In this document: positions 1-24,000 of the stretch, piece after piece
Layout of the letters: each line of letters opens with the position of its first letter
Numbering within the stretch: the stretch's first letter is position 1
Source of the DNA: Candidatus Parcubacteria bacterium
Lineage (GTDB): Bacteria > Patescibacteriota > Minisyncoccia > Phycocordibacterales > GCA-2747955
Length of the DNA: 24,000 bases
Direction of reading: 5' to 3'
NCBI GenBank assembly: GCA_027024305.1
Contig: JALVSO010000027.1
Location: 1,959-25,958 of the forward strand
The notes under the pieces: generated by a model
What the model was told of the DNA's origin: nothing
The model's input: only the letters and a program-made list of their open reading frames with translations
Databases searched by the model: none
Program-made: the position numbers and the translations under genes

Positions 1-7
1 TTTGACT

Positions 8-35
8 TTGAGCCAAGAGACTTTGTTGGTATAAT
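8..35 (+). promoter_or_regulatory. putative sigma70-type promoter upstream of pheT (TTGAGC, 16-nt spacer, extended -10 TGgTATAAT)
   Basis: TTGAGC at 8-13 and TATAAT at 30-35, preceded by TGg. It lies 28 nt upstream of the pheT ATG. Sequence match only. Confidence 0.35.
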
Positions 36-62
36 CCTTTTTATAAAGAAAAAATAATAAAT

Positions 63-2033
63 ATGAAATTTAGCTATAACTGACTTCAAAGATTGTTTGA
101 AGATAAATTGCCGGAAGCGGAGGAGATTGCCGAGAAAATGGGAGCCCATTCTTTTGAATTGGAGGGGTTGGAAAAAACGGAAACGGGAGATTTTTTGGTT
201 GATTTGGATATTTTACCCAATCGTTCTTCCGATGCCTATGCCTATAAAGGCATTGCCCAAGAGATTTCCGCCCTTTTTAATTTGAAATTAAAAGAAGGAA
301 TCTATAATCCGCCAAAAGGCGATGAAAGTTTTAAAACTTCCGATTTTATAAATCTAAAAGTGGAAGATAAAAATCTGGTGAAGCGGGCCACCAAAAGACT
401 GGCCGTGGATGTTGAAATCAGAGAATCACCGGAGTGGTTAAAAGAGATTTTAAATTCTATCGGTCAAAAATCCATCAATAATGTGGTGGATATTACCAAC
501 TATGTTATGTGAATGACCGGACAGCCGGTTCACGCCTTTGACTTTGATAAGCTGGCCGGTGGAGAAAAGAAAGATGTTTTTATTCGCCATGCCAAAAACG
601 GAGAAAAGGTTGTTGACTTGAGTGGAGATGAACACGAGCTGGATGAAACGATGTTGGTCATTGCCGATGAAGAAAAAGTTCTGGACATTGCCGGTATCAA
701 GGGGGGTATGGATTCCGGGGTGGATCAGAATACCAAAAGGGTGATGCTTTCGGCGGTTAATTTTGATTTTCAGAATATCAGAAATACTTCCAAAAAATTA
801 AAGTTGAGAACGGATGCTTCAGCTCGTTTTGAAAATGAGGTCCCTCTCTGTCGTTTGGATGATGCCATGAATTTATTTTCCGCTCTTCTAGAAGAACTGG
901 CCGGAGCTCGGGTTTCCACAGAAATCATAGATACAAAACCCTTTGATTTTGAATCTAAAAAATATATTGAAATTTCCCGAGAAAAAATCAATTCTCTTCT
1001 GGGAACGGAAGTGGCCCAGGAGAGAATCAAGGATATTTTTGAAAGCTTGAATTTGAAGACGGAAATTTCCGATGGCCTTTTTAAAGTGGAAATTCCCTGC
1101 GACCGTTTGGATTTGAATATTCCGGCCGATTTGGTGGAGGAGGTTGGGCGAATTATCGGCTATGACAATTTGGAAGCCAAGATGCCGGCCGAGGAATTTA
1201 ATTTTCCGGAACCGTCCATTTTTAAAGAAAGCTATTACAAAGCTTTGGATTTGTTGGTCTCCCTGGGCTTCTATGAAATTCAATCGCGGGCCCTTGCCGG
1301 CAGGGGAGTTATAGAATTGGCCAACCCCTATACTTCGGAGTTGTCTTTTGTTCGGGATAATCTTTTGGACAAACTGAAAGAAAAAGCTGAAAAGGAAATC
1401 TTTAACCTGTCGGAGCCGAAACTTTTTGAGATAGGAAAAATTTTTACCGCCTATGAAACCGATGATGAGGATAAGAATGTGGCCGAACATTGATCCTTTG
1501 CCGGAATTATCGGCAGGAAGAAAATAAAGGAGAAGCAGAAAGAAGAGCTTTTTTATAGGACCAAGGGTTATTTGGAAAAAGTTTTTGAGGTTCTTTCGAT
1601 TAAAGATGTTCAATGGAAAGACAGTGATGAGGAGGAATTTTTGGCTGATATTTTTGTCGAAGATTTGAAAATCGGTTCCCTGGGAGTTAATTTCTGAGAA
1701 TTGAATTTTGAAGAGCTGATTAAACATATTGATAAAAGGGTAGATTACAAACCGGTTTCAAAATTCCCCAAAATTGAAAGAGATGTGGCTTTTTGGGTGC
1801 CGGAAGATTATCAAGTAGCCGAAGCTGAAAAATTGATAAAATCCGTTTTGGGAGAAAATCTAAAATCGGTGGAGCTGTTTGATATTTATAAAGACAGTGA
1901 GAATCAAAGAAAATCCCTGGCTTTTAAAATTATCTTCCAGTCCGATGAAGAAACCCTTTCCGATGAATTTGCCAATGGAGAAATGGAAAAGGTTTATTCT
2001 CTGTTAAAAGAGCAGGGTTTTGGGGTGAGGTAA
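63..2033 (+). CDS. pheT: phenylalanine--tRNA ligase beta subunit (656 aa if TGA is sense)
   Basis: One frame joins tracked ORFs 93-512, 513-1493 and 1701-2033 across in-frame TGA at 81-83, 510-512, 1491-1493 and 1695-1697. The N-terminus MKFSYN[TGA]L matches the conserved MKFSxxWL start of bacterial PheT. It also has the NYVM.MTGQPVHAFDFDKL core and a C-terminal KFPKIERDVAFWVP...SLAFKIIFQS anticodon-binding-like domain. TAA stop. Confidence 0.9.
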
Positions 2034-2089
2034 TAATATTACTACGCCGGGGGTGGTAGGATGATTTTTTCGTATGTTAGAATAGTTGA

Positions 2090-3199
2090 ATGAAAAGAAT
2101 TTATCTTGGAGAGAAAAAAGATAAACTTTTAATCTTTTTAAATAAACATAAAAATAAATTTTCTTGAGGGACTTTTTTAGTTGGTTTTCTTTTTGATGTT
2201 TTTACCCTGAATAGAATAGATGCTCTCTATGGAAATTTGGTCCTGGGTTTCTATCTTTTTCTGGCCATTTTCCTGATTTTCTTAATAAATTGGGGGGATT
2301 ATAGGGGCATTAAAAATAAGTTTGTTTTTAAGCTTTACCAATATGCTCCCTTTGCTCTGCAATTTTCTTTTGGTGCCTTGCTTTCAGGTTTTGTAGTTTA
2401 CTATACAACCTCTGCCACTTTTTATAATTCCTGACCTTTTCTTTTGGCTCTCTATCTGTTTTTTATTCTAAATGAAAAAATAGAAAAGTACTATGAAAGA
2501 TTTGAATTTCAAATGGCGGTTTTCTTCCTGGCTCTCTTTTCATTTTCTATTTTTTTCCTACCGATTTTAACCAAGAGAATCGGCGATAAAATTTTTATTG
2601 CCAGCGGAGCTTTATCTGTCCTGTTTATTTTTTGACTGCTTCGTTTTATCTATAAAATTTTGCCCGTTTTGAAAAGACGAAGGTGAAAAGTAATCAGAAA
2701 TATCTTCGTTATTTTTGTTGTTTTTAATTTGTCCTATTTTTACAATATTATTCCACCGGTACCACTTTCGGCTAAAAGGGCGGAGATAGTTCACTGGGCC
2801 GGGAGAAATGAAGAGGGAAAGTATGAGCTCATTAGAGAAAAAAGAAAGTGAAACGATTTTAAAGACAGATTTTATAATATCTATTATCGCCGTCCGGGAG
2901 AAAAAGTCTATTTCTTTGTTTCCGTTTTTGCTCCCACGGATTTAAAAACAAAAATTATTCATCGTTGGCAGTATTATGATCCCCAAAAAAAAGAATGAAT
3001 TAACTATTCTAAAACAAGTTATCAAATTACCGGCGGTCGTGGCGGAGGTTATCGTGGTTATTCTTATATCTCAAAGGCTAAAGACGGGAAATGAAGAGTT
3101 AGTGTGGAAACACCCAGTGGTCTTTTAATAAATCGAGAATATTTTGAAGTTAAAAATATAGATAAAAATCTTAATTTAAAAACCGAGGTTTTAAAATAA
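2090..3199 (+). CDS. multi-pass membrane protein with DUF2914-like C-terminal domain (369 aa if TGA is sense)
   Basis: ATG at 2090. One frame joins tracked ORFs 2237-2434 and 2444-2635 and continues to TAA at 3197-3199 across 7 in-frame TGAs, with no in-frame TAA/TAG. The N-terminal two-thirds is hydrophobic. The C-terminus RWQYYDPQKKE[TGA]INY..GGRGGGYRGYSYISKAKDGK[TGA]RVSVETPSG resembles my memory of DUF2914. Confidence 0.65.
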
Positions 3200-3202
3200 T
3201 CT

Positions 3203-3967
3203 TTAATTAATATCTTCCTTTTTATTTTTTTCAGCTCTAACTAAAATAATAGGAGTTAGTTCTCGGCCCTGCCCCATGGGGTTATCTATTAAAATATTTC
3301 TGGCTCTTTCGTGGGAGAGGGGCATGGACAGACTCATCCCGATGATTTCCGTGTTTATATTGTTGCTATCGATAATGCAGCAAGGGAGGCCGTATTTACT
3401 CTCAATTTCCGAGCAGGTTTTTTTGGGATTTTCAGGGTAGATTTTGGCAAATTCGTTGTAGGGAGGAATTTCCTCGGAGAAAGTTCCGTCAATTTCGGAA
3501 ATCCTATTGCCGGCTAAAATATAGAATCACCCCTTCTTCTGTCCGAATAATTTGTAGATTAGGGAAAGGGGAATGCCCAGGAGGGCGGCAAAAAATATTC
3601 TTCACCAGCCGGCGATAAAGATGGCCGCTTGGACCTTTTCCGGCACGGCATAGGCCGGATCATTTTCGTAGGCCTTTCTCCCCATATTCCAGCGAATTAT
3701 TTTGGCGATGCTCCTGGCCAGCCATTTTGGTTTTAGAAGAGATTTATGAATTAAACGTCCCTCGGTTATGGTAATAAATTTTTCCGATACGGCTATTCAA
3801 TCTCCTTCCTGATATTCTTCCTTGATTTTTTCAAAAGCCGGAGAGATATCTTCTTTAATATTTATTTTTCCTGTGTAAACCGGGAAGCGTTTATATCACT
3901 GACCATCAACTTCTATTTTTAGATTATGTCCGGGATTTGCCTCTTTTCTTATTTCTACATTTTTCAT
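3203..3967 (-). CDS. CofE-like (F420-0:gamma-glutamyl ligase family-like) protein, tentative (254 aa if TGA is sense)
   Basis: Hand translation of the minus strand from ATG (3967) to TAA (3203-3205) gives an uninterrupted 255-codon frame with 4 in-frame TGAs. Sequence MKNVEIRKE...GD[TGA]IAVSEKFITITEGR...IIDSNNINTEIIGMS. The GDxxxxSxKxxxxxEGR pattern recalls CofE-type ligases. Only a fragment appears in the standard-code ORF track because of the TGAs. Confidence 0.5.
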
Positions 3968-4040
3968 ACTTTCATTATACTGCTTTTTAACAATATGACC
4001 AAATCATTTAATCTAAAAAAATTAGAAAACCAATCGTACT

Positions 4041-4070
4041 AAAACACCGAGGTCTTGCCTCGGTGTTTTT
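4041..4070. repeat. conserved hairpin AAAACACCGAGGtcttgCCTCGGTGTTTTT, copy 1 of 2
   Basis: Perfect 9-bp stem ACACCGAGG/CCTCGGTGT flanked by A- and T-runs. The same sequence recurs at 9698-9724. It sits between divergently transcribed genes. Confidence 0.7.
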
Positions 4071-4103
4071 GGTTTATATCTTTTTTACTGTTAAAATGGG
4101 AAA

Positions 4104-5858
4104 ATGAAACAGGAGACAGCTCTGAAAATTTTAAAGTCGGGACAGAATGTTTTTTTAACCGGATCCGCCGGAACCGGAAAGACCTATCTTTTAAATCAAT
4201 ATATAAATTATCTCAAAGAGAGAAGAATTCGTCCGGCCATCGTGGCCCCCACCGGCATCGCCGCTTCCCATTTGGACGGTCAAACCATCCACTCTTTTTT
4301 CGGTTTGGGATTGAGAAGCCAAGTGGATGACTGATTTCTGGATTCCCTTTTGCAGAAAAAATATCTCCACCAGAGGTTTAAAAATTTAAAGGTTTTAATT
4401 GTGGATGAGGTTTCCATGATTTCTCCGGAGCTGATGGAGAGTATGGATAAAATTTTAAGGGCTTTTAAATTTTCCAACAAGCCCTTTGGTGGAATTCAGG
4501 TTATTTTGTCCGGTGATTTTTTTCAGCTACCGCCGGTCAGTCGGGAAAGAAAAGCCAAGCGCTTTGCCTGGCAGGCTCCGGTTTGAAAGAGTTTAAATTT
4601 TGCCACCTGCTACCTTCAAGAAAAATTCCGCCAGGACGATGATAAATTGATCAATATCCTTGATGACATCCGCTCCGGGGAAATTTCCGAAGCCAGCTAT
4701 ACTTATCTGCAAGACCGTCACCAAGCCGAGTTGGAAAATTTTAGACCGACCAAGCTCTATACTCACAATGTGGATGTGGATCGGATAAATAAAGAAGAGT
4801 TGGACAAATTGCCGGGTGAGGAGAGGGTTTTTCTCTACACCTCTTCCGGCTCGGCTAAAAATGTGGAGAAAATTTTTAAATCATCACTTTTATTGGAAGA
4901 GGTGGTTCTGAAAAAAGATGCCGTGGTTCTCTTTATTAAAAATAATTTGGAGGAGGGTTATATCAACGGGACCACCGGCGTGGTGGTTGATTTTGACGAG
5001 GACGACGGTCTGCCCATCGTGGAGATATTTTCCGGCCGGAGAATTAAGGTTGCTCCCCTGGATTGAACCCTGGAAAATGAAAATGGAAAAATATTGGCCA
5101 CCGTTTCCCAAATTCCTCTGCGTTTAGCCTGAGCCATCACCATTCACAAATCCCAGGGAATGACTTTGGATGCCGCCGAGATTGATCTCAGCAAAACCTT
5201 TGAGGTGGGCCAGGGCTATGTGGCTCTTTCCCGAATCAGAAGTATTAAAGGTTTGCGCTTGCTTGGAATTAATGATACGGCCCTGCGGGTGGATCCTCTG
5301 ATTTTGCAGATTGAGGACCGAATGAAAGAGGCCTCCCAAAGATTTTCCGATGAGATGGAAAGTTACAGAGAGGAAGAATTAGAAAAAAAATTTAAAGATT
5401 TTATTTTAAAGGCCGGCGGGACCGTCAAGAAAGAAGAAATAGAAGAAGAGAGGGCTTTTTTGAAAGAAGAGAGGGAAAAGTTGGAACGAGCCCTGAAAAG
5501 CGGTGATGTGGAAATTGTTAAAAGAGAGAAAAAGCCGAATTACAAAATTACCGAGGAACTGATTGACCAAGTGGCTGATTTTCAAGAATTGGTTGAAAAA
5601 AGGGGTATGACCGCCGGCACTGTTATCGGACATTTGCAAAAAATCAAAGAAATGGATCCGGCCATAAATTTGGAGAAGTTTAAGCCGAACTGGGAGGTGG
5701 TGGATATGGTCCGGGAAGCCGTGGAGGACTTAAAAAAGGAAAATAAAAAAGAAAATTTTTTAGAGGACGGAACTTTAAAATTAAAACCGATTTTTAATGC
5801 TCTGGACGGGGAAGTAAGCTATGATGATATCAAGCTGGCTTTGCTTTTTATGGATTAA
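4104..5858 (+). CDS. PIF1/RecD-family SF1 helicase with C-terminal HTH-like tail (584 aa if TGA is sense)
   Basis: One frame joins tracked ORFs 4104-4334, 4350-4586, 4647-5066 and 5160-5858 across TGA at 4332, 4584, 5064 and 5130. Motifs: Walker A GSAGTGKT, Walker [18 protein letters not shown], and LRLA[TGA][13 protein letters not shown] (families have LAWAxxIHKSQG). TAA stop. Confidence 0.9.
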
Positions 5859-5882
5859 AATATCTTAGAAAATTAAAATATT

Positions 5883-5918
5883 ACACAAATGTCCGTACGG
5901 ACATTTGTGTGATTTTTT
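5883..5918 (+). terminator. intrinsic terminator after the helicase gene
   Basis: Perfect 28-nt palindrome ACACAAATGTCCGT/ACGGACATTTGTGT (5883-5910) followed by a T-run at 5913-5918. Confidence 0.75.
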
Positions 5919-6005
5919 AGAGGGGGGTTTAGAAAAGAGAAAAAGAAAAGAGAAAAGGAGAAGGTAAGGGGATGATAAGATGAGGGCGCGACAAGATGAA
6001 AGATT

Positions 6006-6034
6006 GGGGCGCGACCTTCGGTCGCGCCCCTTTT
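6006..6034 (+). terminator. GC-rich UUCG-loop hairpin plus T-run (terminator-like)
   Basis: GGGGCGCGACC-ttcg-GGTCGCGCCCC followed by TTTT. The core GCGACC-N3/4-GGTCGC recurs at 8857-8891 and 11202-11224. It sits just upstream of a TATAAT (6049-6054) preceding the next gene. Confidence 0.55.
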
Positions 6035-6063
6035 CAAAATATTTTTGCTATAATAAAGGCAAT

Positions 6064-8850
6064 ATGAGTGAATGACCACCGAGAAAAAATGAAAAAAAGG
6101 AAAGCCCACCCAATCCATACAAGTTTATTCCTGTTGTGCCGGGAAAGGGTTTCGTGGGCGATGATGTTTCAAATTCCAGGGAAACTGAGAGTATTCGCCA
6201 AATGGAGAAAGAGTATCTCGGACCGGAAGAGGATAGTTATGAATTCCGAATGGAAGAATATGCTGAGACGGGCGACCCCTCTGTTTTAAAAATAGAAGAT
6301 GTTAGAAGGACACCAGATGTTTTTGGATATGATGTGGTTTCTAATGTGCCCGGAGCGACAGAAAGTGATTTGGCGGAAGCTAGAGAGGTCGATGAAAAAT
6401 TTAGAAAAGAGATGGAAAGACAGGAACTTGACGATTATGCGGTCAGTGGAACAGAAGCTCTTTTTGCTAATCCTGATAATTTCGAAGAAAATTTATTTTC
6501 TTGAATAGATGGGACTCCCTACGAACAACTAAGAAAAGAACATGATATTTTTGAATTTAATATTTTATTTGATAAGTTGATGAAAAAAAGGGTTGGTGAA
6601 GATCCAAACGATAGGAGTATTTCAAGAGGCTATTCTCAAGAAAGGAAAAAATTTGCTTTAAACTTTATAAATTTTTGTAGGAAAAAATTTGAAGGTGATG
6701 AAAGCCCTGAAAAAGAAGAATATAATGATTTTATAAGTAAAGCATCTTTTGTTCTGACCGGAGTGGCACCGGGAGTTTTTGATTATATTGGTGGTGTTGA
6801 TGATAATTTGTTGGTCGTTTCAGAGATGCAATCGGTGCCCGGCATGAAAGTTTTTTATCAGGATAAAATGAATTCGTTAGTTTATGATTTAGAATTTTCC
6901 GATATTGATTTTTTAAGAAGGGCTTTTGAAAATAAAACAATTTTACAAAAAGCCAATATTATTAATTTGTTTCCTGAAATCATTGCTTTTGCTACTTCAA
7001 GTGGATATGCAGATAGTATTTATGAAAAGGTATTGAAAGTCTTGGATGAACAAATGGGACAAAATGTTCTGTTTGATAACCTGATATGGCAAAAAAGACT
7101 GGAAATTATTCAAATGGTTCGGGCGGAAATGCCAATAGATTCAAATGTAAGATCTTTTTCTTTCAGAAGAGATAAATTGTTAAGAGAGTTAGTAAATTTA
7201 CCGAATAAGTACAAAGACTATGAGGTTTTCTATATGGCTCGTAATCTGCTTGGCTTGAAAGATGTTTATGGAAAGGTAAGATATGCTGTTGAAGTTGATG
7301 GTGGAAAAGTGGAGAAAATGAGAATCCCCAGGGATAGGTTAGTTTATCAAAATATCTTAATGGCCCAAAAACAATCATATAATCAAAAAGAAATACTTAG
7401 GTATTTAGACGGAGAATATTATGGGGATTTAAGTCTCAGAGAAAAATGAAGGAGGGAGGTTGAAAGTGGTTATTTTATTTCCCCCGGGGGCTGGGAAGAA
7501 AACAACATTAAAGAAAGTTTAAATGTGTCGGAAGATGAAATTAAAAATATTTCAGAATATGTTAGCGGGGAAAATGCCAGAGACTTTCTTGACTTGTTTT
7601 ATGAACACACTCAACGAGATGCTTTGGAGCACGCTCTTTACGATGACCTTTCTCGTTTGTCTGTTCAGAGTCAAGAGCGTTTGTTGGATTATATGATTTC
7701 AGATCGAAGCCCCGATTCATTTTCCAGAATTAAGAAGTTTTCCAGGGGGTTGGATAATGAAAGGGAGAGAGATAATTTTTTGCAATCATTCCTTTCCCTG
7801 GCCCAGGGCGGTGAAGAAATGGGAGAAAAAATTTTAGCCATTGCCGAGGCTTATCCGAAAGAAGAAGCTTCCGCCATCTTCACCAAGTATGCGGAACTGG
7901 TTGATGCGACTGATAGGGTGGAGGAGTCTTTGAAAAAGGAGTTTCCCGGTGCTGATTTGGAAATGGTCAGAGAGATAGCTCAAAGACTTCTTTTAAAGGG
8001 AAAAAAGTTGCTGGATGAATTTTCGTCTCAAAAAGATATGAATGGGTCAGAACTGGTTAAACAGTTGGAAAAGTTGAGAGCTGAAAATATTTTATTGGTA
8101 GAAAAATATAAACTTCTGCGAGAGGCGGGAGTGGTTGAAAATATAGCCGATTTGGAATCGGTTAAAACGGAAAACCTGTCGGGGGCCGATGCTTTGAGAA
8201 ACGATAAACTAATGTCGTTCTTTAATGAGAGTTATAGGGATAATTACACTTCCTATTCGGAAGAGGGATTAAAATCTCTTTTGGAAAAGTTAAGAAAAAA
8301 TCTTTCAGCTGATAATTCAGAGGTTTATTATATGTCTTCCGGAGATAAAATTTTGTCGGCCATCCTATTGAATAAAAAAGAAGAAGAAAGAGAGGCTTAT
8401 TTAAGCGCTTTAAATGTAGATCCAACTTTAAAGGAAACTGCTGCCGGCAGGGTTTTGTTAGAGGAAGTGATGGGTCAATTGTTGGAAAGGGGATGAGCTT
8501 TAACGGCCGAAGCTTCTCCCGATAATGCTGTCCACTATATAAATTTATTTGATTTTGTGGGTTATGAAAGAGTGGAAGATTCTGATGAAGATTATATTTT
8601 AAAAATAAAAAGAGACGATACTACCTATGAGAGTAAAGATAAGAAAAAATATTCCAAAAAGAAAATCAGAGAGATGGTGGAGGGCAAGATTGCCGAAGAT
8701 GGAAAGATTGCCATTTGAATGACTCTTGATAGTAAAGAAACTCCGCCCCAGCTGGAAAAAGGTTATGTTATCACTCAGATGTTTAGAGGAAAGCTTGATG
8801 ATGTGCCAGGAAACTATTTTCTTTTGGAAAGGATTGATGAAAATAGGTAG
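6064..8850 (+). CDS. large hypothetical protein (928 aa if TGA is sense)
   Basis: ATG at 6064. One frame joins tracked ORFs 6136-6504, 6577-7449 and 7525-8496 and continues to TAG at 8848-8850, across TGA at 6073, 6502, 7447, 8494 and 8716. There are no in-frame TAA/TAG in the joining segments (checked by hand). I recognise no family. The C-terminal ~120 aa (SALNVDPTLKETAAGRVLLEEVMGQLLERG.ALTAEASPDNAVHYINLFDFVGYE) is faintly GNAT-like. Confidence 0.7.
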
Positions 8851-8856
8851 GTTTTA

Positions 8857-8891
8857 GAAAATGAGCGCGACCTGCGGTCGCGCTCATTTTC
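8857..8891. terminator. bidirectional intrinsic terminator between convergent genes
   Basis: GAAAATGAGCGCGACC-tgc-GGTCGCGCTCATTTTC. The A/T runs on both sides allow it to function on either strand. Confidence 0.8.
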
Positions 8892-9652
8892 TAACTTAAA
8901 CTTTCCCAAAGGGCTTCAAAAAGAAAACGATTTAATTTATAGATGTCTGGATCAGATATGATACTGGAAGTTAAACTTTTATTTTTAAAGGTTATATAGG
9001 CTACTTTTTGATTATAGATTTGATTAACCGCATAGAAATTTTTAATTTCGCCCCTTGGGGCTATTTTTATTTCCGTTAATTTGTTATTTTTGTTTTTTTC
9101 TAAGTATTTTCTGGCTTCCGGACTATCTATCATAATAATTTTCTTTTTGATTTTCTTTTTGATTCTTTCTTGAACATAGAGTTGGTCAATATCAGCTATT
9201 TCTTTTTCCAGGGTTTGGCTATCTACAATGGTGTAAATGATTTCGTCTTTAACCGATAGAGTTTCTTCTAAAACTTTCCTAACTCCTTCTTCGCCTTCAA
9301 AAAATTGCACTCCGGGTTTTCCGGCCGTCAGGTTGTATTGGGAAGTCAGGGCGTCAATGGTTGCTCCCAGCTCTTTTTGAGCTCTTTTAATTTCCGCTTC
9401 TTTCTTGAAAAGTAATTCTTCCAATTTGGAAGGGTGGGCCGGCAGAAACAGACCGGCGGAGCCGCTTTTTTTCTCTTTTTCTACCAATCCCAATTCCATT
9501 AATTCATCCAGAACCTTATAGGTTAGCTGTCTGGAAAGACCAACTTCCTTGGCAAGTTCTGAGCCTTTTTTCTTACCCCCCGATATCAAAAGGGAATATA
9601 TTTCAGCTTGGTTTTTACCCAGCCCAATTTCTTGTAATTTTTTATCAAACAT
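8891..9652 (-). CDS. TrmB-family HTH transcriptional regulator (253 aa)
   Basis: Intact ORF. The N-terminus LQEIGLGKNQAEIYSLLISGGKKKGSELAKEVGLSRQLTYKVLDELMELGLVEK fits the TrmB-type winged-helix pattern. TAG stop, no in-frame TGA. Confidence 0.7.
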   Translation of the reverse strand: MFDKKLQEIGLGKNQAEIYSLLISGGKKKGSELAKEVGLSRQLTYKVLDELMELGLVEKEKKSGSAGLFLPAHPSKLEELLFKKEAEIKRAQKELGATIDALTSQYNLTAGKPGVQFFEGEEGVRKVLEETLSVKDEIIYTIVDSQTLEKEIADIDQLYVQERIKKKIKKKIIMIDSPEARKYLEKNKNNKLTEIKIAPRGEIKNFYAVNQIYNQKVAYITFKNKSLTSSIISDPDIYKLNRFLFEALWESLS

Positions 9653-9697
9653 AATTCTATTTTAGCCGAAAAAGAAATAAAAAGCGAGAAGAGGAGA

Positions 9698-9724
9698 AAC
9701 ACCGAGGTCTTGCCTCGGTGTTTT
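9698..9724. repeat. conserved hairpin AAACACCGAGGtcttgCCTCGGTGTTTT, copy 2 of 2
   Basis: Identical to 4041-4070. It again lies between divergently oriented gene starts (9652 minus, 9749 plus). Confidence 0.7.
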
Positions 9725-9748
9725 ATGATTTTGTGTTACAATTCCCCT

Positions 9749-10129
9749 ATGAAAGATTTTGATTCTTGAAATGATATAAAGAAGAAAACCGAAGATGAGA
9801 AATTTCGATTTTATAAGGTTAGGGAGGTCTGGTGATGTCGTTTCGGTCTTAATATTGGTACGGAGATGAATGGTAAAGGTGAATGATTTGTACGTCCCGT
9901 TGTTGTCTTAAAAAGTTTTGGGAAGAATGCTTGTTTGGTGGTTCCTTTAACGACATCAGAAAAAGAGCACGATATGAGAATAGATATTGGTCTCATTGAT
10001 GGGAAAAAAGCAAAAGCCAATATATCCCAGATAAGGGTAGTGGATACGAAGAGATTTGAAGAAAAAATATCTTTTTTATCAAAAACCGAGTTTTCCAAAT
10101 TAAAAAAAATCGTTAAAGAATTATTTTAA
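9749..10129 (+). CDS. MazF/PemK-family toxin-like protein (126 aa if TGA is sense)
   Basis: ATG at 9749 is in frame with tracked ORF 9935-10129, across TGA at 9767, 9833 and 9884. Sequence ...FYKVREVW[TGA]CRFGLNIGTEMNGKGE[TGA]FVRPVVVLKSF...LVVPLTTS...ANISQIRVVDTKRF matches the PemK-like pattern (EIWW..G.N.G.E..GK...RPVLVL...PLTS...QIR.ID..R). TAA stop. Confidence 0.8.
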
Positions 10130-10141
10130 CGATTTTTTTTT
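10102..10141 (+). terminator. intrinsic terminator overlapping the 3' end of the toxin gene
   Basis: ATCGTTAAA-gaattat-TTTAACGAT stem flanked by A8 and T9 runs. Confidence 0.65.
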
Positions 10142-10498
10142 GAAACTTTCTCCCCCTGTAAAATAGGGGGCGAGACCTAAGCCAACTATATTGGTAGTAT
10201 ATTATAAAGAAAAAAGAAAGTCAAATTTTTTAAAGCTTTATTGTTTATATTAAAATTTAATCTGTTAATAAGTTATAAGTCGCAAGTGATAATCACCTCT
10301 ATAGTAATTAGATAGATAGTGGTTGCCTTGGTAAAAAGTGAGGTAATGAATTAGAGAAACAGTTTAAATCACCATTATTTTAGCTGAGAATACTGTTTTT
10401 TTTCTTAAAATAATGCAATAATTAAGTATTTTTATGACAAAAAAATAGCTGAAATGTGTTGAAAAATAAGGGTTTTCTAAAAATAGACACAAAAAAGC

Positions 10499-10527
10499 TT
10501 GACAAATAAATCAAAATAGTATATAAT
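10499..10527 (+). promoter_or_regulatory. consensus sigma70 promoter (TTGACA, 17 nt, TATAAT)
   Basis: TTGACA at 10499-10504 and TATAAT at 10522-10527, exactly 17 nt apart, inside a 900-bp AT-rich ORF-free region. Confidence 0.6.
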
Positions 10528-10533
10528 GCGGTC

Positions 10534-10700
10534 AGATTTTGAAAGATTGGGAAAAATTATGAAGGAGAGAGCATAATTTTTCTGAGAAAAGGAAAGGCTT
10601 TGAGAGACAAATCCAAAAATGGATTTATCTCACAAGGTCTTTGTTGACCGACCTCGGTCAGTGAAGAAAGCACTCTCTCCACGGGAGTGCTTTCTTTTTC
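10534..10700 (+). ncRNA. candidate ~165-nt small RNA (consensus promoter to intrinsic terminator)
   Basis: Bounded by the promoter above and the terminator GAAAGCACTC-9 nt-GAGTGCTTTC plus T5 (10666-10699). It contains a perfect 11-bp hairpin GAAAAATTATG-aaggagagag-CATAATTTTTC with an SD-like loop. No credible ORF. Family not recognised. Confidence 0.4.
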
Positions 10701-10736
10701 CCAGAAAAATTATACTTCGGAAATTTCTCAATCTTT

Positions 10737-10846
10737 CATCGGTCTTTAAATAACATATTAATTTATGTTCCATGTAGTCAGGTGGGTAGGTTAATACGGG
10801 TCTTGGAACAGGACTGCGGAACGCTCCACCCTTCGGTTCAACCGAT
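10737..10846 (+). ncRNA. possible ~110-nt structured element closed by CATCGGT/ACCGATG
   Basis: Long-range complementarity 10737-10743/10840-10846. Internal pairings include G-U wobbles (GTAGTC/GACTGC, GGTGG/CCACC). The only ORF here is an implausible minus-strand one (10630-10851). Confidence 0.25.
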
Positions 10847-10864
10847 GACAAGGGCTACAAACCG

Positions 10865-10933
10865 TTTTGTAAAGAAACGGCTGGAATTAAAAAGTCTAAC
10901 CAACTTTTTAATTCCGGAAATTTCTTTACAAAA
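10865..10933. repeat. long two-tier inverted repeat (69 nt hairpin)
   Basis: TTTTGTAAAGAAA..CTGGAATTAAAAAGT-ctaacca-ACTTTTTAATTCCGG..TTTCTTTACAAAA. That is 13 + 15 bp of pairing with one G-U. Confidence 0.6.
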
Positions 10934-10982
10934 TTTGTAAAGAAAAATTCGTTTCTTTGACAAAGGTTTTAAAAAATACTTC

Positions 10983-11012
10983 TTAACTGAAATATTTTTT
11001 AAACAATATAAT
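10983..11012 (+). promoter_or_regulatory. putative promoter at the AT-rich/GC-rich transition (TTAACT, 18 nt, TATAAT)
   Basis: TATAAT at 11007-11012 and TTAACT at 10983-10988. It would start transcription ~11020, reading into the structured region and the hammerhead. Confidence 0.4.
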
Positions 11013-11019
11013 GTCAAAA

Positions 11020-11563
11020 TTTGTTAAAGATCCCCGGAAAAGAAGCCGGACTTGTCAGGTATGGTTCGGCGTGTGGTTGCTGACAAGTCCGGCTTCGTGA
11101 AAACTCCGGTCAGATCTTTGGCGGATTTTTGGAAAAAATATGGATTGCTTCCCTCCACATCCGTTCCTCTCGCAATGACGACCACCGGAGGTGGTCGTTG
11201 GGACGGCGACCTGCGGTCGCCGTCATTACGAGGAGCTCGCGACGAAGTAATCCATGCAGACATTCGTCACCGTTATGTATTTTTCAAGATACCCGGTTTG
11301 TCGGCAATCACACGCCTAACCATACCCAACAAACCGGGTATCAATTTTTTCCAAAAATCCGCCCCAGGGTGGAAACAAAATGGAGGCGATGACACTGCCA
11401 TTTTTGAAGCTAAACAAAAGGTTTTAGATTCAAAAATGGCAGTGGGGCTCGTAGAGAGCGGGGCTACCCCGGCGAGGTAAACAAACTCGTCCTTGGTGAA
11501 ATTCCAAACATTGCCTTCAAATACAGAGAAGTTCAGCGTGGTTCGTTGAGCTTCTCTGCCGTC
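11020..11563 (+). ncRNA. candidate ~540-nt highly structured RNA ending at the hammerhead cleavage site
   Basis: No plausible ORF (the tracked ORFs here are Arg/Pro-rich shadows). Perfect 17-bp hairpin at 11042-11058/11080-11096. 19-bp long-range helix GGCGGATTTTTGGAAAAAA (11120-11138) / TTTTTTCCAAAAATCCGCC (11345-11363) enclosing hairpins at 11178-11198 and 11202-11224. 14-bp hairpin GATACCCGGTTTGT/ACAAACCGGGTATC. 16-bp hairpin CACTGCCATTTTTGAA/TTCAAAAATGGCAGTG. Confidence 0.45.
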
Positions 11564-11609
11564 CCGGAGTGTGCGCTCCGGCTGATGAGTCCAAAAGGAC
11601 GAAACGGTA
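11557..11609 (+). ncRNA. type III hammerhead self-cleaving ribozyme
   Basis: UGCCGUC|CCGGAG-ugugcg-CUCCGG-CUGAUGA-GUCC-aaaa-GGAC-GAAA-CGGUA. The full catalytic core is present (CUGAUGA, GAAA, GUC cleavage triplet). Stem I is 6 bp with a closed loop and stem II is 4 bp with G10.1-C11.1. Stem III is open and 6 bp (ACGGUA/UGCCGU, one G-U). Predicted cleavage is between 11563 and 11564. Confidence 0.85.
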
Positions 11610-11810
11610 AAATTGTCACGGTATGACTGCGGGATAACGAGGAAGCGACGCGGAATGACGCTGAAAAGTCCACCCTGACAAAAATAACGAAGTCCGACTT
11701 CGTTGCCTGTTCCGAAGCGAGATTTTAGCGATAAATTCTTGTCGCTAAAATCTCGCTCTTCGGAGCGAAAAGGTTCCGGCGTGTATTCGCCGGGTAAATT
11801 TAACTGAAAA

Positions 11811-11881
11811 TCACCGAGGCAAATATCCCCTATAAGCTGAAGATTATCCTTCAGTGAAATGGGGAGAATAAGCCGAGGTGA
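11811..11881 (+). promoter_or_regulatory. three-tier stem-loop in the 5' UTR immediately upstream of the RBS of the next gene
   Basis: TCACC..GGC / GCC..GGTGA, TCCCC/GGGGA and CTGAAG-attatc-CTTCAG are nested. It ends 6-14 nt before the AGGAGAG RBS and ATG 11895, and it covers the alternative ATG at 11859. Confidence 0.4.
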
Positions 11882-11894
11882 TCAGGAGAGAAAG

Positions 11895-12272
11895 ATGGCC
11901 AAGGTCATCCGTATCTCCCGCCACCCGCTGGGTGGTGATCGGGAGGCGGCTCTCAAGGCCGCCTTCGGCGATGACGTGGAAATCGTCACCGTCGATGTTC
12001 CCTATGGGGACGACCCCGTTGCCACCGTCGGTCAGCTGATTGACCGGGAAGGGGATGTCGTGGCCGTTGAGGCCCAGGCGCCCTTTCCGGTGACCATGAA
12101 GCTGGTCGACGCGAACCGGAAGCTGGGTGTTAAGTTCGTCCGCGCCGAATTCAAGCGCGGTGCGGATGGACGGGCTGTTGTCGTTGGTCAAGACGACAAT
12201 GGTCGCGACATCCTGGCTTTCGATCGCTACGTGGAGTTGCGTCGTATCGTTATTGATACGGCGGAGCTCTAA
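11895..12272 (+). CDS. hypothetical protein (125 aa)
   Basis: ATG 11895 is preceded by CAGGAGAG. The tracked ORF starts at 11859, but that ATG lies inside the stem-loop without an RBS. Protein-like composition (MAKVIRISRHPLGGDREAALKAAFGDDVEIVTVDVPYGDDP...). TAA stop. Family not recognised. Confidence 0.65.
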   Translation: MAKVIRISRHPLGGDREAALKAAFGDDVEIVTVDVPYGDDPVATVGQLIDREGDVVAVEAQAPFPVTMKLVDANRKLGVKFVRAEFKRGADGRAVVVGQDDNGRDILAFDRYVELRRIVIDTAEL

Positions 12273-13430
12273 CGGGCGACCGGCCGGGTGGCGGCGGTAC
12301 CGGCAACGTCAAGCCGGGCGTGCAGCTATGCGCGGTGGTAACGGTGAGCAACGGCTCATCATTCCGAAAGCCGATAATGGCAAATAGTGGGGATTCCGCT
12401 CCCCTTGTAGCGGGATTGACTGGAGGAGGATAATCCGATGGACAATTAGTAGCGCCGAGTCCTGGCGCCATAACAGAAATGAGGACAGCCAAAAGTGAGT
12501 GGTTTCACTTTTGGTGACCCCGGGAGGAGGGCGGCTCCTCTCAGTCGTGCACTATGCACGCAACCGTCCGAGGCGGTTCCTCGGCATGGCCTTAGGGAGG
12601 ACCTATGGCTATTTAAAAAGGCGCCTGGAGACAGGGGCGCCCGATAAATACCACTCCCTCGGGGGCAGGACGAGTTCCGGGAGAAGGGGTGAGAAGTTGC
12701 TAGCCCCGGGATATGAGACCTGCCATCATATTCCGAAATCGAAGCAACTATTGGTTGACTCCCGAGCGTGGTTTGTTCGGGGGCTTTATTGAGTCGGTAA
12801 TTTTAGATTATCGGCTCATAGAGCAAGAGGGGGGGTTGCCTTTCTCCTCCCATTCAGTTTCAAGAAGTACGGATAACTTCTTGAACCTCCGGGTCGTGCT
12901 CGGAGTTTGAATAAAAATCGGTCGGCAAAGGATTGCCGACCGGTTAGAATGACTCGGAGAAGCTTAGTTGGTCGGGCTTCTCTTAAAAAAAGTTACCATG
13001 GGGCTTAATGGCTCCATGGTAACCGGACCAACCCTCCACATTGGAGGAAAATAGGGTGTTGTTTCCTTCACCCTCCCAATTCTGAGAGTCAAGGACTACT
13101 CTCAGGATCTTCGCAAGGCGGAGTTTGGGAAAGTTTTCCATAAAAGGAATTTATGGAAGACAAAGGAAACTCGGGCCCTTATAACCGGAGGGCCTTAAAG
13201 GTAGCCCCCGCCTTGGTTAGGCGGGGGTTAGGTTGCTCCCCCGAGATGGATTTCGGGGGCTTTATTGGGCAGATCTGTTTTACAGGTCTGTCCATAGAGA
13301 ATTGAACAAACTCTTTCACCTGACTTTCTCTTCTGCAAAGAAAGTCATTGAAGGGTGGAAGGGGTTAAATTTTAATAGGGCTCAGGCCCCTCCGCCGCGC
13401 TTTTTTCATGGGCGCGGAGCAGACGGAGCA
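12273..13430 (+). ncRNA. ~1.15-kb ORF-free, hairpin-dense region (candidate large structured RNA or array of small RNAs)
   Basis: At least 9 perfect 7-10-bp hairpins: 12489-12514, 12860-12884, 12919-12942, 12992-13023, 13082-13105, 13205-13227, 13238-13259, ~13321-13347. Two are terminator-like units ending ...TTCGGGGGCTTTATTG (12758-12795, 13238-13269). The tracked ORFs here have non-protein-like composition. Strand is assumed from the neighbouring genes. Confidence 0.4.
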
Positions 13431-13447
13431 CCTTAAGGAGGTGAAAC

Positions 13448-13687
13448 ATGAATGAAGACAAAAAAAAAGAGGTGGAGTGGGTCTTGGCCAACTTCACCAA
13501 GGAGGAGGTCCTCGGGGAAATCGAGGATCTGGAAAGGCGAATCCCACTTGAGTGGGAGGACGCTAATGATGCATATTCCGAGCCCTGTGCGGGCGCGGAA
13601 TCGAACTATTATTCAATAGTTCGAGGAATCGACGAAATGGAGGAGCGCCTGGAAGCGTTCCGGGAAGCATATAGGCTCCTCCAGTAG
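13448..13687 (+). CDS. small acidic hypothetical protein (79 aa)
   Basis: Strong RBS AAGGAGGTGA 7 nt upstream of the ATG. TAG stop, followed by an intrinsic terminator. Confidence 0.65.
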   Translation: MNEDKKKEVEWVLANFTKEEVLGEIEDLERRIPLEWEDANDAYSEPCAGAESNYYSIVRGIDEMEERLEAFREAYRLLQ

Positions 13688-13708
13688 ATTTAGATTCCTG
13701 TGCACATT

Positions 13709-13757
13709 TCCCGAGCGGTGGTGTTGTAGTGACATTACCCGCTCGGGACTTTTTTTG
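13709..13757 (+). terminator. intrinsic terminator, CCGAGCGG-hairpin family copy 1
   Basis: TCCCGAGCGG...CCGCTCGGGA 10-bp stem with an inner GTA/TAC helix, followed by CTTTTTTT. It is near-identical to 18115-18160. Confidence 0.8.
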
Positions 13758-13782
13758 AAAATTCAAAAATTTGAATTTTCAA
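13755..13782. promoter_or_regulatory. perfect 13-bp inverted repeat TTGAAAATTCAAA-aa-TTTGAATTTTCAA (operator-like)
   Basis: Exact palindrome read directly. It lies between the terminator and the module-end repeat. Confidence 0.4.
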
Positions 13783-13802
13783 AGAAGGGATTTCCGGGGA
13801 AC

Positions 13803-13875
13803 AAATCTTTTGCAACGTTTTTGAACGTCCCAGGGACGTACCGGAATTTGGATTTGAATCTGCCTAGAGTTTTTT
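13803..13875 (+). repeat. module-end repeat, copy A1 (short version)
   Basis: AAATCTT...TGAACGTCCCAGGGACGTACCGGAATTTGGATTTGAATCTGCCTAGAGTTTTTT. It shares the ACGTCCCAGGGACGT palindrome and the GATTTGAATCTGCYTAGAG+T-run tail with 22168-22320 and 23826-23978. GC content drops immediately after it. Confidence 0.75.
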
Positions 13876-13896
13876 AGAAATTTAAAAAAGAAAATT

Positions 13897-14088
13897 ATGA
13901 AAGAAATTATATTTATAACATCCATCATTTCAGGTCTCCTGATATTTTTTATCTTTATTTTCTCTTTGGATTTGGATGCCGGAATTATGGCTATTTTGGC
14001 AGCCTTTTTTGGTTCGGCCTATAACCGGTTATATCTTTTTCTAAATCATTTATTTAGAGAAAAACATCCGGAGAAAAGTGAGTTTTAA
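13897..14088 (+). CDS. possible small two-TM membrane protein (63 aa) in an AT-rich patch
   Basis: Intact ORF with hydrophobic segments (IIFITSIISGLLIFFIFIF, IMAILAAFFG). Weak RBS. Its AT-rich composition is unlike the flanking GC-rich blocks. Confidence 0.4.
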   Translation: MKEIIFITSIISGLLIFFIFIFSLDLDAGIMAILAAFFGSAYNRLYLFLNHLFREKHPEKSEF

Positions 14089-14126
14089 AATGTCTTTTGA
14101 AATGAAAACAGCTAGTCTTGCATTTT

Positions 14127-14174
14127 CCGAGCGGTATTTTGTTGACAAAACTTTGCCGACAAAATACCGCTCGG
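14127..14174. repeat. 16-bp perfect hairpin of the CCGAGCGG family (no T-run)
   Basis: CCGAGCGGTATTTTGT-16 nt-ACAAAATACCGCTCGG. Its outer arms are the same as the two terminators at 13709 and 18115. Confidence 0.6.
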
Positions 14175-14345
14175 GAGAGTGGTGAATTGGCTTTTGCAGA
14201 GCCCATCTTTAGTCTGAAAGCATAGCTGCAAAGAATATGCTTTCTGGGTGATCCGCGACCAACAAGACTGCGGGGAGTGCTAGGTTCTGAACTTCCAACA
14301 ATAGGAAGGAATGAAGCGCTCAAGCTCAAAATTCGGAGGTGAATA

Positions 14346-15458
14346 ATGAGCAAAAAAAACATTGCGGAGCTGGCTCCGCAAAAAAATGTGGCGGAAAAGA
14401 TTTCTCAGGCTCTGTCTGAGAATTTTATCCGCTCCGAGAGAGTTGCCCGTATTCTCGCCCTTGCGGTGGAATCGGGCAAAAATGTATTACTTTGGGGGCC
14501 GGGCGGACACGGCAAGTCCGAGATGGTGGAGCTTGCGCTCGCGCAAGTCGCCGACTCGGACGACGTGTTCGTCCAATCCTTTGGCGAGGGCATGGATGAG
14601 GCAACCCTTTGGGGTGGCCTTGATTTCCAGGCCCTCGAGTCGGAAAAGGTGCTTCGGTATTTTCCGGAGCAAAGCTTCCTTGCGAAGCCTTTTGCCGTCT
14701 TTGAGGAGATCTTTGACGCCCCGGCGTCGGTTCTCCTCGCCCTGAAGGATACCCTGACGGCGCGCAAGCTCCGCAAGGGTGGTCAACAATTTCCTATGGA
14801 AACCAAAGTGATCATCGCGATCACCAACAAGGATCCGGAGGAAATTTCTGACCTCGGCCCCGCCGCAGCTGCTCTGGTGGAGCGGTTCCCGCTCCAGCTC
14901 AATGTAGATTGGGACTCCTATGAGGCCCGGGACTACACCGAGCTGTTTGATAAGGTCGGATCTCGGCTCCCGGGGGCGGATCTCAACGGCACCCAGCGGG
15001 TGCTGGCGGAGATTATCGCCAAGGCTTCGGCCGATGGCGATATTATTTCACCCCGCACCGCGGTTCACGCCCTCGGCGTGGTCAAGACCGCGGCGGCCCT
15101 GCGAGGCTCAGACCGGGTGGAGAAGGAGGACCTGGTGGACCTCCAGTACCTGCCCGGCATGGAGGACCTGGCGGATAATATCCGTCAGGAGTTGGACGCC
15201 GCCTACGAGCGGGCCGAGGCAGAGCGCCGGCTGGTTGCGGCCGAGGATCGGTTGCGTGAACTGTTGGCGGAGCTCCACGACGCAACGACGCCAATCAAGG
15301 CACTCCAAGTTGCTCGCCGCCTGCAGTCTCTGCAGGACGACACCAGCAACCTGAAAGTGCCGGACGGTCTCACCGACCGGCGCAAAAACCTGCGCAACTC
15401 TATCAGCGAGAAGGTGCAAGCGGCGCAGGAGCTTGCCCTTCAAAACACCCGCATCTAG
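14346..15458 (+). CDS. MoxR/CobS-like AAA+ ATPase (370 aa)
   Basis: RBS GGAGGTGA. Walker A LLWGPGGHGKSE, Walker B-like AVFEEIFDA, and sensor-like IIAITNKD and ISPRTAV. C-terminal coiled-coil-like tail. TAG stop. Confidence 0.8.
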   Translation: MSKKNIAELAPQKNVAEKISQALSENFIRSERVARILALAVESGKNVLLWGPGGHGKSEMVELALAQVADSDDVFVQSFGEGMDEATLWGGLDFQALESEKVLRYFPEQSFLAKPFAVFEEIFDAPASVLLALKDTLTARKLRKGGQQFPMETKVIIAITNKDPEEISDLGPAAAALVERFPLQLNVDWDSYEARDYTELFDKVGSRLPGADLNGTQRVLAEIIAKASADGDIISPRTAVHALGVVKTAAALRGSDRVEKEDLVDLQYLPGMEDLADNIRQELDAAYERAEAERRLVAAEDRLRELLAELHDATTPIKALQVARRLQSLQDDTSNLKVPDGLTDRRKNLRNSISEKVQAAQELALQNTRI

Positions 15459-15473
15459 CGGGAGGAGGAAAAA

Positions 15474-16850
15474 ATGAACTTTACGTTCAGAACAACTCCT
15501 CCCGCTACCTATATCCCTCCGAACTCGGAGGAGATGCGGGAGGTCGCGGCTAAGGTCGGGCTGAAGGGATTCAGCCGCGACCTGGTCGCGGACCTGTGTA
15601 ACCTGGCGGCGGGGGGAGCAATCCAACCCCCGTCGGCGTATCGGGAAATCGTACACCGGCAGGTGGAGGAAAAGCTCCCTGCCCCCGATAGCGATGGCGA
15701 GTGGTCGGTTGGAGGTGGCTACACCAAAGACCGTCTGCAAGCTATCAATCACCGCCTGGAAAAAGCGATGAGATACCATCAGAATGTCTGCGATTTCTTG
15801 CAGACGGTGGACCTCAGCGCCTTTCCCGGCCGAAGCCCCCTTGAGCAGGCCATGAGCTTGCTCAAGCTGCTTTCCAAGCAGGAGGGTGGCTCCGGCGGCG
15901 GTGAGGGGGGCGAGCCCCTGCCCATCTTCCAGGACAATGATCGTCCGGAAGGTGTCGCCGAAAAACTCCATGAGACCATGGAGTTGGCGGAGTCGCTGGA
16001 CGAGACCGAGCAGGAGATGCTCGATCCGGATGGTGACTGGCAGGAGGATGCCGAGCAGGATGGACAGGAAACCGGCTCCTCGGGGCTTCAAGCCCTGAAG
16101 GTTGCCGAGGACCTGGTCGACGGGAGTGACAAGCGCGCCATGCTTGAGATTTCCCGTCAGCTTGACCAGTTTACCAAGCTGCAAGTGCGGCGACAAAAAC
16201 TGGTCAAGCCAGATCCTACCGGCGACGAAATCCGAACCCGGGGCATCAAGCATCTTGGAGAACTCGGCAGAGTCTCCAAAAGTGCTTGGGCCACCCGCCA
16301 ACAACAGCCGACGTACTTTTTGTACCAGGCTGTGACCGGTCAGCTCCCCGTTCGGGAGCGGGTGACCCGCCAGGAGAAGAAACAGGCGATCTTCATCCTG
16401 GTTGACGGCTCCGGGTCTATGGAGGGCCGCAAACACCACAAGGCCACGGGGGTGGTGATGAACCGCCTCAAGGCAGTGGTGGACGGCGACGCGGAGGTTT
16501 GGGTTTCGGTCTTTGACACCGAAATGTCCAATCCAATGCATGCCGGAAATGCGGAGGAGGCCCGGGAACTGATCAAACAGTTCCGTCATGGCAACTTCCG
16601 CGGCGGCGGCACCGACATCGCCAGCGCGGTGAAAGCCGCGCACGCCTTCATTGAGGAAAAGATGAAGGCGGGCGAGGCGCTTTGGAGACCGGAAGTGGTA
16701 GTCCTCACTGATGAGGACAGCTCCACGCAAGGTCTCCGCAAGTCTGAGGTCAAGGGCACTCGTGTCCACGGATTTGCAATCGAGCGCAAAAACAAGCCGC
16801 TGGTGACTTTTGCCAAGTCAACCGGCGGCGTGGGGATTGAAAACTTTTAG
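15474..16850 (+). CDS. von Willebrand factor A (vWA/MIDAS) domain protein (458 aa)
   Basis: RBS GGAGGAGG. It starts 15 nt after the AAA+ gene. C-terminal vWA domain with the MIDAS motif ILVDGSGSM plus GGGTDI and VVVLTDED. Acidic linker. TAG stop. Confidence 0.8.
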   Translation: MNFTFRTTPPATYIPPNSEEMREVAAKVGLKGFSRDLVADLCNLAAGGAIQPPSAYREIVHRQVEEKLPAPDSDGEWSVGGGYTKDRLQAINHRLEKAMRYHQNVCDFLQTVDLSAFPGRSPLEQAMSLLKLLSKQEGGSGGGEGGEPLPIFQDNDRPEGVAEKLHETMELAESLDETEQEMLDPDGDWQEDAEQDGQETGSSGLQALKVAEDLVDGSDKRAMLEISRQLDQFTKLQVRRQKLVKPDPTGDEIRTRGIKHLGELGRVSKSAWATRQQQPTYFLYQAVTGQLPVRERVTRQEKKQAIFILVDGSGSMEGRKHHKATGVVMNRLKAVVDGDAEVWVSVFDTEMSNPMHAGNAEEARELIKQFRHGNFRGGGTDIASAVKAAHAFIEEKMKAGEALWRPEVVVLTDEDSSTQGLRKSEVKGTRVHGFAIERKNKPLVTFAKSTGGVGIENF

Positions 16851-16874
16851 TTGAATATCCTCTGGTTATTTTCT

Positions 16875-16920
16875 GTGAAACTTGGCTTGGTGTGGTGCCA
16901 AGTCAAGTTTCACTTCTTTA
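16875..16920 (+). terminator. probable terminator after the vWA gene
   Basis: GTGAAACTTGGCTTGG-tgtggtg-CCAAGTCAAGTTTCAC (16 bp, one G-U) followed by the U-rich TTCTTTAT. Confidence 0.55.
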
Positions 16921-16970
16921 TCAAGCATCCAAAATGGTTTGGGTGCTTGTAGAGAAAAGGAGGTGAAAAA

Positions 16971-17012
16971 ATGAAAAATCGGGATCCTCCGATGATGCCC
17001 GAACTCGGCTAG
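16971..17012 (+). CDS. possible 13-codon micro-ORF (MKNRDPPMMPELG) with a very strong RBS
   Basis: AAGGAGGTGA lies 6 nt upstream of the ATG and the ORF ends in TAG. It sits at the start of a 0.7-kb non-coding region. It could be a leader peptide or coincidental. Confidence 0.25.
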   Translation: MKNRDPPMMPELG

Positions 17013-17564
17013 GGCTAAAACACTCTGAGGCCGACGGTTGGGCCGAGACACCGTTGGGGCGATGTTCCTGCCGATGGAGCCCGTTTCAGTATATTTCAAG
17101 ACCGGAGAGCTGCTGACTCTTTGATGGCTTGGGATATGGTAAAGCTGAATGGCCGGGTGATGCCGGTAAAACAAACATCAACACGAAGCAATGGTTAGAG
17201 AACATCCAGCCAAGTGTATTGCCCGTGCAAAAAACGGGTGTATAAAAATCTCAACTCCGGTTTTCCCGGGGCGGCATGGTGTCGTAGATACGCAATGCGG
17301 CACTTAACCTCTTACTAACGGAGGATGGTTATGCGTATAAGGGACCCCCCTTAGGTTTTGGTCATTTTCATTCTAATAATTATTGGAGTGGAAATGACCT
17401 TGGATAGAGGAAGTGCTTGGTAGTGCTTCCTCTCTACTTTTGGGAATATAACTTTTAGGAGTTGTATTTCCAAGGAGTGGATTTTTCTCTTTTAGTGAAG
17501 CGGGATAGAGAGCCTGAAGTTTTTTGGGTTTTGTCTTCCGTTTCACTAATTTAGGGAGGGTAGT

Positions 17565-18107
17565 ATGGAATTTTTTTCTAAGGATGGAGGTGTTGTTGTT
17601 GTGCCGTGGGGCACACAGCAACACCTCCGCGCTCACCCGGACGTCTTGGATGTCCTGGGTGAGGCAATTTCAAAAATTGAACTCCCCACGGATGGGGAGT
17701 TTCTGAAAACGACCGTTGATCTGGGAAGGGTTATCGGTCGTTCCGGGGCGGTGGAGACCGACCCGATTCAATACGACGAGCAGACCTGGTTTGCCCATCG
17801 TATTGGGCGGGACGGACCTTCACGTGTTGTTTTGGACACGGAAGGTCCGGAGGTTTCCACCGTTGCGATCCTGGCGTTCCAAGCCAGGGATCGCAGCACC
17901 GGGAAAATCCAGCCGGGCAAGTACATCCTTGCTACGGCATGGATCGGCTCGGCGGAGGCCGAGCGAGAGCCCTGGGACAAGGGCATAAAAACAGAGCGGG
18001 AGCGCCAAGCCGCACTGCGGTATTGGTGCTCCCATGCTCTGGTCTATGACAAGGAGGTCATGGACAAGCCCTTCCAATCTTCATGGAAGGAGATTTTGGA
18101 AGGGTGA
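17565..18107 (+). CDS. hypothetical protein (180 aa)
   Basis: RBS GGGAGGG. Globular-looking composition. Apparent TGA stop followed by an intrinsic terminator. Family not recognised; the N-terminal HLRAHPD is only a weak hint of a nuclease-type His motif. Confidence 0.65.
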   Translation: MEFFSKDGGVVVVPWGTQQHLRAHPDVLDVLGEAISKIELPTDGEFLKTTVDLGRVIGRSGAVETDPIQYDEQTWFAHRIGRDGPSRVVLDTEGPEVSTVAILAFQARDRSTGKIQPGKYILATAWIGSAEAEREPWDKGIKTERERQAALRYWCSHALVYDKEVMDKPFQSSWKEILEG

Positions 18108-18114
18108 ATCTTTT

Positions 18115-18160
18115 TCCCGAGCGGTGGTGTTGTGGTGACATCACACGCTCGGGACTTTTA
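18115..18160 (+). terminator. intrinsic terminator, CCGAGCGG-hairpin family copy 2
   Basis: TCCCGAGCGG...CGCTCGGGA followed by CTTTTATT. The inner helix GTG/CAC covaries with GTA/TAC in copy 1. Confidence 0.75.
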
Positions 18161-18206
18161 TTGTGCCGGTAACTTTCCAAGTTACGGGCACATAGAAGTT
18201 TTTCAT

Positions 18207-18324
18207 TTTTTTTCACGGACTCCCTTGTCCGTTCAATTGTGCCGGTGATGAACCGGAAGTCCTACGGGGCGCGAACAGACAAGGGGCTTGCCGAAAGGTG
18301 AGTGTTCTGTTCGTGGAGAGAGAA
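18207..18324 (+). promoter_or_regulatory. structured 5' leader, copy 1 of 2
   Basis: ~95% identical to 19042-19159. It contains ACGGAC-tccctt-GTCCGT, CCGG-tgatgaa-CCGG, and GAACAGA...[CUUGCC-GAAA-GGUGAG]...UCUGUUC, then the GGAGAGAG RBS. Confidence 0.6.
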
Positions 18325-19041
18325 ATGAAGGCGTTGGAAAAAATCAACATCGCCGCGCCGTTTGTTTTCGCTGCAGTGGAGTCGATTACCCTGATAGAGC
18401 CCTCTATTTGGAGGGCGAATGCCGACATCCGTTTTTATATGGATATCTGGTATTCGATTTGGGTGGTCAGTGTTGGGATGCAATACGCTCCGAAATGGGC
18501 GATTGCATTTCTTACATGGTCTCTATTGCCACCGCTCCTCGGTGTGTACGAGGGGGCGAGGTACGAAAACGCATCCGATGCATTTTTGCGCCTTGATGCG
18601 TTGATTTGCGTAGGGTTTTTGCTCTACGAAATAGCAATCATAGAGGTTGCCCATCACCACTTTGAAAAAGTTTTTGGATGGCTCCTGCCGTCCAAATATG
18701 AGGTGGTGGAGCGCATCGGTGTATCATGGATGATCCGGTGTTACAAGGAGTTGTATCGCCAAATGGCGCGATGGTGGAAGGTTGGAGGAAATCATGGATT
18801 GATGATTCTTTGCGCCTTAAGTTTTGCCAAATTCTTTGGTAACTCGGGACAAAAAAGAGGGAATTTGCTTCTCCACGAGATTGAGACCAGTGAAGTCTCA
18901 GTTCGTATCGCCGACAATGGAGATATAGTTTTGTCGGCAAGCAAGCGGACCCTAGACGTCGCAACCATTGCGATACGAAAGGCGGAGGAAGGCGGATTAA
19001 GCGCCGCCGTTGAATTCCTCCATTCGCACGCGGAAGTTTGA
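18325..19041 (+). CDS. hypothetical membrane protein (238 aa)
   Basis: ATG 18325 follows the GGAGAGAG RBS; the tracked start at 18298 lies inside the repeated leader. Several hydrophobic, Trp-rich segments. Apparent TGA stop at 19039-19041. Confidence 0.65.
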   Translation: MKALEKINIAAPFVFAAVESITLIEPSIWRANADIRFYMDIWYSIWVVSVGMQYAPKWAIAFLTWSLLPPLLGVYEGARYENASDAFLRLDALICVGFLLYEIAIIEVAHHHFEKVFGWLLPSKYEVVERIGVSWMIRCYKELYRQMARWWKVGGNHGLMILCALSFAKFFGNSGQKRGNLLLHEIETSEVSVRIADNGDIVLSASKRTLDVATIAIRKAEEGGLSAAVEFLHSHAEV

Positions 19042-19159
19042 TTTTTTTCACGGACTCCCTTGTCCGTTCAGCTTTGCTGGTGATGAGCCGGAAGTCCTGC
19101 GGGGCGCGAACAGACAAGGGGCTTGCCGAAAGGTGAGTGTTCTGTTCGTGGAGAGAGAA
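19042..19159 (+). promoter_or_regulatory. structured 5' leader, copy 2 of 2
   Basis: It starts immediately after the preceding stop codon. About 6 substitutions relative to copy 1, including CCGG>CTGG, which keeps pairing as G-U. Confidence 0.6.
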
Positions 19160-22100
19160 ATGAGCAACAAAAAGTTGCCGGTCGCGGAGTTCCGCGAGCA
19201 AATCGTTTCAACCGTTGCCTCTAATCCGGTAACGGTCATTACAGCTGAGACCGGCGCGGGCAAGTCCACGCAGGTGCCTCAGTACCTGCTGGACGAGGGT
19301 TACAACATCGTTGTGACCCAACCCCGGCGGTTGGCTGCTCGGACTGTTGCCGAGCGCGTGGCCGAGGAATACGGTTGCGAGTTTGGCGATATCGTTGGCT
19401 TCCGCACCGCCCATGACCGCCAGGACAGCGACAACACCCGTTGTCTTTTTGTCACGGATGGTCTGGCGCTGGTGCGTGAGCTTATGGGTGCCGGCACCCA
19501 CGACTGCCTGATTCTTGATGAGGTTCACGAGTGGAACCTCAATATTGAGGTACTCGTGGCGTGGGTGAAGAAGCAGGTCGCCCGGAATCCCAAATTCAAA
19601 GTGGTGCTGATGAGTGCCACTTTGGAGGCGGAGAAGTTGGCGAGCTTCTTTGGCGGTGCGCCCATCATTGAGGTGCCGGGACGTACCTTCCCCGTGGAGG
19701 AGCGCAAAGTCGGTGAAAGCCTGCACGACGACATTGTTGAGCTTGCTCGGCAGGGTCGAAATGTGCTGGTTTTCCAGCCCGGCAAGGCAGAAATTGAGGA
19801 AACCGTCAGGTACCTTGAAAATCTGCCGGACCTGGACGCCAGGGTTTTGCCGCTTCACGGTGGCTTGACCAAGGAGCAGCAGGCGGCGTGCTTCAAAAAC
19901 TATCACCAACCGAAGATTGTCGTCAGCACCAATGTCGCGCAGACATCGGTGACCATTGATGACATTATTGCGGTTGTTGATTCCGGGATGGAGCGCCGGG
20001 TGGAGCTGGTGGACGGGGTTGAGGGCTTGTACCTGCGCCCCATTTCACTGGCCGATGCCAAGCAGCGCCGGGGGCGTGCCGGCAGGACCAAGCCGGGGAT
20101 TTATATCGATCACTGCCCGGCCAAGCCGGAAGATCGGCGTGAGTTCCCGATGGCGGAAATCCTGCGGGTGCGCCTGGACCAAACCGTTCTCCGTTTGGCT
20201 ATGGCTGGCTTTGATATGGAGGAGCTTCGGTTCTTCCATCAGCCCAATATTGCTGAAATCCATGAGGCCAAGCGTGCTCTGCATGCTCTGGGTTGCATGG
20301 ATGAGAACGGGAAGGTTACGGAGGTTGGTCGCGCTGTTTCCCGTTTGCCGGTCTCCGTTCAGTATGGGCGGATGATTGTGGAAGCGGAGAAGCTCGGGGT
20401 TGTGGGCGATGTTATCAAGATCGCCGCAATTCTGGAGCAGGACGGCATCACCGCCCGCAAGGTCAAATTGGATGACCGCTGGGTGGAGGCTAAGCCTCTG
20501 TGGCTGCCGCTGACCAACGGGGAGAAGGAGTCGGACGCTCTGGCTCAGCTCAATGTGTATGAAAATGCACAGAGCATGAGCAAGTCCCAGATGTATGAGT
20601 CTGGGGTCTTCGTGAAGGACTTTTATTTCGCGAAGGAGCGAGTTCGCCTCCTGAAAAAAGCGCTGGAAAGGAGGGTTCGTCATATGGACTCAACCGGAAA
20701 GCGCGAGGACATTCTCCGGGCGGTTCTTGCCGGGATGGTGGATCACTTGTATAAGTATAATTACGGTGATTACCAAAACGGCGATGGGGTCAACCGCCGG
20801 ATCAACAAGGATTCCGTTGTATCTGGTGGCGACTGGATTGTCGGTAAACCCTTTGACCTGGAAATCAACGGTCGTTACGGACCGTTCACCATTAATTTGG
20901 TGACCATGGTCACAAAGGCGGACCCGATGATTCTGGCGGAAGTGGCACCCCAGCTGGTGACCATTGAAGCCGGTCTTTCTCCGCGATACAGTGTCGATCG
21001 AGGGTGTGTGGTATCTACCACAAAAACGCTCTTCAACGGCATGGTTATCAAGGAGGAGGAGGTTGATGACATCAACCATCCCGAAGCGTCGGCCATCCTG
21101 GATGAGCAGGCATGGAAGGAGTGGAAAGGTCCGGAGATTCTGGTTCCCGATTTCAGTTTGGCGGGTGAACTGCCGGCTGAAATTCCGGAAATCCGCGAGG
21201 AGGTCTATATCAAGTCGCGGGTGGATGGTCGTCCACTTTCTGCCTATGGGGTCGTTTATCATGACTCCTGGTCTGGTTGGAAAAGTAAGTGGACGCGGGA
21301 CCGGAAGGAGGCCGAAAGTCTCCACGAGCAAGCCGAGAAGAAGCTTGCCGAACTCCGGAAACAAAAAGCCGTCCGCGACTGTATTGAGCGCGAGCTTGAT
21401 GCGGTCAACCGTCGCCGGGAGGCGATCGGTTTGTCTCCGATTAAAATGCGGGATTCCGGTTTTTCTCACAACGGTTGGTCGCGAGACTATACCGAGGAGA
21501 AGTGGGAGAAGGTATTGCAGGAGACGGCGGATAAGGAAGCCGAGGCGGCTGCTGAGCGGGCCCGGGCCGAGAAGGAAGCCAAGGAGGCACGCCTCATTGA
21601 GGAAGGTGCCTTTACCGGTTTCACCGGGGTCTGGTGCCGTCGTAGTGGCTCCAACCAGGGTGATGGCTGGGTCATTCGTCCGGGCGGTTCTTTTCGGGAG
21701 CACGACTCCATTGATAACCCTCGTCCGCGTTACAAGAGTGAAGGGTATAAGTCGTGGAATGTTGTGCGCCCGGATGAACTGGCCATTTCCTGGCGGAAGC
21801 ATACCCGGGCCTCCGAACACGAGTTCGAAGTTGCTCATCTGCCGGAGTCTTTGACTGCCGAGCAGGTGAAGGCGATGGAGACTCTGCTGGAAGAACTGGA
21901 GGAGGCTTGGGACGGCGCCACCGGCCTGGCTTCGGGCAAGAAGAGCCCGAGCGTTGGTGAGGGTTGGGTTAACCCTGAGACGGGCGAAAGTCTGACCAAG
22001 GGGTTCCGGACCTCTCGTCAAAAGCGGGAGGGTTCCGAGGCTAGCTGGACCGGAAAGGCCGGAGGGGTTGAAGAGGAGACCAACTCCGTTGTTTATGAGA

Positions 22101-22162
22101 CGGGAGAGGTTGATTTCAATAATCCCTTCGCCGCTCTGGCCGCCCTGAAGGGGAAACTCTGA
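19160..22162 (+). CDS. DEAH/RHA-family (HrpA/HrpB/DHX-like) helicase with a long uncharacterised C-terminal extension (1000 aa)
   Basis: ATG 19160 follows the GGAGAGAG RBS; the tracked start at 19010 runs through the leader repeat. Motifs: TAETGAGKST, ILDEVHE, SAT, TNVAQTSVTIDD, QRRGRAGR. These are followed by HA2/ratchet-like and OB-like regions (WIVGKPFD...MVTKADPMILAEVAP). About 380 aa follow with a Lys/Glu/Ala coiled-coil and no family I recognise. Apparent TGA stop. Confidence 0.85.
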   Translation: MSNKKLPVAEFREQIVSTVASNPVTVITAETGAGKSTQVPQYLLDEGYNIVVTQPRRLAARTVAERVAEEYGCEFGDIVGFRTAHDRQDSDNTRCLFVTDGLALVRELMGAGTHDCLILDEVHEWNLNIEVLVAWVKKQVARNPKFKVVLMSATLEAEKLASFFGGAPIIEVPGRTFPVEERKVGESLHDDIVELARQGRNVLVFQPGKAEIEETVRYLENLPDLDARVLPLHGGLTKEQQAACFKNYHQPKIVVSTNVAQTSVTIDDIIAVVDSGMERRVELVDGVEGLYLRPISLADAKQRRGRAGRTKPGIYIDHCPAKPEDRREFPMAEILRVRLDQTVLRLAMAGFDMEELRFFHQPNIAEIHEAKRALHALGCMDENGKVTEVGRAVSRLPVSVQYGRMIVEAEKLGVVGDVIKIAAILEQDGITARKVKLDDRWVEAKPLWLPLTNGEKESDALAQLNVYENAQSMSKSQMYESGVFVKDFYFAKERVRLLKKALERRVRHMDSTGKREDILRAVLAGMVDHLYKYNYGDYQNGDGVNRRINKDSVVSGGDWIVGKPFDLEINGRYGPFTINLVTMVTKADPMILAEVAPQLVTIEAGLSPRYSVDRGCVVSTTKTLFNGMVIKEEEVDDINHPEASAILDEQAWKEWKGPEILVPDFSLAGELPAEIPEIREEVYIKSRVDGRPLSAYGVVYHDSWSGWKSKWTRDRKEAESLHEQAEKKLAELRKQKAVRDCIERELDAVNRRREAIGLSPIKMRDSGFSHNGWSRDYTEEKWEKVLQETADKEAEAAAERARAEKEAKEARLIEEGAFTGFTGVWCRRSGSNQGDGWVIRPGGSFREHDSIDNPRPRYKSEGYKSWNVVRPDELAISWRKHTRASEHEFEVAHLPESLTAEQVKAMETLLEELEEAWDGATGLASGKKSPSVGEGWVNPETGESLTKGFRTSRQKREGSEASWTGKAGGVEEETNSVVYETGEVDFNNPFAALAALKGKL

Positions 22163-22167
22163 GGGGT

Positions 22168-22320
22168 GGATTTGGGAGGAGGTGTTGGTTACACCTTCCT
22201 CCCTCCGGCTGTCATTTCTGGCAGCCGGGCTTTATAGCGGGTTTAAATCTTCTGAACGTCCCAGGGACGTACCGAACCCAGGGACGTACCGGATTTGAAT
22301 CTGCTTAGAGTTTTTTTGGA
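22168..22320 (+). repeat. module-end repeat, copy A2 (153 bp)
   Basis: It differs from 23826-23978 at only 2 positions. Layout: hairpin GGGAGGAGGTGT-tggtt-ACACCTTCCTCCC, hairpin CCGGCTG..CAGCCGG, then ACGTCCCAGGGACGT with a tandem duplication of CCCAGGGACGTACCG, then GATTTGAATCTGCTTAGAG plus T7. Confidence 0.85.
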
Positions 22321-22531
22321 AGATTTTAGGGAATAATTTTATAAGAATTTTAAAAGTAAATTAGTATTTCCCTCTTTGTATTTTTAGGAATATAAAGAGG
22401 GGGTTGTTAATACCCTCGTGCGTCTTAGCCGTTTAGGCTGTGCTCGACGCACAGCCCATGCAGAGGCATGGGTTAATTATGTGCCTGCGGGGATAGCCTT
22501 CATGGCTTGAAACGCGGGTGGAGGTCCTGAA

Positions 22532-23371
22532 ATGGACAAAAAAAACAAGGCGGCGACTGCCTCTAAAGTCGCAAAAAATCTGGTATTTTTTCTTGGTGGT
22601 GCCGACGCAGAGATGCGTCGCATCGCCGAGGTGCTGGCAGAGGCCGGCATTGAATACCATGACGCCGGCCTGGGCTGGGGCGCTGCCGCCTCGGCCTACG
22701 GTGACGCCATCGCCGAGGCCTCCGGCGCCGGCAAGACGCCGGTGCTGGTGGAGTTGGAGGTCGACTGCGACCTGCCCGAGGGGGTGGTCGTGGTTGACCA
22801 CCATGGAGATCGTGCCGGCGAGCCGCCGGCCATTCTGCAGGTTCTCAACCTGCTCGGCAGGGAGCCGAGTCGGTGGGACCTGCTGGTGGCGGCCAACGAT
22901 GCCGGGTGGTTTCCCGGTCTCGTTGGTGAGGCGGAGATCCCCGGTATGGGGCGTTTCTCCCCGCCGGCGACGGCGGAAGAGATGGCGGCGGTTCGTGCCA
23001 CTGACCGGGCCGCTCAGGGCATTACGCCTGAGCAGGAGCGGGAGGCGGAGCGGGCGCTGGCTGCCCTCGTTGAGGAGATTGGCGGCGTTCGGGTCATCCG
23101 GATGAGCCACTCCAAGACGGCACCGATTGGCGACCGCCTCGCCATTGATGCCCTCGCCTCCGGCCGGCCCATCCCGGCCTACCTCGTCCTCTCCGGGGAC
23201 GGGGAGGTGAACTTCTCGGGTGACGGTGCACTGGCCGCCGCCCTTCATGAGAAGTTCCCGGGTGGCTGGGCCGGCGGTGCCGGCCTCGGCAAGGTTGGGG
23301 GAAGCGCCTTTTGGGGCGGCTACCCCGACCACGAGGAGGCCCTCGCGTTCATTCGCGAGTATACCTCCTAA
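22532..23371 (+). CDS. hypothetical protein, weakly DHH-phosphoesterase-like (279 aa)
   Basis: RBS GGTGGAGG. It contains VVVDHHGD and a Gly-rich C-terminal segment (GGWAGGAGLGKVGGS). The assignment rests on short motifs only. TAA stop. Confidence 0.6.
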   Translation: MDKKNKAATASKVAKNLVFFLGGADAEMRRIAEVLAEAGIEYHDAGLGWGAAASAYGDAIAEASGAGKTPVLVELEVDCDLPEGVVVVDHHGDRAGEPPAILQVLNLLGREPSRWDLLVAANDAGWFPGLVGEAEIPGMGRFSPPATAEEMAAVRATDRAAQGITPEQEREAERALAALVEEIGGVRVIRMSHSKTAPIGDRLAIDALASGRPIPAYLVLSGDGEVNFSGDGALAAALHEKFPGGWAGGAGLGKVGGSAFWGGYPDHEEALAFIREYTS

Positions 23372-23604
23372 TCGAACTTCGCCACCGAGAGTGAAGTGAA
23401 ATAAAGTGCTCGGCCCGGTGCCTGCGTGGTGCAGGCGCCGGGAGGTTTGAGGCAAGCTTGGTTAAGTTTGCCTTTCTTATTCCGATTGCAAGGGTGTTTC
23501 TTTGCGGTCGGATAGGAAATTAGTCGCCGGGCTTTGTTGAGAGGTTCGGCAAAAATCAACTTTGCGGTGAGGGTAAAGACCCAACAATCCGCGGGAGACC
23601 AGCC

Positions 23605-23826
23605 ATGGCAGAAATATGCCATAATATAAAATGGGCACTAATCTGCCCATGGTCCTACGTCGTCATCCACCCGAACGGATACACCGTTCTGGTGGACAGG
23701 TACGAATGGAATCGTTTGGCAGAGGCCAAGGAAAGGGCCTATGAAGAGAACCAAAAAACCGATGCATATCTGCATCGGGTGTATGGGCCGTTTTGGCGCC
23801 CATATATTGATTCCAAAATATGTTAG
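23605..23826 (+). CDS. small Trp/Tyr-rich hypothetical protein (73 aa)
   Basis: Intact ORF with a GGGAGA RBS-like sequence. TAG stop, followed directly by repeat copy A3. Confidence 0.5.
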   Translation: MAEICHNIKWALICPWSYVVIHPNGYTVLVDRYEWNRLAEAKERAYEENQKTDAYLHRVYGPFWRPYIDSKIC

Positions 23827-23978
23827 GATTTGGGAGGGGGTGTTAGTTACACCTTCCTCCCTCCGGCTGTCATTTCTGGCAGCCGGGCTTTATAGCGGGT
23901 TTAAATCTTCTGAACGTCCCAGGGACGTACCGAACCCAGGGACGTACCGGATTTGAATCTGCTTAGAGTTTTTTTGGA
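23826..23978 (+). repeat. module-end repeat, copy A3 (153 bp)
   Basis: Near-identical to 22168-22320. AT-rich sequence resumes after the T-run. Confidence 0.85.
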
Positions 23979-24000
23979 GTTTTTAGAAAAACTTTTCTTG

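Follow-up and report, generated by a model that had tools for sequence, protein, structure and literature searches.

How does a GC-rich block of genes that never use TGA for tryptophan come to lie in the chromosome of a bacterium that appears to read TGA as tryptophan? The locus is found in a 24,000 nt stretch from a Candidatus Parcubacteria bacterium, here called the window, whose features are listed in Table 1. The left flank (positions 1–11019) has a GC content of 0.372 and encodes PheT, a membrane protein, orf255, a PIF1-type helicase, orf929, a TrmB-family regulator and a PemK/MazF-type toxin. These seven genes (3170 codons) display 27 in-frame TGA codons and 15 TGG codons, and none of the seven uses TGA as its terminal stop. 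Open reading frames of at least 150 aa cover 0.50 of the flank with code 11 vs 0.94 with code 4. The PheT alignment with standard-code homologues goes beyond ORF length alone: TGA at positions 7 and 150 is opposite Trp in four of five homologues each, TGA at position 545 is opposite an invariant Trp and that at position 476 is opposite an aromatic residue. Since TGA matches conserved Trp sites of PheT, the flank is predicted to decode TGA as Trp. The best named PheT matches are from Pacebacteria and Campbellbacteria; the host is an AT-rich Patescibacterium of the candidate phyla radiation, and its nearest relatives (L051–L053) are likewise recoded.

The composition changes abruptly between positions 11000 and 11040, as had been noted at about 11.03 kb. 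An earlier estimate of about 60% GC throughout does not hold, as positions 11020–23978 have an overall GC content of 0.545, gene bodies vary from 0.47 to 0.67 and the internal spacers are AT-rich. The GC3 values of island genes are 0.53–0.77 vs 0.28–0.48 per gene in the flank. Nor is position 23978 the end of the island, where the original prediction had placed it. A fourth GC-rich module continues past it on the overlapping scaffold L050, thus the real island extends from about 11.03 to about 25.2 kb in window coordinates, a length of about 14.2 kb. To the right of the fourth module, L050 carries AT-rich recoded host genes. The MscS gene right of the island has two in-frame TGA codons, and a host tRNA-Thr gene is situated 3.3 kb right of the island.

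Table 1. Positions of features in the window and, for the fourth module, on scaffold L050.
Feature	Position	Strand	Basis and details
Host flank	1–10400	.	AT-rich; TGA predicted to be decoded as Trp
Promoter-like site (TTAACT, 18 nt, TATAAT)	10983–11012	+	Consensus scan only
Left boundary repeats: 20-mer (11008–11027) and 61-bp hairpin (11039–11099)	11008–11099	.	
Type III hammerhead ribozyme motif	11556–11610	+	Rfam RF00008
orf124	11898–12272	+	GC3 0.70; stop TAA
ORF-free 1.2 kb with many near-perfect GC-rich hairpins	12273–13447	+	Folding
orf79, small acidic protein	13448–13687	+	ORF list; stop TAG
Module A end: terminator hairpin (13707–13757), then module-end motif TTTTGAACGTCCCAGGGACGTACCG...GGATTTGAATCTGCCTAGAGTTTTTT	13707–13878	+	Repeat families D3, D4, D5 and alignment of module ends
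AT-rich spacer, 28% GC	about 13876–14100	+	
MoxR-type AAA+ ATPase	14346–15458	+	Stop TAG
VWA-domain protein	15474–16850	+	Pfam VWA_CoxE, VWA_2, VWA; stop TAG
orf180, uncharacterised family	17565–18107	+	phrog_23674, 2.8e-21; stop TGA
Terminator hairpin after orf180	18113–18163	+	Repeat family D4
Structured leader copy 1, upstream of mem238	18207–18328	+	Repeat family D2
mem238, predicted membrane protein	18325–19041	+	ORF and sequence; stop TGA
Structured leader copy 2, 122 nt, upstream of helicase	19042–19163	+	
DEAH/HrpA-like helicase, 1000 aa	19160–22162	+	Pfam DEAD, Helicase_C, HA2; stop TGA
Module B end: two hairpins and module-end motif; 153-nt direct repeat copy 1	22168–22320	+	Repeat family D1
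AT-rich spacer, 21% GC	22321–22400	+	
orf279, NrN-like DHH-family phosphodiesterase	22532–23371	+	Predicted model, pLDDT 95.5; stop TAA
orf73, small protein	23605–23826	+	Gene also called on L050; stop TAG
Module C end: 153-nt repeat copy 2	23826–23978	+	Repeat family D1
Module D, beyond the window: orf321	L050 5071–6036		Followed by AT-rich recoded host DNA

The abrupt change raises the question of a false join, i.e. that a GC-rich standard-code genome or episome was misassembled or mis-binned with an AT-rich recoded genome. Assemblers could be misled by the 61-bp repeat present at both boundaries. The Logan contig L194 breaks off at position 11068 within the left 61-bp hairpin, and near the right boundary 100 Ns separate module D from the right-hand hairpin in an ENA scaffold. 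However the left junction is crossed by two gap-free assemblies, the window contig and ENA scaffold_2665; the latter has no Ns, also crosses the 13.9–14.1 kb junction and differs from the window contig at two positions in 13.8 kb. The internal junctions are reproduced in Logan and ENA contigs: a Logan contig spans 12635–18095, and ENA scaffold_10730 crosses the 22.3 and 23.98 kb junctions and beyond them reaches host-type repeats and recoded genes. Junction support thus comes from three assemblies, which may share read sets. In addition, both sides of the island are AT-rich recoded genes, and module D joins 180 nt of AT-rich sequence gap-free, with the left-flank 20-mer and tRNA-Thr-type repeats. 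At least two independent false joins would be required, at sequences common to two organisms. A chimera, one of the explanations first proposed for this locus, is therefore highly improbable. The island is real chromosomal DNA and is contiguous with the host on both sides.

The nine ORFs of the island that lie in the window total 2801 codons, with no in-frame TGA and 53 TGG codons, which bears out the earlier count of about 2,800 codons with Trp encoded by TGG only. At flank usage the chance of 53 straight TGG codons is (15/42)^53, about 2e-24, a value confounded by GC content. Three of these genes terminate at TGA, at exactly the coordinates first assigned: orf180 (18105–18107), mem238 (19039–19041) and the helicase (22160–22162). 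As was also anticipated, each stop is followed by a terminator or by the next leader, i.e. a hairpin, the 122-nt leader and the hairpins of the module B end, respectively. The helicase TGA is at the family-conserved C-terminus, where the ends of P0002 and P0003 line up with NPFAALAALKGKL. A TGA stop is also present in the helicase's nearest relative (L003, 80% identity) and in the counterparts of MoxR, VWA and orf180 in the viral contig L180. The orf180 TGA is located where most of 569 relatives end. Evolution of the island genes under the standard code would explain both the exclusive use of TGG for Trp and the three TGA stops.

As the host is predicted to decode TGA as Trp, these three genes should overrun their stops. 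A code 4 translation adds 245 aa to orf180 (ending at position 18842), 61 to mem238 and 25 to the helicase, and presumably the products in the host would be lengthened by these numbers of residues.

The island consists of four transcription-unit-like modules parted by short AT-rich spacers, and three of the four have a related segment of terminator and repeat at their end. The promoter-like site points into the island from just before the GC jump. The boundaries display repeats at both ends, with inverted copies on the right at L050 6143–6162 (the 20-mer, 100%) and L050 6415–6475 (the hairpin, 97%). The 61-bp hairpin is a member of a host repeat family that also adjoins tRNA-Thr. Thus a match to the left-end repeat is present, as had been sought, but it is inverted and of host type and not a direct, att-like repeat.

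Several RNA elements are predicted within the island. The hammerhead motif matches the full RF00008 model with 45.7 bits (gathering score 48.5) and an E-value of 1.8e-7; it displays CUGAUGAG and CGAAAC cores and a GUC cleavage triplet, and in L023 and L026 the homologous cluster has the same core next to it. The ORF-free region shows folding z-scores of −3.2, −3.5, −9.3 and −6.7 in four consecutive pieces, some of its hairpins are followed by CUUUAUUG and are terminator-like, and an Rfam search of the region gave no match. The terminator hairpin after orf180 has 92% identity to the copy at the end of module A. Leader copy 1 scores 140.6 bits with model R1. The helicase leader also precedes the helicase, in conserved form, in L003, L004 and L059; 98.8% of the cells in its alignment are paired, with compensatory changes at four pairs. 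The exact leader-core pattern has no match across the metagenome collection. The two 153-nt repeat copies, which bracket module C, are 99% identical.

Every island ORF is intact. The MoxR-type ATPase has Pfam matches to bpMoxR (1.3e-13) and AAA_5 (1.4e-8). The orf180 family comprises 569 representative homologues, typically of 165–190 aa, and in most of them the match with the query extends to residue 176–180; the family is present in jumbo phages; the predicted orf180 model (pLDDT 96.7) has no structural match in PDB or BFVD. Homologues of the helicase (n = 7950) are mainly from Patescibacteria. A Foldseek search matches orf279 to NrN (9lqa, E-value = 7.5e-20), PADLOC matches are C3a116 (2.3e-54) and DHH_CorA (1.5e-32), and residues D89, H90 and H91 are conserved. 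The orf124 sequence is without Pfam, PHROG or PADLOC match; a homologue in L091 (50% identity) has a hammerhead and a TrmB gene as neighbours. A family search with mem238 gave no match. A gene is called at the orf79 position on ENA and Logan contigs, and a 63-aa hydrophobic ORF is found at 13897–14088 in the first spacer. The cargo may be a module for conflict or repair, centred on RNA or nucleotides.

The hammerhead, MoxR ATPase, VWA protein, orf180 family, HrpA-like helicase and NrN-like DHH phosphodiesterase recur as a cluster in phage-like contigs and in Patescibacteria that use the standard code. For the helicase, the nearest relatives come from contigs with a GC content of about 50%. All island-gene relatives retrieved are in standard-code sequence; in particular, none of the 50 helicase-bearing loci is recoded or has TGA at a Trp position. 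A relative of orf279 with 82% identity is present in a sister sample, and no donor closer than about 80% amino acid identity was found. The island MoxR and VWA proteins have only about 20% identity to the L026 pair, thus cluster conservation for MoxR-VWA there is at the level of architecture.

The GC content of the cluster exceeds that of its flanks in many Patescibacteria, e.g. L023 (0.42 vs 0.31) and L056 (0.64 vs 0.33), and also in L025, L026, L006, L013 and L049. Therefore part of the GC contrast could reflect the cluster itself and not recency. The cluster could accordingly be long resident or repeatedly overwritten, its GC content kept high by gene-specific constraint or recurrent gene conversion, in which case the contrast gives no date. 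The intact state of the ORFs and the repetition of orf124, hammerhead and TrmB neighbour in L091 are in keeping with long residence. Against it, none of the 53 island Trp codons is TGA although TGA makes up 64% of Trp codons in the host, GC3 reaches 0.77, three unadapted TGA stops persist, one of which predicts the 245-aa extension, and none of the retrieved loci has a recoded homologue. Long residence is thus unlikely.

The MoxR-VWA-orf180 segment is syntenic with the viral contig L180 (99 kb, 62% GC), which has the counterparts in the same order (MoxR 55%, VWA 48% and orf180 49% identity) and carries matches to an endolysin and a DNA polymerase exonuclease. This synteny, together with the PHROG matches, would also fit the remnant of a standard-code phage that infects the recoded host, or a code-agnostic cassette array with recombination sites at the module ends, adapted to both codes. 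The conserved module-end repeats, including the 153-nt direct repeat, are compatible with this, and such phages are predicted for code-25 CPR (PMC10746230). In L180 the counterparts of MoxR, VWA and orf180 all have TGA stops while MoxR and VWA in the island end in TAG, and TGA stops number 3 of 10 in the island vs 6 of 9 in L180, although this difference rests on very few genes. The island, however, is without structural, replication, lysis or integrase genes, and the lack of a match to the leader core in the metagenome collection also counts against such an element. The three TGA stops persist, thus the island is not code-neutral. Either form of this explanation has a low probability.

The island is best explained by recent, unameliorated horizontal gain from a GC-rich standard-code gene pool common to large phages and other Patescibacteria, with a probability of roughly three in four. 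Of the interpretations first put forward, the one sustained is recent acquisition of a mobile or phage-like element from a donor with the standard code; it is supported by the standard-code relatives, the helicase contigs of about 50% GC, the synteny with L180 and TGA stops at the family ends. The source would be phage-linked, and transfer may have been recent enough for the absence of amelioration. The vehicle may have been a phage, or DNA uptake with recombination at host repeats. In the host the island TGA codons would be read as Trp, giving three lengthened products. The earlier observation that no integrase is visible still holds after extension to the real right end: a search of the whole island gave no integrase, transposase, recombinase or target-site duplication. 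This absence, the inverted orientation of the boundary repeats and the lack of a donor closer than about 80% identity count against the favoured explanation. The locus would exemplify, in nature, the passage of genes between organisms with different genetic codes.

Phages that use the standard code are predicted to infect CPR bacteria in which TGA is recoded (Liu et al. 2023, mBio, PMC10746230). The phages are free genomes with CRISPR-spacer links to Gracilibacteria and Absconditabacteria, in which TGA encodes Gly, and they mostly avoid TGA stops. The island resembles them as standard-code mobile DNA tied to a TGA-recoded Patescibacterial host, and its genes without in-frame TGA are translatable under either code. 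Unlike these phages it is chromosomal, in a host predicted to use TGA for Trp, has three TGA stops and is without phage structural genes.

With respect to cargo, the MoxR AAA+ protein beside a VWA protein and the bpMoxR match recall the MoxR-VWA conflict systems (PF20030 bpMoxR, MoxR-vWA-beta-propeller ternary). Unlike these, the island has no beta-propeller partner, and its pair is linked to the orf180 family, the DEAH helicase, the NrN-like phosphodiesterase and the hammerhead. NrN, a DHH phosphodiesterase, breaks down SAM-AMP in type III CRISPR systems of the CorA type (PMC10600005; PDB 9lq9-9lqc). The predicted orf279 model has the same fold (TM 0.77–0.85, 27% identity), the DHH residues and the PADLOC matches, but there is no cas10, CorA or CRISPR array nearby.

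Genomic and defence islands of deviant GC content share with this locus the abrupt change in composition, conflict or accessory genes, a flank of host genes on each side and a nearby tRNA. The locus differs from them in that integrase and direct att repeats are absent, the boundaries are inverted host-type repeats, the build is modular with a related end repeat in three modules, and the donor and recipient codes differ. Integron cassette arrays are likewise serial gene modules of mixed composition, as here, where three have a related structured end repeat; in the island, however, there is no IntI, the modules are multigenic with their own leaders and terminators, and attC features are undemonstrated in the end repeats. 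Tn916/tet(M) in Mycoplasma and Ureaplasma is, unlike the island, a conjugative transposon that encodes an integrase of its own, and its hosts belong to another phylum, but it offers the same combination of a standard-code mobile element and a host in which TGA encodes Trp.

The window changes in composition near 11.03 kb. The GC content is 0.372 at positions 1–11019 and 0.545 at positions 11020–23978, termed here the island. Gene bodies of the island range from 0.47 to 0.67, and there are two short AT-rich spacers within it, at 13876–14100 (GC 0.28) and 22321–22400 (GC 0.21). The original prediction placed a GC jump at this point, which is borne out, but its value of about 60% GC is slightly high as an average. 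The rise in GC is not due to rRNA or another known RNA: the window has neither an Rfam match at gathering thresholds nor a tRNA by ARAGORN, and at relaxed Rfam thresholds a hammerhead motif is the sole credible match.

The nine open reading frames of the island have a GC3 of 0.53–0.77 and comprise 2801 codons, among which TGG occurs 53 times and in-frame TGA never; this agrees with the prediction of some 2,800 codons in which all Trp codons are TGG. Seven genes of the left flank (3170 codons, GC3 0.28–0.48) display 27 in-frame TGA and 15 TGG codons, and none of the seven terminates at TGA. The TGA share of Trp codons is 0 of 53 in the island versus 27 of 42 in the flank. The island differs from the host in both composition and codon usage, as is expected of a genomic island. 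Three island genes, orf180, mem238 and a DEAH/HrpA-like helicase gene, do terminate at TGA, exactly as had been predicted; the stops are followed by a terminator hairpin, by the 122-nt leader of the next gene and by further hairpins, respectively.

The code of the flank fits translation table 4. Open reading frames of at least 150 aa cover 50% of the left 10.4 kb with table 11 and 94% with table 4. At position 545 of PheT, TGA corresponds to Trp in all five standard-code homologues compared (P0131, P0132, P0136, P0144 and P0158); at positions 7 and 150 it corresponds to Trp in four of the same five, and at position 476 it is aligned with an aromatic residue. A reading of TGA as Gly (table 25, found in Gracilibacteria and SR1) is rejected because the PheT TGA codons fall on conserved Trp/aromatic residues. 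Genes for a tRNA-Trp with UCA anticodon and for release factor 2 are absent from the window and the fetched flanks. The named best matches of PheT are from Pacebacteria, Campbellbacteria and the "Patescibacteria group". The nearest relatives of the host (L051–L053, 70–72% identity, 27% GC) are also recoded and have in-frame TGA at the same PheT positions. A 2026 preprint gives UGA-to-Trp reassignment in Bacillota, Pseudomonadota, Verrucomicrobiota and Actinomycetota only. Since this four-phylum list does not include Patescibacteria, the host clade is notable in its own right and may be an unreported case.

Two other features of the left flank are listed in the table. A near-identical terminator hairpin (AAACACCGAGGTCTTGCCTCGGTGTTTT) is used at two intergenic sites. 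Immediately left of the island the AT-rich DNA contains a GC-richer structured stretch with a 31-nt inverted repeat, which has no Rfam matches and could represent a terminator or a small RNA that has not been annotated.

The arrangement could in principle be a chimera of two genomes joined during assembly, as first considered. ENA scaffold_2665 (L001), which has no Ns, corresponds to window positions 4346–18183 with two mismatches, both in the flank, and spans the junctions at 11.0 and 13.9–14.1 kb. Logan contig L002 (SRR13622960) is identical to 12635–18095, and ENA scaffold_10730 (L050) is identical to 19109–24000 and then extends rightwards. The ENA assembly broke at the 122-nt leader repeat, since the first 55 nt of L050 fit the upstream leader copy (18274–18328) as well. 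Between them the three contigs reproduce the junctions, although these assemblies may share reads, and a chimera has a low probability.

Past the window, L050 displays in order a fourth GC-rich module with orf321 (module D, GC 0.52), AT-rich DNA with host-type repeats, an NTP-transferase gene, an MscS gene with two in-frame TGA codons, and a tRNA-Thr gene. The fourth module and the recoded MscS gene indicate that the island extends from about 11.03 to 25.2 kb, flanked on either side by recoded host genes; the right side is read from L050, where module D is separated from the right-hand hairpin by a 100-N gap.

Both boundaries carry repeats. Logan contig L194 covers positions 1–11068 and ends inside a hairpin, a 30-nt arm of which is repeated at the right boundary. 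The 61-bp hairpin itself and a 20-mer both recur there, inverted. The 61-bp hairpin is one of a family in which the 21-nt loop (GTATGGTTCGGCGTGTGGTTG) is constant and the stems vary. Two near-identical members lie inverted at the two ends of the island, and another abuts the 5′ end of tRNA-Thr(CGT). The suggested match to the left-end repeat is present after extension of the contig, but the repeats are inverted and not direct, and neither direct att repeats nor a target-site duplication is found at the island boundaries. The repeats were considered as transposon ends and this was rejected: a target-site duplication is lacking, the 20-mer and hairpin are not colinear at the two ends, and the hairpin family is one of the host's own repeats. 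None of the island open reading frames has a recombinase domain by Pfam, PHROGs or PADLOC, and the earlier remark that no integrase is visible still holds along L050 to the right end. In L051–L053 the PheT neighbors differ, and these loci therefore offer no comparison of the insertion site. Entry may have been by recombination at host repeats, by DNA uptake from a related bacterium or with a phage vehicle.

Coordinates of features in the window and in related loci (L050, rightward extension of the window; L003, L004 and L059, loci with the leader; L091, Patescibacteria-like contig; L180, viral contig; L192, jumbo-phage locus)
Feature	Location	Remarks
Terminator hairpin of host flank	4042–4082, 9697–9737	two intergenic sites
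Structured stretch left of island	10600–10935	GC-richer than flank
31-nt inverted repeat	10865–10933	within structured stretch
Boundary 20-mer	11008–11027; L050 6143–6162	inverted at right boundary
61-bp boundary hairpin	11039–11099; L050 6415–6475	inverted at right boundary
Hairpin family members	11039–11099, 11283–11347; L050 6415–6475, 9490–9555	
Module A	11.03–13.88 kb	hammerhead motif, orf124, hairpin run, orf79
Hammerhead motif	11556–11610	type III
Hairpin run	12273–13447	
Module-end motif	13819–13878, 22250–22320, 23908–23978; L050 6100–6200	
Module B	14.1–22.3 kb	MoxR-type AAA+ ATPase, VWA, orf180, mem238, 1000-aa HrpA-like DEAH helicase
MoxR-type ATPase and VWA genes	14346–15458 and 15474–16850	adjacent
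ORF-free gap	16851–17564	between VWA gene and orf180
18-bp hairpin	16875–16913	within ORF-free gap
orf180	17565–18107	TGA stop
Terminator hairpin after orf180 stop	18113–18163	
122-nt leader	18207–18328; 19042–19163	upstream of mem238; upstream of helicase
Leader in related loci	L003 9962–10087; L004 950–1084; L059 2194–2316	
orf180 read with table 4	new end 18842	extension 245 aa
mem238 read with table 4	new end 19224	extension 61 aa
Helicase read with table 4	new end 22237	extension 25 aa; predicted extension peptide e.g. WGVDLGGGVGYTF
Hairpins after helicase stop	22168–22320	
Module C		orf279, orf73
orf279	22532–23371	
orf124 homologue and hammerhead core	L091 4225–5760	
MoxR, VWA and orf180 homologues	L180 7860–11487	colinear
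Jumbo-phage orf180-family locus	L192 6001–6474	

Modules A, B and C end alike, with a motif of about 60 nt (TTCTGAACGTCCCAGGGACGTACCG...GGATTTGAATCTGCYTAGAGTTTTTTT) that contains small palindromes; in the last module, beside host DNA, the motif is degenerate. Module C is bracketed by a 153-nt direct repeat with 99% identity between copies. The module ends together with the 153-nt repeat look like a cassette arrangement without a recombinase.

The hammerhead motif in module A scores 45.7 bits against RF00008, which is below the gathering threshold of 48.5 (E-value = 1.8e-7). Aligned over the full model, the putative ribozyme has an intact CUGAUGA...GAAA core, a GUC cleavage triplet and the type III topology. 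At least 120 metagenome stretches contain an identical core, CTGATGAGTCCAAAAGGACGAAA, which also stands beside the homologous gene cluster in four loci (L023, L026, L062 and L116). The motif was tried as a marker of the cluster and rejected: cluster genes are near only 6 of 120 metagenome stretches with the core, thus the core is not cluster-specific. Module A also has a 1.2-kb run without an open reading frame, where near-perfect GC-rich hairpins follow one another in large number (folding z-scores −3.2 to −9.3). One unit, repeated within the run, consists of a hairpin, GCUUUAUUG, a second hairpin and CAUAGAG, with second stems unrelated in sequence; the run has no match among known RNA families. 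L091 has an orf124 homologue (50% identity) with the identical hammerhead core after it and, in divergent orientation, an adjoining TrmB-family gene. This recalls the TrmB...orf124 order of the window and weakly hints at conserved synteny.

In module B, the 715-nt gap between the VWA gene and orf180 contains other stem-loops besides the 18-bp hairpin. The 122-nt leader is present in two copies in the window and is conserved in three related loci. An alignment of the five sequences has 98.8% of cells paired and shows compensatory changes in four pairs, and a long-range helix overlaps the Shine-Dalgarno region. The leader has no Rfam matches, its exact core pattern has none in metagenomes, and a model of it (R1) finds only the two copies in the window and those in L003, L004 and L059. 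With n = 5 sequences, the leader is a candidate cis-regulatory RNA.

The orf180 family has 569 representative homologues and corresponds to phrog_23674. The predicted model is confident and has no structural relatives in PDB and BFVD. Jumbo phages (CBB, GAP32, Erwinia phages) also have relatives, located within tRNA gene arrays and next to an AAA ATPase. The orf180 alignment was too variable to yield search patterns for viral loci.

NrN is a DHH phosphodiesterase that degrades SAM-AMP and belongs to CorA-type type III CRISPR systems. The predicted model of orf279 (pLDDT 95.5) matches NrN (9lqa) in Foldseek with an E-value of 7.5e-20 and TM scores of 0.77–0.85; by this model orf279 would have the DHH/DHHA1 fold, with D89, H90 and H91 conserved. 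In PADLOC, orf279 is matched by the models C3a116 and DHH_CorA. The family is widespread in Patescibacteria and is without a Pfam model. The fold and the DHH residues are common to orf279 and NrN; the type III CRISPR/CorA association of NrN is absent here, as there are no cas, CorA or CRISPR-Cas genes near orf279 in the window and L050.

The helicase has thousands of homologues at 50–60% identity, mainly in Patescibacteria, and a scan of GTDB representative genome contigs gives 45 relatives. A search of databases for taxonomic affinity, proposed at the outset, places the closest helicases (80, 71 and 69% identity) in standard-code contigs of 46–61% GC. It also places MoxR, VWA and orf180 homologues, at 55, 48 and 49% identity, in L180, an IMG/VR contig (99 kb, 62% GC) with matches to endolysin and DNA polymerase exonuclease as well. 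MoxR has no matches in isolate phage genomes. Homologues of orf180 and orf279 are located immediately upstream of the helicase in several Patescibacteria. In L026 the order is hammerhead, Csx3-AAA protein, orf180-like, MoxR, VWA and helicase, and L023 has the same hammerhead-to-helicase stretch; the MoxR and VWA proteins of L026 show only about 20% identity to those of the island.

In seven loci (L006, L013, L023, L025, L026, L049 and L056) the helicase-centered cluster or its orf279 gene is richer in GC than the surroundings, e.g. 0.64 versus 0.33 in L056. Such elevation in many unrelated Patescibacteria suggests either that the cluster often moves horizontally or that it is under a constraint of its own. 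With such a constraint the island could be an old, compositionally constrained cluster. The relatives nearest to the island genes by percent identity fall outside the host clade, and this alternative is given a low probability. The original prediction named orthologues with in-frame TGA at Trp positions as contrary evidence; the 50 reachable helicase loci are all non-recoded and lack TGA at Trp positions.

The helicase ends at NPFAALAALKGKL and its relatives one residue further, at ...LKGKLG, and most orf180 relatives align to within a few residues of the C-terminal end of the query. TGA is also the stop of the helicase relative with the highest identity and of the MoxR, VWA and orf180 homologues in L180. 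Judged from these alignments, the TGA stops of the island appear to be ancestral stops. The stops of MoxR and VWA are TAG in the island versus TGA in L180, and TGA makes up 3 of 10 stops in the island versus 6 of 9 in L180. This is a weak hint of adaptation, since with so few genes the contrast is not evidence of it.

The island is thus best explained as a phage-linked accessory cluster that a Patescibacterium reading TGA as Trp recently acquired by horizontal transfer, the source being GC-rich and of standard code (probability about 0.75). The presence of an RNA helicase, a putative self-cleaving ribozyme, a nucleotide/nanoRNA phosphodiesterase, MoxR-VWA and, in relatives, Csx3-AAA suggests that the cluster is an RNA- or nucleotide-centered conflict or repair module. 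As a neighborhood it is recurrent and uncharacterized in Patescibacteria and phages, and consists of hammerhead, MoxR, VWA, orf180, HrpA-like helicase, NrN-like phosphodiesterase and candidate leader RNA.

A code-agnostic cassette system is an improbable alternative. By this account the island belongs to a set of recombinase-less modular cassettes, rich in GC and with conserved repeats at the module ends, that circulate in Patescibacteria and their large phages whatever the code of the recipient, and UGA in the host would be at a context-dependent, dual-meaning intermediate stage. Persistence of the cluster with intact open reading frames and TGA stops would then reflect context-dependent UGA: it would terminate at the stop contexts of the island, yet be Trp inside host genes. 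The lineage would be an intermediate of UGA-to-Trp reassignment, apparently undescribed in the phylum.

It has often been proposed that an alternative genetic code shields its bearer, like a firewall, from phages and horizontal gene transfer. With recent acquisition, the island is a chromosomally fixed counter-example in an uncultivated Patescibacterium. It has ten intact standard-code genes within a TGA=Trp genome, three of them with stops that the host should misread. The cost of crossing codes is thus measurable as product extension, gene decay or conversion of TGA to TAA/TAG across strains.

Compared with known systems, the island differs from a prophage in having no capsid, tail, terminase, lysis or replication genes, its PHROG matches being limited to ATPase, helicase and unknown-function families. 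It differs from an integron in that there is no IntI tyrosine recombinase beside the array in the window and L050. Adjacent MoxR and vWA genes are shared with the MoxR-vWA-beta-propeller ternary system, of which the beta-propeller component is absent from all island open reading frames. The closest precedent is that of standard-code phages predicted to infect TGA-recoded CPR bacteria (PMC10746230). The present case departs from those phages in that its DNA is integrated, TGA stops are kept, and TGA stands for Trp instead of Gly in the host.

Follow-up and report, generated by a model that had tools for sequence, protein, structure and literature searches.

A type III hammerhead ribozyme at the edge of a GC-rich island in a Patescibacteria genome, with a predicted role in processing the first mRNA of the island

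The window analysed here (a stretch of 24,000 nucleotides from a Candidatus Parcubacteria bacterium) contains, on the forward strand at 11557-11609, a genuine type III hammerhead ribozyme whose complete structure can be read directly from the sequence and which is predicted, with high confidence, to be catalytically active. The ribozyme belongs to a GC-rich island of about 14.5 kb and lies about 0.5 kb in from the left end, where the main role of the ribozyme would probably be the co-transcriptional processing or insulation of the first mRNA of the island. Hammerheads have been known in prophages and other mobile DNA since 2011 (PMC3088659), and the present locus is a new example of this known kind rather than a new kind. 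SRR13622960 also yields an assembly of this sequence. The features of the ribozyme and its surroundings are listed in Table 1.

Table 1. Coordinates of the hammerhead ribozyme and neighbouring features in the window
Feature	Start	End	Strand	Basis or remark
Promoter-like site, TTAACT-18 nt-TATAAT	10983	11012	+	Consensus scan, 10/12 matches; not functional evidence
20-nt repeat ATAATGTCAAAATTTGTTAA	11008	11027		Exact inverted copy at L062 6143-6162; blastn-short, 20/20
Hairpin A, 17-bp perfect stem, 21-nt loop GTATGGTTCGGCGTGTGGTTG	11042	11096		Left copy of the terminal inverted repeat
20-nt perfect inverted repeat, left arm	11120	11139		Pairs with 11344-11363; 100% complementary; MFE fold
Hairpin B, diverged inverted copy of hairpin A	11288	11342		Alignment
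20-nt perfect inverted repeat, right arm	11344	11363		Partner of 11120-11139
22-bp hairpin, 95% complementary	11393	11444		Inside the ORF-free structured stretch
15-bp hairpin, conserved 5' partner of the hammerhead	11524	11558	+	Abuts stem III, overlaps by 2 nt
Type III hammerhead ribozyme	11557	11609	+	Open stem III; loops cap stems I and II
Predicted self-cleavage site	11563	11564	+	3' of C17 (C11563); inferred from the GUC position in the hammerhead alignment
Structured leader, 285 nt, ribozyme to start codon	11610	11894	+	Fold z=-9.7
Gene X, 125 aa, first ORF of the GC-rich island	11895	12272	+	35 homologues; GC1/2/3 0.75/0.38/0.70

Three helices surround the core in the topology of a type III hammerhead, in which stem III is open and the G10.1-C11.1 pair closes stem II. 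Stem III is formed by UGCCGU (11557-11562) and ACGGUA (11604-11609), giving 6 bp with one G.U among them; stem I by CCGGAG (11564-11569) and CUCCGG (11576-11581), giving 6 bp capped by the loop UGUGCG; and stem II by GUCC (11589-11592) and GGAC (11597-11600), giving 4 bp capped by the loop AAAA. The cleavage triplet GUC corresponds to G11561-U11562-C11563, and the two conserved core strands, CUGAUGA and GAAA, occupy 11582-11588 and 11601-11604, respectively. All elements of the hammerhead core are present (C3-U4-G5-A6-N7-G8-A9, G12-A13-A14, an N-U-H triplet and the A15.1-U16.1 pair, here U11562-A11604), with 0 mismatches to the model core. The minimum free energy (MFE) fold of the isolated 57-nt segment 11555-11611 is exactly the hammerhead secondary structure, with an energy of -22.1 kcal/mol. 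An earlier note on this DNA had described a canonical type III hammerhead at this position, and the sequence itself, the Rfam match and the MFE fold all bear out its coordinates, topology and core. It had also placed the predicted cleavage position correctly, as the GUC triplet in the alignment shows, and had recognised that the ribozyme is co-oriented with the downstream gene, here termed gene X, which is indeed the first ORF of the GC-rich island; the spacing that it gave, 330 nt, agrees with the 331 nt found between the cleavage site and the ATG of gene X (11895).

When all 4227 Rfam families (Rfam 15) were searched with cmscan against both strands of the whole 24 kb window, the only match with E<=0.01 was RF00008 (Hammerhead_3), which was recovered over its full length (model positions 1-54 of 54) with 45.7 bits and E=3.1e-7. 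This score is 2.8 bits below the Rfam gathering cutoff of 48.5, although the E-value is still significant. Because of these missing 2.8 bits, a scan at the default gathering thresholds reports nothing in the window, whereas the E-value mode recovers the hammerhead. The shortfall is attributable to the compact loops of this copy (4 nt in loop II and 6 nt in loop I), which cost score; when aligned to the RF00008 model, loop II is 4 nt shorter and loop I has 5 inserted nt. Apart from this compactness, the copy resembles other RF00008 type III hammerheads in its full core, GUC triplet, three helices, open stem III and full-length model match. A leave-one-out covariance model, constructed from 38 phage copies with the window excluded, assigns 79.8 bits to the window. 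Formally, the RF00008 search suggested as a check in the earlier note thus falls under that note's refuting condition, a score below the threshold, but by E-value the match is highly significant.

Relatives of the ribozyme were sought in IMG/VR with an exact pattern, CTGATGAGTCCNNNNGGACGAAACGG, which was copied from the 3' half of the hammerhead itself. This pattern was found at 50 loci, from which 38 distinct sequences have the same type III architecture, and these 38 further copies reside in tailed-phage contigs. Their shared architecture comprises a stable hairpin, CCGUC, a 6-bp stem I, a loop of 6-7 nt that starts with U, and the core. Considering that the relatives were ascertained by a 3'-half pattern, stem II is invariant by construction, and independent evidence comes from the 5' half only, namely the 5' strand of stem III, the GUC triplet, stem I and loop I. 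It is in this part, independent of the search pattern, that the covariation sits. Stem I is 100% paired across the 39 sequences and all six of its pairs are changed on both sides, with a covariation score of 0.445 in comparison to 0.126 for shuffled sequences and <=0.096 when the partners are slid; in the same 39-sequence alignment, stem III position 5-56 covaries as well. Among 185,579 species genomes, the pattern extended by the tail GGTAA has one occurrence, in a Candidatus Saccharibacteria MAG (UBA4727; L061). This MAG contains two copies, which are also detected by the model built from the 38 phage copies, and one of them again has a hairpin on its 5' side and, on its 3' side, the next Shine-Dalgarno sequence and ATG.

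A stable hairpin (median -16.4 kcal/mol) precedes stem III by 0-6 nt in 39 of the 43 distinct loci. The window fits this family arrangement: its hairpin at 11524-11558 has an energy of -24.2 kcal/mol, is separated from the hammerhead by a 1-nt gap, and contains two G.U pairs that are possible on the forward strand only. Hairpin and hammerhead together constitute a module of two parts, which tailed phages commonly have between genes of the same orientation. At most phage loci a co-oriented ORF ends tens of nucleotides 5' of the module, and the next ORF often starts 20-30 nt after it; the distance to the next ORF is 18-30 nt in many loci, with gaps of 200-700 nt in some. The nearest copies (L035, L020 and L055) are found in contigs with terminase and portal genes, where a small gene and its hairpin come before the module and about 25 nt separate the module from the next start codon. 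Likewise, in L020, L035 and the Saccharibacteria MAG, a small protein gene is situated upstream of the module and the next start codon is 12-25 nt away. The window shares with this set of loci its architecture, a near-identical sequence and the stable hairpin before the hammerhead; the loop-I motif GUGUGCGC, the AAAA of loop II and the GAAACGGUAAA tail are all found unchanged in L035, which mainly differs in its stem I pairs. The placement of the module in the window is different. Upstream of it there are about 500 nt of palindromes without ORFs, and no coding gene ends within tens of nucleotides; downstream, 285 nt, rather than a few tens, separate it from the next co-oriented start codon.

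Prophage hammerheads have been reported to flank genes and to cleave both in vitro and in vivo, and a function in mRNA processing has been proposed for them (PMC3088659; PMC6765202). As in the prophage and phage examples of Perreault et al. 2011 (PMC3088659), for which the proposed role is the processing of long transcripts, the ribozyme of the window is intergenic in mobile or foreign DNA and co-oriented with a neighbouring gene. Those hammerheads often flank genes in groups of two or three, and many of them belong to type II; in contrast, the window has one hammerhead, of type III, and its upstream neighbour is non-coding.

The island around the ribozyme differs from its host in both composition and genetic code. 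The host half of the window (1 to about 10130) has 27-45% GC, and its genes, including those for PheT and a PIF1-type helicase, are intact only when TGA is read as sense. In five host ORFs there are 26 TGA codons in frame, and TGA terminates none of these ORFs; of the four TGA codons in the helicase, three correspond to Trp residues in an alignment with human PIF1. Relatives of its PheT bear the names Patescibacteria, Pacebacteria or Kaiserbacteria, and this low-GC Patescibacteria host decodes TGA as Trp. The island (from about 11020) uses standard stop codons, unlike this host: its genes, which have 50-65% GC and are all on the forward strand, contain 0 in-frame TGA in about 2800 codons, and 3 of 10 stop with TGA. 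Island limits were defined by GC content together with the terminal repeat. The size of about 14.5 kb follows from a second assembly (L062) that runs past the window and in which the GC-rich block ends about 1.2-1.6 kb beyond it and gives way to low-GC DNA. No empty site was found in host relatives, where the two contigs with the closest PheT genes are not syntenic downstream, so that the borders are not fixed by such a comparison. Recognisable island genes encode a MoxR ATPase, a vWA protein and a DEAH helicase; in addition, a DHH hydrolase matches CRISPR-accessory models and one island protein is common to jumbo phages. No recombinase was recognised in the island by Pfam, PHROGs, PADLOC and PDB sequence searches. 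Large structured intergenic regions specific to the forward strand are also present at 12273-13447 and 16851-17564.

With regard to function, the following sequence of events can be proposed. RNA polymerase would start at the island edge, at the promoter-like site, or read in from the host, and would transcribe the palindrome-rich terminal region and then the ribozyme. During synthesis the ribozyme would fold and cut its own transcript after C11563, and since stem III is short (4-6 bp), the two cleavage products could separate. The upstream, non-coding product would have at its 3' end the 15-bp hairpin and then CCGUC, which would bear a 2',3'-cyclic phosphate, and the downstream product would be the mRNA of gene X, possibly with later island genes, starting with a 5'-OH and a fixed leader of 331 nt. 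A simple consensus scan of the interval from the ribozyme to the start of gene X gave no promoter-like site. Cleavage would make the first mRNA of the island independent of the terminal-repeat sequence and of the upstream context, in the manner of ribozyme insulators, and would give the two RNAs different stabilities; such a role agrees with the one proposed for prophage hammerheads (PMC3088659; PMC6765202). Insulators of the RiboJ type are self-cleaving, hammerhead-type ribozymes that provide an mRNA with a fixed 5' end whatever lies upstream, RiboJ itself being an engineered element positioned directly before the ribosome-binding site. Both RiboJ and the ribozyme of the window stand between a variable 5' region and a gene, the insulating effect in the window being a prediction from this arrangement. 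Given that an upstream coding gene is lacking and the start codon is 285 nt away, unlike at most phage loci, the local role may differ from that in phages. Furthermore, some transcripts could end short of the ribozyme, at a terminator-like hairpin and U-run (11322-11350).

The stretch upstream of the module (11020-11556) is where processing of the mRNA has to be weighed against another purpose of the cut, namely the formation of the 3' end of a discrete functional non-coding RNA of about 540 nt (about 11020-11563). The earlier note had postulated a large structured RNA here, and the stretch is indeed rich in palindromes and ORF-free in practice. Its lone ORF (11052-11480) finds only itself among 5.8 billion proteins, and its GC1/2/3 values are flat (0.55/0.49/0.48, versus about 0.7/0.4/0.7 in real island genes); lacking relatives and a coding-type GC periodicity, it was rejected as a protein gene. 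On the forward strand the stretch folds far better than shuffled sequences (-277.9 kcal/mol, z=-23.6, against -258.6 kcal/mol, z=-14.1, on the reverse strand), a promoter-like site lies just upstream, and the hairpin and cyclic phosphate would protect the 3' end of the released RNA. However, the helices are almost all Watson-Crick and form equally on both strands: G.U pairs account for 10 of 188 pairs on the forward strand versus 14 of 189 on the reverse. In the other long intergenic regions of the island, the corresponding G.U counts are 49-54 versus 14-16, and the energies of the two strands differ by about 94 kcal/mol.

Parts of this region also recur at the far end of the island. The segment 11039-11099, which includes hairpin A, has an inverted copy with 59 of 61 positions identical (97%) at the right edge of the island (L062 6415-6475), as expected of a repeat at the DNA level, and the 20-nt repeat (11008-11027) and a 14-nt direct repeat, TTCTTTGACAAAGG (10951-10964), are found again at the right end. 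Within the stretch, a multi-hairpin domain of 244 nt is closed by the two perfectly paired 20-nt arms, and hairpin B retains a loop complementary to that of hairpin A, with a stem that has changed with compensation. Searches for relatives were negative: blastn returned 0 matches for 11000-12300 against phages and for 11000-13450 against plasmids, and the conserved hairpin-loop motif had 0 matches in viral contigs and 0 in metagenomes. A looser 17-base loop pattern gave 38 metagenome matches, none with flanking stems, and these were discarded as chance. Against all Rfam 15 families, 11020-11556 has no match with E<=0.01, the best non-hammerhead matches (E>=0.015) being microRNA models on simple hairpins. 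Symmetric Watson-Crick helices, the lack of relatives and the inverted repeat at the far end make terminal DNA repeats likelier than a conserved non-coding RNA, and the simplest reading is that much of 11020-11556 is the terminal repeat region of the island, with a role at the DNA level; it would also be transcribed if the promoter-like site is used. What survives of the upstream RNA in the earlier note is thus its structure and lack of coding capacity, while its existence as a discrete functional RNA finds no support in relatives or in a strand-specific G.U signature, and its size of about 540 nt derives from the promoter-like match, a start at which would put the 5' end near 11020, a position predicted from the consensus. 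Overall, we consider it unlikely that the ribozyme mainly serves to form the 3' end of such an RNA.

The downstream side bears on a different alternative, in which the hammerhead is an inert passenger brought in with phage-derived DNA and has no role in the island. The leader contains a long palindrome at 11712-11762 and, according to the alignment, a motif at about 11826-11880 that also occurs in L007, a related island fragment, and in L008. Homologues of gene X are mostly in Patescibacteria, and a protein-based search found no relatives in viral contigs. At nine gene X-homologue loci, neither Rfam, a core regular expression nor the family model detected a hammerhead, which argues that the ribozyme is not part of a conserved leader of gene X; in L007, the homologue instead follows the terminator of another gene and a repeated regulatory cassette. 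The hammerhead is a separate module at the edge of this island that is not tied to gene X, and its true relatives are the phage and CPR modules. Formally, the other refuting condition of the earlier note, homologous loci without the core, applies at these nine loci. That homologue loci, including such a closely related island fragment, do without the hammerhead, and that the island contains it in a single copy, would be compatible with an inert passenger. On the other hand, core changes would be expected in a decaying copy, and here the core nucleotides and the pairing of all three stems are intact throughout, as is the partner hairpin with its strand-specific G.U pairs. An inert passenger is accordingly quite unlikely.

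Besides the processing of the island's first transcript, which is the preferred explanation, there are two further readings. The upstream product of about 540 nt might be derived from the end of the element and serve the mobility, copy control or regulation of the island, which we regard as highly improbable; under the same joint reading, and with the same very low probability, this RNA would carry the terminal-repeat hairpin A together with the kissing-complementary hairpin B. There is a loose parallel with the end-derived guide RNAs of IS110 and IS605, with the difference that a hammerhead, not a protein, would set the 3' end. Finally, participation in a multi-ribozyme system, whether viroid- or retrozyme-like excision and circularisation or the dicing of a VIPR-like guide-RNA array, is close to excluded: IMG/VR contigs of circular size (L019 and L024, 366-377 nt) do share the hammerhead core, and hammerhead-interspersed vrRNA arrays that likewise cut non-coding RNA from a longer transcript in a setting of phage conflict have been described (bioRxiv 10.64898/2026.04.26.720920), but neither a second hammerhead nor any other Rfam ribozyme was found in the window or in the right part of the island (L062), and both strands of the window lack GGY/NN repeat arrays, with no run of >=4 GGYNN units and no in-phase enrichment.

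The biological roles of bacterial and phage hammerheads are still described as unresolved (PMC6765202). The present locus provides a clean, single-copy hammerhead in a little-studied lineage, positioned so that it divides the terminal-repeat region of the island from its first gene, and its role is directly testable. Throughout most of the comparative set the ribozyme is accompanied by a conserved hairpin on its upstream side, which fits a design where cleavage gives the upstream RNA a protected 3' end. The surroundings may prove of greater interest than the ribozyme itself, as they combine an island with the standard code in a genome that reads TGA as Trp, structured intergenic RNAs, and inverted terminal hairpins.

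Within the GC-rich island, very strong folding of two ORF-free intergenic regions is limited to the + strand. Region 12273–13447 folds at −543.7 kcal/mol with 54 G·U pairs on the + strand versus −450.4 kcal/mol with 16 on the − strand, and region 16851–17564 at −293.0 kcal/mol with 49 versus −199.2 kcal/mol with 14 (z = −9.6). No Rfam family was matched by either region. Both are candidate large structured RNAs, and better ones than the stretch upstream of the type III hammerhead ribozyme, for which the earlier note had proposed that role. In the host part just 5′ of the island, positions 10499–10720 contain a perfect sigma-70 consensus (TTGACA–17 nt–TATAAT, 12/12); the ~180 nt that follow lack + strand ORFs of at least 50 aa and end in a hairpin and T-run, and this segment is a candidate small RNA.

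Several regulatory elements recur across the island and related loci, including L007, an island fragment with a homologue of gene X (the 125-aa first island ORF), and L008, which shares the gene X leader. The common leader motif comprises, in order, AAUAYC, P1, UAUAAG, a hairpin with a covarying stem, YGAARU, P1′ and RGAAUARG. It is found before unrelated genes, namely gene X and a STIV_B116-like gene, and the copies in the window, L007 and L008 had no match in Rfam. Genes of the island also bear repeated regulatory cassettes, with leaders that are 95–99% identical and with recurring terminator hairpins; two genes with repeated leaders share even their first codons (...VLFVEREM), and some cassettes are present in L007 at 83–86% identity. 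A family of long near-perfect palindromes could represent operator sites or RNA hairpins.

Repeated elements of the island and its relatives (window positions unless a locus is named; L062 is a second assembly covering the right end of the island)
Feature	Copy in window	Other copies	Setting	Identity
Common 5′-leader motif	~11826–11880	L007 ~1120–1170, ~405–455; L008 ~55–105	~15–25 nt 5′ of Shine-Dalgarno sequence	
Palindromes CGAGCG..ATTTT... (arms 19–23 bp)	11712–11762; 14127–14174	L007 253–303	5′ of island genes	
Repeated cassette	18207–18328	19042–19163		
Repeated cassette	22168–22320	23826–23978		
Repeated cassette	13707–13757	18113–18163		
61-nt inverted repeat with hairpin	11039–11099	L062 6415–6475	both island ends	59/61
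20-nt inverted repeat	11008–11027	L062 6143–6162	both island ends	exact
14-nt direct repeat TTCTTTGACAAAGG	10951–10964	L062 6472–6485	both island ends	

The repeats at the two island ends do not simply mirror each other in their order, and none of the island genes was recognised as encoding a recombinase. L062 also contains an N gap (6270–6368) with a duplicated stretch of 55 nt on its two sides, which probably arose as an artefact of scaffolding.

Upstream of gene X (11895–12272, + strand) lies a divergent TrmB-family regulator (8891–9652, − strand), from which it is separated by the GC/code boundary. The same divergent pair is present in two other genomes (L002, 3672–4427/6001–6399; L009, 853–1605/1778–2182), with TrmB identity of ~31–32%. 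Homologues of gene X adjoin Csx3 in locus L004 (6627–7577) and the STIV_B116-like gene in L007 (477–791), and the island DHH protein (22532–23371) matches the PADLOC models C3a116 and 'DHH_CorA' (CRISPR type III accessory). These families suggest that the gene X neighbourhood may be tied to cyclic-oligoadenylate signalling or counter-defence.

Hammerheads of the same family also occur elsewhere: three lie within 1.9 kb of phage contig L052 (11838–13750), and two divergent copies (818–873 and 3132–3179) are separated by 2.3 kb in a Candidatus Saccharibacteria MAG (L061). The same core is present in two IMG/VR 'contigs' of 366–377 nt (L019 and L024), which may be viroid-like circles.

In the host part (1–10130), five ORFs (e.g., 3–2033 and 4095–5858) contain 26 in-frame TGA codons and none terminates at TGA, so that intact genes require TGA to be a sense codon. 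The host code is TGA = Trp (code 4), not the TGA = Gly of Gracilibacteria/Absconditabacteria, because human PIF1 has Trp at the positions matching three of the four TGA codons in the PIF1-type helicase of the host. Relatives of the host PheT carry the names Patescibacteria, Pacebacteria or Kaiserbacteria, and the closest are likewise broken into fragments under standard-code gene calls. The island genes (11895–23826 plus L062 5071–6036) contain no in-frame TGA in ~2800 codons, and three of ten stop at TGA: the island helicase and two genes of 180 and 247 aa. The island is a standard-code segment within a TGA = Trp genome, and read-through of those three genes would be expected in such a host.

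What the first reader, a model, noticed from the sequence alone, without database searches (positions are those of the whole stretch)
11020..11563. ~540-nt non-coding RNA candidate with unusually long perfect helices, processed at its 3' end by the hammerhead
The region has no credible ORF and sits between a plausible promoter (TTAACT-18-TATAAT, 10983-11012) and the ribozyme cleavage site.

Its helices are:
- a 17-bp perfect hairpin (11042-11096)
- a 19-bp perfect long-range helix (11120-11138 with 11345-11363) enclosing a ~200-nt multi-hairpin domain
- perfect 14-bp and 16-bp hairpins (about 11297-11343 and 11392-11443)

A promoter, then an ornate RNA, then a self-cleaving ribozyme, then an mRNA is not an arrangement I can assign to a known family.

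Helices this long and this perfect could instead act at the DNA or ssDNA level. Alternatively they may be evolutionarily young.
Basis: partly seen in the sequence, partly recalled or inferred. Interest (0 to 1): 0.75.

Follow-up and report, generated by a model that had tools for sequence, protein, structure and literature searches.

The report
Ribozyme-cut, hairpin-packed RNA leader
The 540-base stretch is a real, non-coding, hairpin-packed RNA leader that a hammerhead ribozyme cuts from the downstream mRNA; it has no relatives elsewhere, and it is the extreme case of a 13.6-kb gene island whose RNA folds about as tightly as an RNA-virus genome.

Summary
All four long helices, the promoter-like site and a type III hammerhead (cleavage after C11563) are present. 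The stretch folds far better than shuffles (z -12.7 to -16.8), and its one long ORF has no homologue among 1.84 billion proteins.

- No homologue of the 540 nt exists in about 40 related loci. The closest relative has other sequence there, so covariation cannot be tested.
- Its helices are almost purely Watson-Crick and fold on either strand.
- A perfect sigma-70 promoter 480 nt further upstream, conserved in relatives, is the likelier start. The pre-ribozyme RNA may therefore be about 1 kb.
- A hairpin followed by a hammerhead and then a gene start is a module seen at 69 hammerheads here, 56 of them in viral contigs. It matches known prophage transcript processing.

The larger finding is that everything from 10401 to 24000, genes included, is hyper-structured (z about -8, like phage MS2; host part about 0). 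This holds at synonymous sites and begins at the promoter. Related islands in candidate-phyla-radiation bacteria show the same and carry type III CRISPR ring-nuclease-type genes.

Best reading: a lineage-specific leader released by the ribozyme, shaped by island-wide selection for compact RNA.

The parts
10499..10527 (+). Perfect sigma-70 promoter (TTGACA-17-TATAAT), here called P1. It is the likely main start of the leader transcript.
   Evidence: It matches 12 of 12 consensus positions. A TTGACA-N16-19-TAnnnT site is present upstream of ORF125 in six related loci, and MAFFT aligns it at the same place in all six. The hyper-structured zone begins at its predicted start site.
10535..10745 (+). 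First structured domain of the leader, a multi-branch fold.
   Evidence: Folding 10530-11015 gives z -11.4. Inverted repeats 10540-54/10724-38 and 10570-96/10690-716 enclose two hairpins.
10865..10933 (+). 31-bp imperfect hairpin, possibly an attenuator or terminator between the two promoters.
   Evidence: The arms are 87% complementary. The inner 15-bp stem followed by AAATTTCTTT was flagged as terminator-like.
10983..11012 (+). It may be a secondary start.
   Evidence: It matches 10 of 12 positions, but such sites are not enriched over shuffles.
11020..11563 (+). The finding itself: the non-coding, hairpin-packed leader segment that ends at the ribozyme cleavage site.
   Evidence: z is -12.7 and -16.8. 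Helices are listed. No homologue was found, and the ORF within it is an orphan.
11042..11096 (+). Hairpin H1: a 17-bp perfect stem with a 21-nt loop.
   Evidence: Its loop is 19 of 21 complementary to the loop of the hairpin at 11288-11342. Six of the 17 stem positions differ between the two hairpins, with both arms changed (read from the sequences).
11120..11363 (+). Domain closed by a 20-bp perfect long-range helix (11120-11139 with 11344-11363). It contains a 12-bp helix, a three-way junction with two 10-bp hairpins, and hairpin H4.
11288..11342 (+). Hairpin H4, an inverted relative of H1.
11393..11444 (+). Hairpin with a 16-bp perfect stem, 22 bp with one mismatch.
11524..11558 (+). Hairpin of 15 bp that abuts hammerhead stem III. 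It would be the 3'-terminal hairpin of the released leader.
   Evidence: A hairpin in this position was found at all 69 hammerheads examined.
11558..11608 (+). Type III hammerhead ribozyme. Predicted cleavage is after C11563.
   Evidence: Rfam gives 45.7 bits, E 2e-8. The custom model gives 70.9 bits. It is the only hammerhead in the window.
11609..11801 (+). Structured 5' UTR downstream of the ribozyme, including a 19-bp hairpin at 11716-11757.
   Evidence: z is -9.3.
11802..11894 (+). Conserved 5'-UTR motif of three nested helices. The internal loops carry the conserved sequences CUAUAAG, GAAAUG and GAAUAAG.
   Evidence: Four copies were found: the window, L040 twice and L041. They share 23 pairs, 17 of which have changes on both sides. 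A covariance model finds only these four. No Rfam family matches.
11895..12272 (+). ORF125, the first gene after the ribozyme and the marker gene of the island family.
   Evidence: It has 35 homologues. The AlphaFold2 model has mean pLDDT 93.6 and is an alpha/beta fold. A conserved RNA structure lies inside the coding sequence.
10401..24000 (+). Hyper-structured island. Every 400-nt window, coding or not, folds far better than shuffles, and all genes are on the + strand.
8891..9652 (-). TrmB-family helix-turn-helix regulator, transcribed divergently from the leader.
   Evidence: Pfam TrmB, E 2e-12. The same neighbourhood occurs in L003, L004, L014, L015 and L019.
22532..23371 (+). DHH-family phosphoesterase of a type III CRISPR-associated kind.
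   Evidence: PADLOC matches C3a116 at E 2.3e-54 and DHH_CorA at E 1.5e-32.

Best explanation
The stretch 11020-11563 is the last, non-coding part of a long 5' leader of the ORF125 operon.

**Proposed sequence of events**
1. Transcription starts at the perfect promoter at 10499-10527, and perhaps also at the weaker 10983-11012 site.
2. The nascent RNA folds into a chain of very stable helices.
3. The type III hammerhead at 11558-11608 cuts after C11563.
4. Cleavage releases a leader of about 0.55 to 1.0 kb. The leader ends in a 15-bp hairpin followed by a short tail ending in GUC, with a 2',3'-cyclic phosphate.
5. The ORF125 mRNA is left with a 5'-hydroxyl end, the folded ribozyme, and a conserved 5'-UTR motif.

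**Why it looks the way it does**
The leader's helices are the unconstrained, non-coding expression of a selection that acts on the RNA of the whole island. That selection favours compact, fully paired transcripts. The leader is not the scaffold of a conserved RNA machine, and its sequence is lineage-specific and turns over fast.

**Status of each step**
- Shown: the helices, the non-coding status, the canonical ribozyme, the recurrent hairpin-ribozyme-gene module, the island-wide structure down to synonymous sites and its onset at the promoter, and the absence of homologues.
- Inferred: the transcription start, cleavage in vivo, the fate of the leader, and the purpose of the compaction. The purpose may be to keep transcripts inaccessible to RNases or to transcript-sensing type III CRISPR, given the ring-nuclease-type genes in these islands.
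For: **The stretch itself**
- The helices are real and z is -12.7 to -16.8.
- The only long ORF is an orphan among 1.84 billion proteins and has no PHROG hit.
- The hammerhead is canonical, and relatives score above the Rfam gathering score.

**The ribozyme module**
- All 69 hammerheads examined have a hairpin abutting stem III.
- Most are followed within a few tens of nt by an apparent start codon. The ribosome-site search matched 17 of the 69; the viral ones mostly lack a Shine-Dalgarno sequence, and their ATG was read by eye from the printed flanks.
- Clustered prophage hammerheads are already thought to process long transcripts (PMC3088659).

**Island-wide structure**
- Windows from 10401 to 24000 have z -2.5 to -14.7, against about 0 for 1-10000.
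- The MoxR coding sequence has z -11.8.
- Against synonymous-codon shuffles, island genes have z -3.7 to -18.7 and host genes -0.3 to -2.6.
- MS2 scores -8.6, while M13 and phiX174 score about -1.
- The structured zone starts at or within about 300 nt downstream of the conserved promoter's start site in the window, L003, L004, L014, L015 and L038; in L036 the upstream windows are already negative.
- G-U pairs favour the + strand elsewhere in the island: 54 against 16, and 49 against 14.
- The ORF125 coding sequence has a conserved structure across 32 homologues (alifold z -4.5), with pair changes at third codon positions.
- Related loci show the same hyper-structured zone around ORF125.

**An analogue with covariation**
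An analogous 1.1-kb non-coding RNA that ends at a hammerhead in L010/L033 has 41 compensatory pairs.
Against: - No homologue of the 540 nt exists, so no covariation test on it is possible.
- Its helices are almost purely Watson-Crick. G-U pairs number 10 of 188 on the + strand and 14 of 189 on the - strand. The - strand folds nearly as well, at -233.6 against -251.6 kcal/mol. This differs from the G-U-rich, strand-biased structure in the rest of the island. It would also fit DNA-level palindromes, or hairpins too young to have decayed.
- The loops of H1 and H4 are conserved more than their stems (2 of 21 positions changed against 6 of 17). That hints at a sequence-specific role that a 'generic leader' does not explain.
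- There are no expression data. The transcription start and in-vivo cleavage are inferred.
Confidence: 0.55

Rival explanations
1. It is a discrete, functional trans-acting non-coding RNA specific to this lineage. It is released by the ribozyme, and its 21-nt complementary loops (H1 and H4) form kissing contacts within or between molecules. It would act as a decoy, scaffold or multimer, in the manner of large ornate phage-associated RNAs.
For: - It has defined ends: a promoter upstream and a hammerhead downstream, with a terminal hairpin.
- The centroid structure is nearly identical to the minimum-free-energy structure, so the fold is well defined.
- The H1 and H4 loops are 19 of 21 complementary, while 6 of 17 stem positions changed on both arms. 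If the loops had diverged at the stem rate, 2 or fewer changes in 21 has a binomial probability of about 0.009 (my arithmetic).
- The L010/L033 analogue shows covariation.
Against: - It has no homologue, and the nearest relative lacks it.
- No Rfam family matches at E up to 10.
- Structure of similar energy density fills the whole island, including genes.
- No antisense target of 14 nt or more was found in the window.
Confidence: 0.2
2. The long perfect palindromes work on DNA. They could be operator or recombination sites, cruciforms, or a 20-bp inverted repeat flanking a 204-bp invertible segment. All would sit in the control region between the TrmB regulator gene and the operon.
For: - The helices are Watson-Crick perfect and strand-symmetric, unlike the G-U-rich RNA structure elsewhere in the island.
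- Other perfect palindromes sit between terminators and promoter-like boxes in island intergenic regions.
- A helix-turn-helix regulator gene is adjacent.
Against: - Arms of 17 to 22 bp with 8- to 21-nt centres are unlike operator half-sites.
- H1 and H4 kept self-complementarity while diverging from each other. That is a hairpin constraint, not a protein-site constraint.
- None of the proteins scanned matched a recombinase or invertase family, but several window ORFs were not scanned.
- The structured zone starts at the transcription start, not at a DNA junction.
- The + strand still folds better.
Confidence: 0.12
3. The helices are evolutionarily young and essentially neutral. They arose from palindromic duplications or insertions, for example template switching during replication or a small transposable element, that landed in a tolerant leader. 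They have not yet decayed.
For: - The stems are perfect.
- Turnover between close relatives is complete. L040 is about 79% identical over the 550 nt from 100 nt upstream of ORF125 to just past its stop, but has unrelated perfect hairpins upstream.
- H1 and H4 are an inverted duplicate pair.
Against: - H1 and H4 are not young. Six stem positions have diverged, and every change is compensated.
- No target-site duplication flanks the 20-bp repeat (sequence).
- No other copies exist in the window or the loci.
- Hairpin-rich leaders recur in all related islands, which argues for selection.
Confidence: 0.1
4. The region encodes the 142-aa protein of ORF 11052-11480.
For: A gene caller called this ORF on the identical Logan contig.
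Against: - It starts at TTG with no ribosome-binding site.
- It matches only itself among 1.84 billion representatives.
- It has no PHROG hit; Pfam was not run on it.
- The ORF runs through the stems of every long helix.
Confidence: 0.02

Closest known systems
Clustered type III hammerheads in prophage and phage transcripts (Perreault et al. 2011, PMC3088659)
   Same: - It is a canonical type III hammerhead on the coding strand, in an intergenic position upstream of a gene.
- Relatives carry two per locus.
- The same core and stem II occur in 34 viral contigs, often several per contig.
- The proposed role is the same: cutting long transcripts into gene-length pieces.
   Different: - Here the piece cut off is a 0.5 to 1 kb non-coding leader, not a gene.
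- The host is a candidate-phyla-radiation bacterium.
- The hairpin that always abuts stem III is something I have not seen described for these. The passages I read in that paper do not mention it.
Ribozyme insulators such as RiboJ (synthetic biology; from my own knowledge)
   Same: A self-cleaving ribozyme between the promoter or leader and the gene removes upstream RNA. The mRNA then starts at a fixed 5'-OH end with a hairpin.
   Different: This one is natural. About 290 nt of further structured UTR lies between the ribozyme and the start codon. The removed part is very large.
Large ornate bacterial and phage non-coding RNAs (OLE, GOLLD, ROOL, HEARO, raiA; Rfam)
   Same: It is several hundred nt long, has many helices, sits in a mobile-element-like context, and has loops that could kiss.
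   Different: - No Rfam family matched at E up to 10 apart from the hammerhead and chance-level hits to microRNA and small-RNA models.
- Those families are defined by conservation and covariation across many genomes. This stretch has no homologue at all.
Genome-scale ordered RNA structure of ssRNA phages such as MS2
   Same: The degree of folding is the same. MS2 has mean z -8.6 and the island about -8, in identical 400-nt windows. Coding regions are included.
   Different: This is DNA integrated in a bacterial chromosome, with sigma-70 promoters and terminators. No RNA replicase, coat or maturation protein was detected.
Intergenic region of filamentous ssDNA phages (packaging signal and origin hairpins)
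   Same: It is a non-coding block of about 500 nt with long hairpins, in an element whose genes all point one way.
   Different: - M13 and phiX174 genomes are not hyper-structured (z about -1).
- No Rep or Zot-like genes were found.
- The structured zone begins at a promoter.
Anti-CRISPR operons with a strong promoter and an adjacent helix-turn-helix repressor (from my own knowledge)
   Same: - A perfect consensus promoter sits next to a divergent helix-turn-helix gene.
- Island genes include DUF1874/STIV-B116-like, Csx3-AAA and DHH proteins. These are of kinds known or predicted to degrade type III CRISPR signal molecules.
   Different: No anti-CRISPR activity has been shown. The regulator is of the TrmB type. 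Long structured leaders and ribozymes are not a described feature of such operons.

Membership tests
Hammerhead ribozyme type III (RF00008) | Conserved core CUGAUGA ... GAAA with an A-U closing pair and an NUH cleavage triplet | tested here: met
   The sequence GCCGUC|CCGG...CUGAUGAGUCCAAAAGGACGAAACGGU has every core position at consensus and a GUC triplet.
Hammerhead ribozyme type III (RF00008) | Stems I and II closed by loops, stem III open | tested here: met
   Stem I has 7-8 bp, stem II 4 bp and stem III 5 bp in the Rfam and custom-model alignments.
Hammerhead ribozyme type III (RF00008) | Score at or above the Rfam gathering threshold (48.5 bits) | tested here: not met
   The score is 45.7 bits, E 2e-8. 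Relatives L030 (54.0) and L011 (52.3) pass. The custom model gives 70.9 bits. The shortfall comes from a slightly longer loop I and a shorter loop II, not from the core.
Hammerhead ribozyme type III (RF00008) | Self-cleavage activity | not testable with these tools
   This needs in vitro transcription or in vivo end mapping.
Prophage clustered-hammerhead transcript processing (PMC3088659) | Several same-strand hammerheads flanking genes or short gene blocks in a phage-like region | tested here: inconclusive
   The window has only one hammerhead. Related loci have pairs 305-335 nt or 1249 nt apart, and viral contigs have up to five. The island has weak phage links: phrog_23674 at E 3e-21 and an ATPase PHROG.
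A conserved structured non-coding RNA family (any) | Homologues in other genomes with covarying base pairs | tested here: not met
   nhmmer against 41 related loci finds only an identical contig. The closest relative, L040, aligns only from window position 11793 onwards. The phage collection has no match.
Known large non-coding RNAs in Rfam 15 (OLE, GOLLD, ROOL, HEARO, raiA and others) | Match to the family covariance model | tested here: not met
   The whole window gave no match at gathering scores. At E up to 10, region 10400-12000 gave only the hammerhead plus chance-level hits to microRNA and small-RNA models.
Single-stranded DNA phage intergenic region / origin hairpins | Belongs to an element with an ssDNA stage; hairpins act on one DNA strand | tested here: not met
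   M13 and phiX174 calibrate at z about -1 against the island's -8. No Rep or Zot family was found among the proteins scanned. Structure begins at a promoter.
Invertible DNA segment (inverton) | Inverted repeats flanking a segment, a nearby invertase, and both orientations present in reads | tested here: inconclusive
   A 20-bp perfect inverted repeat flanks 204 bp. No recombinase was found among the proteins scanned. Read-level orientation cannot be tested here.
Protein-coding gene | ORF with homologues or a known domain | tested here: not met
   ORF 11052-11480 matches only itself among 1.84 billion proteins. It has no PHROG hit.

The most novel reading that the evidence does not exclude
The leader is one visible piece of a previously undescribed strategy. 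Under this reading, a DNA island in candidate-phyla-radiation bacteria has an entire transcriptome, genes included, folded as tightly as an ssRNA phage genome and self-processed by hammerheads. The island is marked by ORF125 and carries ring-nuclease-type genes. The tight folding would keep its RNA out of reach of transcript-sensing immunity (type III CRISPR) or RNases. The ribozyme-released 0.5-1 kb leader, with its complementary 21-nt loops, would be a dedicated RNA decoy or a self-assembling RNA.
Probability: 0.15. Interest if true: 0.9.

Novelty: new variant of a known kind. Interest (0 to 1): 0.65.

Why it matters
Taken alone, the 540-nt stretch is a lineage-specific leader attached to a known kind of ribozyme module. 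That is of modest interest.

What it led to is more important. A chromosomal DNA island folds at the RNA level like an RNA-virus genome. The selection is visible at synonymous sites, and the structured zone starts at the promoter. The pattern recurs around one small gene family in many candidate-phyla-radiation genomes.

These islands also carry hammerheads and genes of types known or predicted to degrade type III CRISPR signal molecules.

If the link holds, it would give bacterial hammerheads a concrete role, which has been an open question since 2011. It would also point to RNA compaction as a counter-defence or RNA-stability strategy that can be tested directly.

Tried and rejected
**Searches for known families or homologues that found nothing**
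- Rfam on the window at gathering scores, and on 10400-12000 at E up to 10. Only the hammerhead matched.
- BLASTN of 10100-12300 against 50,697 phage records. No match.
- nhmmer of the leader, the upstream region and other island intergenic regions against all fetched loci. Only the identical contig L001 matched.
- A search for a second, degenerate hammerhead upstream, which would make an excised or circular unit as in L010, L033, L011 and L030. None was found with filters off.

**Alternative readings tested and rejected**
- Protein-coding reading of ORF 11052-11480. Rejected.
- Further copies of the H1/H4 loop, or antisense targets in the window. None was found. The only thing seen was a 15-nt hairpin identity with 8867-8881.
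- An ssDNA-genome explanation for the island-wide structure. Rejected after calibration on M13 and phiX174.
- High GC content as the cause of the low folding energies. Rejected because GC-rich flanks in L007 have z about 0, and because synonymous-codon shuffles keep composition.

**Function of ORF125**
- Foldseek gave no hit at E below 1e-3 against PDB and only weak hits to uncharacterised viral proteins (best E 2.8e-4).
- The profile search against PDB sequences gave no hit.
- Pfam, PHROG and PADLOC gave no hit either.
- The only hints are a weak CARF match in 2 of 27 members and weak Foldseek hits to CARF and SAVED proteins.

**Other attempts**
- Extending the L010/L033 large RNA to more homologues. 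None was found.
- Literature searches for hammerheads or structured RNA in Patescibacteria. Nothing was found.
Full report
**1. The observation**

All the reported features are in the sequence.
- The repeat finder gives a 17-bp perfect hairpin at 11042-11058/11080-11096.
- It gives a 20-bp perfect long-range helix at 11120-11139/11344-11363, with 204 nt between the arms.
- It gives a hairpin at 11288-11342 with 14 perfect bp, or 17 with one mismatch.
- It gives a hairpin at 11393-11444 with 16 perfect bp, or 22 with one mismatch.

Folding confirms that this is far beyond chance.
- As RNA, 11013-11610 folds to -277.9 kcal/mol against -184 +/- 7 for 100 dinucleotide shuffles. That is z -12.7, and the centroid is almost identical to the optimum.
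- For 11020-11563 alone, z is -16.8.

The ribozyme and promoter are also present.
- The hammerhead at 11556-11610 has a fully canonical core and a GUC cleavage triplet, so cleavage falls after C11563.
- It scores 45.7 bits against Rfam Hammerhead_3 (E 2e-8), just under the 48.5-bit gathering score.
- It scores 70.9 bits with a model built from the hammerheads of the related loci and of the window itself.
- The promoter-like TTAACT-18-TATAAT at 10983-11012 exists, but it is one of nine such matches where six are expected by chance.

The one long ORF in the stretch (11052-11480, 142 aa, TTG start) matches nothing but itself among 1.84 billion representative proteins. It has no PHROG hit. The stretch is non-coding.

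**2. No relatives of the 540 nt**

The gene just downstream is ORF125 (11895-12272).
- It has 35 homologues, nearly all in candidate-phyla-radiation (Patescibacteria) metagenome bins.
- I fetched 40 loci around them.
- nhmmer with the 540 nt, and with the other non-coding parts, finds only a Logan contig that is identical base for base.

The closest relative is L040, where ORF125 is 85% identical in protein.
- It aligns with the window at about 79% DNA identity, but only from window position 11793 onwards.
- Upstream it has a different gene and different, equally perfect hairpins.

**3. The ribozyme belongs to a recurrent module**

My hammerhead model finds 14 hammerheads in 8 of the related loci, all on the gene strand.
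- Pairs lie 305-335 nt apart in L010, L033, L011 and L030.
- A pair lies 1249 nt apart in L016.
- L032, L034 and the window each have one.
- Two relatives pass the Rfam threshold.

An exact search for the window's core plus stem II found 34 viral contigs. These hold 60 hammerhead matches, often several per contig on one strand.

At all 69 hammerheads examined, a hairpin of 5-16 bp ends 0-3 nt before stem III. In the window this is the 15-bp hairpin at 11524-11558. Most hammerheads are followed within a few tens of nt by an apparent start codon. The ribosome-site search matched 17 of the 69, and the rest were read by eye from the printed flanks.

The module is therefore: end of upstream RNA, protective hairpin, hammerhead, next gene. 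This matches the view of Perreault et al. 2011 that clustered prophage hammerheads cut long transcripts into gene-length mRNAs (PMC3088659). It works like the synthetic RiboJ insulator (my own knowledge). 'Not an arrangement I can assign to a known family' is thus too strong as far as the ribozyme part goes.

**4. The real start is probably further upstream**

A perfect TTGACA-17-TATAAT promoter lies at 10499-10527.
- Six related loci have a TTGACA-N16-19-TAnnnT promoter upstream of ORF125. MAFFT aligns it at the same place in all six, followed by a structured leader.
- A TrmB-family regulator is transcribed divergently upstream, as in the window.
- Leaders are conserved only within subgroups: L014 with L015, and L003, L004, L036 and L038 together.
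- The RNA from 10530 to 11015 is itself highly structured (z -11.4).
- A 31-bp hairpin at 10865-10933 could act as an attenuator.

The piece released by the ribozyme is therefore either about 0.55 kb, starting at 10983-11012, or about 1.03 kb, starting at 10499-10527.

**5. The ornateness is a property of the whole island**

The window changes composition near 11000, from 31-41% GC to 50-62% GC. Folding z-scores change even more sharply.
- In 400-nt windows, positions 1-10000 give z between +2.3 and -4.3. One window reaches -6.3, at a 19-bp terminator.
- Every window from 10401 to 24000 gives z -2.5 to -14.7 on the + strand, with a mean of about -8.
- This includes the MoxR ATPase, VWA protein, DEAH helicase and other genes.

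The tool's own shuffle test on the MoxR coding sequence gives z -11.8.

Shuffling synonymous codons keeps the protein and the codon usage.
- Island genes still stand out, with z -3.7 to -18.7.
- Four host genes give z -0.3 to -2.6.

Calibration with the same script puts this in context.

| Sequence | Mean z |
|---|---|
| M13 (ssDNA phage) | -0.8 |
| phiX174 (ssDNA phage) | -1.0 |
| Four hammerhead-bearing dsDNA viral contigs | -1.2 to -2.5 |
| MS2 (ssRNA phage) | -8.6 |
| Island, 10401-24000 | about -8 |

The island is folded like an ssRNA phage genome.

Several observations point to RNA of the + strand rather than DNA.
- The structured zone begins at or within about 300 nt downstream of the consensus promoter's start site in the window, L003, L004, L014, L015 and L038. 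In L036 the upstream windows are already negative.
- Predicted pairs elsewhere in the island hold three to four times more G-U on the + strand than on the - strand: 54 against 16, and 49 against 14.
- The ORF125 coding sequence has a consensus structure across 32 homologues. It beats column shuffles that preserve codon position (z -4.5). Several pairs switch between C-G, G-C and U-A at third codon positions.
- Related loci show the same hyper-structured, often GC-rich zone around ORF125, with flat flanks.

**6. What the island encodes**
- The window's ORF at 22532-23371 matches PADLOC families C3a116 (E 2e-54) and DHH_CorA (E 1.5e-32).
- L008 and L016 have Csx3-AAA proteins next to ORF125.
- L040 has a DUF1874/STIV-B116-like protein.

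From my own knowledge, Csx3 and DUF1874 (AcrIII-1) are ring nucleases that destroy the cyclic-oligoadenylate signal of type III CRISPR. The CorA-associated DHH enzymes degrade the related SAM-AMP signal.

ORF125 folds confidently (pLDDT 93.6) into a small alpha/beta domain. It has only weak CARF/SAVED-like resemblances.

Type III CRISPR senses transcripts. Hence the inference, not shown, that compact RNA and self-processing could be a way to stay inaccessible.

**7. How the target differs from the rest of the island**

Its helices are long (17-22 bp) and almost purely Watson-Crick.
- G-U pairs number 10 of 188 on the + strand and 14 of 189 on the - strand.
- The energies are -251.6 and -233.6 kcal/mol.
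- The pairs themselves therefore cannot say which strand matters, or even whether RNA or DNA does.

One internal comparison helps. H1 (11042-11096) and H4 (11288-11342) are inverted relatives.
- Their 21-nt loops are 19 of 21 complementary.
- Six of 17 stem positions differ, and both arms changed each time.

That pattern shows a hairpin constraint sustained over time. This argues against 'young and neutral' and against a plain protein-binding site. It also suggests a constraint on the loops, either a kissing interaction or a shared binding partner.

An analogue also exists. In L010 and L033, a 1.1-kb non-coding region ends at the first hammerhead.
- It is 77% identical between the two loci.
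- It has no shared ORF.
- It has 293 predicted pairs, of which 41 changed on both sides.
- With only two sequences, the fact that no pair is broken is partly by construction.

Large structured non-coding RNAs that end at a hammerhead are therefore a feature of this island family, each lineage having its own.

**8. Verdict**

- Right: the stretch is a non-coding, ribozyme-terminated, very structured RNA segment.
- Not right: it is best seen as a lineage-specific leader, not a conserved RNA family. Its extreme pairing is the non-coding face of an island-wide RNA-level selection. The ribozyme module is a known kind.
- Still open: a discrete function (loop-loop contacts, decoy), a DNA-level role for the perfect palindromes, and neutral young insertions all remain possible at lower probability.

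It is a chromosomal island with RNA-virus-grade folding, hammerheads and ring-nuclease-type genes, and I found no description of it in the searchable literature.

Noticed in passing
window 10401-24000: The whole right part of the window, genes included, folds far better than dinucleotide shuffles (z -2.5 to -14.7) and than synonymous-codon shuffles (z -3.7 to -18.7). The left part is at about 0. The level equals that of phage MS2. All island genes are on the + strand.
   Followed up: yes
window 11802-11894; L040 380-476 and 1096-1191; L041 30-124: A conserved 5'-UTR motif sits just before the ribosome-binding site of ORF125, and before a DUF1874-like gene in L040. It has three nested helices and invariant internal-loop sequences CUAUAAG, GAAAUG and GAAUAAG. 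Of its 23 pairs, 17 have compensatory changes. It is not in Rfam. It may be a riboswitch-like or protein-binding element.
   Followed up: partly
L010 1600-2769 and L033 1454-2563: A non-coding region of about 1.1 kb, 77% identical between the two loci, has 293 predicted pairs, 41 of them changed on both sides. It ends at a hammerhead. It is a candidate new large structured RNA, and no further homologues were found.
   Followed up: partly
L010 2764-3119; L033 2558-2918; L011 5620-6042; L030 5551-5968: Pairs of same-strand hammerheads lie 305-335 nt apart and flank a structured spacer, which would be excised with 5'-OH and cyclic-phosphate ends and might be circularised. In L010/L033 an alternative pairing between stem I of the first hammerhead and the middle of the spacer covaries (G-C to A-U). 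In L010 and L033 the spacer also holds a long, nearly perfect hairpin that keeps its 3' end (ATGCATCCGT) but is otherwise unrelated in sequence between the two loci.
   Followed up: partly
69 hammerheads in the window, L010-L034 and L042-L075: Every hammerhead has a hairpin (5-16 bp, often GC-rich or GAGAGG...CCUCUC) ending 0-3 nt before stem III. Most are followed within a few tens of nt by an apparent start codon. A GTTCTTT motif often follows the hammerheads in the candidate-phyla-radiation loci.
   Followed up: partly
window 11895-12272 and homologues; L008 5555-6499; L016 1763-2911; L040 477-791; window 22532-23371: ORF125 is a 125-aa alpha/beta protein with invariant R, H, D and YGDD residues and no known family. 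It co-occurs with Csx3-AAA, DUF1874/STIV-B116-like and DHH (CorA-associated type) genes. It is a candidate new player in type III CRISPR signalling or anti-signalling.
   Followed up: partly
window 10499-10745: A perfect consensus sigma-70 promoter is followed by a multi-branch structured RNA of about 210 nt that no Rfam family matches.
   Followed up: partly
window 8867-8881 and 11206-11220: An identical 15-nt hairpin core, GCGACCTGCGGTCGC, occurs in the perfect 19-bp stem-loop at the TrmB gene's 3' end and in one hairpin of the leader (E 0.02 in a window-only search).
   Followed up: no
window 13705-13790, 16866-16950, 18110-18200, 22190-22320: Island intergenic regions repeat one layout: a terminator-like hairpin with a T run, then a perfect palindrome, then a TAGAG-type box. 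The sequence GAACGTCCCAGGGACGTACCG...GATTTGAATCTGC.TAGAGTTTTTT recurs at about 13820 and about 22255.
   Followed up: no
window 9790-10140: Read by eye, the region after the TrmB gene looks like a degenerate PemK/MazF-type toxin gene (...VVPLTTSEKEH...IRVVDTKRF...). It ends in a perfect 16-bp terminator at 10102-10140. This was not tested with any tool.
   Followed up: no
L007 3194-3248 and 4475-4529 (also L023 66-120 and 1347-1401): An identical 55-nt hairpin with the same right flank is repeated 1281 nt apart upstream of ORF125.
   Followed up: no
L034 1870-1953 (- strand): A tRNA gene lies immediately downstream of the ORF125 homologue. It may be an integration site for the island.
   Followed up: no

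Follow-up and report, generated by a model that had tools for sequence, protein, structure and literature searches.

Hairpins on the transcribed strand between cistrons are known to punctuate or protect polycistronic RNA, as do the RNase III processing hairpins between the cistrons of phage T7 mRNAs and the REP/BIME extragenic palindromes, repeated sequence families that stabilise the upstream mRNA. Intrinsic (Rho-independent) terminators, some of them with tandem hairpins, consist of a GC-rich stem-loop and a U-rich tract a few nucleotides after stop codons. Integron attC sites (57-141 nt) combine a conserved stem base and an extrahelical base with a variable upper stem and adjoin variable cargo, and large ornate RNAs of 0.6-1.2 kb with strong predicted structure occur in mobile-element-like DNA. 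In polycistronic transcripts of prophages or mobile elements, genes are documented to be flanked by hammerhead ribozymes (Perreault et al., 2011; PMC3088659); these are of type III, lie on the gene strand and stand between or around small variable genes, some of them anti-defence.

The window analyzed here is a stretch of 24,000 nucleotides from a Candidatus Parcubacteria bacterium. Within it a preliminary description had singled out a gap at 12273-13447 as ORF-free, dense in hairpins and exceptional in a compact locus. The limits of the gap were found to be exact, with the TAA of the upstream gene at 12270-12272 and the ATG of the next gene at 13448, and it contains no credible gene. The longest table-11 ORF within it encodes 97 aa, and one 162-codon frame (12388-12876) is open when TGA is read as sense. 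No protein homology was obtained from any of the six frames searched against Pfam with stops masked (0 matches at E <= 1). The 97-aa ORF, the one frame of the gap with which the large protein library was queried, had no match among 1.84 billion protein representatives. Similarity in tblastx against related loci was confined to both ends of the gap and was present there in all six frames, which indicates conservation at the nucleotide level. BLASTN of the gap against phage and plasmid collections gave no match, and a tRNA/tmRNA scan found none. The gap is non-coding, and a pseudogene or degraded coding region is disfavored by the absence of residual protein similarity in the six-frame Pfam, tblastx and 97-aa ORF searches.

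The gap is put together, as a mosaic, from six pieces: a 3′ element belonging to the upstream gene, a train of hairpins, a two-hairpin module (module A), a second train, a second module (module B) and a 5′ leader of the downstream gene. Perfect Watson-Crick hairpins (stem of at least 7 bp, loop of 3-10 nt) number 8, against 0.69 expected and a largest value of 5 in 200 dinucleotide shuffles; 7 have stems of at least 8 bp, against 0.14 expected. A repeat search of the gap returned the same arms. With G.U pairs allowed, a span-limited fold gave 34 hairpins covering 794 of 1175 nt, and the hairpin density reported in the preliminary description was thus borne out. The minimum free energy of the whole gap was -543 kcal/mol on the plus strand (shuffles -421.5 ± 8.7, z = -13.9) and -450 kcal/mol on the minus strand (z = -10.5), a difference of 93 kcal/mol in favor of the plus strand, and G.U accounted for 42 of the 301 predicted pairs (14%). 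The fold calculations support a plus-strand, RNA-type structure. Pairs spanning at most 120 nt contributed -510.8 of -543.7 kcal/mol (94%), and the predicted structure consists of short hairpins that form independently of each other, one after the next.

The two trains form the bodies of two ORF-less units on the plus strand. The first body (12371-12758) contains about 14 hairpins of unrelated sequence in its local fold and had no DNA or protein homologue in the fetched loci or in the phage or plasmid collection. About 12 hairpins, again unrelated in sequence, make up the second body (12824-13237), among them perfect hairpins at 12859-12885, 12919-12942, 13082-13105, 13136-13158 and 13205-13227 and a near-perfect one at 12992-13023; no homologues were found in the related loci examined. 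These loci number only about 40, and none held a homologue of the gap interior. The bodies of the trains may be no more than neutral filler, owing their form to whatever causes the folding of the surrounding island. In comparison with REP/BIME elements, only the two modules repeat in the gap while the other hairpins share no sequence, and 34 hairpins in 1.2 kb, together with the extension of structure into coding regions, far exceed either those elements or the T7 processing sites.

Strong folding is not a property of the gap alone. Mean z in 150-nt windows was -3.8 in the gap, -3.9 across a downstream MoxR-VWA gene pair and -0.6 in host genes. The leader at 10530-11894 is as dense in hairpins as the gap, with 10 perfect hairpins against 0.9 expected. 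Within its neighborhood the gap is therefore not exceptional, contrary to what had been proposed; long spacers filled with hairpins are usual in the island, the coding sequence of which folds as strongly, and the gap is the longest of several such spacers in a GC-rich island that is strongly folded throughout. A GC-rich block with z of -3 to -5 and sharp edges was also present in three other Patescibacteria genomes (related loci L064, L065 and L067), and a weaker folded block in L030, L040 and L041. Strong folding of coding and non-coding sequence alike thus extends across the island, sharply bounded, in at least four independent genomes. Within the MoxR-VWA coding sequence 58% of doubly substituted pairs were still paired, against 34-39% in most slid controls (28-41% across all six). 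The folding of this coding sequence, for which at least 447 homologues are available, may reflect selection for RNA pairing or a compositional or mutational bias.

The folding results bear directly on the proposal, made from its size, that the gap might encode one giant RNA of the GOLLD, ROOL, OLE or HEARO kind. The extent of the gap, its z of -13.9 and its plus-strand bias are in keeping with a single GOLLD/ROOL/OLE-type RNA, as is its position in mobile-element-like DNA. The gap lacks a model match, a multi-junction architecture and interior conservation, which sets it apart from the large ornate RNAs. A cmscan of the whole window against Rfam gave no match at gathering score, Rfam matches at E <= 10 in 12000-13900 were unrelated and low in score, and searches of four window slices in gathering-score and E-value modes returned a hammerhead alone. 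With 94% of the folding energy local, the interior unconserved in the nearest relative, terminator-like modules dividing the gap, and neighboring spacers and coding regions folding as strongly, a single giant RNA is very improbable. Size and hairpins are insufficient to identify such an RNA. The fallback offered with that proposal, a train of small RNAs, is closer to the evidence than the giant-RNA reading.

Each module consists of a GC-rich hairpin 1 followed by hairpin 2, of the form CUUUAU-Y-[variable 11-bp stem]-RUAGAG. In module A, hairpin 1 (12759-12783, plus strand; 10 pairs, a descriptor match) is a terminator-like stem followed by CUUUAUUG, and hairpin 2 (12784-12823) is built from CUUUAU, a bulged U, a variable stem of 11-12 bp and AUAGAG. 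In module B, hairpin 1 (13238-13259, plus strand; 9 pairs, a descriptor match) is likewise a terminator-like site, and hairpin 2 (13260-13299) has the same conserved base with a completely different upper stem. The modules share the 16-nt repeat TTCGGGGGCTTTATTG, at 12776 and 13252; this 16-mer had 25 matches in the viral contigs scanned, none with the remainder of the module, a number in the chance range expected for a 16-mer. Module A begins 487 nt past the stop of the upstream gene and module B 415 nt past the end of module A.

Elsewhere on the plus strand of the window the same module follows genes. Module C (16875-16954) starts 25 nt past the VWA stop codon, module D (18115-18198) 8 nt past the stop of a 180-aa ORF, module E (13709-13787) 22 nt past the stop codon of the 79-aa gene downstream of the gap, and an expanded module, G1 (22171-22320, sequence read by eye), 9 nt past the stop of a helicase gene, so that all four lie 8-25 nt past stop codons. 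Modules D and E have almost the same hairpin 1. A second copy of G1 lies at 23826-23975 and a partial one at 13822-13875 (by eye). A descriptor search of 282 kb found 14 copies of the module, none of them on the strand opposite the genes, where a shuffled set gave about 0.15 copies, and every regex match in island spacers has both hairpins. A model (R2) scored module D at 30.4 bits; built from two copies, it was too narrow and missed module C. For the alignment of copies, loops were replaced by a fixed linker to hold register, as MAFFT misplaced indels in the variable stem. Hairpin 2 was 98% paired across copies, a figure inflated by a descriptor that demands pairing, with compensatory change in 10 of 17 pairs, the diversity of the stems being unaffected by that selection. 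Position 3 is a U.G pair in 12 of 13 copies. The differing upper stems led to rejection of hairpin 2 as a CRISPR-repeat or RNA anti-CRISPR mimic. The two-hairpin module is a well-defined RNA motif that marks gene ends in this and related islands and is absent from Rfam 15.

The suggestion that two units of the gap end in a shared, terminator-like motif held up: a terminator scan passed both 12759-12783 and 13238-13259 (9-10 pairs, 6 G-C, 5 T in 8), and the same module occupies the positions after stop codons given above. The module resembles intrinsic terminators in its GC-rich stem-loop and U-rich tract and, in modules C, D, E and G1, in its placement, and in relatives either the module or, in module-less homologues, a canonical hairpin and U-run terminator sits directly after the homologue of the upstream gene. 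It differs from them in three respects. Its U-tract is short and interrupted (CUUUAU), that of modules A and B (CUUUAUUG) being weaker than in canonical terminators; it is always followed by hairpin 2, in which the U-tract forms the 5′ strand and which combines a conserved base with a bulge and a U.G pair; and modules A and B do not stand behind a gene.

Conservation in relatives was found only at the first ∼100 nt and last ∼85 nt of the gap. The 3′ element of the upstream gene (12273-12370, plus strand) has four hairpins, then AUUCCGAAAG, and aligns to 1584-1675 of the nearest relative, L027, at 75% identity, its hairpins preserved by compensating changes, 2 of them double and 6 single, and every pair intact; past these shared 100 nt the sequence of L027 is different. 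The 5′ leader of the 79-aa gene (13362-13447, plus strand) is 82% identical to L064 191-285, where the copy precedes a different gene. Its last hairpin (13429-13443) contains the Shine-Dalgarno sequence, AAGGAGGT at 13435-13442 ahead of the ATG at 13448, and the leader is predicted from its fold to sequester the ribosome-binding site of the 79-aa gene. Just upstream, a hairpin followed by UUGAAGGGUGG was read by eye at 13321-13361 (plus strand). It resembles, also by eye, elements with a long hairpin and RAGAGUGG at 14118-14180 in the window, L027 249-316 and L064 ∼85-130; by alignment, L027 matches the window element at 14123. In the consensus fold of 13318-13450, which takes in the hairpin at 13321-13347 and the leader, 7 of 28 pairs were changed on both sides and still paired. 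Homologue collection and covariation analysis, advised in the preliminary description, therefore gave covariation in both end elements, each resting on two sequences only, and no homologue of the interior.

The upstream gene (11895-12272, plus strand) encodes 125 aa and belongs to a conserved Patescibacteria family with 35 homologues; its true start is the ATG at 11895 rather than that of a 137-aa ORF. The protein was predicted by AlphaFold2 to have a Rossmann-like alpha/beta fold (pLDDT 94.3) and had no match in Pfam, PADLOC or NCBIfam. The viral contigs (IMG/VR) that were scanned with the protein and the family alignment yielded nothing, and the island is thus without evidence of being a known virus. 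The downstream gene (13448-13687, plus strand) is a 79-aa orphan ORF that retrieved only itself from 5.8 billion clusters; an identical copy of the gene is present on a second contig, L001. Besides the 125-aa protein and the MoxR-VWA pair, the island encodes an HrpA-like RNA helicase of the DEAH class and a DHH hydrolase whose type is linked to type III CRISPR; direct repeats of 150 nt lie on both sides of the DHH gene. The island adjoins a divergent TrmB-type regulator gene, and a MazF/PemK-type toxin gene lies immediately upstream. Cargo varies between related islands, with modules and leaders reused in new combinations; the interval that separates the 125-aa gene from the helicase or MoxR gene contains small genes in relatives, a 182-aa ORF in L027 and a 174-aa ORF in L064. 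A sigma-70-type promoter (TTGACA-17-TATAAT, 12 of 12 consensus positions) was located at 10499-10527 on the plus strand, within an AT-rich stretch just before the rise in structure and GC content, and from its sequence is the probable start of the island transcript.

A type III hammerhead ribozyme lies 660 nt upstream of the gap at 11554-11612 (plus strand), with predicted cleavage after C11563. It scored 45.7 bits (E = 3.5e-8) against RF00008, below the gathering score of 48.5, a near miss attributed to the short loop of stem II, and 75.8 bits with our own model, R1. The invariant core (CUGAUGA ... GAAA, and H at the cleavage site) is complete, and all three helices are present, stems I and II being closed. 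Across 11 aligned homologues 95.5% of positions in pairs were paired, with compensatory changes in 14 of 16 pairs covering all three helices. Twelve more hammerheads were found in relatives; no second hammerhead or hammerhead-like core was found in the window. In four related loci, Rfam at E <= 0.01 missed hammerheads that were later found by BLAST and our own model. ORF-less units of ∼335 nt lie between two hammerheads in L040, L042 and L058. In one such unit L040 and L042, from differently named Patescibacteria lineages, share 97% identity. A further ORF-less unit bounded by ribozymes or modules was found at L041 5016-5734. Hammerheads so arranged, ∼330 nt apart, could set free small RNAs whose ends can be ligated. 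The arrangement matches that of the hammerhead-flanked mobile-element genes (PMC3088659) in ribozyme type, strand, placement around small variable genes and, in related loci, the occurrence of ribozyme pairs. It differs in its Patescibacteria hosts, in a gap that itself has no ribozyme, and in the coexistence of a second punctuation motif with island-wide folding. A limited literature search found no report of hammerheads in Patescibacteria, and neither that search nor Rfam contained a description of the module, of covarying Patescibacteria hammerheads or of a sharply bounded folded island.

The gap is probably a transcribed, processed and terminator-punctuated non-coding spacer on the plus strand of this hyper-structured island. 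A long transcript would start at the consensus promoter (10499-10527) and be cut by the hammerhead after C11563. At each module, hairpin 1 and the U-rich CUUUAU(U) would form an intrinsic terminator that is leaky. Where transcription reads through, the U-rich tract of the RNA would instead pair with RUAGAG to form hairpin 2, whose conserved base, variable top, bulged pyrimidine and conserved U.G pair may be recognized by a protein or RNase as a processing or stability site. The gap would yield no protein; it would control how much transcription continues into the 79-aa, MoxR and VWA genes, and one or two structured RNAs, about 450-550 nt long, would be released or ended in it. The anatomy of the gap, its strand, the lack of coding signal, the covariation in the module and both end elements, the placement of modules after stop codons and the island-wide structure are observed, and a role for the hairpin trains, like transcription, termination and processing, is inferred from sequence.

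The same modules could instead close two or more discrete non-coding RNA genes (about 12371-12823 and 12824-13299), whose structured products might, for instance, occupy an RNA-targeting nuclease in the manner of a decoy or sponge, or be substrates for the RNA helicase encoded in the island. Both units end in the gene-end module as protein genes do, hammerhead- or module-bounded ORF-less units recur in relatives, including the near-identical pair in L040 and L042, and the island encodes RNA- and cyclic-oligoadenylate-linked genes. However, no promoter-like site was found after module A or the 3′ element (best internal match 9 of 12), the bodies have no homologue and hence no covariation evidence, and their hairpins simply follow one another without conserved junctions; separate RNA genes are accordingly considered unlikely. 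Still less likely is that the units are decayed gene cassettes whose small ORFs were lost. The genes at equivalent positions in L027 and L064 and the gene-end module kept by each unit agree with decay, as do strong Shine-Dalgarno-like sequences followed by very short ORFs at ∼12420-12447 and 13041-13090 (by eye). The lack of protein similarity described above (to Pfam, to the 1.84 billion representatives in one frame and to related loci) argues against it, and the hairpin density equals that of the clearly non-coding leader.

It is improbable to a greater degree again that the hairpins act as DNA, either as attC-like sites of cassette exchange or in a single-stranded stage of a mobile element. 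The cargo is variable, modules and leaders recur in new combinations, direct repeats flank the DHH gene, a tyrosine recombinase lies beside a homologue in L028, and hairpin 2, with its conserved base, extrahelical base and covarying variable top, follows the attC design. Its base is CTTTAT/RTAGAG, however, without the R″ and R′ cores (RYYYAAC and GTTRRRY, absent by eye), and hairpin 2 is about 40 nt long with a strand specificity that depends on G.U. There is no IntI integrase or other recombinase among the window ORFs, and the 125-aa family was not found in the IMG/VR viral contigs scanned. With its conserved U.G pairs and a G.U content of 14%, the structure is strand-specific and RNA-like, and the association with hammerheads also points to RNA.

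A broader extension of the spacer reading is that the locus is of an undescribed kind: a GC-rich island, conserved and horizontally shared among Patescibacteria, whose whole polycistronic RNA, coding and non-coding, is selected for dense local folding, cut by type III hammerheads and punctuated by modules, with the gap as its least-constrained part and the trains as functional RNAs. This is put forward tentatively and is rather unlikely as it stands. If it were true, the hairpin trains might protect the transcript against RNA nucleases that depend on a guide or are specific for single strands, or might act as decoys for them, candidates being the upstream MazF/PemK-type toxin and type III CRISPR (islands contain ring-nuclease-type and DHH genes), and translation would require the HrpA-like helicase to open the folded island RNA. 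Should the folding be selected at the RNA level, the island would provide a tractable case for why a whole operon needs to be double-stranded, and its folding may connect to RNA-targeting defence and toxin systems in organisms that are hard to study. A chimeric assembly was rejected as the source of the jump in GC content at ∼11 kb, as the order of TrmB gene, spacer and island recurs in L028, L065 and L067.

The gap at window 12273-13447 had been bounded exactly: the upstream 125-aa gene, whose true start is ATG 11895, stops at TAA 12270-12272, and the downstream 79-aa ORF starts at ATG 13448 with AAGGAGGT just before it. The longest table-11 ORF within the gap was 97 aa and was without a relative among 1.84 billion representatives. 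Because window 1-9650, the host part, needs TGA as a sense codon, TGA-sense frames of the gap were also inspected; one open frame of 162 codons was found (12388-12876). Six-frame translations with stops masked gave no Pfam match at E ≤ 1. When the gap was compared by tblastx with ∼40 related loci, collected via the 125-aa protein and the MoxR gene, similarity was confined to its two ends and appeared there in all six frames, which reads as the signature of nucleotide-level conservation. Coding was unsupported by any of these searches, and the description of the region as ORF-free was upheld.

Eight perfect hairpins with stems ≥ 7 bp were observed in the gap against 0.69 expected, far over chance. 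Span-limited folding placed 34 local hairpins over 68% of the region. The MFE z-score was −13.9 for the plus strand and −10.5 for the minus strand, the plus strand was the more stable by 93 kcal/mol and G.U accounted for 14% of pairs; the structure was therefore assigned as RNA-like and to the plus (gene) strand. Pairs spanning ≤ 120 nt supplied 94% of the folding energy, and the prediction shows independent hairpins strung in a row, with no multi-junction architecture.

The 125-aa protein belongs to a real conserved family of 35 clusters, located by genome scan in Minisyncoccia, Saccharibacteria, Paceibacterota, Kaiserbacteria, Doudnabacteria and other Patescibacteria. The closest locus, L027 (85% protein identity), aligned over window 11786-12370, ∼100 nt beyond the stop codon of the 125-aa gene, and then diverged. 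In these first ∼100 nt of the gap the hairpins were kept, with 2 double and 6 single compensating changes and no broken pairs. At the other end, window 13362-13452 was 82% identical to L064 191-285, where the leader stands before another gene, one homologous to window 17565-18107. When window 13318-13450 and L064 were folded to a consensus, 7 of the 28 pairs had changed on both sides and still paired, and the Shine-Dalgarno sequence lay inside the last hairpin of the 5′ leader. The interior, 12371-13361, had no detectable homologue in the related loci searched.

The 16-mer earlier noted at the end of two terminator-like units proved to be part of a larger two-hairpin module, and both copies, A (12759-12823, +) and B (13238-13299, +), were marked as terminator-like in a consensus scan. 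Hairpin 1 is GC-rich, variable in sequence and directly abuts CUUUAU. Hairpin 2 opens with CUUUAU and one bulged pyrimidine. Above these stands an 11-bp stem whose sequence is free, capped by a loop of 3-5 nt, and after the return strand comes RUAGAG, the pairing partner of CUUUAU at the base; A and B have this base in common and entirely different upper stems. Further copies follow stop codons: E (13709-13787) lies 22 nt past that of the 79-aa gene, C (16875-16954) 25 nt past that of VWA and D (18115-18198) 8 nt past another. Copy F lies near 23445-23523. G is an expanded version with two occurrences, 22171-22320 (9 nt past the stop codon of the helicase gene) and 23826-23975. A descriptor search of 282 kb of non-redundant loci gave 14 copies on the gene strand and 0 on the opposite strand, against ∼0.15 matches per dinucleotide-shuffled set. 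Hairpin 2 was aligned in 13 copies with a fixed linker in place of the loops to hold register; these copies, pre-selected for pairing, were 98% paired, with compensatory change at 10 of 17 pairs and the U.G pair at position 3 kept in 12. Directly 3′ of the 125-aa homologue, the module was found in L041, L044, L045, L050, L055 and L058, and a canonical hairpin + U-run terminator in L028, L035 and L036. From these positions and the terminator-like flags, the module is therefore the putative gene-end signal of the island; in the gap it is present twice, with no gene before either copy.

Strong folding extended well beyond the gap. Mean plus-strand z-scores in 150-nt windows were −0.6 for host genes, −5.4 for the leader (10530-11896), −3.8 for the gap, −3.9 for the MoxR and VWA coding sequence and −7.3 for a 180-aa ORF. 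The gap is thus no exception within an ordinary locus; the locus folds throughout, and the gap is its longest stretch without coding sequence. Sharp-edged GC-rich blocks (z = −3 to −5) surrounded MoxR-VWA in three other genomes; the strongly folded blocks were window 10500-24000, L064 1-4200, L065 8400-13050 and L067 3600-10200, with weaker versions in L030, L040 and L041. Host genes in this comparison had z near 0, and GC was 50-65% throughout the strongly folded blocks, coding parts included, against 35-48% in the flanks. In a four-genome MoxR-VWA coding alignment, pairs substituted on both sides still paired in 58% of cases, against mostly 34-39% in slid controls (28-41% over all six); selection thus appears to act on part of the structure in coding regions, the excess of compensatory substitutions being modest.

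A sigma-70-type promoter matching 12 of 12 consensus positions was located at 10499-10527. A type III hammerhead ribozyme at 11554-11612 (+; E = 3.5e-8) scored 45.7 bits against an Rfam gathering score of 48.5, and so escaped the scan run at that score. Another twelve covarying hammerheads were found on the gene strand of eight related loci (L030, L040, L041, L042/L057, L046, L047, L058, L065/L066), and covariation backed all three helices. Hammerhead pairs about 310-335 nt apart on one strand were present at L040 6616-7046, L042 6547-6972 and L058 2554-2922; such pairs would free a small RNA ending in 5′-OH and cyclic phosphate, which could be the precursor of a circular RNA. The unit between them was 97% identical in L040 and L042, although the names of these loci place them in two different candidate lineages, Paceibacterota and Kaiserbacteria. 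Polycistronic mobile-element RNAs with genes flanked by hammerheads are known (PMC3088659); no report of hammerheads in Patescibacteria was found in the literature searched.

The gap is best read as a non-coding spacer, probably transcribed, of six pieces: a conserved 3′ element, hairpin train 1, module A, hairpin train 2, module B and a conserved 5′ leader. Punctuation of a long plus-strand transcript is the most likely mechanism, its functional steps all being ones that we infer. The hammerhead would cleave the transcript upstream of the gap, and hairpin 1 with the U-tract of each module would cause leaky termination. Hairpin 2 would form in read-through RNA and serve in recognition, processing or stability, and the leader hairpin would gate the ribosome-binding site of the 79-aa gene. 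In the main rival reading, each of the two units that end in a module would itself be an ncRNA gene; relatives contain units that lack an ORF and are bounded by ribozymes or modules, which lends this reading some support. Decayed cassettes and DNA-level recombination sites are less likely. So is a single giant RNA: the gap had been likened in size to GOLLD, ROOL and OLE, and this candidate was refuted, as cmscan gave no match in the whole window at gathering score and only noise in the gap at E ≤ 10, the fold is one of local hairpins and no similar DNA was present in phage or plasmid collections. Terminator-like punctuation and ribozyme-processed operons are already known kinds; judged from the Rfam and literature searches, what is new is this particular two-hairpin motif, the set of hammerheads in Patescibacteria and the folding across the island, and through the gap an unusual, RNA-rich locus comes into view.

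Besides MoxR and VWA, the island encodes an HrpA/HrpB-type DEAH helicase and a DHH hydrolase (22532-23371, +) whose PADLOC match (E = 2e-54) is to a model linked to type III CRISPR. Related islands carry a STIV_B116-like gene (L027 477-791), STIV_B116 being the viral ring-nuclease family, and Csx3 (L030 6539-7483); together these suggest a connection with cyclic-oligoadenylate signalling. A fusion to a Cas_APE2256 domain was seen in one MoxR homologue, P0149. On both sides of the DHH hydrolase gene lies a direct repeat of ∼150 nt. This repeat is the expanded module and contains two GAACGUCCCAGGGACGUAC hairpins; a partial copy of it lies at 13822-13875. The helicase probably starts near 19160 instead of 19010, judged by homology, and its C-terminal part (21605-21967) has a homologue in a separate protein of 515 aa (L031 7741-8106; L051) whose gene adjoins the 125-aa homologue in other loci.

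The host part is readable only with TGA as sense: pheT has 6 in-frame TGA codons, three further ORFs (2081-3199, RecD-like 4095-5858 and 5968-8850) have 4-8 each, and host genes thus require code 4 or 25. In-frame TGA is absent from the island genes (11000-24000), and TGA is the stop codon of three ORFs there (18105-18107, 19039-19041, 22160-22162); it looks as if the island were written in the standard code within a recoded host. A divergent TrmB-family regulator gene (8891-9652, −), a candidate regulator of the island, adjoins it in four independent genomes (L028, L065, L066 and L067 listed), a recurrence that argues against chimeric assembly. Directly upstream of the island promoter, a PemK/MazF-type toxin gene (∼9752-10129, +; Pfam E = 1.2e-12) is intact with TGA read as Gly. 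MazF-type nucleases cut single-stranded RNA, and the toxin may bear on the reason for the strong folding of island RNA.

A second conserved RNA-like motif, AUGAGYGGGGA-hairpin-GCGAGACC, was found just past gene ends at L030 6315-6344, L038 7551-7592, L047 1749-1790, L054 5424-5465 and L064 828-870, and by eye in L040; Rfam has no entry for it, and the gap lacks it. A ∼100-nt conserved element (GGACUCCCUUGUCCG ... GGAAGUCCUACGGGGCGCGAAYAGACAAGGGGCUU) has two copies in the window (18209-18325, 19025-19155) and one upstream of the L027 helicase (2471-2606). A 63-aa ORF at 13897-14088 (+) is AT-rich (31% GC) within the GC-rich island and encodes a strongly hydrophobic peptide. Just past the VWA gene and module C, a conserved mini-ORF with a strong ribosome-binding site (16971-17012; L064 ∼3649-3693) encodes MKNRDPPMMPELG in the window and MHIRDPPKKGVWRP in L064; the common RDPP recalls proline-rich ribosome-arrest peptides.

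Follow-up and report, generated by a model that had tools for sequence, protein, structure and literature searches.

Three repeats that close gene units

What are the three related repeats that follow GC-rich accessory genes set in an AT-rich candidate-phyla-radiation (CPR) bacterium, and do they act as DNA or as RNA? A sequence-only reading of the window (the whole stretch of DNA analysed here, 24,000 nt) had placed them at 13803-13875 (copy A), 22168-22320 (copy B) and 23826-23978 (copy C), and a repeat search of the window confirmed all three. The same search bore out that the two 153-nt copies, B and C, differ at only 2 positions (99% identity), and by self-BLAST this pair lengthens to 162 nt at 97.5% identity.

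Copy B, a long form on the plus strand, starts 5 nt past the stop codon (TGA, 22160-22162) of an HrpA-like DEAD/DEAH helicase gene (19160-22162, plus strand), for which homologues were found. An extra hairpin, HP1 (22174-22203 in copy B), precedes hairpin HP-A (22205-22228) in both long copies. These are followed by box 1, CTTTAT (22230-22235), a bulged A at 22236, the long hairpin HP-B (22237-22304), box 2, TTAGAG (22305-22310), and a run of seven T residues (22311-22317). HP-B is unusually long in copies B and C, and its apex consists of the palindrome ACGTCCCAGGGACGT (22256-22270 in copy B) and a tandem duplication. Copy C, also a long form on the plus strand, lies directly after the TAG stop (23824-23826) of a 73-aa gene and repeats the anatomy of copy B with a shift of +1658; relative to copy B it has two changes, both in HP1: A-U is replaced by G.U in the stem, and one base differs in the loop. 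Copy A, the short form on the plus strand, has in common with both long copies TTYTGAACGTCCCAGGGACGTACCG (13819-13843) and GGATTTGAATCTGCYTAGAG with its T-run (13850-13875); it carries one palindrome unit (13825-13839), GGATTTGAATCTGCCTAGAG at 13850-13869, and T6.

The 15-nt palindrome occurs exactly three times in the window, with 0.35 occurrences expected even when 3 mismatches are allowed, and the 20-mer GGATTTGAATCTGCYTAGAG also occurs three times, versus 0.01 expected. The tandem duplication of CCCAGGGACGTACCG described earlier is real, has a 17-nt period and is confined to the two long copies, where a 15-mer is duplicated within HP-B (22260-22274 and 22277-22291 in copy B). Both palindrome and duplication are far beyond chance. 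The AAATC/GATTT boxes that had been noted around the palindrome are present, but they are merely the two strands of the long hairpin's stem.

The palindrome could be taken for an operator through which a dimeric DNA-binding protein regulates the unit that follows, being a near-perfect 7+1+7 palindrome, exact in all three copies and partly duplicated in B and C. However, 72-276 nt separate it from the next start codon, it is placed 5' of the T-run and not in a promoter, it forms the apex of an RNA hairpin, no candidate regulator is adjacent, and it is absent from every related locus examined. We regard an operator as very improbable. It is scarcely credible that the repeats were made or mis-joined by the assembler. 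Independent assemblies do break at other repeats of this island (contigs L003 and L002 end near 18113-18183, and L001 starts at 19109), and L001 has a 100-N scaffold gap at the right island junction; but over 4,892 nt L001, an independent ENA scaffold, shows 0 mismatches and the same order of helicase, copy B, DHH-like gene, 73-aa gene, copy C and next gene, and B and C differ at two positions and have different flanks.

Fold and covariation on the sense strand

As RNA, copy B folds into three hairpins plus U7, with -79.8 kcal/mol on the plus strand (z -6.0) versus -59.3 on the minus strand. With DNA parameters this gap is nearly gone (-37.7 vs -34.3), and the structure therefore relies on G.U pairs, which make up about 16% of stem pairs, stabilise RNA and contribute nothing under DNA parameters.

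An identical fold is shared by 20-22 instances, drawn from 7 contigs. Pairing in HP-B extends to 98% of cells, versus 76% in shuffles and 40-50% with slid partners; both-sided (compensatory) change is seen in 12 of 16 pairs, and the covariation score (0.733 vs 0.274) was reached by none of 500 shuffles. Across both hairpins in 20 members, we counted 296 Watson-Crick and 57 G.U cells and no A.C cells. Orthologous elements at 9895 in contig L140 (GGTTCACCTG..CAGGTGGACC) and at 1745 in L007 (GGTTCACTTG..CAAGTGAACC) likewise differ by compensatory changes. Copies B (22204-22314, E 0.044) and C (23862-23972) were recovered at full length by a seed-independent covariance model, that is, one whose seed excluded both. 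The covariance model gave 38 matches, every one on the gene strand, and none in 1.18 Mb of other CPR loci.

A wider two-hairpin family

The core of the repeats belongs to a motif made up of a GC hairpin, then CUUUAU, a single bulged base, a long, variable hairpin and AU(A/G)GAG. The GC-rich half of the window has about nine such sites, and the motif recurs in the related contigs L140, L007, L008, L033, L035 and L144. In its generic anatomy, the U-rich box CUUUAU(U/A) lies 0-2 nt from the GC-rich HP-A, and the linker between the two hairpins measures 0-2 nt in 20/20 aligned instances. In the basal stem of HP-B, AU(A/G)GAG pairs with the U-rich box and leaves one base bulged, and the apical stem is long, nearly perfect and free in sequence, so that HP-B and its basal stem form a near-perfect duplex of 18-30 bp. 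Both boxes, the bulge and a U.G pair are strictly conserved across genomes; the internal sequences of family members are mutually unrelated.

All members in the window lie on the plus strand. Those at 12761-12826 (CTCCCGAGCG..GGGGG CTTTATT GAGTCGG..CGGCTC ATAGAG; 43.5 bits) and 13240-13303 (45.3 bits) have no recognisable ORF upstream; for seven of the nine in the island, the distance from a plus-strand stop codon is 8-78 nt. The complete motif at 13710-13789, 22 nt after the stop of a 79-aa gene (13448-13687), comprises a GC hairpin (13710-13747) of the same family as 18113-18163, CTTTTTTT and an AT-rich palindromic hairpin, and matches the covariance model at 13716-13789 (26.3 bits). The member at 16875-16957 (50 bits), 25 nt after the stop of a VWA gene (15474-16850), closes a MoxR-VWA gene pair. 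Another, at 18115-18201 (46.7 bits), lies 8 nt after the stop of a 180-aa gene (17565-18107), and its first hairpin is 92% identical to 13707-13757. The member at 23437-23521 (55.4 bits) follows the DHH-like gene (22532-23371), and an 82%-identical copy of it follows the next gene past the window (L001 6007-6145). Copy A has no 5' arm of the long hairpin and sits just 3' of the complete motif at 13710-13789. It is a mosaic of the first hairpin of the 18113 element and the 3' part of B/C, and would therefore indicate that the elements recombine.

Members of the structural family are scattered over gene 3' ends in several genomes, and at that level the pattern is largely the one that the sequence-only reading had held to speak for a reused terminator and against its own proposal of a recombination or protein-binding site; searches for the exact 153-nt sequence found it only here. 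In Rfam release 15, the repeats have no match at the gathering threshold or at E<=5, and the L140 motif array has none at E<=1. The repeats had further been said to mark each GC-rich to AT-rich transition. Each copy is indeed followed by a dip in GC content (0.34-0.38, about 0.45 and about 0.48, after blocks of 0.5-0.7), but not every transition carries these repeats, and at least five other gene ends in 12.7-23.5 kb (12761-12826, 13240-13303, 16885-16957, 18125-18201 and 23437-23521) bear members of the same structural family with different sequences.

Probable termination, possible processing

An intrinsic terminator is expected to combine a GC-rich hairpin with a U-rich tract, in gene orientation and shortly past a stop codon, and the repeats show this arrangement on the sense strand, with the stop no more than tens of nt away. 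Next to HP-A (10 bp) comes GCUUUAUAG, a short and interrupted U-tract, and after HP-B come U7 in B and C and U6 in A. Two abutting hairpins make up a known but rare 'V-shaped' terminator class (1,615 of 1.23 million in WebGeSTer; PMC3013805), the definition of which fits the two-hairpin motif: the second hairpin begins right after the first and, in A, B and C, has its own U-run. Unlike in V-shaped terminators, the U-tract of hairpin 1 doubles here as the 5' basal strand of hairpin 2, and both boxes, the single bulged base and the U.G pair are conserved across genomes. With a probability of a little under 60%, we interpret the repeats as sense-strand RNA 3'-end elements: recent local duplicates of a composite intrinsic terminator that is lineage-specific and of this V-shaped kind.

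Polymerase leaving a GC-rich accessory gene would then stop at HP-A and its U-tract, and read-through transcripts would be caught by HP-B and, where present, the U-run. The two stacked helices may also protect the 3' end from exonucleases and provide insulation for the unit that follows, which would restart from the downstream AT-rich patch. In the AT-rich patches, a scan for sigma-70 promoters on the plus strand yielded none that was convincing, although CPR promoters may differ from that consensus. Several observations count against a terminator: most family members have no U-run after HP-B, the U-tract behind HP-A is short and broken up, a simple terminator scan flagged neither B nor C, and the conserved boxes, bulge and U.G pair exceed the needs of a plain terminator. 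The two window members that have no ORF before them (12761 and 13240) and the single-strand placement of the L140 copies beside opposite-strand genes, described below, also weigh against it. Unlike intrinsic terminators, the element is confined to accessory modules and does not serve its carrier genomes as a general terminator; in L141 and L144 it is absent from housekeeping plus-strand genes and goes only with the helicase or accessory modules.

The conservation at the junction, which goes past the pairing requirement, and the long near-perfect duplex of HP-B would also suit a site of RNA processing or insulation rather than a terminator, at which the stacked HP-A/HP-B helix is recognised and cut (e.g. 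by RNase III) in read-through or polycistronic transcripts. Such a cut would separate the fates of neighbouring cistrons, as a protein-dependent counterpart of hammerhead ribozymes in the same slot. Type III hammerheads do occupy equivalent intergenic positions in relatives: in L011, one (3628-3682) separates the helicase from the DHH-like gene, the place taken by copy B in the window, and in L009, another (9823-9877) immediately precedes the helicase leader, a position at which L140, L144 and L035 carry the motif. The window has a type III hammerhead of its own on the plus strand (11556-11610; 45.7 bits, E 1.9e-7, narrowly short of a gathering score of 48.5), and a terminator-like hairpin (11523-11557) immediately precedes it. 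Like T7 RNase III sites and hammerheads (RF00008), the repeats are long sense-strand intergenic hairpins between co-directional genes. Unlike hammerheads, they have no hammerhead or other ribozyme core; the motif shows no conserved unpaired core suggesting self-cleavage and no Rfam ribozyme match, and its U-rich box and U-runs are explained more simply by termination. We consider processing in place of termination rather unlikely. It overlaps termination, and the two need not exclude each other. The window's hammerhead and the repeats share a context of 'intergenic punctuation'.

A possible recombination site at the DNA level

The repeats had also been proposed to be recombination sites, to be checked by a search for a nearby recombinase and by folding for attC-like ends. 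We found no sign of a dedicated site: a recombinase, an attC core and an IS end are all missing. The called genes of the 28.8 kb around the repeats include no integrase, transposase or TnpB, Pfam/PHROG scans and precomputed gene tables revealed no tyrosine recombinase in these 28.8 kb of the 41-kb source contig, and 23 kb of L140 contained no integrase, Y1 transposase or TnpB. Folding favoured the sense strand, not the bottom strand.

A DNA-level site would nevertheless account for part of the pattern, if the strand-locked hairpin pair served as a cassette boundary on single-stranded DNA at which modules are inserted or excised, on the model of an integron attC site, a REP/RAYT element or an IS200/IS605 end. 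All 38 model matches lie on one strand, the motif goes with accessory modules and not with housekeeping genes, direct repeats bracket modules, the single extrahelical base is conserved, and adjacent units differ in GC content (0.50 to 0.68). Gene order also varies among genomes, with the DHH-like gene before the helicase in L007 and after it in L011 and the window. In L140, roughly 12 copies all lie on one strand, though three flanking AAA_14 genes are on the other; the plus-strand copies adjoin the 3' ends of these minus-strand genes at 5-40 nt. Two of the three AAA_14 cases may be a single tandem duplication. Beyond this partial duplication, the lack of recombinase genes and attC core sites, the reliance on G.U pairs, the absence of target-site duplications and the position of the elements right after stop codons and before T-runs all argue against a DNA-level site, which we consider unlikely.

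The individual models fare similarly. Like attC sites, the elements lie at the 3' ends of gene units in one orientation and have an extrahelical base, short, imperfectly complementary conserved basal boxes and a centre variable in length and sequence. Unlike attC, they depend on G.U pairs for a top-strand fold and carry T-runs as well as a further GC hairpin upstream, and no IntI was seen; attC cassettes are promoterless and tightly packed, whereas the units here have long AT-rich, structured upstream regions. An integron attC was rejected: the boxes read CTTTAT and (A/T)TAGAG, no 7-mer at the element ends fits RYYYAAC (R'') or GTTRRRY (R'), the fold as RNA favours the top strand by 20 kcal/mol, and the single bulged base is on the top strand. 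REP/BIME and IS200/IS605 elements resemble the repeats as repeated extragenic hairpins with a bulged base and a short motif (..TAGAG; compare REP GTAG). As candidates, IS200/IS605 ends, PATE and REP-RAYT (REPIN) were also rejected, with no Y1 (HUH) transposase or TnpB in the window, L001 or L140, HP-A and HP-B unrelated in sequence, and no inverted pairs (38/38 in the same orientation). L144 does have a gene for a Y1 transposase, but the TTGTAGAGGTTWAACCTCTACAA palindromes on its flanks are unlike the window repeats in sequence and structure. A MITE was rejected as well, since internal sequences are unrelated and no duplication flanks B or C.

Self-contained units and their proposed exchange

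The claim that the repeats stand at the ends of self-contained gene units is supported, as is that of near-identical direct repeats flanking modules. Copies B and C enclose a module (22532-23826, plus strand) of the DHH-like gene (PADLOC C3a116 / DHH_CorA), its own putative two-hairpin terminator and the 73-aa gene (23605-23826). It had been stated that no left-end repeat is evident; this holds for the repeat family itself, but a structured 122-nt 5'-leader repeat, with plus-strand copies at 18207-18328 and 19042-19163 that are 95% identical and run to the ATG of a 238-aa gene and of the helicase, respectively, flanks the 238-aa gene. Leaders homologous to it stand ahead of the helicase gene in L007, L140 and L141; a variant of roughly 100 nt flanks the helicase in L141, and an 80-nt repeat flanks a 354-aa gene in L140. 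Direct repeats around modules are the footprint expected of units inserted or duplicated by recombination within these elements. As a whole, the sequence-only interpretation is partly supported.

Each accessory gene or gene pair may be one self-contained unit, made up of an AT-rich upstream patch, a structured leader, an ORF and a terminator, and drawn from a pool common to Paceibacteria. Recombination within the common non-coding elements would add or duplicate units and leave near-identical copies on both sides of the insert, as B and C bracket the DHH-like and 73-aa genes.

Phage 'morons' and mosaic boundary sequences, reportedly described by Hendrix and Juhala in about 2000, offer a parallel. 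Morons are autonomous units of deviating GC content with a factor-independent terminator at the end, and the units here have both a terminator-like element and deviating GC content; at phage mosaic boundaries, common non-coding border sequences similarly act as recombination points. Unlike morons, the units lie in a bacterial chromosome island with no phage structural genes, and their promoters are only putative.

More tentatively, the elements may represent an undescribed strand-locked two-hairpin class that does more than terminate and forms the junction of a module-shuffling system for accessory genes of Paceibacteria, either as an RNA processing and insulation signal interchangeable with hammerheads or as a single-strand recombination site. 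If so, GC-rich genes of the standard code, three of them ending in TGA, would have been brought by this system to a host lineage in which UGA encodes tryptophan.

Copies, sequence and fold of the three repeats

The sequence-only reading had reported three related repeats closing GC-rich blocks, and a repeat search located all of them: copy A (13803-13875, a short form), copy B (22168-22320) and copy C (23826-23978). B and C form a pair of 153 nt with 99% identity in the window, which grows to 162 nt (97.5%) when the window is joined to L001, an independent ENA scaffold that overlaps it and continues past its right end, and searched against itself by BLAST. As had been stated, B and C differ at two positions; both differences are structure-neutral, one changing A-U to G.U in the stem of HP1 (an extra 5' hairpin of B and C) and the other altering a single HP1 loop base. 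Copy A shares two blocks with this pair, TTYTGAACGTCCCAGGGACGTACCG (13819-13843) and GGATTTGAATCTGCYTAGAG with a T-run (13850-13875). The palindrome said to be common to the copies, ACGTCCCAGGGACGT, occurs exactly three times, where 0.35 occurrences would be expected even at three mismatches, and the 20-mer GGATTTGAATCTGCYTAGAG occurs three times versus 0.01 expected. Also borne out were a tandem duplication of CCCAGGGACGTACCG, restricted to the long copies, and an AT-rich patch after each copy, visible as a downstream dip in GC content. Because L001 independently reproduces the region from the helicase to beyond C with 0 mismatches over 4,892 nt, an assembly artefact is ruled out.

The exact 21-mer GAACGTCCCAGGGACGTACCG has no match in genome, viral or metagenome contig collections, from which the source genome is absent. 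Neither the 153-nt unit nor the short form has a BLASTN match in 53 helicase-anchored loci or in the related contigs L140 and L141; among the island elements compared with these same loci, only a 5' leader and hammerhead cores matched. The exact unit, for which a wider search had been proposed, was therefore found at this locus only, across the contig collections and related loci. A tRNA/tmRNA scan of the window detected none. CRISPR, retron and toxin-antitoxin repeats were considered and rejected, as array periodicity, reverse transcriptase and Cas genes are all lacking.

Copy B begins 5 nt past the stop codon of a HrpA-like helicase gene (19160-22162), and C begins directly past that of a 73-aa gene. 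When the sense (plus) strand of B is folded as RNA, it forms HP1 (22174-22203), a GC hairpin termed HP-A (22205-22228) and a long hairpin (22230-22310) followed by U7. The AAATC/GATTT boxes described earlier make up opposing strands of the long stem, whose apex is the palindrome with its duplication. The RNA fold energy is -79.8 kcal/mol (z -6.0) for the sense strand versus -59.3 for the opposite strand; with DNA parameters the strands are near equal (-37.7 versus -34.3) and the basal stem no longer forms. The fold depends on G.U pairs. Copy A consists of a complete two-hairpin motif followed by a truncated B/C-type copy, and the first hairpin of that motif is 92% identical to the hairpin at 18113-18163. 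This composition indicates that the elements are mosaics of exchangeable halves.

A two-hairpin family selected on one strand

The same architecture, in unrelated sequence, is found at other gene ends of the island (the GC-rich part of the window and L001) and at gene ends in related contigs. It comprises, in order, HP-A, a linker of 0-2 nt, box1 CUUUAU, one bulged base, a variable near-perfect hairpin (HP-B) and box2 AU(A/G)GAG, which pairs with box1. Plus-strand instances lie at 12761-12826 and 13240-13303, neither preceded by a gene, and at 13710-13789 (the complete motif of copy A), 16875-16957, 18115-18201, 22204-22314 (copy B), 23437-23521 and 23862-23972 (copy C); another lies past the next gene beyond the window, in L001. 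Outside the window the motif is present in L140, L007, L008, L033, L035, L054 and L144, with a variant form in L141. L140 alone carries about 12 motifs in 23 kb (6957-22148), in two sequence families and all on one strand, punctuating a run of paralogous AAA_14/DUF4143 ATPase genes that lie in both orientations.

Pairing was assessed in a MAFFT alignment of 22 instances. For HP-B, 98% of cells pair, where shuffles give 76% and slid partners 40-50%. Both positions vary in 12 of 16 pairs, and the covariation score (0.733 versus 0.274) was reached by 0 of 500 shuffles. The 360 cells of both hairpins comprise 296 Watson-Crick, 57 G.U, 0 A.C and 7 other combinations. Taken together, these figures show selection for the fold on one strand only. 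A strict pattern, CTTTATWG..YWTAGAG, missed variants; a structure-only descriptor and, later, a covariance model took its place. Although B and C were left out when it was built, the model finds both at full length (E 0.044, filters off). Across 0.67 Mb of helicase-anchored loci it yields 38 matches, every one on the helicase strand, whereas 1.18 Mb from other CPR loci yield none. No Rfam family matches the repeats or the L140 array.

Smaller sequence features also recur. Loops containing UGGU(U/A) are seen in many terminator-type hairpins, both in the island and in its relatives, such as CUUGGUUAG and GUGUUGGUUACAC (window 12768, 16890, 17417, 22185 and 23458; L007 2113; L141 868), and the stem CCCGAG..CUCGGG is found repeatedly across genomes. 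The motifs at 12761 and 13240 lie within a hairpin-rich stretch of 1.2 kb (12273-13447, about 50% GC) that has no convincing ORF and may hold non-coding RNA genes; 28 nt of it (12295-12322) recur in L141 (650-677) after an unrelated gene.

Probable terminators and alternative functions

HP-A followed by the U-rich box1 is shaped like an intrinsic terminator, and the second hairpin of A, B and C has a U-run of its own. Seven of nine island members lie 8-78 nt past a plus-strand stop codon, with an AT-rich patch and a structured leader between each such member and the next ORF. On the strength of this form, the position behind stop codons and the downstream patch and leader, the repeats are read as terminators. 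The GC-to-AT "transitions" would then be the gene-to-intergenic borders of self-contained transcription units, which the repeats would terminate and cap at the 3' end. We infer termination here, and give this reading a probability of about 0.58. In the features compared, the element matches an intrinsic terminator of the "V-shaped" type, a class of two abutting hairpins that is rare (1,615 of 1.23 million WebGeSTer terminators; PMC3013805). It lacks the defining features examined for integron attC sites, for IS200/IS605 or REP-RAYT elements and for MITEs. We consider it unlikely that the two-hairpin element behind the repeats is a truly new device by which CPR accessory-gene modules are punctuated or recombined.

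Four observations fit poorly with a plain terminator. Sequence conservation across genomes extends to box1, box2, the bulge and a U.G pair. The motif does not serve its genomes as a general terminator, since it accompanies helicase and accessory units only and the housekeeping genes of L141 and L144 do without it. All L140 copies lie on one strand, whereas three neighbouring AAA_14 genes lie on the other; plus-strand copies are 5-40 nt from the 3' ends of these genes, two of the cases perhaps reflecting one tandem duplication. Finally, type III hammerhead ribozymes fill the same slots in relatives. These misfits keep two other functions alive, a site of RNA processing or insulation, which we consider unlikely, and a single-strand DNA recombination site. 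That the motif is itself a self-cleaving ribozyme was considered unlikely, as it lacks a conserved unpaired core and matches no Rfam ribozyme.

At 45.7 bits (E 1.9e-7), the window hammerhead (11556-11610, plus strand) falls just short of the gathering score, 48.5. Its core is the canonical CUGAUGAG..CGAAAC, and it lies directly 3' of a terminator-like hairpin (11523-11557). In L011 a hammerhead (3628-3682, 43.1 bits) sits between the helicase and a DHH-like gene, the slot occupied by copy B in the window, and in L009 one (9823-9877) lies just upstream of the helicase leader. Cores were also detected in L031, L034 (three) and L056.

The leader itself is about 120 nt long, contains several hairpins and ends in GAGAGAGAAATG. 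Many CPR contigs conserve it 5' of their HrpA-like helicase genes (window 19042-19163; L007 2195-2310; L140 10007-10084; L141 951-1082), and similar leaders are present in L009, L012, L032, L054 and L144. In the window it is duplicated, as a copy at 18207-18328, before an unrelated 238-aa gene. No Rfam family matches this leader, a possible cis-regulatory RNA. Elsewhere in L140 (4137-4454), four tandem strong promoter-like sequences, CTTGACAAAATTTGCAAAATGTGATATGGTGG, are spaced 75-107 nt apart.

Gene modules bracketed by direct repeats

A DHH-like gene together with the 73-aa gene lies between copies B and C, and the 238-aa gene lies between the two copies of the 122-nt leader repeat, which are 95% identical as far as the ATG, itself included. 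Likewise, a motif variant of about 100 nt brackets the leader and helicase in L141, and in L140 a 354-aa gene is enclosed by an 80-nt repeat with 99% identity. Relative to the helicase, the DHH-like gene is upstream in L007 and downstream in L011 and the window. This is the trace that units would leave if recombination inside shared non-coding elements had inserted or duplicated them. To that extent the tandem-integration picture drawn from sequence alone holds; of a dedicated recombination site there is no sign.

The nearby recombinase for which a search had been proposed was not found: no integrase, Y1 transposase or TnpB is among the called genes in the 28.8 kb around the repeats, and the same is true of 23 kb of L140. 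Together with the missing attC cores and target-site duplications, and with a fold that needs G.U pairs, this argues against a single-strand DNA recombination site, which we rate somewhat below RNA processing. A search for empty sites among pheT-anchored loci from 80 CPR genomes found no synteny past pheT. L144, a CPR contig with one two-hairpin motif, separately carries a Y1 transposase gene (IS200/IS605-type, PF01797) between perfect palindromes TTGTAGAGGTTWAACCTCTACAA at 17587-17611 and 18334-18358, a REP/RAYT-like layout.

A standard-code island in a TGA-sense genome

From position 1 to about 11,000 the window is AT-rich (30-45% GC) and TGA is a sense codon, used as such in pheT and all genes in 1-10,130. 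The pheT gene (63-2033) is a single open frame that contains four TGAs in frame, all four aligning with Trp in standard-code homologues. Its closest relatives, in a "Campbellbacteria" MAG (69% identity) and a "Parcubacteria" MAG (66%), both Parcubacteria/Paceibacteria, come from genomes that also look TGA-sense (L060, L061). A 2026 review describes UGA recoding in CPR as restricted to the Gracilibacteria lineage, to Gly (PMC13293708). Set against that statement, the pheT data suggest that a UGA=Trp Paceibacteria clade may be under-reported. This host part also has a near-consensus promoter (about 10499-10527; TTGACA, 17 nt, TATAAT), followed by a stretch of about 170 nt that closes with a hairpin and T-run (10665-10700); with neither an ORF nor an Rfam match, 10499-10700 is a candidate small RNA.

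The island extends from about 11,040 to about 25,580, ending outside the window (L001, about 6475), and covers 14.5 kb at 50-70% GC. Its co-directional genes have no internal TGA and encode proteins of 125 and 79 aa, a MoxR-VWA pair, proteins of 180 aa (phrog_23674) and 238 aa, the HrpA-like helicase, the DHH-like protein and proteins of 73 and 321 aa. The DHH-like protein (279 aa; 22532-23371, plus strand) matches PADLOC C3a116 (E 2e-54) and DHH_CorA (E 1.5e-32), models of type III CRISPR-associated accessory proteins; no CRISPR-Cas genes lie near it, and its gene adjoins the helicase also in L007 and L011. Three genes end in TGA (18105-18107, 19039-19041 and 22160-22162), and the island is therefore in the standard code. 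Under the host code, the 180-aa gene would extend by about 245 codons; its product has no relative in viral contigs.

The closest helicase relatives (80% and 69% identity, in L140 and L141) are chromosomal genes of standard-code CPR MAGs of about 50% GC, and because of this kinship the island looks like DNA imported recently, across a code boundary, from GC-richer relatives. A 65-nt hairpin with a 17-bp perfect stem flanks it in inverted orientation with 95% identity (window 11039-11103; L001 6411-6475). A third copy (79%; L001 9490-9553) lies 3 kb rightward, directly before tRNA-Thr(CGT) (L001 9554-9629), and is preceded by GGTTCAAGTTGYAAGG-type repeats that are also present at the island's right end. 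At the right island junction L001 has a 100-N scaffold gap. Either the island was imported, or a chimeric join occurred at the repeated 65-nt hairpin. A jumbo-phage origin was considered as well, as two IMG/VR contigs of about 245 kb carry a helicase relative, and was rejected because the closest relatives are chromosomal and the phage-labelled contigs lack the motif.

Implications

A reused terminator-type cassette is by itself ordinary. The two-hairpin motif is covariation-supported, absent from Rfam and confined to the accessory modules of a single CPR lineage, and it could mark the movement of such modules among uncultured, genome-reduced bacteria. Its positional equivalence with hammerheads leads to a testable hypothesis, that bacterial intergenic hammerheads serve as transcript punctuation. 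The GC-rich, standard-code island within an AT-rich, UGA=Trp Paceibacteria genome offers a natural case in which to test how genes cross a genetic-code boundary.

Follow-up and report, generated by a model that had tools for sequence, protein, structure and literature searches.

The window, a stretch of 24,000 nucleotides of DNA from a Candidatus Parcubacteria bacterium, contains a cluster of six open reading frames, all on the plus strand and all at the positions that a preliminary description of the sequence had given for them. The domain assignments made there (MoxR AAA+, vWA/MIDAS, DEAH helicase and DHH) are confirmed by Pfam, PADLOC and solved structures; the description stands with regard to genes and domains, but only in part with regard to the RNA context in which it placed them. 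The relevant features of the window are:

5968-8850, plus strand: BIG, a host protein of ~930-960 aa with TGA read as sense, the left anchor of the slot described below; GC 0.39
8891-9652, minus strand: TrmB-family HTH regulator (Pfam TrmB, 2e-12), the anchor next to the slot; GC 0.36
10499-10960, plus strand: sigma-70-type promoter, then a structured transcript candidate, in a low-GC gap
11556-11610, plus strand: type III hammerhead ribozyme candidate (Rfam RF00008, 45.7 bits, E 3e-7, full model length)
11859-12272, plus strand: p137, a small protein (GC3 68%) whose domain recurs with other modules
12273-13447, plus strand: dense non-coding hairpin array with ~18 distinct perfect hairpins; no Rfam family
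13819-13843, no strand assigned: 25-nt palindrome-bearing unit with the core ACGTCCCAGGGACGT (repeat family D5)
14346-15458, plus strand: MoxR-type AAA+ ATPase (Pfam bpMoxR, 50.9 bits with a cut-off of 27, and AAA_5)
15474-16850, plus strand: vWA/MIDAS protein (Pfam VWA_CoxE, VWA_2 and VWA, each above cut-off)
16851-17564, plus strand: 714-nt non-coding spacer after the vWA gene, with long perfect hairpins (fold z -9.6)
17565-18107, plus strand: p180 (phrog_23674, 3e-21)
18207-18328, plus strand: duplicate helicase leader (repeat D2, 122 nt, 95% identical to 19042-19163)
18298-19041, plus strand: membrane ORF p247/p238 (likely start ATG 18325, giving 18325-19041)
19010-22162, plus strand: DEAH/RHA helicase (likely start ATG 19160, giving 19160-22162)
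19042-19163, plus strand: structured 5' leader of the helicase gene, kept upstream of the helicases in the related loci L006 and L007
22168-22320, plus strand: 153-nt intergenic cassette with a terminator hairpin and palindromes (repeat D1)
22532-23371, plus strand: NrN-family DHH phosphodiesterase homologue (PADLOC C3a116 and DHH_CorA; solved NrN structures)
23605-23826, plus strand: p73, a small ORF in the island

A GC-rich island and its elements

GC content is 0.36 on the left of the window and 0.50-0.62 from about position 11000, and the cluster is the central part of a probably foreign island of ~14 kb (window ~11000 to ~25150, GC 0.55). The island runs about 1.2 kb beyond the window end with a 321-aa protein, as seen via the locus L009, which carries an identical DHH gene and in which GC falls to 0.34 after the 321-aa ORF. 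Conserved island genes have a GC3 of 62-77%, compared to 34-48% in host genes. The genetic code differs as well: genes of the low-GC host (0.36) require TGA as a sense codon, with five in-frame TGA codons in the BIG ORF alone, whereas in the island genes it is used as a stop only, closing three of them and occurring inside none. Neither the window nor L009 was found to contain an integrase, att repeats or any other mobility gene.

Within the island, genes are separated by terminator-like hairpins and repeated cassettes. The 153-nt cassette recurs at 23826-23978 (99% identical), and the 25-nt unit, located just 5' of the p63 ORF and ~0.5 kb 5' of MoxR, has further copies at 22250-22274 and 23908-23932. 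Its 15-nt palindrome occurs three times in the window, upstream of MoxR, DHH and p321, and is common to these three transcription units; it is otherwise absent from 1.29 Mb of related loci except L009, which represents the same DNA.

The RNA context originally ascribed to the cluster consisted of a ribozyme and large structured RNAs. The hammerhead candidate displays the CUGAUGA and GAAA core elements, but it falls below the Rfam gathering score for RF00008 (48.5) and lies 2.7 kb outside the cluster, near the left end of the island; a related copy in L008 scores 50.1 bits, above the gathering score. The Rfam search of the window returned no other family, and the 'large structured RNAs' are intergenic hairpin arrays. 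One of them, at 12273-13447, is flanked by genes missing from the closest relatives, and the comparison with relatives is thus confined to 16851-17564. The array at 12273-13447 also exceeds 1000 nt, so that of the two hairpin-rich regions the shuffle-controlled fold z refers to 16851-17564 only. In the low-GC gap, the promoter at 10499-10527 is perfect (12/12 positions matched), and the transcript candidate 3' of it has a very stable predicted fold (z -11.1) and no Rfam match.

The helicase matches the Pfam families DEAD, Helicase_C and HA2_N, and among solved structures it is closest to Prp43, HrpA and DHX8 (E about 1e-71). It combines an HrpA/Prp43-like core with a C-terminal extension of ~400 aa, the last domain of which also exists as separate proteins. 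Its homologues number >7000, mainly unnamed metagenome proteins, with the named ones belonging to CPR, and the genes around them differ from locus to locus. In its leader, RNAalifold predicts a long-range helix, CCCTTGTC/GACAAGGG, with compensatory changes in three pairs. The duplicate copy of this leader drives p247, which sits between both leader copies. Two cluster proteins had been listed as unknowns: p180 can now be placed in phrog_23674, and p247/p238 is an ORFan, with no family match in Pfam, PHROGs, PADLOC or NCBIfam and no relative in the 1.29 Mb of related loci, but with hydrophobic stretches resembling several membrane helices.

The DHH protein has no Pfam match. It matches the PADLOC models C3a116 (2e-54) and DHH_CorA (1.5e-32) as well as solved NrN structures (E 1e-22), with the DHH motif aligned and kept, and its 47 metagenomic homologues are likewise GC-enriched.

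The MoxR-vWA-p180 module and its cargo slot

We sampled 35 genomic loci with MoxR (33 with vWA too, the other two being cut by a contig end) and four further close relatives, a collection driven by short peptide patterns rather than a census. In every locus uncut by a contig end, vWA adjoins MoxR, in line with the earlier view of the pair as a module, and a p180 homologue accompanies them in 24 of the 26 clustered loci. The conserved unit within the cluster is MoxR, vWA and p180 only, and it is p180, not the helicase, that constitutes the third partner.

Across CPR phyla, MoxR homologues are 55-84% identical, with an invariant Walker A motif (GPGGHGKS), and the MoxR profile matches RavA. In the vWA protein, the MIDAS residues D311, S313, S315, T380 and D413 do not vary among 35 homologues; in its AF2 model (pLDDT 82.6), the N-terminal region (residues 1-290) is helical, and matches to solved structures (NorD of NorQD, MDN1 MIDAS, TFIIH p44) are limited to the C-terminal domain. 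The p180 family comprises 1384 clusters at 50% identity. Its fold is confidently predicted by AF2 (pLDDT 93.8) and has no match in PDB or among the viral models of BFVD; the invariant residues of the family (His, Arg, Glu and Asp) would be in keeping with a small enzyme or with a protein that binds a metal or ligand. In jumbo phages, p180 homologues adjoin an AAA gene and tRNA genes. Two ~100-kb IMG/VR contigs carry the module, as do MAGs whose bins are assigned to unrelated phyla; in L048, its neighbours are HNH, DUF3800 and a large serine recombinase. If the module works like NorQ/NorD, RavA/ViaA and CoxD/CoxE, the MoxR hexamer would spend ATP on pulling or remodelling a client that is presented by the MIDAS site of the vWA protein, with p180 being this client or a specificity subunit.

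The position of the module is recurrent. Seventeen loci have a divergent TrmB homologue 0.5-2.5 kb upstream of MoxR, and L055 and L058 have one in this range upstream of DHH; the helicase of L100 is preceded by one at a distance of ~2.8 kb, which includes two small ORFs. BIG, whose C-terminal GNAT match is weak and below cut-off, has homologues in the same position in nine MoxR loci and in L055, L058 and L100. The order BIG, TrmB (minus strand), gap is followed by MoxR-vWA in at least 14 loci, by DHH in L055 and L058, and by the helicase in L100, and a YebC-RuvC block is found directly downstream of vWA in L047 and of the helicase in L007. In other CPR genomes, the slot is occupied by MoxR-vWA-p180, by DHH alone or by the helicase alone. 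The cargo is always 8-25 GC points above its flanks, with an excess by family of +10.8 for MoxR, +8.7 for vWA, +8.9 for p180, +8.4 for DEAH and +8.3 for DHH, and values of -5.7 and -6.5 for the flanking TrmB and BIG families. Over 91 locus pairs, identities of MoxR and vWA are correlated (rho 0.76), while those of MoxR and TrmB (0.00) or vWA and TrmB (-0.06) are not: the window and L012 share 84% identity in MoxR and 37% in TrmB, L034 and L036 51% and 65%, respectively. MoxR-vWA divergence is therefore uncoupled from flank divergence, which implies horizontal exchange.

One system or several modules

We consider it probable that the six genes represent several separately mobile, GC-rich modules at a CPR cargo slot, and not one system. 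The island would then be a mosaic of separately mobile transcription units, divided by hairpin-rich terminator/promoter cassettes, in a recurrent slot of CPR (Patescibacteria-type) chromosomes beside the divergent TrmB-family regulator and BIG (~900 aa). Its units would be the ternary MoxR AAA+/vWA-MIDAS/p180 module, the HrpA/Prp43-like DEAH helicase, a single gene behind a conserved structured leader of its own, the single-gene NrN-family DHH phosphodiesterase, and a set of small accessory or ORFan genes (p137, p79, p63, p247, p73 and p321). The helicase and the NrN-like enzyme would each act on RNA or nucleotide substrates alone, apart from the other modules. The mobile-element or conflict flavour attributed to the region from the outset is correct, and the most likely role of the cargo taken together is in inter-genome conflict or in maintaining the element, not in housekeeping. 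The conflict role is an inference, as MoxR, vWA and p180 are not covered by any PADLOC model.

The strong conservation of MoxR-vWA and its commonness in CPR would also fit an important cellular function. Accordingly, the module could be a vertically inherited, essential chaperone operon, for instance for the assembly of a surface or ribosomal complex, in which selection keeps GC high and to which the helicase and DHH genes are ordinary chromosomal neighbours. The very high protein conservation across CPR phyla, the conserved chromosomal position beside BIG-TrmB and near ychF-rpsF-ssb-rpsR-efp, and the lack of mobility genes in most loci are consistent with this. Yet we regard it as unlikely, given the uncorrelated divergence of module and flanks, a GC3 that exceeds that of host genes by 25-35 points, the opposite meanings of TGA in module and host, the occurrence on IMG/VR contigs and in MAGs binned to unrelated phyla, and the genomes that fill the slot with other cargo.

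The preliminary description had favoured an RNA-centred function. As a single system for defence or for the repair or processing of RNA, all six genes would work together with the hammerhead and the RNAs rich in hairpins: MoxR-vWA by remodelling an RNP, the DEAH helicase by unwinding RNA and DHH by trimming ends or nanoRNA. The co-orientation of the genes, the RNA type of the helicase, the nucleotide conjugates that are substrates of NrN relatives, the nearby hammerhead and the island-unique palindrome upstream of MoxR, DHH and p321 speak for such a system. So do two links between modules: DHH adjoins a DEAH helicase in L082 and L075, and in L051 and L052 proteins with the C-terminal domain of the helicase; and a p137-like domain, detected by jackhmmer, is fused to DHH in L052 and found, single or in tandem, beside MoxR-vWA-p180 in L021, L026, L029 and L036. 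Co-localisation of the AAA+/vWA/DEAH trio elsewhere, whose absence had been set beforehand as the refuting test, was not observed: no DEAH or DHH homologue lies within 10 kb of MoxR in any of the 35 genomic loci or the four further relatives, no MoxR, vWA or DHH gene at the seven distinct helicase loci, and no MoxR or vWA gene at the 47 DHH loci. Moreover, leaders and terminators are separate for each gene, the helicase leader is conserved with helicase-only loci, and the 714-nt spacer, whose alignment to the closest relatives L047 and L048 ends at 16861, is unconserved even where vWA is 87-89% identical. A single system, already weakened by the neighbourhood test, thus appears quite improbable. 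Nevertheless, the p137-like domain, the DHH-helicase adjacency and the common palindrome cross-link the modules, albeit weakly, and to call them fully independent may be too strong.

Finally, an assembly or binning chimera, in which a GC-rich fragment of another organism or phage was joined to a low-GC, TGA-recoded genome, would account for the abrupt GC step near 11000, the mismatched genetic codes and the run of Ns about 200 nt from the right junction in L009, but is highly improbable, as the left junction is continuous sequence within the window, host-type low-GC genes return on the right, and a minus-strand TrmB, a gap and GC-rich cargo with equal GC contrast recur in at least 17 independent assemblies from different studies.

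Comparison with known systems

The proposed modules resemble several known systems in part. With the MoxR-vWA-centric ternary conflict systems (Kaur, Burroughs, Iyer and Aravind 2020, eLife, PMC7159879), the MoxR-vWA-p180 module shares the adjacent MoxR AAA+/vWA pair with one conserved third protein, an ATPase whose best Pfam match is bpMoxR, and a mobile, patchy distribution. By contrast, its third component is the 180-aa single-domain p180 and not VMAP, iSTAND, FtsH or a beta-propeller, its vWA protein lacks fused effector or adaptor domains, and its hosts are CPR rather than multicellular lineages. The two-protein architecture is also that of the metal-centre and complex assembly pairs NorQ/NorD, RavA/ViaA, CoxD/CoxE and CobS/CobT. 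The vWA model matches NorD, the MoxR profile RavA, and there are weak CobS/CobT-type matches (phrog_249, TIGR02442), but all scores are far under the equivalog cut-offs, and the neighbourhood contains no client gene of the NOR, CODH, CobN or LdcI type; the conserved candidate for a client is p180.

NrN is the DHH phosphodiesterase of CorA-type type III-B CRISPR systems and degrades SAM-AMP (Chi et al. 2023, Nature, PMC10600005). The DHH protein is clearly homologous to it along ~190 residues, retains the DHH motif and matches the DHH_CorA and C3a116 models. Unlike in NrN systems, the window contains no CorA, Cas10 or CRISPR array, and the gene is a lone GC-rich cargo. The helicase has the RecA1-RecA2-winged-helix-ratchet core of the HrpA/HrpB and Prp43/DHX DEAH/RHA helicases, but stays under the equivalog cut-offs of HrpA/HrpB (316 vs 723 bits), lacks an OB-fold match and carries its distinct C-terminal extension of ~400 aa.

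Other bacteria have integration or defence hotspots, where variable cargo is found between conserved core genes. The slot is similar to these in its conserved flanks (BIG-TrmB and, on the other side in some genomes, YebC-RuvC), its alternative cargo and its foreign composition. It differs from them in that no integrase or att site was identified, in that the same few GC-rich cargo families recur across phyla, and in that one recipient uses a different genetic code.

The island and its host

Between positions 14346 and 23371 lie six co-oriented ORFs, and their preliminary description as encoding a MoxR-type AAA+ protein, a vWA protein, a DEAH/RHA helicase, a DHH protein and two further products is confirmed by Pfam, PADLOC and solved structures.

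Genes of the window and its flanks referred to in the text
3–2033: pheT, TGA-recoded host gene
4095–5858: Pif1-like helicase gene, TGA-recoded host gene
5968–8850 (+): BIG, TGA-recoded host gene for a protein of ~930 aa with a weak C-terminal GNAT match
8891–9652 (−): gene for a TrmB-family HTH regulator
11859–12272: p137, small island ORF
14346–15458 (+): MoxR gene
15474–16850 (+): vWA gene
17565–18107 (+): p180
18325–19041 (+): p247, ORFan membrane protein gene
19160–22162 (+): DEAH helicase gene
22532–23371 (+): DHH gene
23605–23826: p73, small island ORF

The window falls into two parts of different composition, with a GC content of 0.31–0.42 up to position ~11000 and of 0.46–0.62 from there on. 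The left, low-GC half encodes ordinary bacterial proteins, namely PheT, the Pif1/RecD-like helicase, BIG and, on the minus strand, the TrmB-family regulator. Within positions 1–10130, four left-half genes (that for TrmB not among them) are intact only when TGA is read as a sense codon, and every in-frame stop within host genes is a TGA; pheT contains five and terminates with TAA. In PheT, what we take to be a conserved N-terminal motif reads 'SYN*L', which suggests that TGA encodes Trp; it may alternatively encode Gly (code 25), and the alignment of BIG gave no answer on Trp versus Gly.

The island genes contain no internal TGA at all. TGA is the terminal stop codon of p180, of the ORFan membrane gene and of the helicase gene, and reading through it would extend p180 by 245 codons. 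Their codon usage and stop codons do not match those of the host, and GC3 is 62–77% in conserved island genes, 31–55% in small ORFan genes and 34–48% in host genes. With a GC content of 0.55 against 0.36 in the flank, the block has the foreign composition of a genomic island. Its right edge is seen on an independent scaffold with an identical DHH gene (L009), where the GC-rich block ends ~1.2 kb past the window end, after a 73-aa and then a 321-aa ORF (p321), and low-GC genes (NTP transferase, MscS) resume beyond the latter; the island thus spans ~14 kb, from window position ~11000 to ~25150.

ORF, Pfam and repeat scans of the window and of L009 yielded neither an integrase or recombinase nor flanking att repeats, and no recombinase-type Pfam match was obtained for the larger ORFs of the window. 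Likewise, megablast of positions 11000–24000 against phage and plasmid collections and tblastn of MoxR against phages returned nothing. Two IMG/VR contigs of ~100 kb (L001 and L002; GC content 0.61–0.63) carry the MoxR-vWA module as well; PHROGs was uninformative on their nature. In three close relatives (L048–L050, about 5300–11300), it is followed by DUF3800, an HNH endonuclease, DUF5673 and a large serine recombinase, which was found in these relatives only; this arrangement looks like an integrative element.

Gene neighbourhoods and a recurrent cargo slot

The preliminary description had suggested an RNA-centred function for the six genes, linked with a ribozyme and structured RNAs. Neighbourhoods were compared by tBLASTn of all window proteins and ORF clustering across 35 MoxR loci, obtained by scanning one genome per species with a MoxR alignment. 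These loci come mostly from CPR genomes (Saccharibacteria, Kaiserbacteria, Levyibacteria, Doudnabacteria, Uhrbacteria and Magasanikbacteria), with a few MAGs binned elsewhere. The MoxR and vWA genes are adjacent wherever the contig permits, and a p180 homolog accompanies them in 24 of the 26 clustered loci, in most cases immediately before MoxR and in some behind vWA. By contrast, no DEAH or DHH homolog lies within 10 kb in any of the 35 loci, and four closer relatives, with vWA proteins 87–89% identical, follow the same pattern. Conversely, MoxR, vWA and DHH are absent from seven distinct helicase loci, and MoxR and vWA from 47 metagenomic DHH loci. As the three never occur together in these loci, the proposed AAA+/vWA/DEAH trio is peculiar to the window rather than conserved across genomes, and the conserved unit is MoxR-vWA-p180. 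In distant relatives from Pirellulaceae and other Planctomycetota (L037–L044), the pair has another architecture, with two tandem MoxR genes and then vWA ~1 kb later.

The notion of a single RNA-centred system is thereby largely refuted: the comparison ties MoxR-vWA to p180, not to DEAH or DHH. Some links between the modules persist. A domain resembling p137 is fused to the DHH C-terminus in one locus (L052; a single 411-aa ORF, 9920–11155) and stands, singly or in tandem, beside MoxR-vWA-p180 in four others (L021, L026, L029, L036). The DHH gene lies directly upstream of the DEAH helicase gene in L082 and probably in L075, and near proteins bearing the helicase's C-terminal domain in L051 and L052. 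Because of these p137-domain and DHH-helicase links, the preliminary interpretation retains partial support. The genes could simply reside in the same hotspots, or they could belong to a loose functional guild.

Unexpectedly, ORF clustering grouped BIG and TrmB of the window with MoxR neighbors in other genomes. There, BIG(+) and TrmB(−) recurrently precede, across a gap of 0.5–2.5 kb, p180-MoxR-vWA; the same position behind BIG and TrmB(−) is taken by the DHH gene on its own in L055 and L058 and by the helicase gene in L100. Similarly, of two related genomes, one has vWA (L047) and the other the helicase gene (L007) immediately before the same YebC-RuvC-7TM_transglut-ATP-grasp block. Since housekeeping genes (ychF-rpsF-ssb-rpsR-efp, ftsK) are found further out, this slot is chromosomal. 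In every CPR locus, MoxR, vWA and p180 exceed TrmB, BIG and the housekeeping genes by 8–25 GC points; the families of the helicase and of DHH are GC-enriched likewise. One might suspect that the contig is a chimera of a GC-rich fragment and a TGA-recoded genome, particularly as the right junction of the island lies near a scaffold gap, but this is unlikely because the same synteny and GC contrast recur in many independent assemblies.

Across 91 locus pairs, the identities of MoxR and vWA correlate (Spearman 0.76), and the coefficient with the adjacent TrmB is 0.00 for MoxR and −0.06 for vWA. Between the window and L012, for instance, MoxR is 84% and TrmB 37% identical; in two Doudnabacteria loci, TrmB is 65% and MoxR only 51% identical. 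In our reading, cargo modules have been exchanged horizontally into a conserved slot. The picture that emerges, a conserved MoxR-vWA-p180 triad among mobile, GC-rich cargo that forms a mosaic at a CPR hotspot, can be tested, and it takes the place of the appealing but unsupported one of a single RNA machine. CPR genomes are commonly regarded as streamlined, with few mobile elements; here, a recurrent slot holds genes of foreign composition that move independently of their flanks. Furthermore, standard-code cargo with TGA stops in a TGA-recoded host makes a natural test case for the extent to which horizontal transfer is limited by differences in code or proceeds despite them.

The helicase, the NrN-like enzyme and RNA features

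The helicase matches PF00270, PF00271 and PF04408 above their cut-offs and HA2_C weakly, and thus has the DEAD and Helicase_C cores followed by HA2 winged-helix and ratchet domains that define the DEAH/RHA superfamily. Its closest solved structures are Prp43, HrpA and DHX8 (E ~1e-71), yet it stays below the equivalog cut-offs for HrpA and HrpB orthologs (TIGR01967, 316 versus 723; TIGR01970, 285 versus 546). Its homologs number in the thousands, with cores ~60% identical; the majority are metagenome proteins without a name, the few that have one come from CPR, and no relatives were found in viral contigs. The gene is preceded by a structured 5' leader of ~120 nt, which is kept in helicase-only loci and contains a long-range helix (CCCTTGTC/GACAAGGG) with three compensatory pairs. 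In the window, this leader is duplicated on either side of the ORFan membrane gene (95% identity), an arrangement that looks like a recent insertion.

The DHH protein is missed by Pfam. It aligns, including 'vDHH', with the solved NrN structures 9lq9, 9lqa and 9lqc (phmmer E 1e-22), which establishes homology to NrN, and the PADLOC models that it matches, C3a116 and DHH_CorA (1.5e-32 for the latter), are CRISPR-accessory models only. NrN proper degrades SAM-AMP in CorA-type type III CRISPR systems (PMC10600005). Unlike NrN, the window protein is not associated with CorA and a type III (Cas10) CRISPR locus: PADLOC matched neither CorA nor Cas10 among the nine cluster and upstream ORFs scanned, and positions 9600–24000 contain no CRISPR-like repeat array. 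For this reason, a role in SAM-AMP turnover is a lead only. That an NrN-like enzyme is encoded away from any CRISPR locus hints that enzymes which degrade signals are used beyond type III systems. Most likely, the NrN-like enzyme and the helicase each act on RNA or nucleotide substrates of their own.

The island genes are parted by terminator-like hairpins and repeated cassettes.

Repeats and RNA features of the window and of related loci
11556–11610: hammerhead type III candidate (RF00008, 45.7 bits versus gathering score 48.5, E 3e-7, full-length)
13825, 22256 and 23914: perfect 15-nt palindrome ACGTCCCAGGGACGT, before the small ORF p63 and MoxR, before DHH and before p321
22168–22320 and 23826–23978: 153-nt unit, preceding the DHH gene and the 321-aa ORF
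After the small ORF p79 and after p180: 51-nt hairpin
18207–18328 and 19042–19163 (window), 9958–10066 (L006), 951–1084 (L007): conserved structured helicase leader
15755–15809 (−) of L008: hammerhead type III (50.1 bits, above the Rfam gathering score)
14082–14131 (−) of L008: tRNA-like element near this hammerhead

The palindrome has no further occurrence in 1.29 Mb of related loci, which suggests a candidate operator for local co-regulation in this island only. Host-side terminator hairpins share a core AAACACCGAGGTCTTGCCTCGGTGTTT at 4041–4069 and 9696–9724, or a core GCGCGACC-loop-GGTCGCGC at 6006–6030, 8854–8894 and 11202–11224; one hairpin of the latter type is located within the GC-rich block, at its left edge.

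The ribozyme of the preliminary description is a full-length match just under the Rfam threshold; its CUGAUGA...GAAA core is visible, and its MFE fold (z −1.0) is not distinctive alone. The related, higher-scoring hammerhead of helicase locus L008 and its tRNA-like neighbor share a gene-poor region bounded by a helicase homolog and a TrmB gene. The large structured RNAs that had been proposed resolve into arrays of different perfect hairpins with stems of 9–18 bp, ~18 within 12273–13447 and ~8 within 16851–17564, a density far exceeding that of the rest of the window. Neither array belongs to an Rfam family, and the second, in the spacer after vWA, is not preserved in close relatives; accordingly, we reject the idea that an RNA between vWA and p180 is conserved as a general feature. 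The hairpins may serve as terminators, in processing or in stability, and nothing in the analysis marks them as targets of the helicase or the DHH enzyme. A reading as integron attC sites was set aside, as the hairpins are perfect and differ from one another and the larger window ORFs lack a recombinase-type Pfam match. Because Rfam at gathering scores returned nothing in the window (and only tRNAs in seven MoxR loci), the idea of a known large ncRNA (GOLLD, ROOL or OLE-like) was dropped. Positions 10499–10960, between TrmB and the island, comprise a perfect TTGACA-17-TATAAT promoter and, after it, ~430 nt with an exceptionally stable fold (z −11.1) and no Rfam match, a candidate ncRNA. The two IMG/VR contigs have elements of their own after the MoxR-vWA pair, a tRNA-like element matching the ends of the tmRNA model (L002, 12975–13050) and a weak twister-P1-like match (L001, 12489–12572; 37 bits versus gathering score 67).

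The MoxR-vWA-p180 triad and known systems

A MoxR-type AAA+ protein is recognized by a Pfam MoxR or AAA_5 match above the gathering score, a Walker A motif GxxGxGK[ST] and an acidic Walker B motif. The window protein scores 50.9 bits for bpMoxR (cut-off 27) and 35.3 bits for AAA_5 (cut-off 22), and its invariant residues comprise G51-P-G-G-H-G-K57-S58 of Walker A and E120-E121; judged by sequence, its Walker motifs are intact. The vWA protein exceeds the cut-offs for VWA_CoxE, VWA_2 and VWA, its predicted model matches vWA domains with a Foldseek probability of 1.0, and its MIDAS (DxSxS...T...D) is complete, with D311, S313, S315, T380 and D413 invariant in 35 sequences. The N-terminal 290 residues are conserved and, in the predicted model, helical; they have no structural match, the neighbors found being those of the vWA domain only (NorD in NorQD, the MDN1 MIDAS domain and TFIIH p44). 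A Ro60/TROVE analog with a Y RNA was considered and rejected, given this lack of an N-terminal match and of any TROVE match.

p180 is a single 180-aa domain with a predicted mixed α/β fold (pLDDT 93.8). It has no Pfam match, no fold match in the PDB or BFVD and no profile match to solved structures. H20, H24, R55, R79, R82, R87, E135 and D138 are invariant and H157 is nearly so. The protein belongs to a large, unannotated family of 1384 clusters. Its homologs also occur in Rak2-like jumbo phages and Otagovirus, beside an AAA gene and tRNA genes. Ten longer homologs include one fusion only, to a HAD hydrolase, which is uninformative on p180 function. As in NorQ/NorD, RavA/ViaA and CoxD/CoxE, the AAA+ ring would act via the vWA adaptor on a client, and by this analogy p180 appears the best candidate for the client, or for a specificity or effector subunit, of MoxR-vWA. 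This offers a concrete client candidate for a class of chaperones whose substrates are mostly unknown.

A more ambitious joint reading, which we consider rather improbable, would combine all these elements. MoxR-vWA-p180, the HrpA-like helicase, the NrN-like phosphodiesterase and p137-domain proteins would form a pool of a few GC-rich, standard-code cargo genes that spreads horizontally between phyla; a dedicated TrmB/GNAT-flanked slot would take them up, even where a lineage has reassigned TGA. This pool would constitute a previously undescribed conflict toolkit of CPR episymbionts, in which the NrN-like enzyme would destroy SAM-AMP-type immune signals in an anti-CRISPR-like manner and p180 would be a new-fold effector, armed or disarmed by MoxR-vWA.

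PADLOC-DB 2.0 recognizes no described defence system in the cluster: MoxR, vWA, p180 and p247 match no described anti-phage system, and the helicase has only weak matches to generic or Cas3-type helicases. None of the cluster proteins reaches the NCBIfam equivalog cut-offs for RavA, ViaA, CobT, HrpA or HrpB. The CobS/CobT cobaltochelatase differs clearly, with TIGR02442 at 22 bits versus a cut-off of 779, and its expected partner, a CobN-like gene, is missing from the window. MoxR-vWA-p180 resembles the MoxR-vWA ternary conflict systems of Kaur et al. (2020), in which the third component is a VMAP, iSTAND, double-FtsH or β-propeller protein and variable effector or adaptor domains are fused to vWA or to this component (PMC7159879). 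By contrast, p180 is a lone small domain outside these classes, the N-terminal region of vWA is conserved rather than variable, and the HAD hydrolase fusion of p180 stands alone. Since the third components that define the ternary systems are absent, we regard MoxR-vWA-p180 as a variant of these systems rather than as a member.

Follow-up and report, generated by a model that had tools for sequence, protein, structure and literature searches.

Structured leaders that act on their own gene are well known in RNA metabolism: the RNase E gene (rne) carries an autoregulatory element in its 5′ untranslated region (UTR), and the leaders of pnp and of ribosomal-protein genes are also autoregulatory. 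A second kind of control is translational coupling, in which a structured downstream Shine-Dalgarno (SD) sequence is unmasked; it occurs between the coat and replicase genes of the RNA phage MS2 and in many bacterial operons. To our knowledge, gene regulation in the CPR/Patescibacteria is almost uncharted and few specific cis-regulatory RNAs have been described there. Literature searches gave no described leader for HrpA or for CPR helicases, and the 224-motif paper does not mention a helicase-associated leader.

The locus described here lies in a stretch of 24,000 nucleotides (the window), in which two consecutive genes are each preceded by a copy of the same 121-nt leader.

The duplicated leader

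The segments 18207–18327 and 19042–19162 are identical at 115 of 121 positions (95.0%; BLAST E 2.5e-52, nhmmer E 1.9e-31), in agreement with the original prediction of an approximately 95% identical repeat that includes the ribosome-binding site and the start codon. Both copies end in GGAGAGAG-AA-ATG. The elements of the locus are as follows.

18207–18327, plus strand: leader copy A, reaching from the T-run to the start codon of gene A
18207–18214, plus strand: anti-SD pyrimidine tract of copy A
18215–18220 with 18227–18232, plus strand: helix H1 of copy A, loop UCCCUU at 18221–18226
18242–18246 with 18252–18256, plus strand: helix P3 of copy A
18259–18262 with 18267–18270, plus strand: helix P4 of copy A, loop UACG
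18273–18279 with 18306–18312, plus strand: helix H6 of copy A
18280–18285, plus strand: CAAGGG of copy A
18286–18292 with 18297–18303, plus strand: helix P5 of copy A, loop GAAA
18315–18322, plus strand: SD sequence GGAGAGAG of copy A
18325–18327, plus strand: ATG of copy A
18325–19041, plus strand: gene A, located between the leader copies and encoding a helical membrane protein of 238 aa from a rare, uncharacterised family
19042–19162, plus strand: leader copy B, from the base after the gene A TGA to the helicase ATG; its elements are those of copy A plus 835 nt
19042–19049, plus strand: anti-SD tract of copy B
19050–19067, plus strand: H1 of copy B
19077–19091, plus strand: P3 of copy B
19094–19105, plus strand: P4 of copy B, loop UGCG
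19108–19114 with 19141–19147, plus strand: H6 of copy B
19121–19138, plus strand: P5 of copy B
19150–19157, plus strand: SD sequence of copy B
19160–19162, plus strand: ATG of copy B
19160–22162, plus strand: HrpA/HrpB-like DEAH-box helicase, 1000 aa (Pfam DEAD, Helicase_C, HA2)

The three helices first read from the letters are all found: the ACGGAC/GTCCGT hairpin is H1, the GAAA tetraloop hairpin (GCUUGCC-GAAA-GGUGAGU, 18286–18303) is P5, and the GAACAGA/UCUGUUC helix is H6. The proteins encoded behind the two copies are indeed unrelated to each other. The gene A stop codon TGA occupies 19039–19041 and the T-run of copy B begins at the next base, 19042, so that the second copy starts directly after the upstream stop, as had been noticed. 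Faint similarity, with an indel, extends about 10 nt upstream of both copies: GAAGTTT(TTCA/GA)T7-8.

Scanned with a covariance model and without filters, the entire window yields no copy besides these two, which score 139.6 and 137.1 bits; the next best score is 12.9 bits. A dispersed REP- or MITE-like repeat was rejected, because there are only two copies, both in sense orientation and both ending at an ATG, and relatives carry a single one.

The six mismatches (18236, 18237, 18239, 18243, 18252 and 18264) fall in leader positions 30–58, the chance of a random span of 29 nt or less being 0.0025. This segment is also variable among orthologous leaders, and the differences spare the conserved blocks. 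All six are structure-neutral: three lie in a junction, one changes the P4 loop from UACG to UGCG and keeps it of the UNCG type, and two produce G-U pairs in P3. The change from CCGG to CTGG at 18243 turns a C-G pair into U-G, and thus preserves pairing as proposed; in the same helix, the difference at 18252 turns U-A into U-G.

An independent assembly of the same sample is broken at both copies, one contig ending at 18183 and another starting at about 19109. The copies have an identical stretch of 63 nt in common, and continuity across it depends on assembly. Since they differ at six sites, the copies would be distinct loci in the sample.

Conservation with the helicase

The helicase matches the NCBIfam HrpA model with E 4e-94, under the equivalog cut-off, and PADLOC gives only weak generic helicase matches for it. 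At three other loci (L004, L005 and L006), which encode helicase orthologues at 69–80% identity, a single leader ends at the helicase ATG, with the same distance to the start codon. The flanking genes differ and gene A is absent. With the exception of the inserted gene A, the leader is restricted to this helicase clade; the genomes that carry it probably form a small clade of CPR/Patescibacteria.

Further copies with structure-preserving variation, which the original prediction had named as its own test, are thus seen at three orthologous helicase loci, and the idea of a structured cis-acting leader shared by two genes is therefore supported by comparative analysis. In the leader alignment (A2), 96.4% of the pair cells are paired, against 40–53% for control structures slid by 1–3 columns. 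Seven pairs are changed on both sides (two in H1, two in P3 and three in P5), a covariation that is indicative and not statistically secure, as it comes from four independent lineages only and L004 supplies most of it. The two pairs in H1 are compensatory across the orthologous leaders, the CCGG helix P3 covaries as well, and the loop of P5 varies between GAAA, GUAA and UUCG while its stem is fully changed. H6 is 100% paired, with two one-sided wobble changes and no two-sided change.

Four single-stranded blocks are invariant: CUCCCUUG, GGAAGU, GGGGCGCGA and CAAGGG. The first is the loop of H1 and is complementary to the last, so that the two may form a pseudoknot; this pairing shows no variation among the leaders. 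To judge from these comparisons, the 121-nt repeat is not a random duplication.

A conserved upstream open reading frame or leader peptide was also considered and rejected, because neither the presence nor the frame of an AUG is conserved: the AUG at leader position 42 occurs in the window copies only, that of L004 is in a different frame, and the leaders of L005 and L006 lack an AUG.

The leader does not correspond to a catalogued RNA. The window has no match to the 4227 models of Rfam 15 at gathering thresholds, hammerhead ribozymes included, and holds no known ribozyme or processing motif. A relaxed Rfam search of 18100–19300, with E values up to 10, picks up nothing but a spurious miRNA model, which lies on the opposite strand and not in the leader. 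Neither viral contigs nor species genomes contain the exact 24-nt and 21-nt leader patterns, and a leader scan of 185,579 species genomes gives no real match, that of the JGI metagenomes one. A degenerate core pattern finds only chance matches in coding DNA in genomes and metagenomes, except for the L006 contig. In viral contigs, a pattern of the 5′ part has 10 matches, none confirmed by the covariance model (the best, at 12.9 bits, is an unrelated GC-rich spacer), and megablast of 14000–24000 against phage records gives no match. The genome, metagenome and viral scans show no real copies beyond the orthologous locus.

Folding and predicted masking of the Shine-Dalgarno sequence

The sense strands of copies A and B fold with −54.1 and −53.5 kcal/mol (z of −5.3 and −4.0 relative to shuffled controls). 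The reverse strand reaches −33 kcal/mol with z of about −1.6, and an antisense function was rejected on this weak folding. In the minimum-energy fold of RNAfold, H1 and H6 are replaced by long-range helices, P1 and P2. The two folds are mutually exclusive and 4–6 kcal/mol apart; the P1/P2 fold likewise accommodates all substitutions, and one compensatory pair is specific to it. Despite the RNAfold result, the originally proposed helices are those that evolution appears to support.

In all predicted folds the 5′ pyrimidine tract pairs with the ribosome-binding site GGAGAGAG, and this pairing is predicted to remain when H1 and H6 are enforced. It is possible in 24 of 25 alignment cells (columns 11–15 with 132–136). 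The helix between U-run and SD, which closes a large domain, is predicted for both window copies and for L005 and L006; in L004 the U-run is replaced by AAAAUUCCC and the pairing is weak. At 37 °C, the predicted energy needed to open the region from the SD to AUG+10 is 12.9 and 14.4 kcal/mol in the window copies, compared with 6.0–15.0 kcal/mol in the orthologues. When the first 13 nt of copy B are blocked in silico, to imitate a terminating ribosome, the unpaired probability of the first SD bases rises from about 0.01 to 0.6–0.9.

A crude terminator scan had flagged P5 followed by GUUCUGUUC as a transcription attenuator; this candidate was rejected, as the tail is poor in U and paired in H6.

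A second type of leader in more distant relatives

Helicase orthologues at 55–59% identity carry a different leader (type 2), which the model of the leader described above (type 1) does not detect. Kinship of the two types was judged by eye from GGAAGUC, from the P4 pairs G-C/U-G/C-G, from H6 and from the SD; both have GGAAGUC, the base of P4, the H6 helix adjacent to the SD and a P5 hairpin; MAFFT put the 5′ strands of H6 of the two types in different register. Within type 2, H6 has a compensatory change (CGAGC/GCUCG to CAAGC/GCUUG) and compensatory changes are present in P5 too. The U-run is absent from type 2 leaders, in which the contact between tract and SD consists of 3 bp only (CCU/AGG). 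A type 2 pattern has no match in viral contigs.

At locus L014, the type 2 leader is preceded at a distance of about 35 nt by a type III hammerhead (43.6 bits), and L013 also has a hammerhead ribozyme (49.6 bits). The L014 ribozyme suggests that cleavage directly before the leader releases the helicase messages of this clade.

Gene A and the upstream context

Gene A has no match in Pfam, NCBIfam or PADLOC, and no fold match in the PDB (best E 0.76). A word-index search gives no homologues; a full HMMER search finds 12 remote ones, with which the native N- and C-termini are conserved. The gene is placed with intact native termini exactly between the leader copies. Its GC content is 0.488, compared with 0.571 for the helicase, and is below that of its neighbours. 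The only homologue locus recovered (L016) is without such a leader. There is no sign of a two-gene cassette, because the 180-aa ORF upstream of copy A shows no homology to the gene in front of the L016 homologue.

Gene A appears to have been inserted together with an extra exact copy of the leader. Judging from the sequences, the duplication is recent and confined to this genome; because the copies are 95% identical while the orthologues are far more divergent, it would be either young or homogenised.

Two further elements precede copy A.

18116–18153, plus strand: terminator-like GC hairpin, CCCGAGCG...CGCTCGGG, then CTTTTATTG, following the 180-aa ORF
18158–18197, plus strand: module TTATTG, variable hairpin, CATAGAA, just upstream of copy A

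A hairpin homologous to the first one precedes the leader in L005 and L006, and none is present upstream of copy B; the GC hairpin would thus be the ancestral upstream context of the leader. A 92% identical copy of it is found at 13707–13757. The second pattern occurs four times on the plus strand of the window (0.15 expected) and also in front of the helicase leaders of L004, L006 and L012; it may be a promoter or insulator context.

Another intergenic repeat of the window, of 153 nt, brackets two genes.

Proposed mechanism and alternatives

We consider it reasonably probable that the leader is a translational operator which masks the SD, that the foreign gene A was inserted with a copy of it, and that translation of the helicase is now coupled to that of gene A. 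The 121-nt segment would be the complete structured 5′ leader of the mRNA of the HrpA-like DEAH helicase, a multi-helix domain with H1, P3, P4 (UNCG-type loop) and a long H6 enclosing the tetraloop hairpin P5. Pairing of the 5′ pyrimidine tract with the SD would close the domain, whose opening would be needed for ribosome binding; the effector would most likely be an RNA-binding protein, possibly the helicase itself. Entry of the foreign membrane-protein gene, accompanied by an exact duplicate of the entire leader, would have given the present order: promoter, leader A, gene A, leader B, helicase. On reaching the stop codon of gene A, a ribosome would then melt the anti-SD pairing of leader B and expose the SD of the helicase. 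Translation of the helicase would in this way be coupled to that of gene A, which would be under the control of leader A. Such coupling fits the geometry, because the stop codon of gene A abuts the anti-SD tract of copy B. What the sequences establish are the repeat itself, the conservation of the leader with the helicase, variation that preserves the structure, and a gene A confined to this lineage; we infer that the SD is masked in vivo, as well as the nature of the effector, the existence of coupling and the direction in which regulation runs.

The alternative that survives best, although we hold it unlikely, is that the leader is a stabilising or processing 5′ UTR, which protects the message from 5′-end-dependent decay or marks an RNase site between cistrons; copy B would be kept only because the helicase message still needs a protective 5′ structure. 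The great stability of the domain and its position at the presumed 5′ end are in line with this, as are the hammerhead upstream of the L014 leader and the start of copy B exactly at the end of gene A. On the other hand, the invariant single-stranded blocks and the five-helix architecture exceed what end protection needs, the SD is consistently drawn into predicted pairing, and the window lacks ribozymes and known processing motifs.

We give little credence to a neutral recent segmental duplication or an assembly artefact, with a second copy that has no role. The high identity of the copies relative to the orthologues, the broken independent assembly and the presence of the other repeat that brackets two genes all speak for it. 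Against it, the six differing sites indicate distinct loci, and all of them avoid the conserved blocks and preserve pairing; copy B is the only SD and start context of the helicase, at the ancestral position next to its ATG, and gene A lies exactly between the copies with its native termini intact.

An extension of the operator model, which we regard as equally improbable, is that the leader is a portable sensor of helicase activity, copied as a module to new promoter-less genes. After loading on its own message, the DEAH helicase would unwind the domain that masks the SD, so that the fold would report the RNA-unwinding capacity of the cell; copying of the unit from transcription start to ATG in front of promoter-less genes would slave them to the helicase circuit. 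Copying might proceed via an RNA or circular intermediate, given that the insertion amounts to precisely one leader and one ORF (835 bp). Duplicated intergenic modules that bracket other genes of this genome hint at a general insertion of cassettes at structured intergenic elements.

It is quite doubtful that the leader is a small-molecule riboswitch, whose ligand would favour either the H1/H6/pseudoknot fold or the P1/P2 fold and thereby set the accessibility of the SD. Two exclusive folds close in energy that both fit all substitutions, the invariant junction nucleotides and the possible pseudoknot between loop and internal loop would suit such a device. However, the SD is predicted to be paired in both folds, the sole conserved downstream gene encodes an RNA helicase and not a transporter or metabolic enzyme, the distribution is extremely narrow, and the permissive Rfam search shows no similarity to a riboswitch.

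Least probable of all is a fourU-type RNA thermometer, in which the U-run/SD helix would melt with temperature and tune helicase synthesis: seven U and a C are predicted to form U-A and U-G pairs with GGAGAGAG, the calculated opening cost, about 20–23 kcal/mol at 10 °C, falls to about 8–9 at 55 °C, and RNA helicases are often temperature-regulated (reviewed in PMC3590241), but this fall is unspecific, since the model weakens any structure with temperature, cold-induced helicases would require the opposite response, the U-run is not kept in L004 or type 2, the conserved five-helix core would be superfluous, and no FourU match is found in Rfam.

Comparison with known systems

The leader is a compact candidate regulator (121 nt, five helices, GNRA and UNCG loops, a possible pseudoknot) tied to an HrpA-like RNA helicase, and the literature searches gave no leader for this class of enzyme. 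Its duplication is a natural experiment, in which a full 5′ UTR would have been reused as a module when a foreign gene entered the operon, and translational coupling is what its geometry predicts. Should the helicase act on its own leader, the feedback mechanism would be unusual; if not, the leader would be one more narrowly distributed orphan RNA motif.

As in FourU thermometers, a U-run is predicted to pair with a purine-rich SD by U-A and U-G pairs. Unlike in FourU, this helix would close a 100-nt domain of five helices and not just a simple hairpin, conservation of the U-run does not extend to L004 and type 2, the class of the gene differs and there is no Rfam match.

The leader resembles the orphan cis-regulatory motifs described in PMC2864571 and PMC5737381 in its intergenic position, fixed orientation and fixed distance to the start codon, and in its covarying stems, GNRA/UNCG loops and invariant junctions. 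It differs from them in that it lies outside the Rfam 15 models and has too few representatives for a statistical test of covariation.

As in the coupling of MS2 coat and replicase, in copy B the strand that would mask the SD follows the stop codon with a gap of 0 nt, where the footprint of a terminating ribosome would cover it, and blocking this strand frees the SD in silico. Unlike in MS2, the intercistronic distance of 118 nt holds a complete conserved domain, presumably regulatory, which in the relatives is a primary 5′ UTR without an upstream ORF.

The leaders of rne, pnp and ribosomal-protein genes differ from this one in that it has no sequence or structure match in Rfam, is confined to a handful of CPR-like metagenomic genomes and has been duplicated before an unrelated gene, and in that binding of the gene's own product is putative here. 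Like them, it is a long multi-helix 5′ UTR conserved with one gene for an RNA-binding or RNA-remodelling enzyme, its structure extends to the SD, and leader and gene are conserved as a unit while the flanking genes are not. Two features of an autogenous leader are seen: the downstream gene encodes a DEAH/HA2 helicase of an RNA-binding class and, gene A aside, the leader accompanies this clade only.

Two near-identical leaders precede unrelated genes

The original prediction described two segments about 95% identical, the second beginning directly after the stop codon of the upstream gene, and both points hold. Copies A and B of the leader are identical at 115 of 121 positions, including the Shine-Dalgarno sequence (SD) and the ATG (BLAST E 2.5e-52; nhmmer E 1.9e-31), and both terminate in GGAGAGAG-AA-ATG. 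The ATG at 18325 starts gene A (238 aa), that at 19160 a DEAH/HA2 helicase (1000 aa). The TGA of gene A occupies 19039-19041 and the T-run of copy B starts at 19042. On the 5' side of both copies, weak similarity extends about 10 nt further, with an indel.

Leaders, the genes that follow them in the window, and type 1 leaders at orthologous loci
18207-18327, forward strand: leader copy A
18325-19041, forward strand: gene A, membrane protein
19042-19162, forward strand: leader copy B
19160-22162, forward strand: HrpA-like helicase
L004 9958-10087: type 1 leader
L005 946-1084: type 1 leader
L006 2190-2316: type 1 leader

A covariance model run on the whole window with filters off finds these two copies only (139.6 and 137.1 bits; next best 12.9). 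The six differences between them all lie within leader positions 30-58 (clustering P = 0.0025) and all are structure-neutral: three fall in a junction, one swaps one UNCG loop for another, and two replace pairs of helix P3 by G-U, as had been noticed for one substitution. This pattern fits purifying selection, or gene conversion, on both copies.

A second, independent assembly of this sample, from ENA, broke at the repeat, with one contig ending at 18183 and another starting near 19109, within copy B. The leader-gene A-leader join rests on one assembly.

The leader is conserved with the helicase

In a collection of 5.8 billion proteins, only three relatives are at least 69% identical to the helicase, and all three loci (L004, L005 and L006) have a single copy of the leader that runs up to the helicase ATG and scores 131-137 bits against model R1. 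Flanking genes differ among them, so the conserved unit is the leader plus the helicase. The L004 helicase ORF as called extends into the leader, and the N-terminal alignment (MSNNKLPVAGFRDQI versus MSNKKLPVAEFREQI) places its true start 3' of the leader. The blocks CUCCCUUGU, GGAAGU, GGGGCGCGA, AGACAAGGG and UGUUCUGUUCGUGGAGA are invariant in all five type 1 sequences. The best named homologues of the helicase are from Candidatus Pacebacteria and Kaiserbacteria, and the contexts of the related loci are of small-genome bacterial type (ribosomal proteins L19 and L21, RuvC, YebC, PBP, RNR). Both point to a probable CPR/Patescibacteria origin of the window.

Secondary structure of the type 1 leader

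The sense strand folds far better than shuffled sequences (-54.1/-53.5 kcal/mol, z -5.3/-4.0); the antisense strand does not (about -33 kcal/mol, z about -1.6).

The helices predicted from the window vary among relatives in ways that preserve them. The ACGGAC/GUCCGU hairpin (H1) becomes GCGAAC/GUUCGC in L004, with two compensatory pairs, and P3 changes from CCGGU/ACCGG to CCCGC/GCGGG among type 1 leaders. The P4 loop is always of four bases closed by C-G (UACG, UGCG or UUUG). The GAACAGA/UCUGUUC helix (H6) stays fully paired throughout type 1 by wobble changes (GAGCAGA and GAAUAGA). The tetraloop hairpin it encloses, P5, changes in both stem and loop, from GCUUGCC-GAAA-GGUGAGU to GCUCUGGC-GUAA-GUCAGGGU in L004 and AUUUUUGC-UUCG-GCAAAAAU in L006, and is a longer, AU-rich hairpin in L005. 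Counting H1, P3, P4, H6, P5 and the loop/CAAGGG pairing on A2, the alignment of type 1 leaders, 96.4% of cells are paired and seven pairs have changed on both sides; controls slid by 1-3 columns are just 40-53% paired. Type 1 comprises four lineages and type 2 (see below) three, numbers that do not suffice to test covariation formally.

The folding programs do not prefer this arrangement. RNAfold and RNAalifold favour pairing of 1-14 with 103-116 (P1) and of 16-28 with 67-79 (P2/P2a). Enforcing H1 and H6 costs just 4-6 kcal/mol. With both enforced, the pyrimidine tract is still paired to GGAGAGAG; the loop/CAAGGG duplex by itself is predicted at about -9.6 kcal/mol. The P1/P2 fold is 95.5% paired with one compensatory pair, and variation in P1 is one-sided. 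We take H1/P3/P4/H6/P5 as the fold with evolutionary support; P1/P2 may be a second state or an artefact of the energy model.

Type 2 leaders and more distant orthologues

The helicases of L012, L013 and L014 (55-59% identity) have a different leader, type 2, which the type 1 covariance model does not detect. Type 2 has in common with type 1 the GGAAGUC motif, the three basal pairs of P4 (G-C, U-G, C-G) and a hairpin-enclosing helix immediately 5' of the SD. Within type 2 this helix covaries (CGAGC/GCUCG to CAAGC/GCUUG), and the hairpin inside it goes from UCGC-GAAA-GCGA to GUGG-UUUGCU-CCAC. If the helices of the two types are homologous, as in an alignment made manually (MAFFT placed another register), H6 would gain three compensated positions between the types. 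The L015 orthologue (51% identical) has a short and different upstream region; the leader is therefore clade-specific.

Type III hammerhead ribozymes adjoin the helicase gene in relatives (L014 1133-1187, L013 8933-8987). One lies about 35 nt 5' of the type 2 leader (43.6 bits, slightly under the Rfam cut-off of 48.5) and another 3' of the helicase (49.6 bits). At about 2895-2945, L015 has a CUGAUGA...GAAA look-alike that Rfam does not recognize.

Gene A and the origin of the duplication

A word index returned no homologue of gene A; a full HMMER scan found 12 remote relatives at 28-42% identity. Trp, Pro and Glu positions are conserved among them, as is the C-terminus, which reads ..NH[AS]E[VI]. 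Gene A belongs to a real, rare family. The fold predicted for it (pLDDT 79) has a helical membrane domain, then a small alpha/beta domain, and finds no match in the PDB. The one homologue locus examined, L016, is a two-gene operon, AT-rich and lacking the leader.

Gene A is missing from all three orthologous loci, and it is poorer in GC (0.488; GC3 0.548) than the genes around it (0.57-0.67). Copy A has the ancestral upstream context, a terminator-like hairpin with homologues in L005 and L006 followed by a TTATTG-hairpin-CATAGA module, and copy B retains the ancestral helicase junction; the new part is therefore an 835-bp unit. The unit comprises a single leader and the ORF of gene A, its native termini intact, and has no spare nucleotides. 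At informative sites, copy A agrees with the relatives at 4/5 and copy B at 1/5. A duplication of this exact TSS-to-ATG kind, with a putative TSS, that encloses an inserted gene is unusual in evolution, though not unprecedented.

The last codons of gene A, GAA GTT TGA (19030-19041), resemble GAAGTTTTTCA just 5' of copy A (18195-18206) and GGTTTGAGA 5' of the L005 (about 935-950) and L006 (about 2180-2195) leaders. Despite this, members of the gene A family end natively in ..HAEV-stop. The resemblance may reflect microhomology used in the insertion, or coincidence.

Other features of the window

A recurrent intergenic module, TTATTG-variable palindrome-(C)ATAGAR, always on the coding strand, occurs four times in the window (0.15 expected) and, in several genomes, precedes the helicase leader. 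A role as promoter, terminator or insulator in this lineage is possible.

Occurrences of the TTATTG module (coding strand)
Window: 12786-12823, 13262-13299, 17380-17409, 18158-18197
Relatives: L004 9923-9958, L006 1773-1812, L012 5690-5732

The terminator-like hairpin TTTCCCGAGCGG...CGCTCGGGAC-TTTT is found at 13707-13757 and 18113-18163 (92% identical), and L005 (about 858-890) and L006 (about 2096-2135) have homologues of it ahead of the leader.

A second case of duplicated structured intergenic modules bracketing genes is a 153-nt direct repeat (22168-22320 and 23826-23978, 99% identical; partial copy 13819-13911), whose predicted fold has three strong hairpins (-79.8 kcal/mol, z -6.6). The repeat flanks a 279-aa DHH-family hydrolase-like gene (PADLOC C3a116 / DHH_CorA) and a 73-aa ORF. 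This DHH-like gene is 3' of the helicase; in L004, 9740-9850, 5' of the helicase leader, is an apparent non-coding remnant like its 3' end (compare 23290-23360), and the placement suggests rearrangement of a common gene set.

The GC content rises from about 31-40% (2000-11000) to 50-65% (11500-24000). The jump is probably real because an independent contig, matching 4346-18183, spans it, and it suggests a mosaic or horizontally acquired region. TrmB-, PemK- and PIF1-like genes lie in the low-GC part. A MoxR-type AAA+ ATPase (Pfam bpMoxR, AAA_5) followed by a VWA-domain protein (14346-16850) is typical of MoxR-vWA ternary conflict systems; the pair has no PADLOC match.

Proposed mechanism

The SD is paired in every predicted fold (unpaired probability about 0.01), and opening the region from the SD to AUG+10 at 37 °C is predicted to cost 12.9 and 14.4 kcal/mol in the window copies and 6-15 kcal/mol in the orthologues. 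On these figures the leader resembles a translational operator, and initiation would be limited by its opening.

The anti-SD tract of copy B starts on the first base past the gene A stop. Ribosome footprints show that a terminating ribosome covers the first bases 3' of the stop codon. A ribosome terminating on gene A could then cover this tract and free the helicase SD; in silico, once the first 13 nt of copy B are blocked, the probability that the first SD bases are unpaired rises to 0.6-0.9. Helicase translation would be coupled to that of gene A, itself gated by copy A.

The only gene that the leader accompanies across genomes encodes an RNA helicase, which makes autogenous control of the helicase the most economical guess, albeit one of low probability. 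Control by temperature or by a ligand is less likely still.

Comparison with known systems

No HrpA or CPR helicase leader was found in the literature. The leader described here has no match in Rfam 15 and contains neither a conserved uORF nor a ribozyme core. It differs from riboswitches in its gene association and from dispersed repeats in its copy number. The pairing of a U-run with the SD that is predicted in the window copies, L005 and L006 recalls fourU thermometers. By analogy, the leader's mode of action would be that of SD-masking translational operators and of the leaders through which RNA-metabolism genes autoregulate. We consider it a candidate for a new cis-regulatory RNA motif, one with a very narrow distribution.
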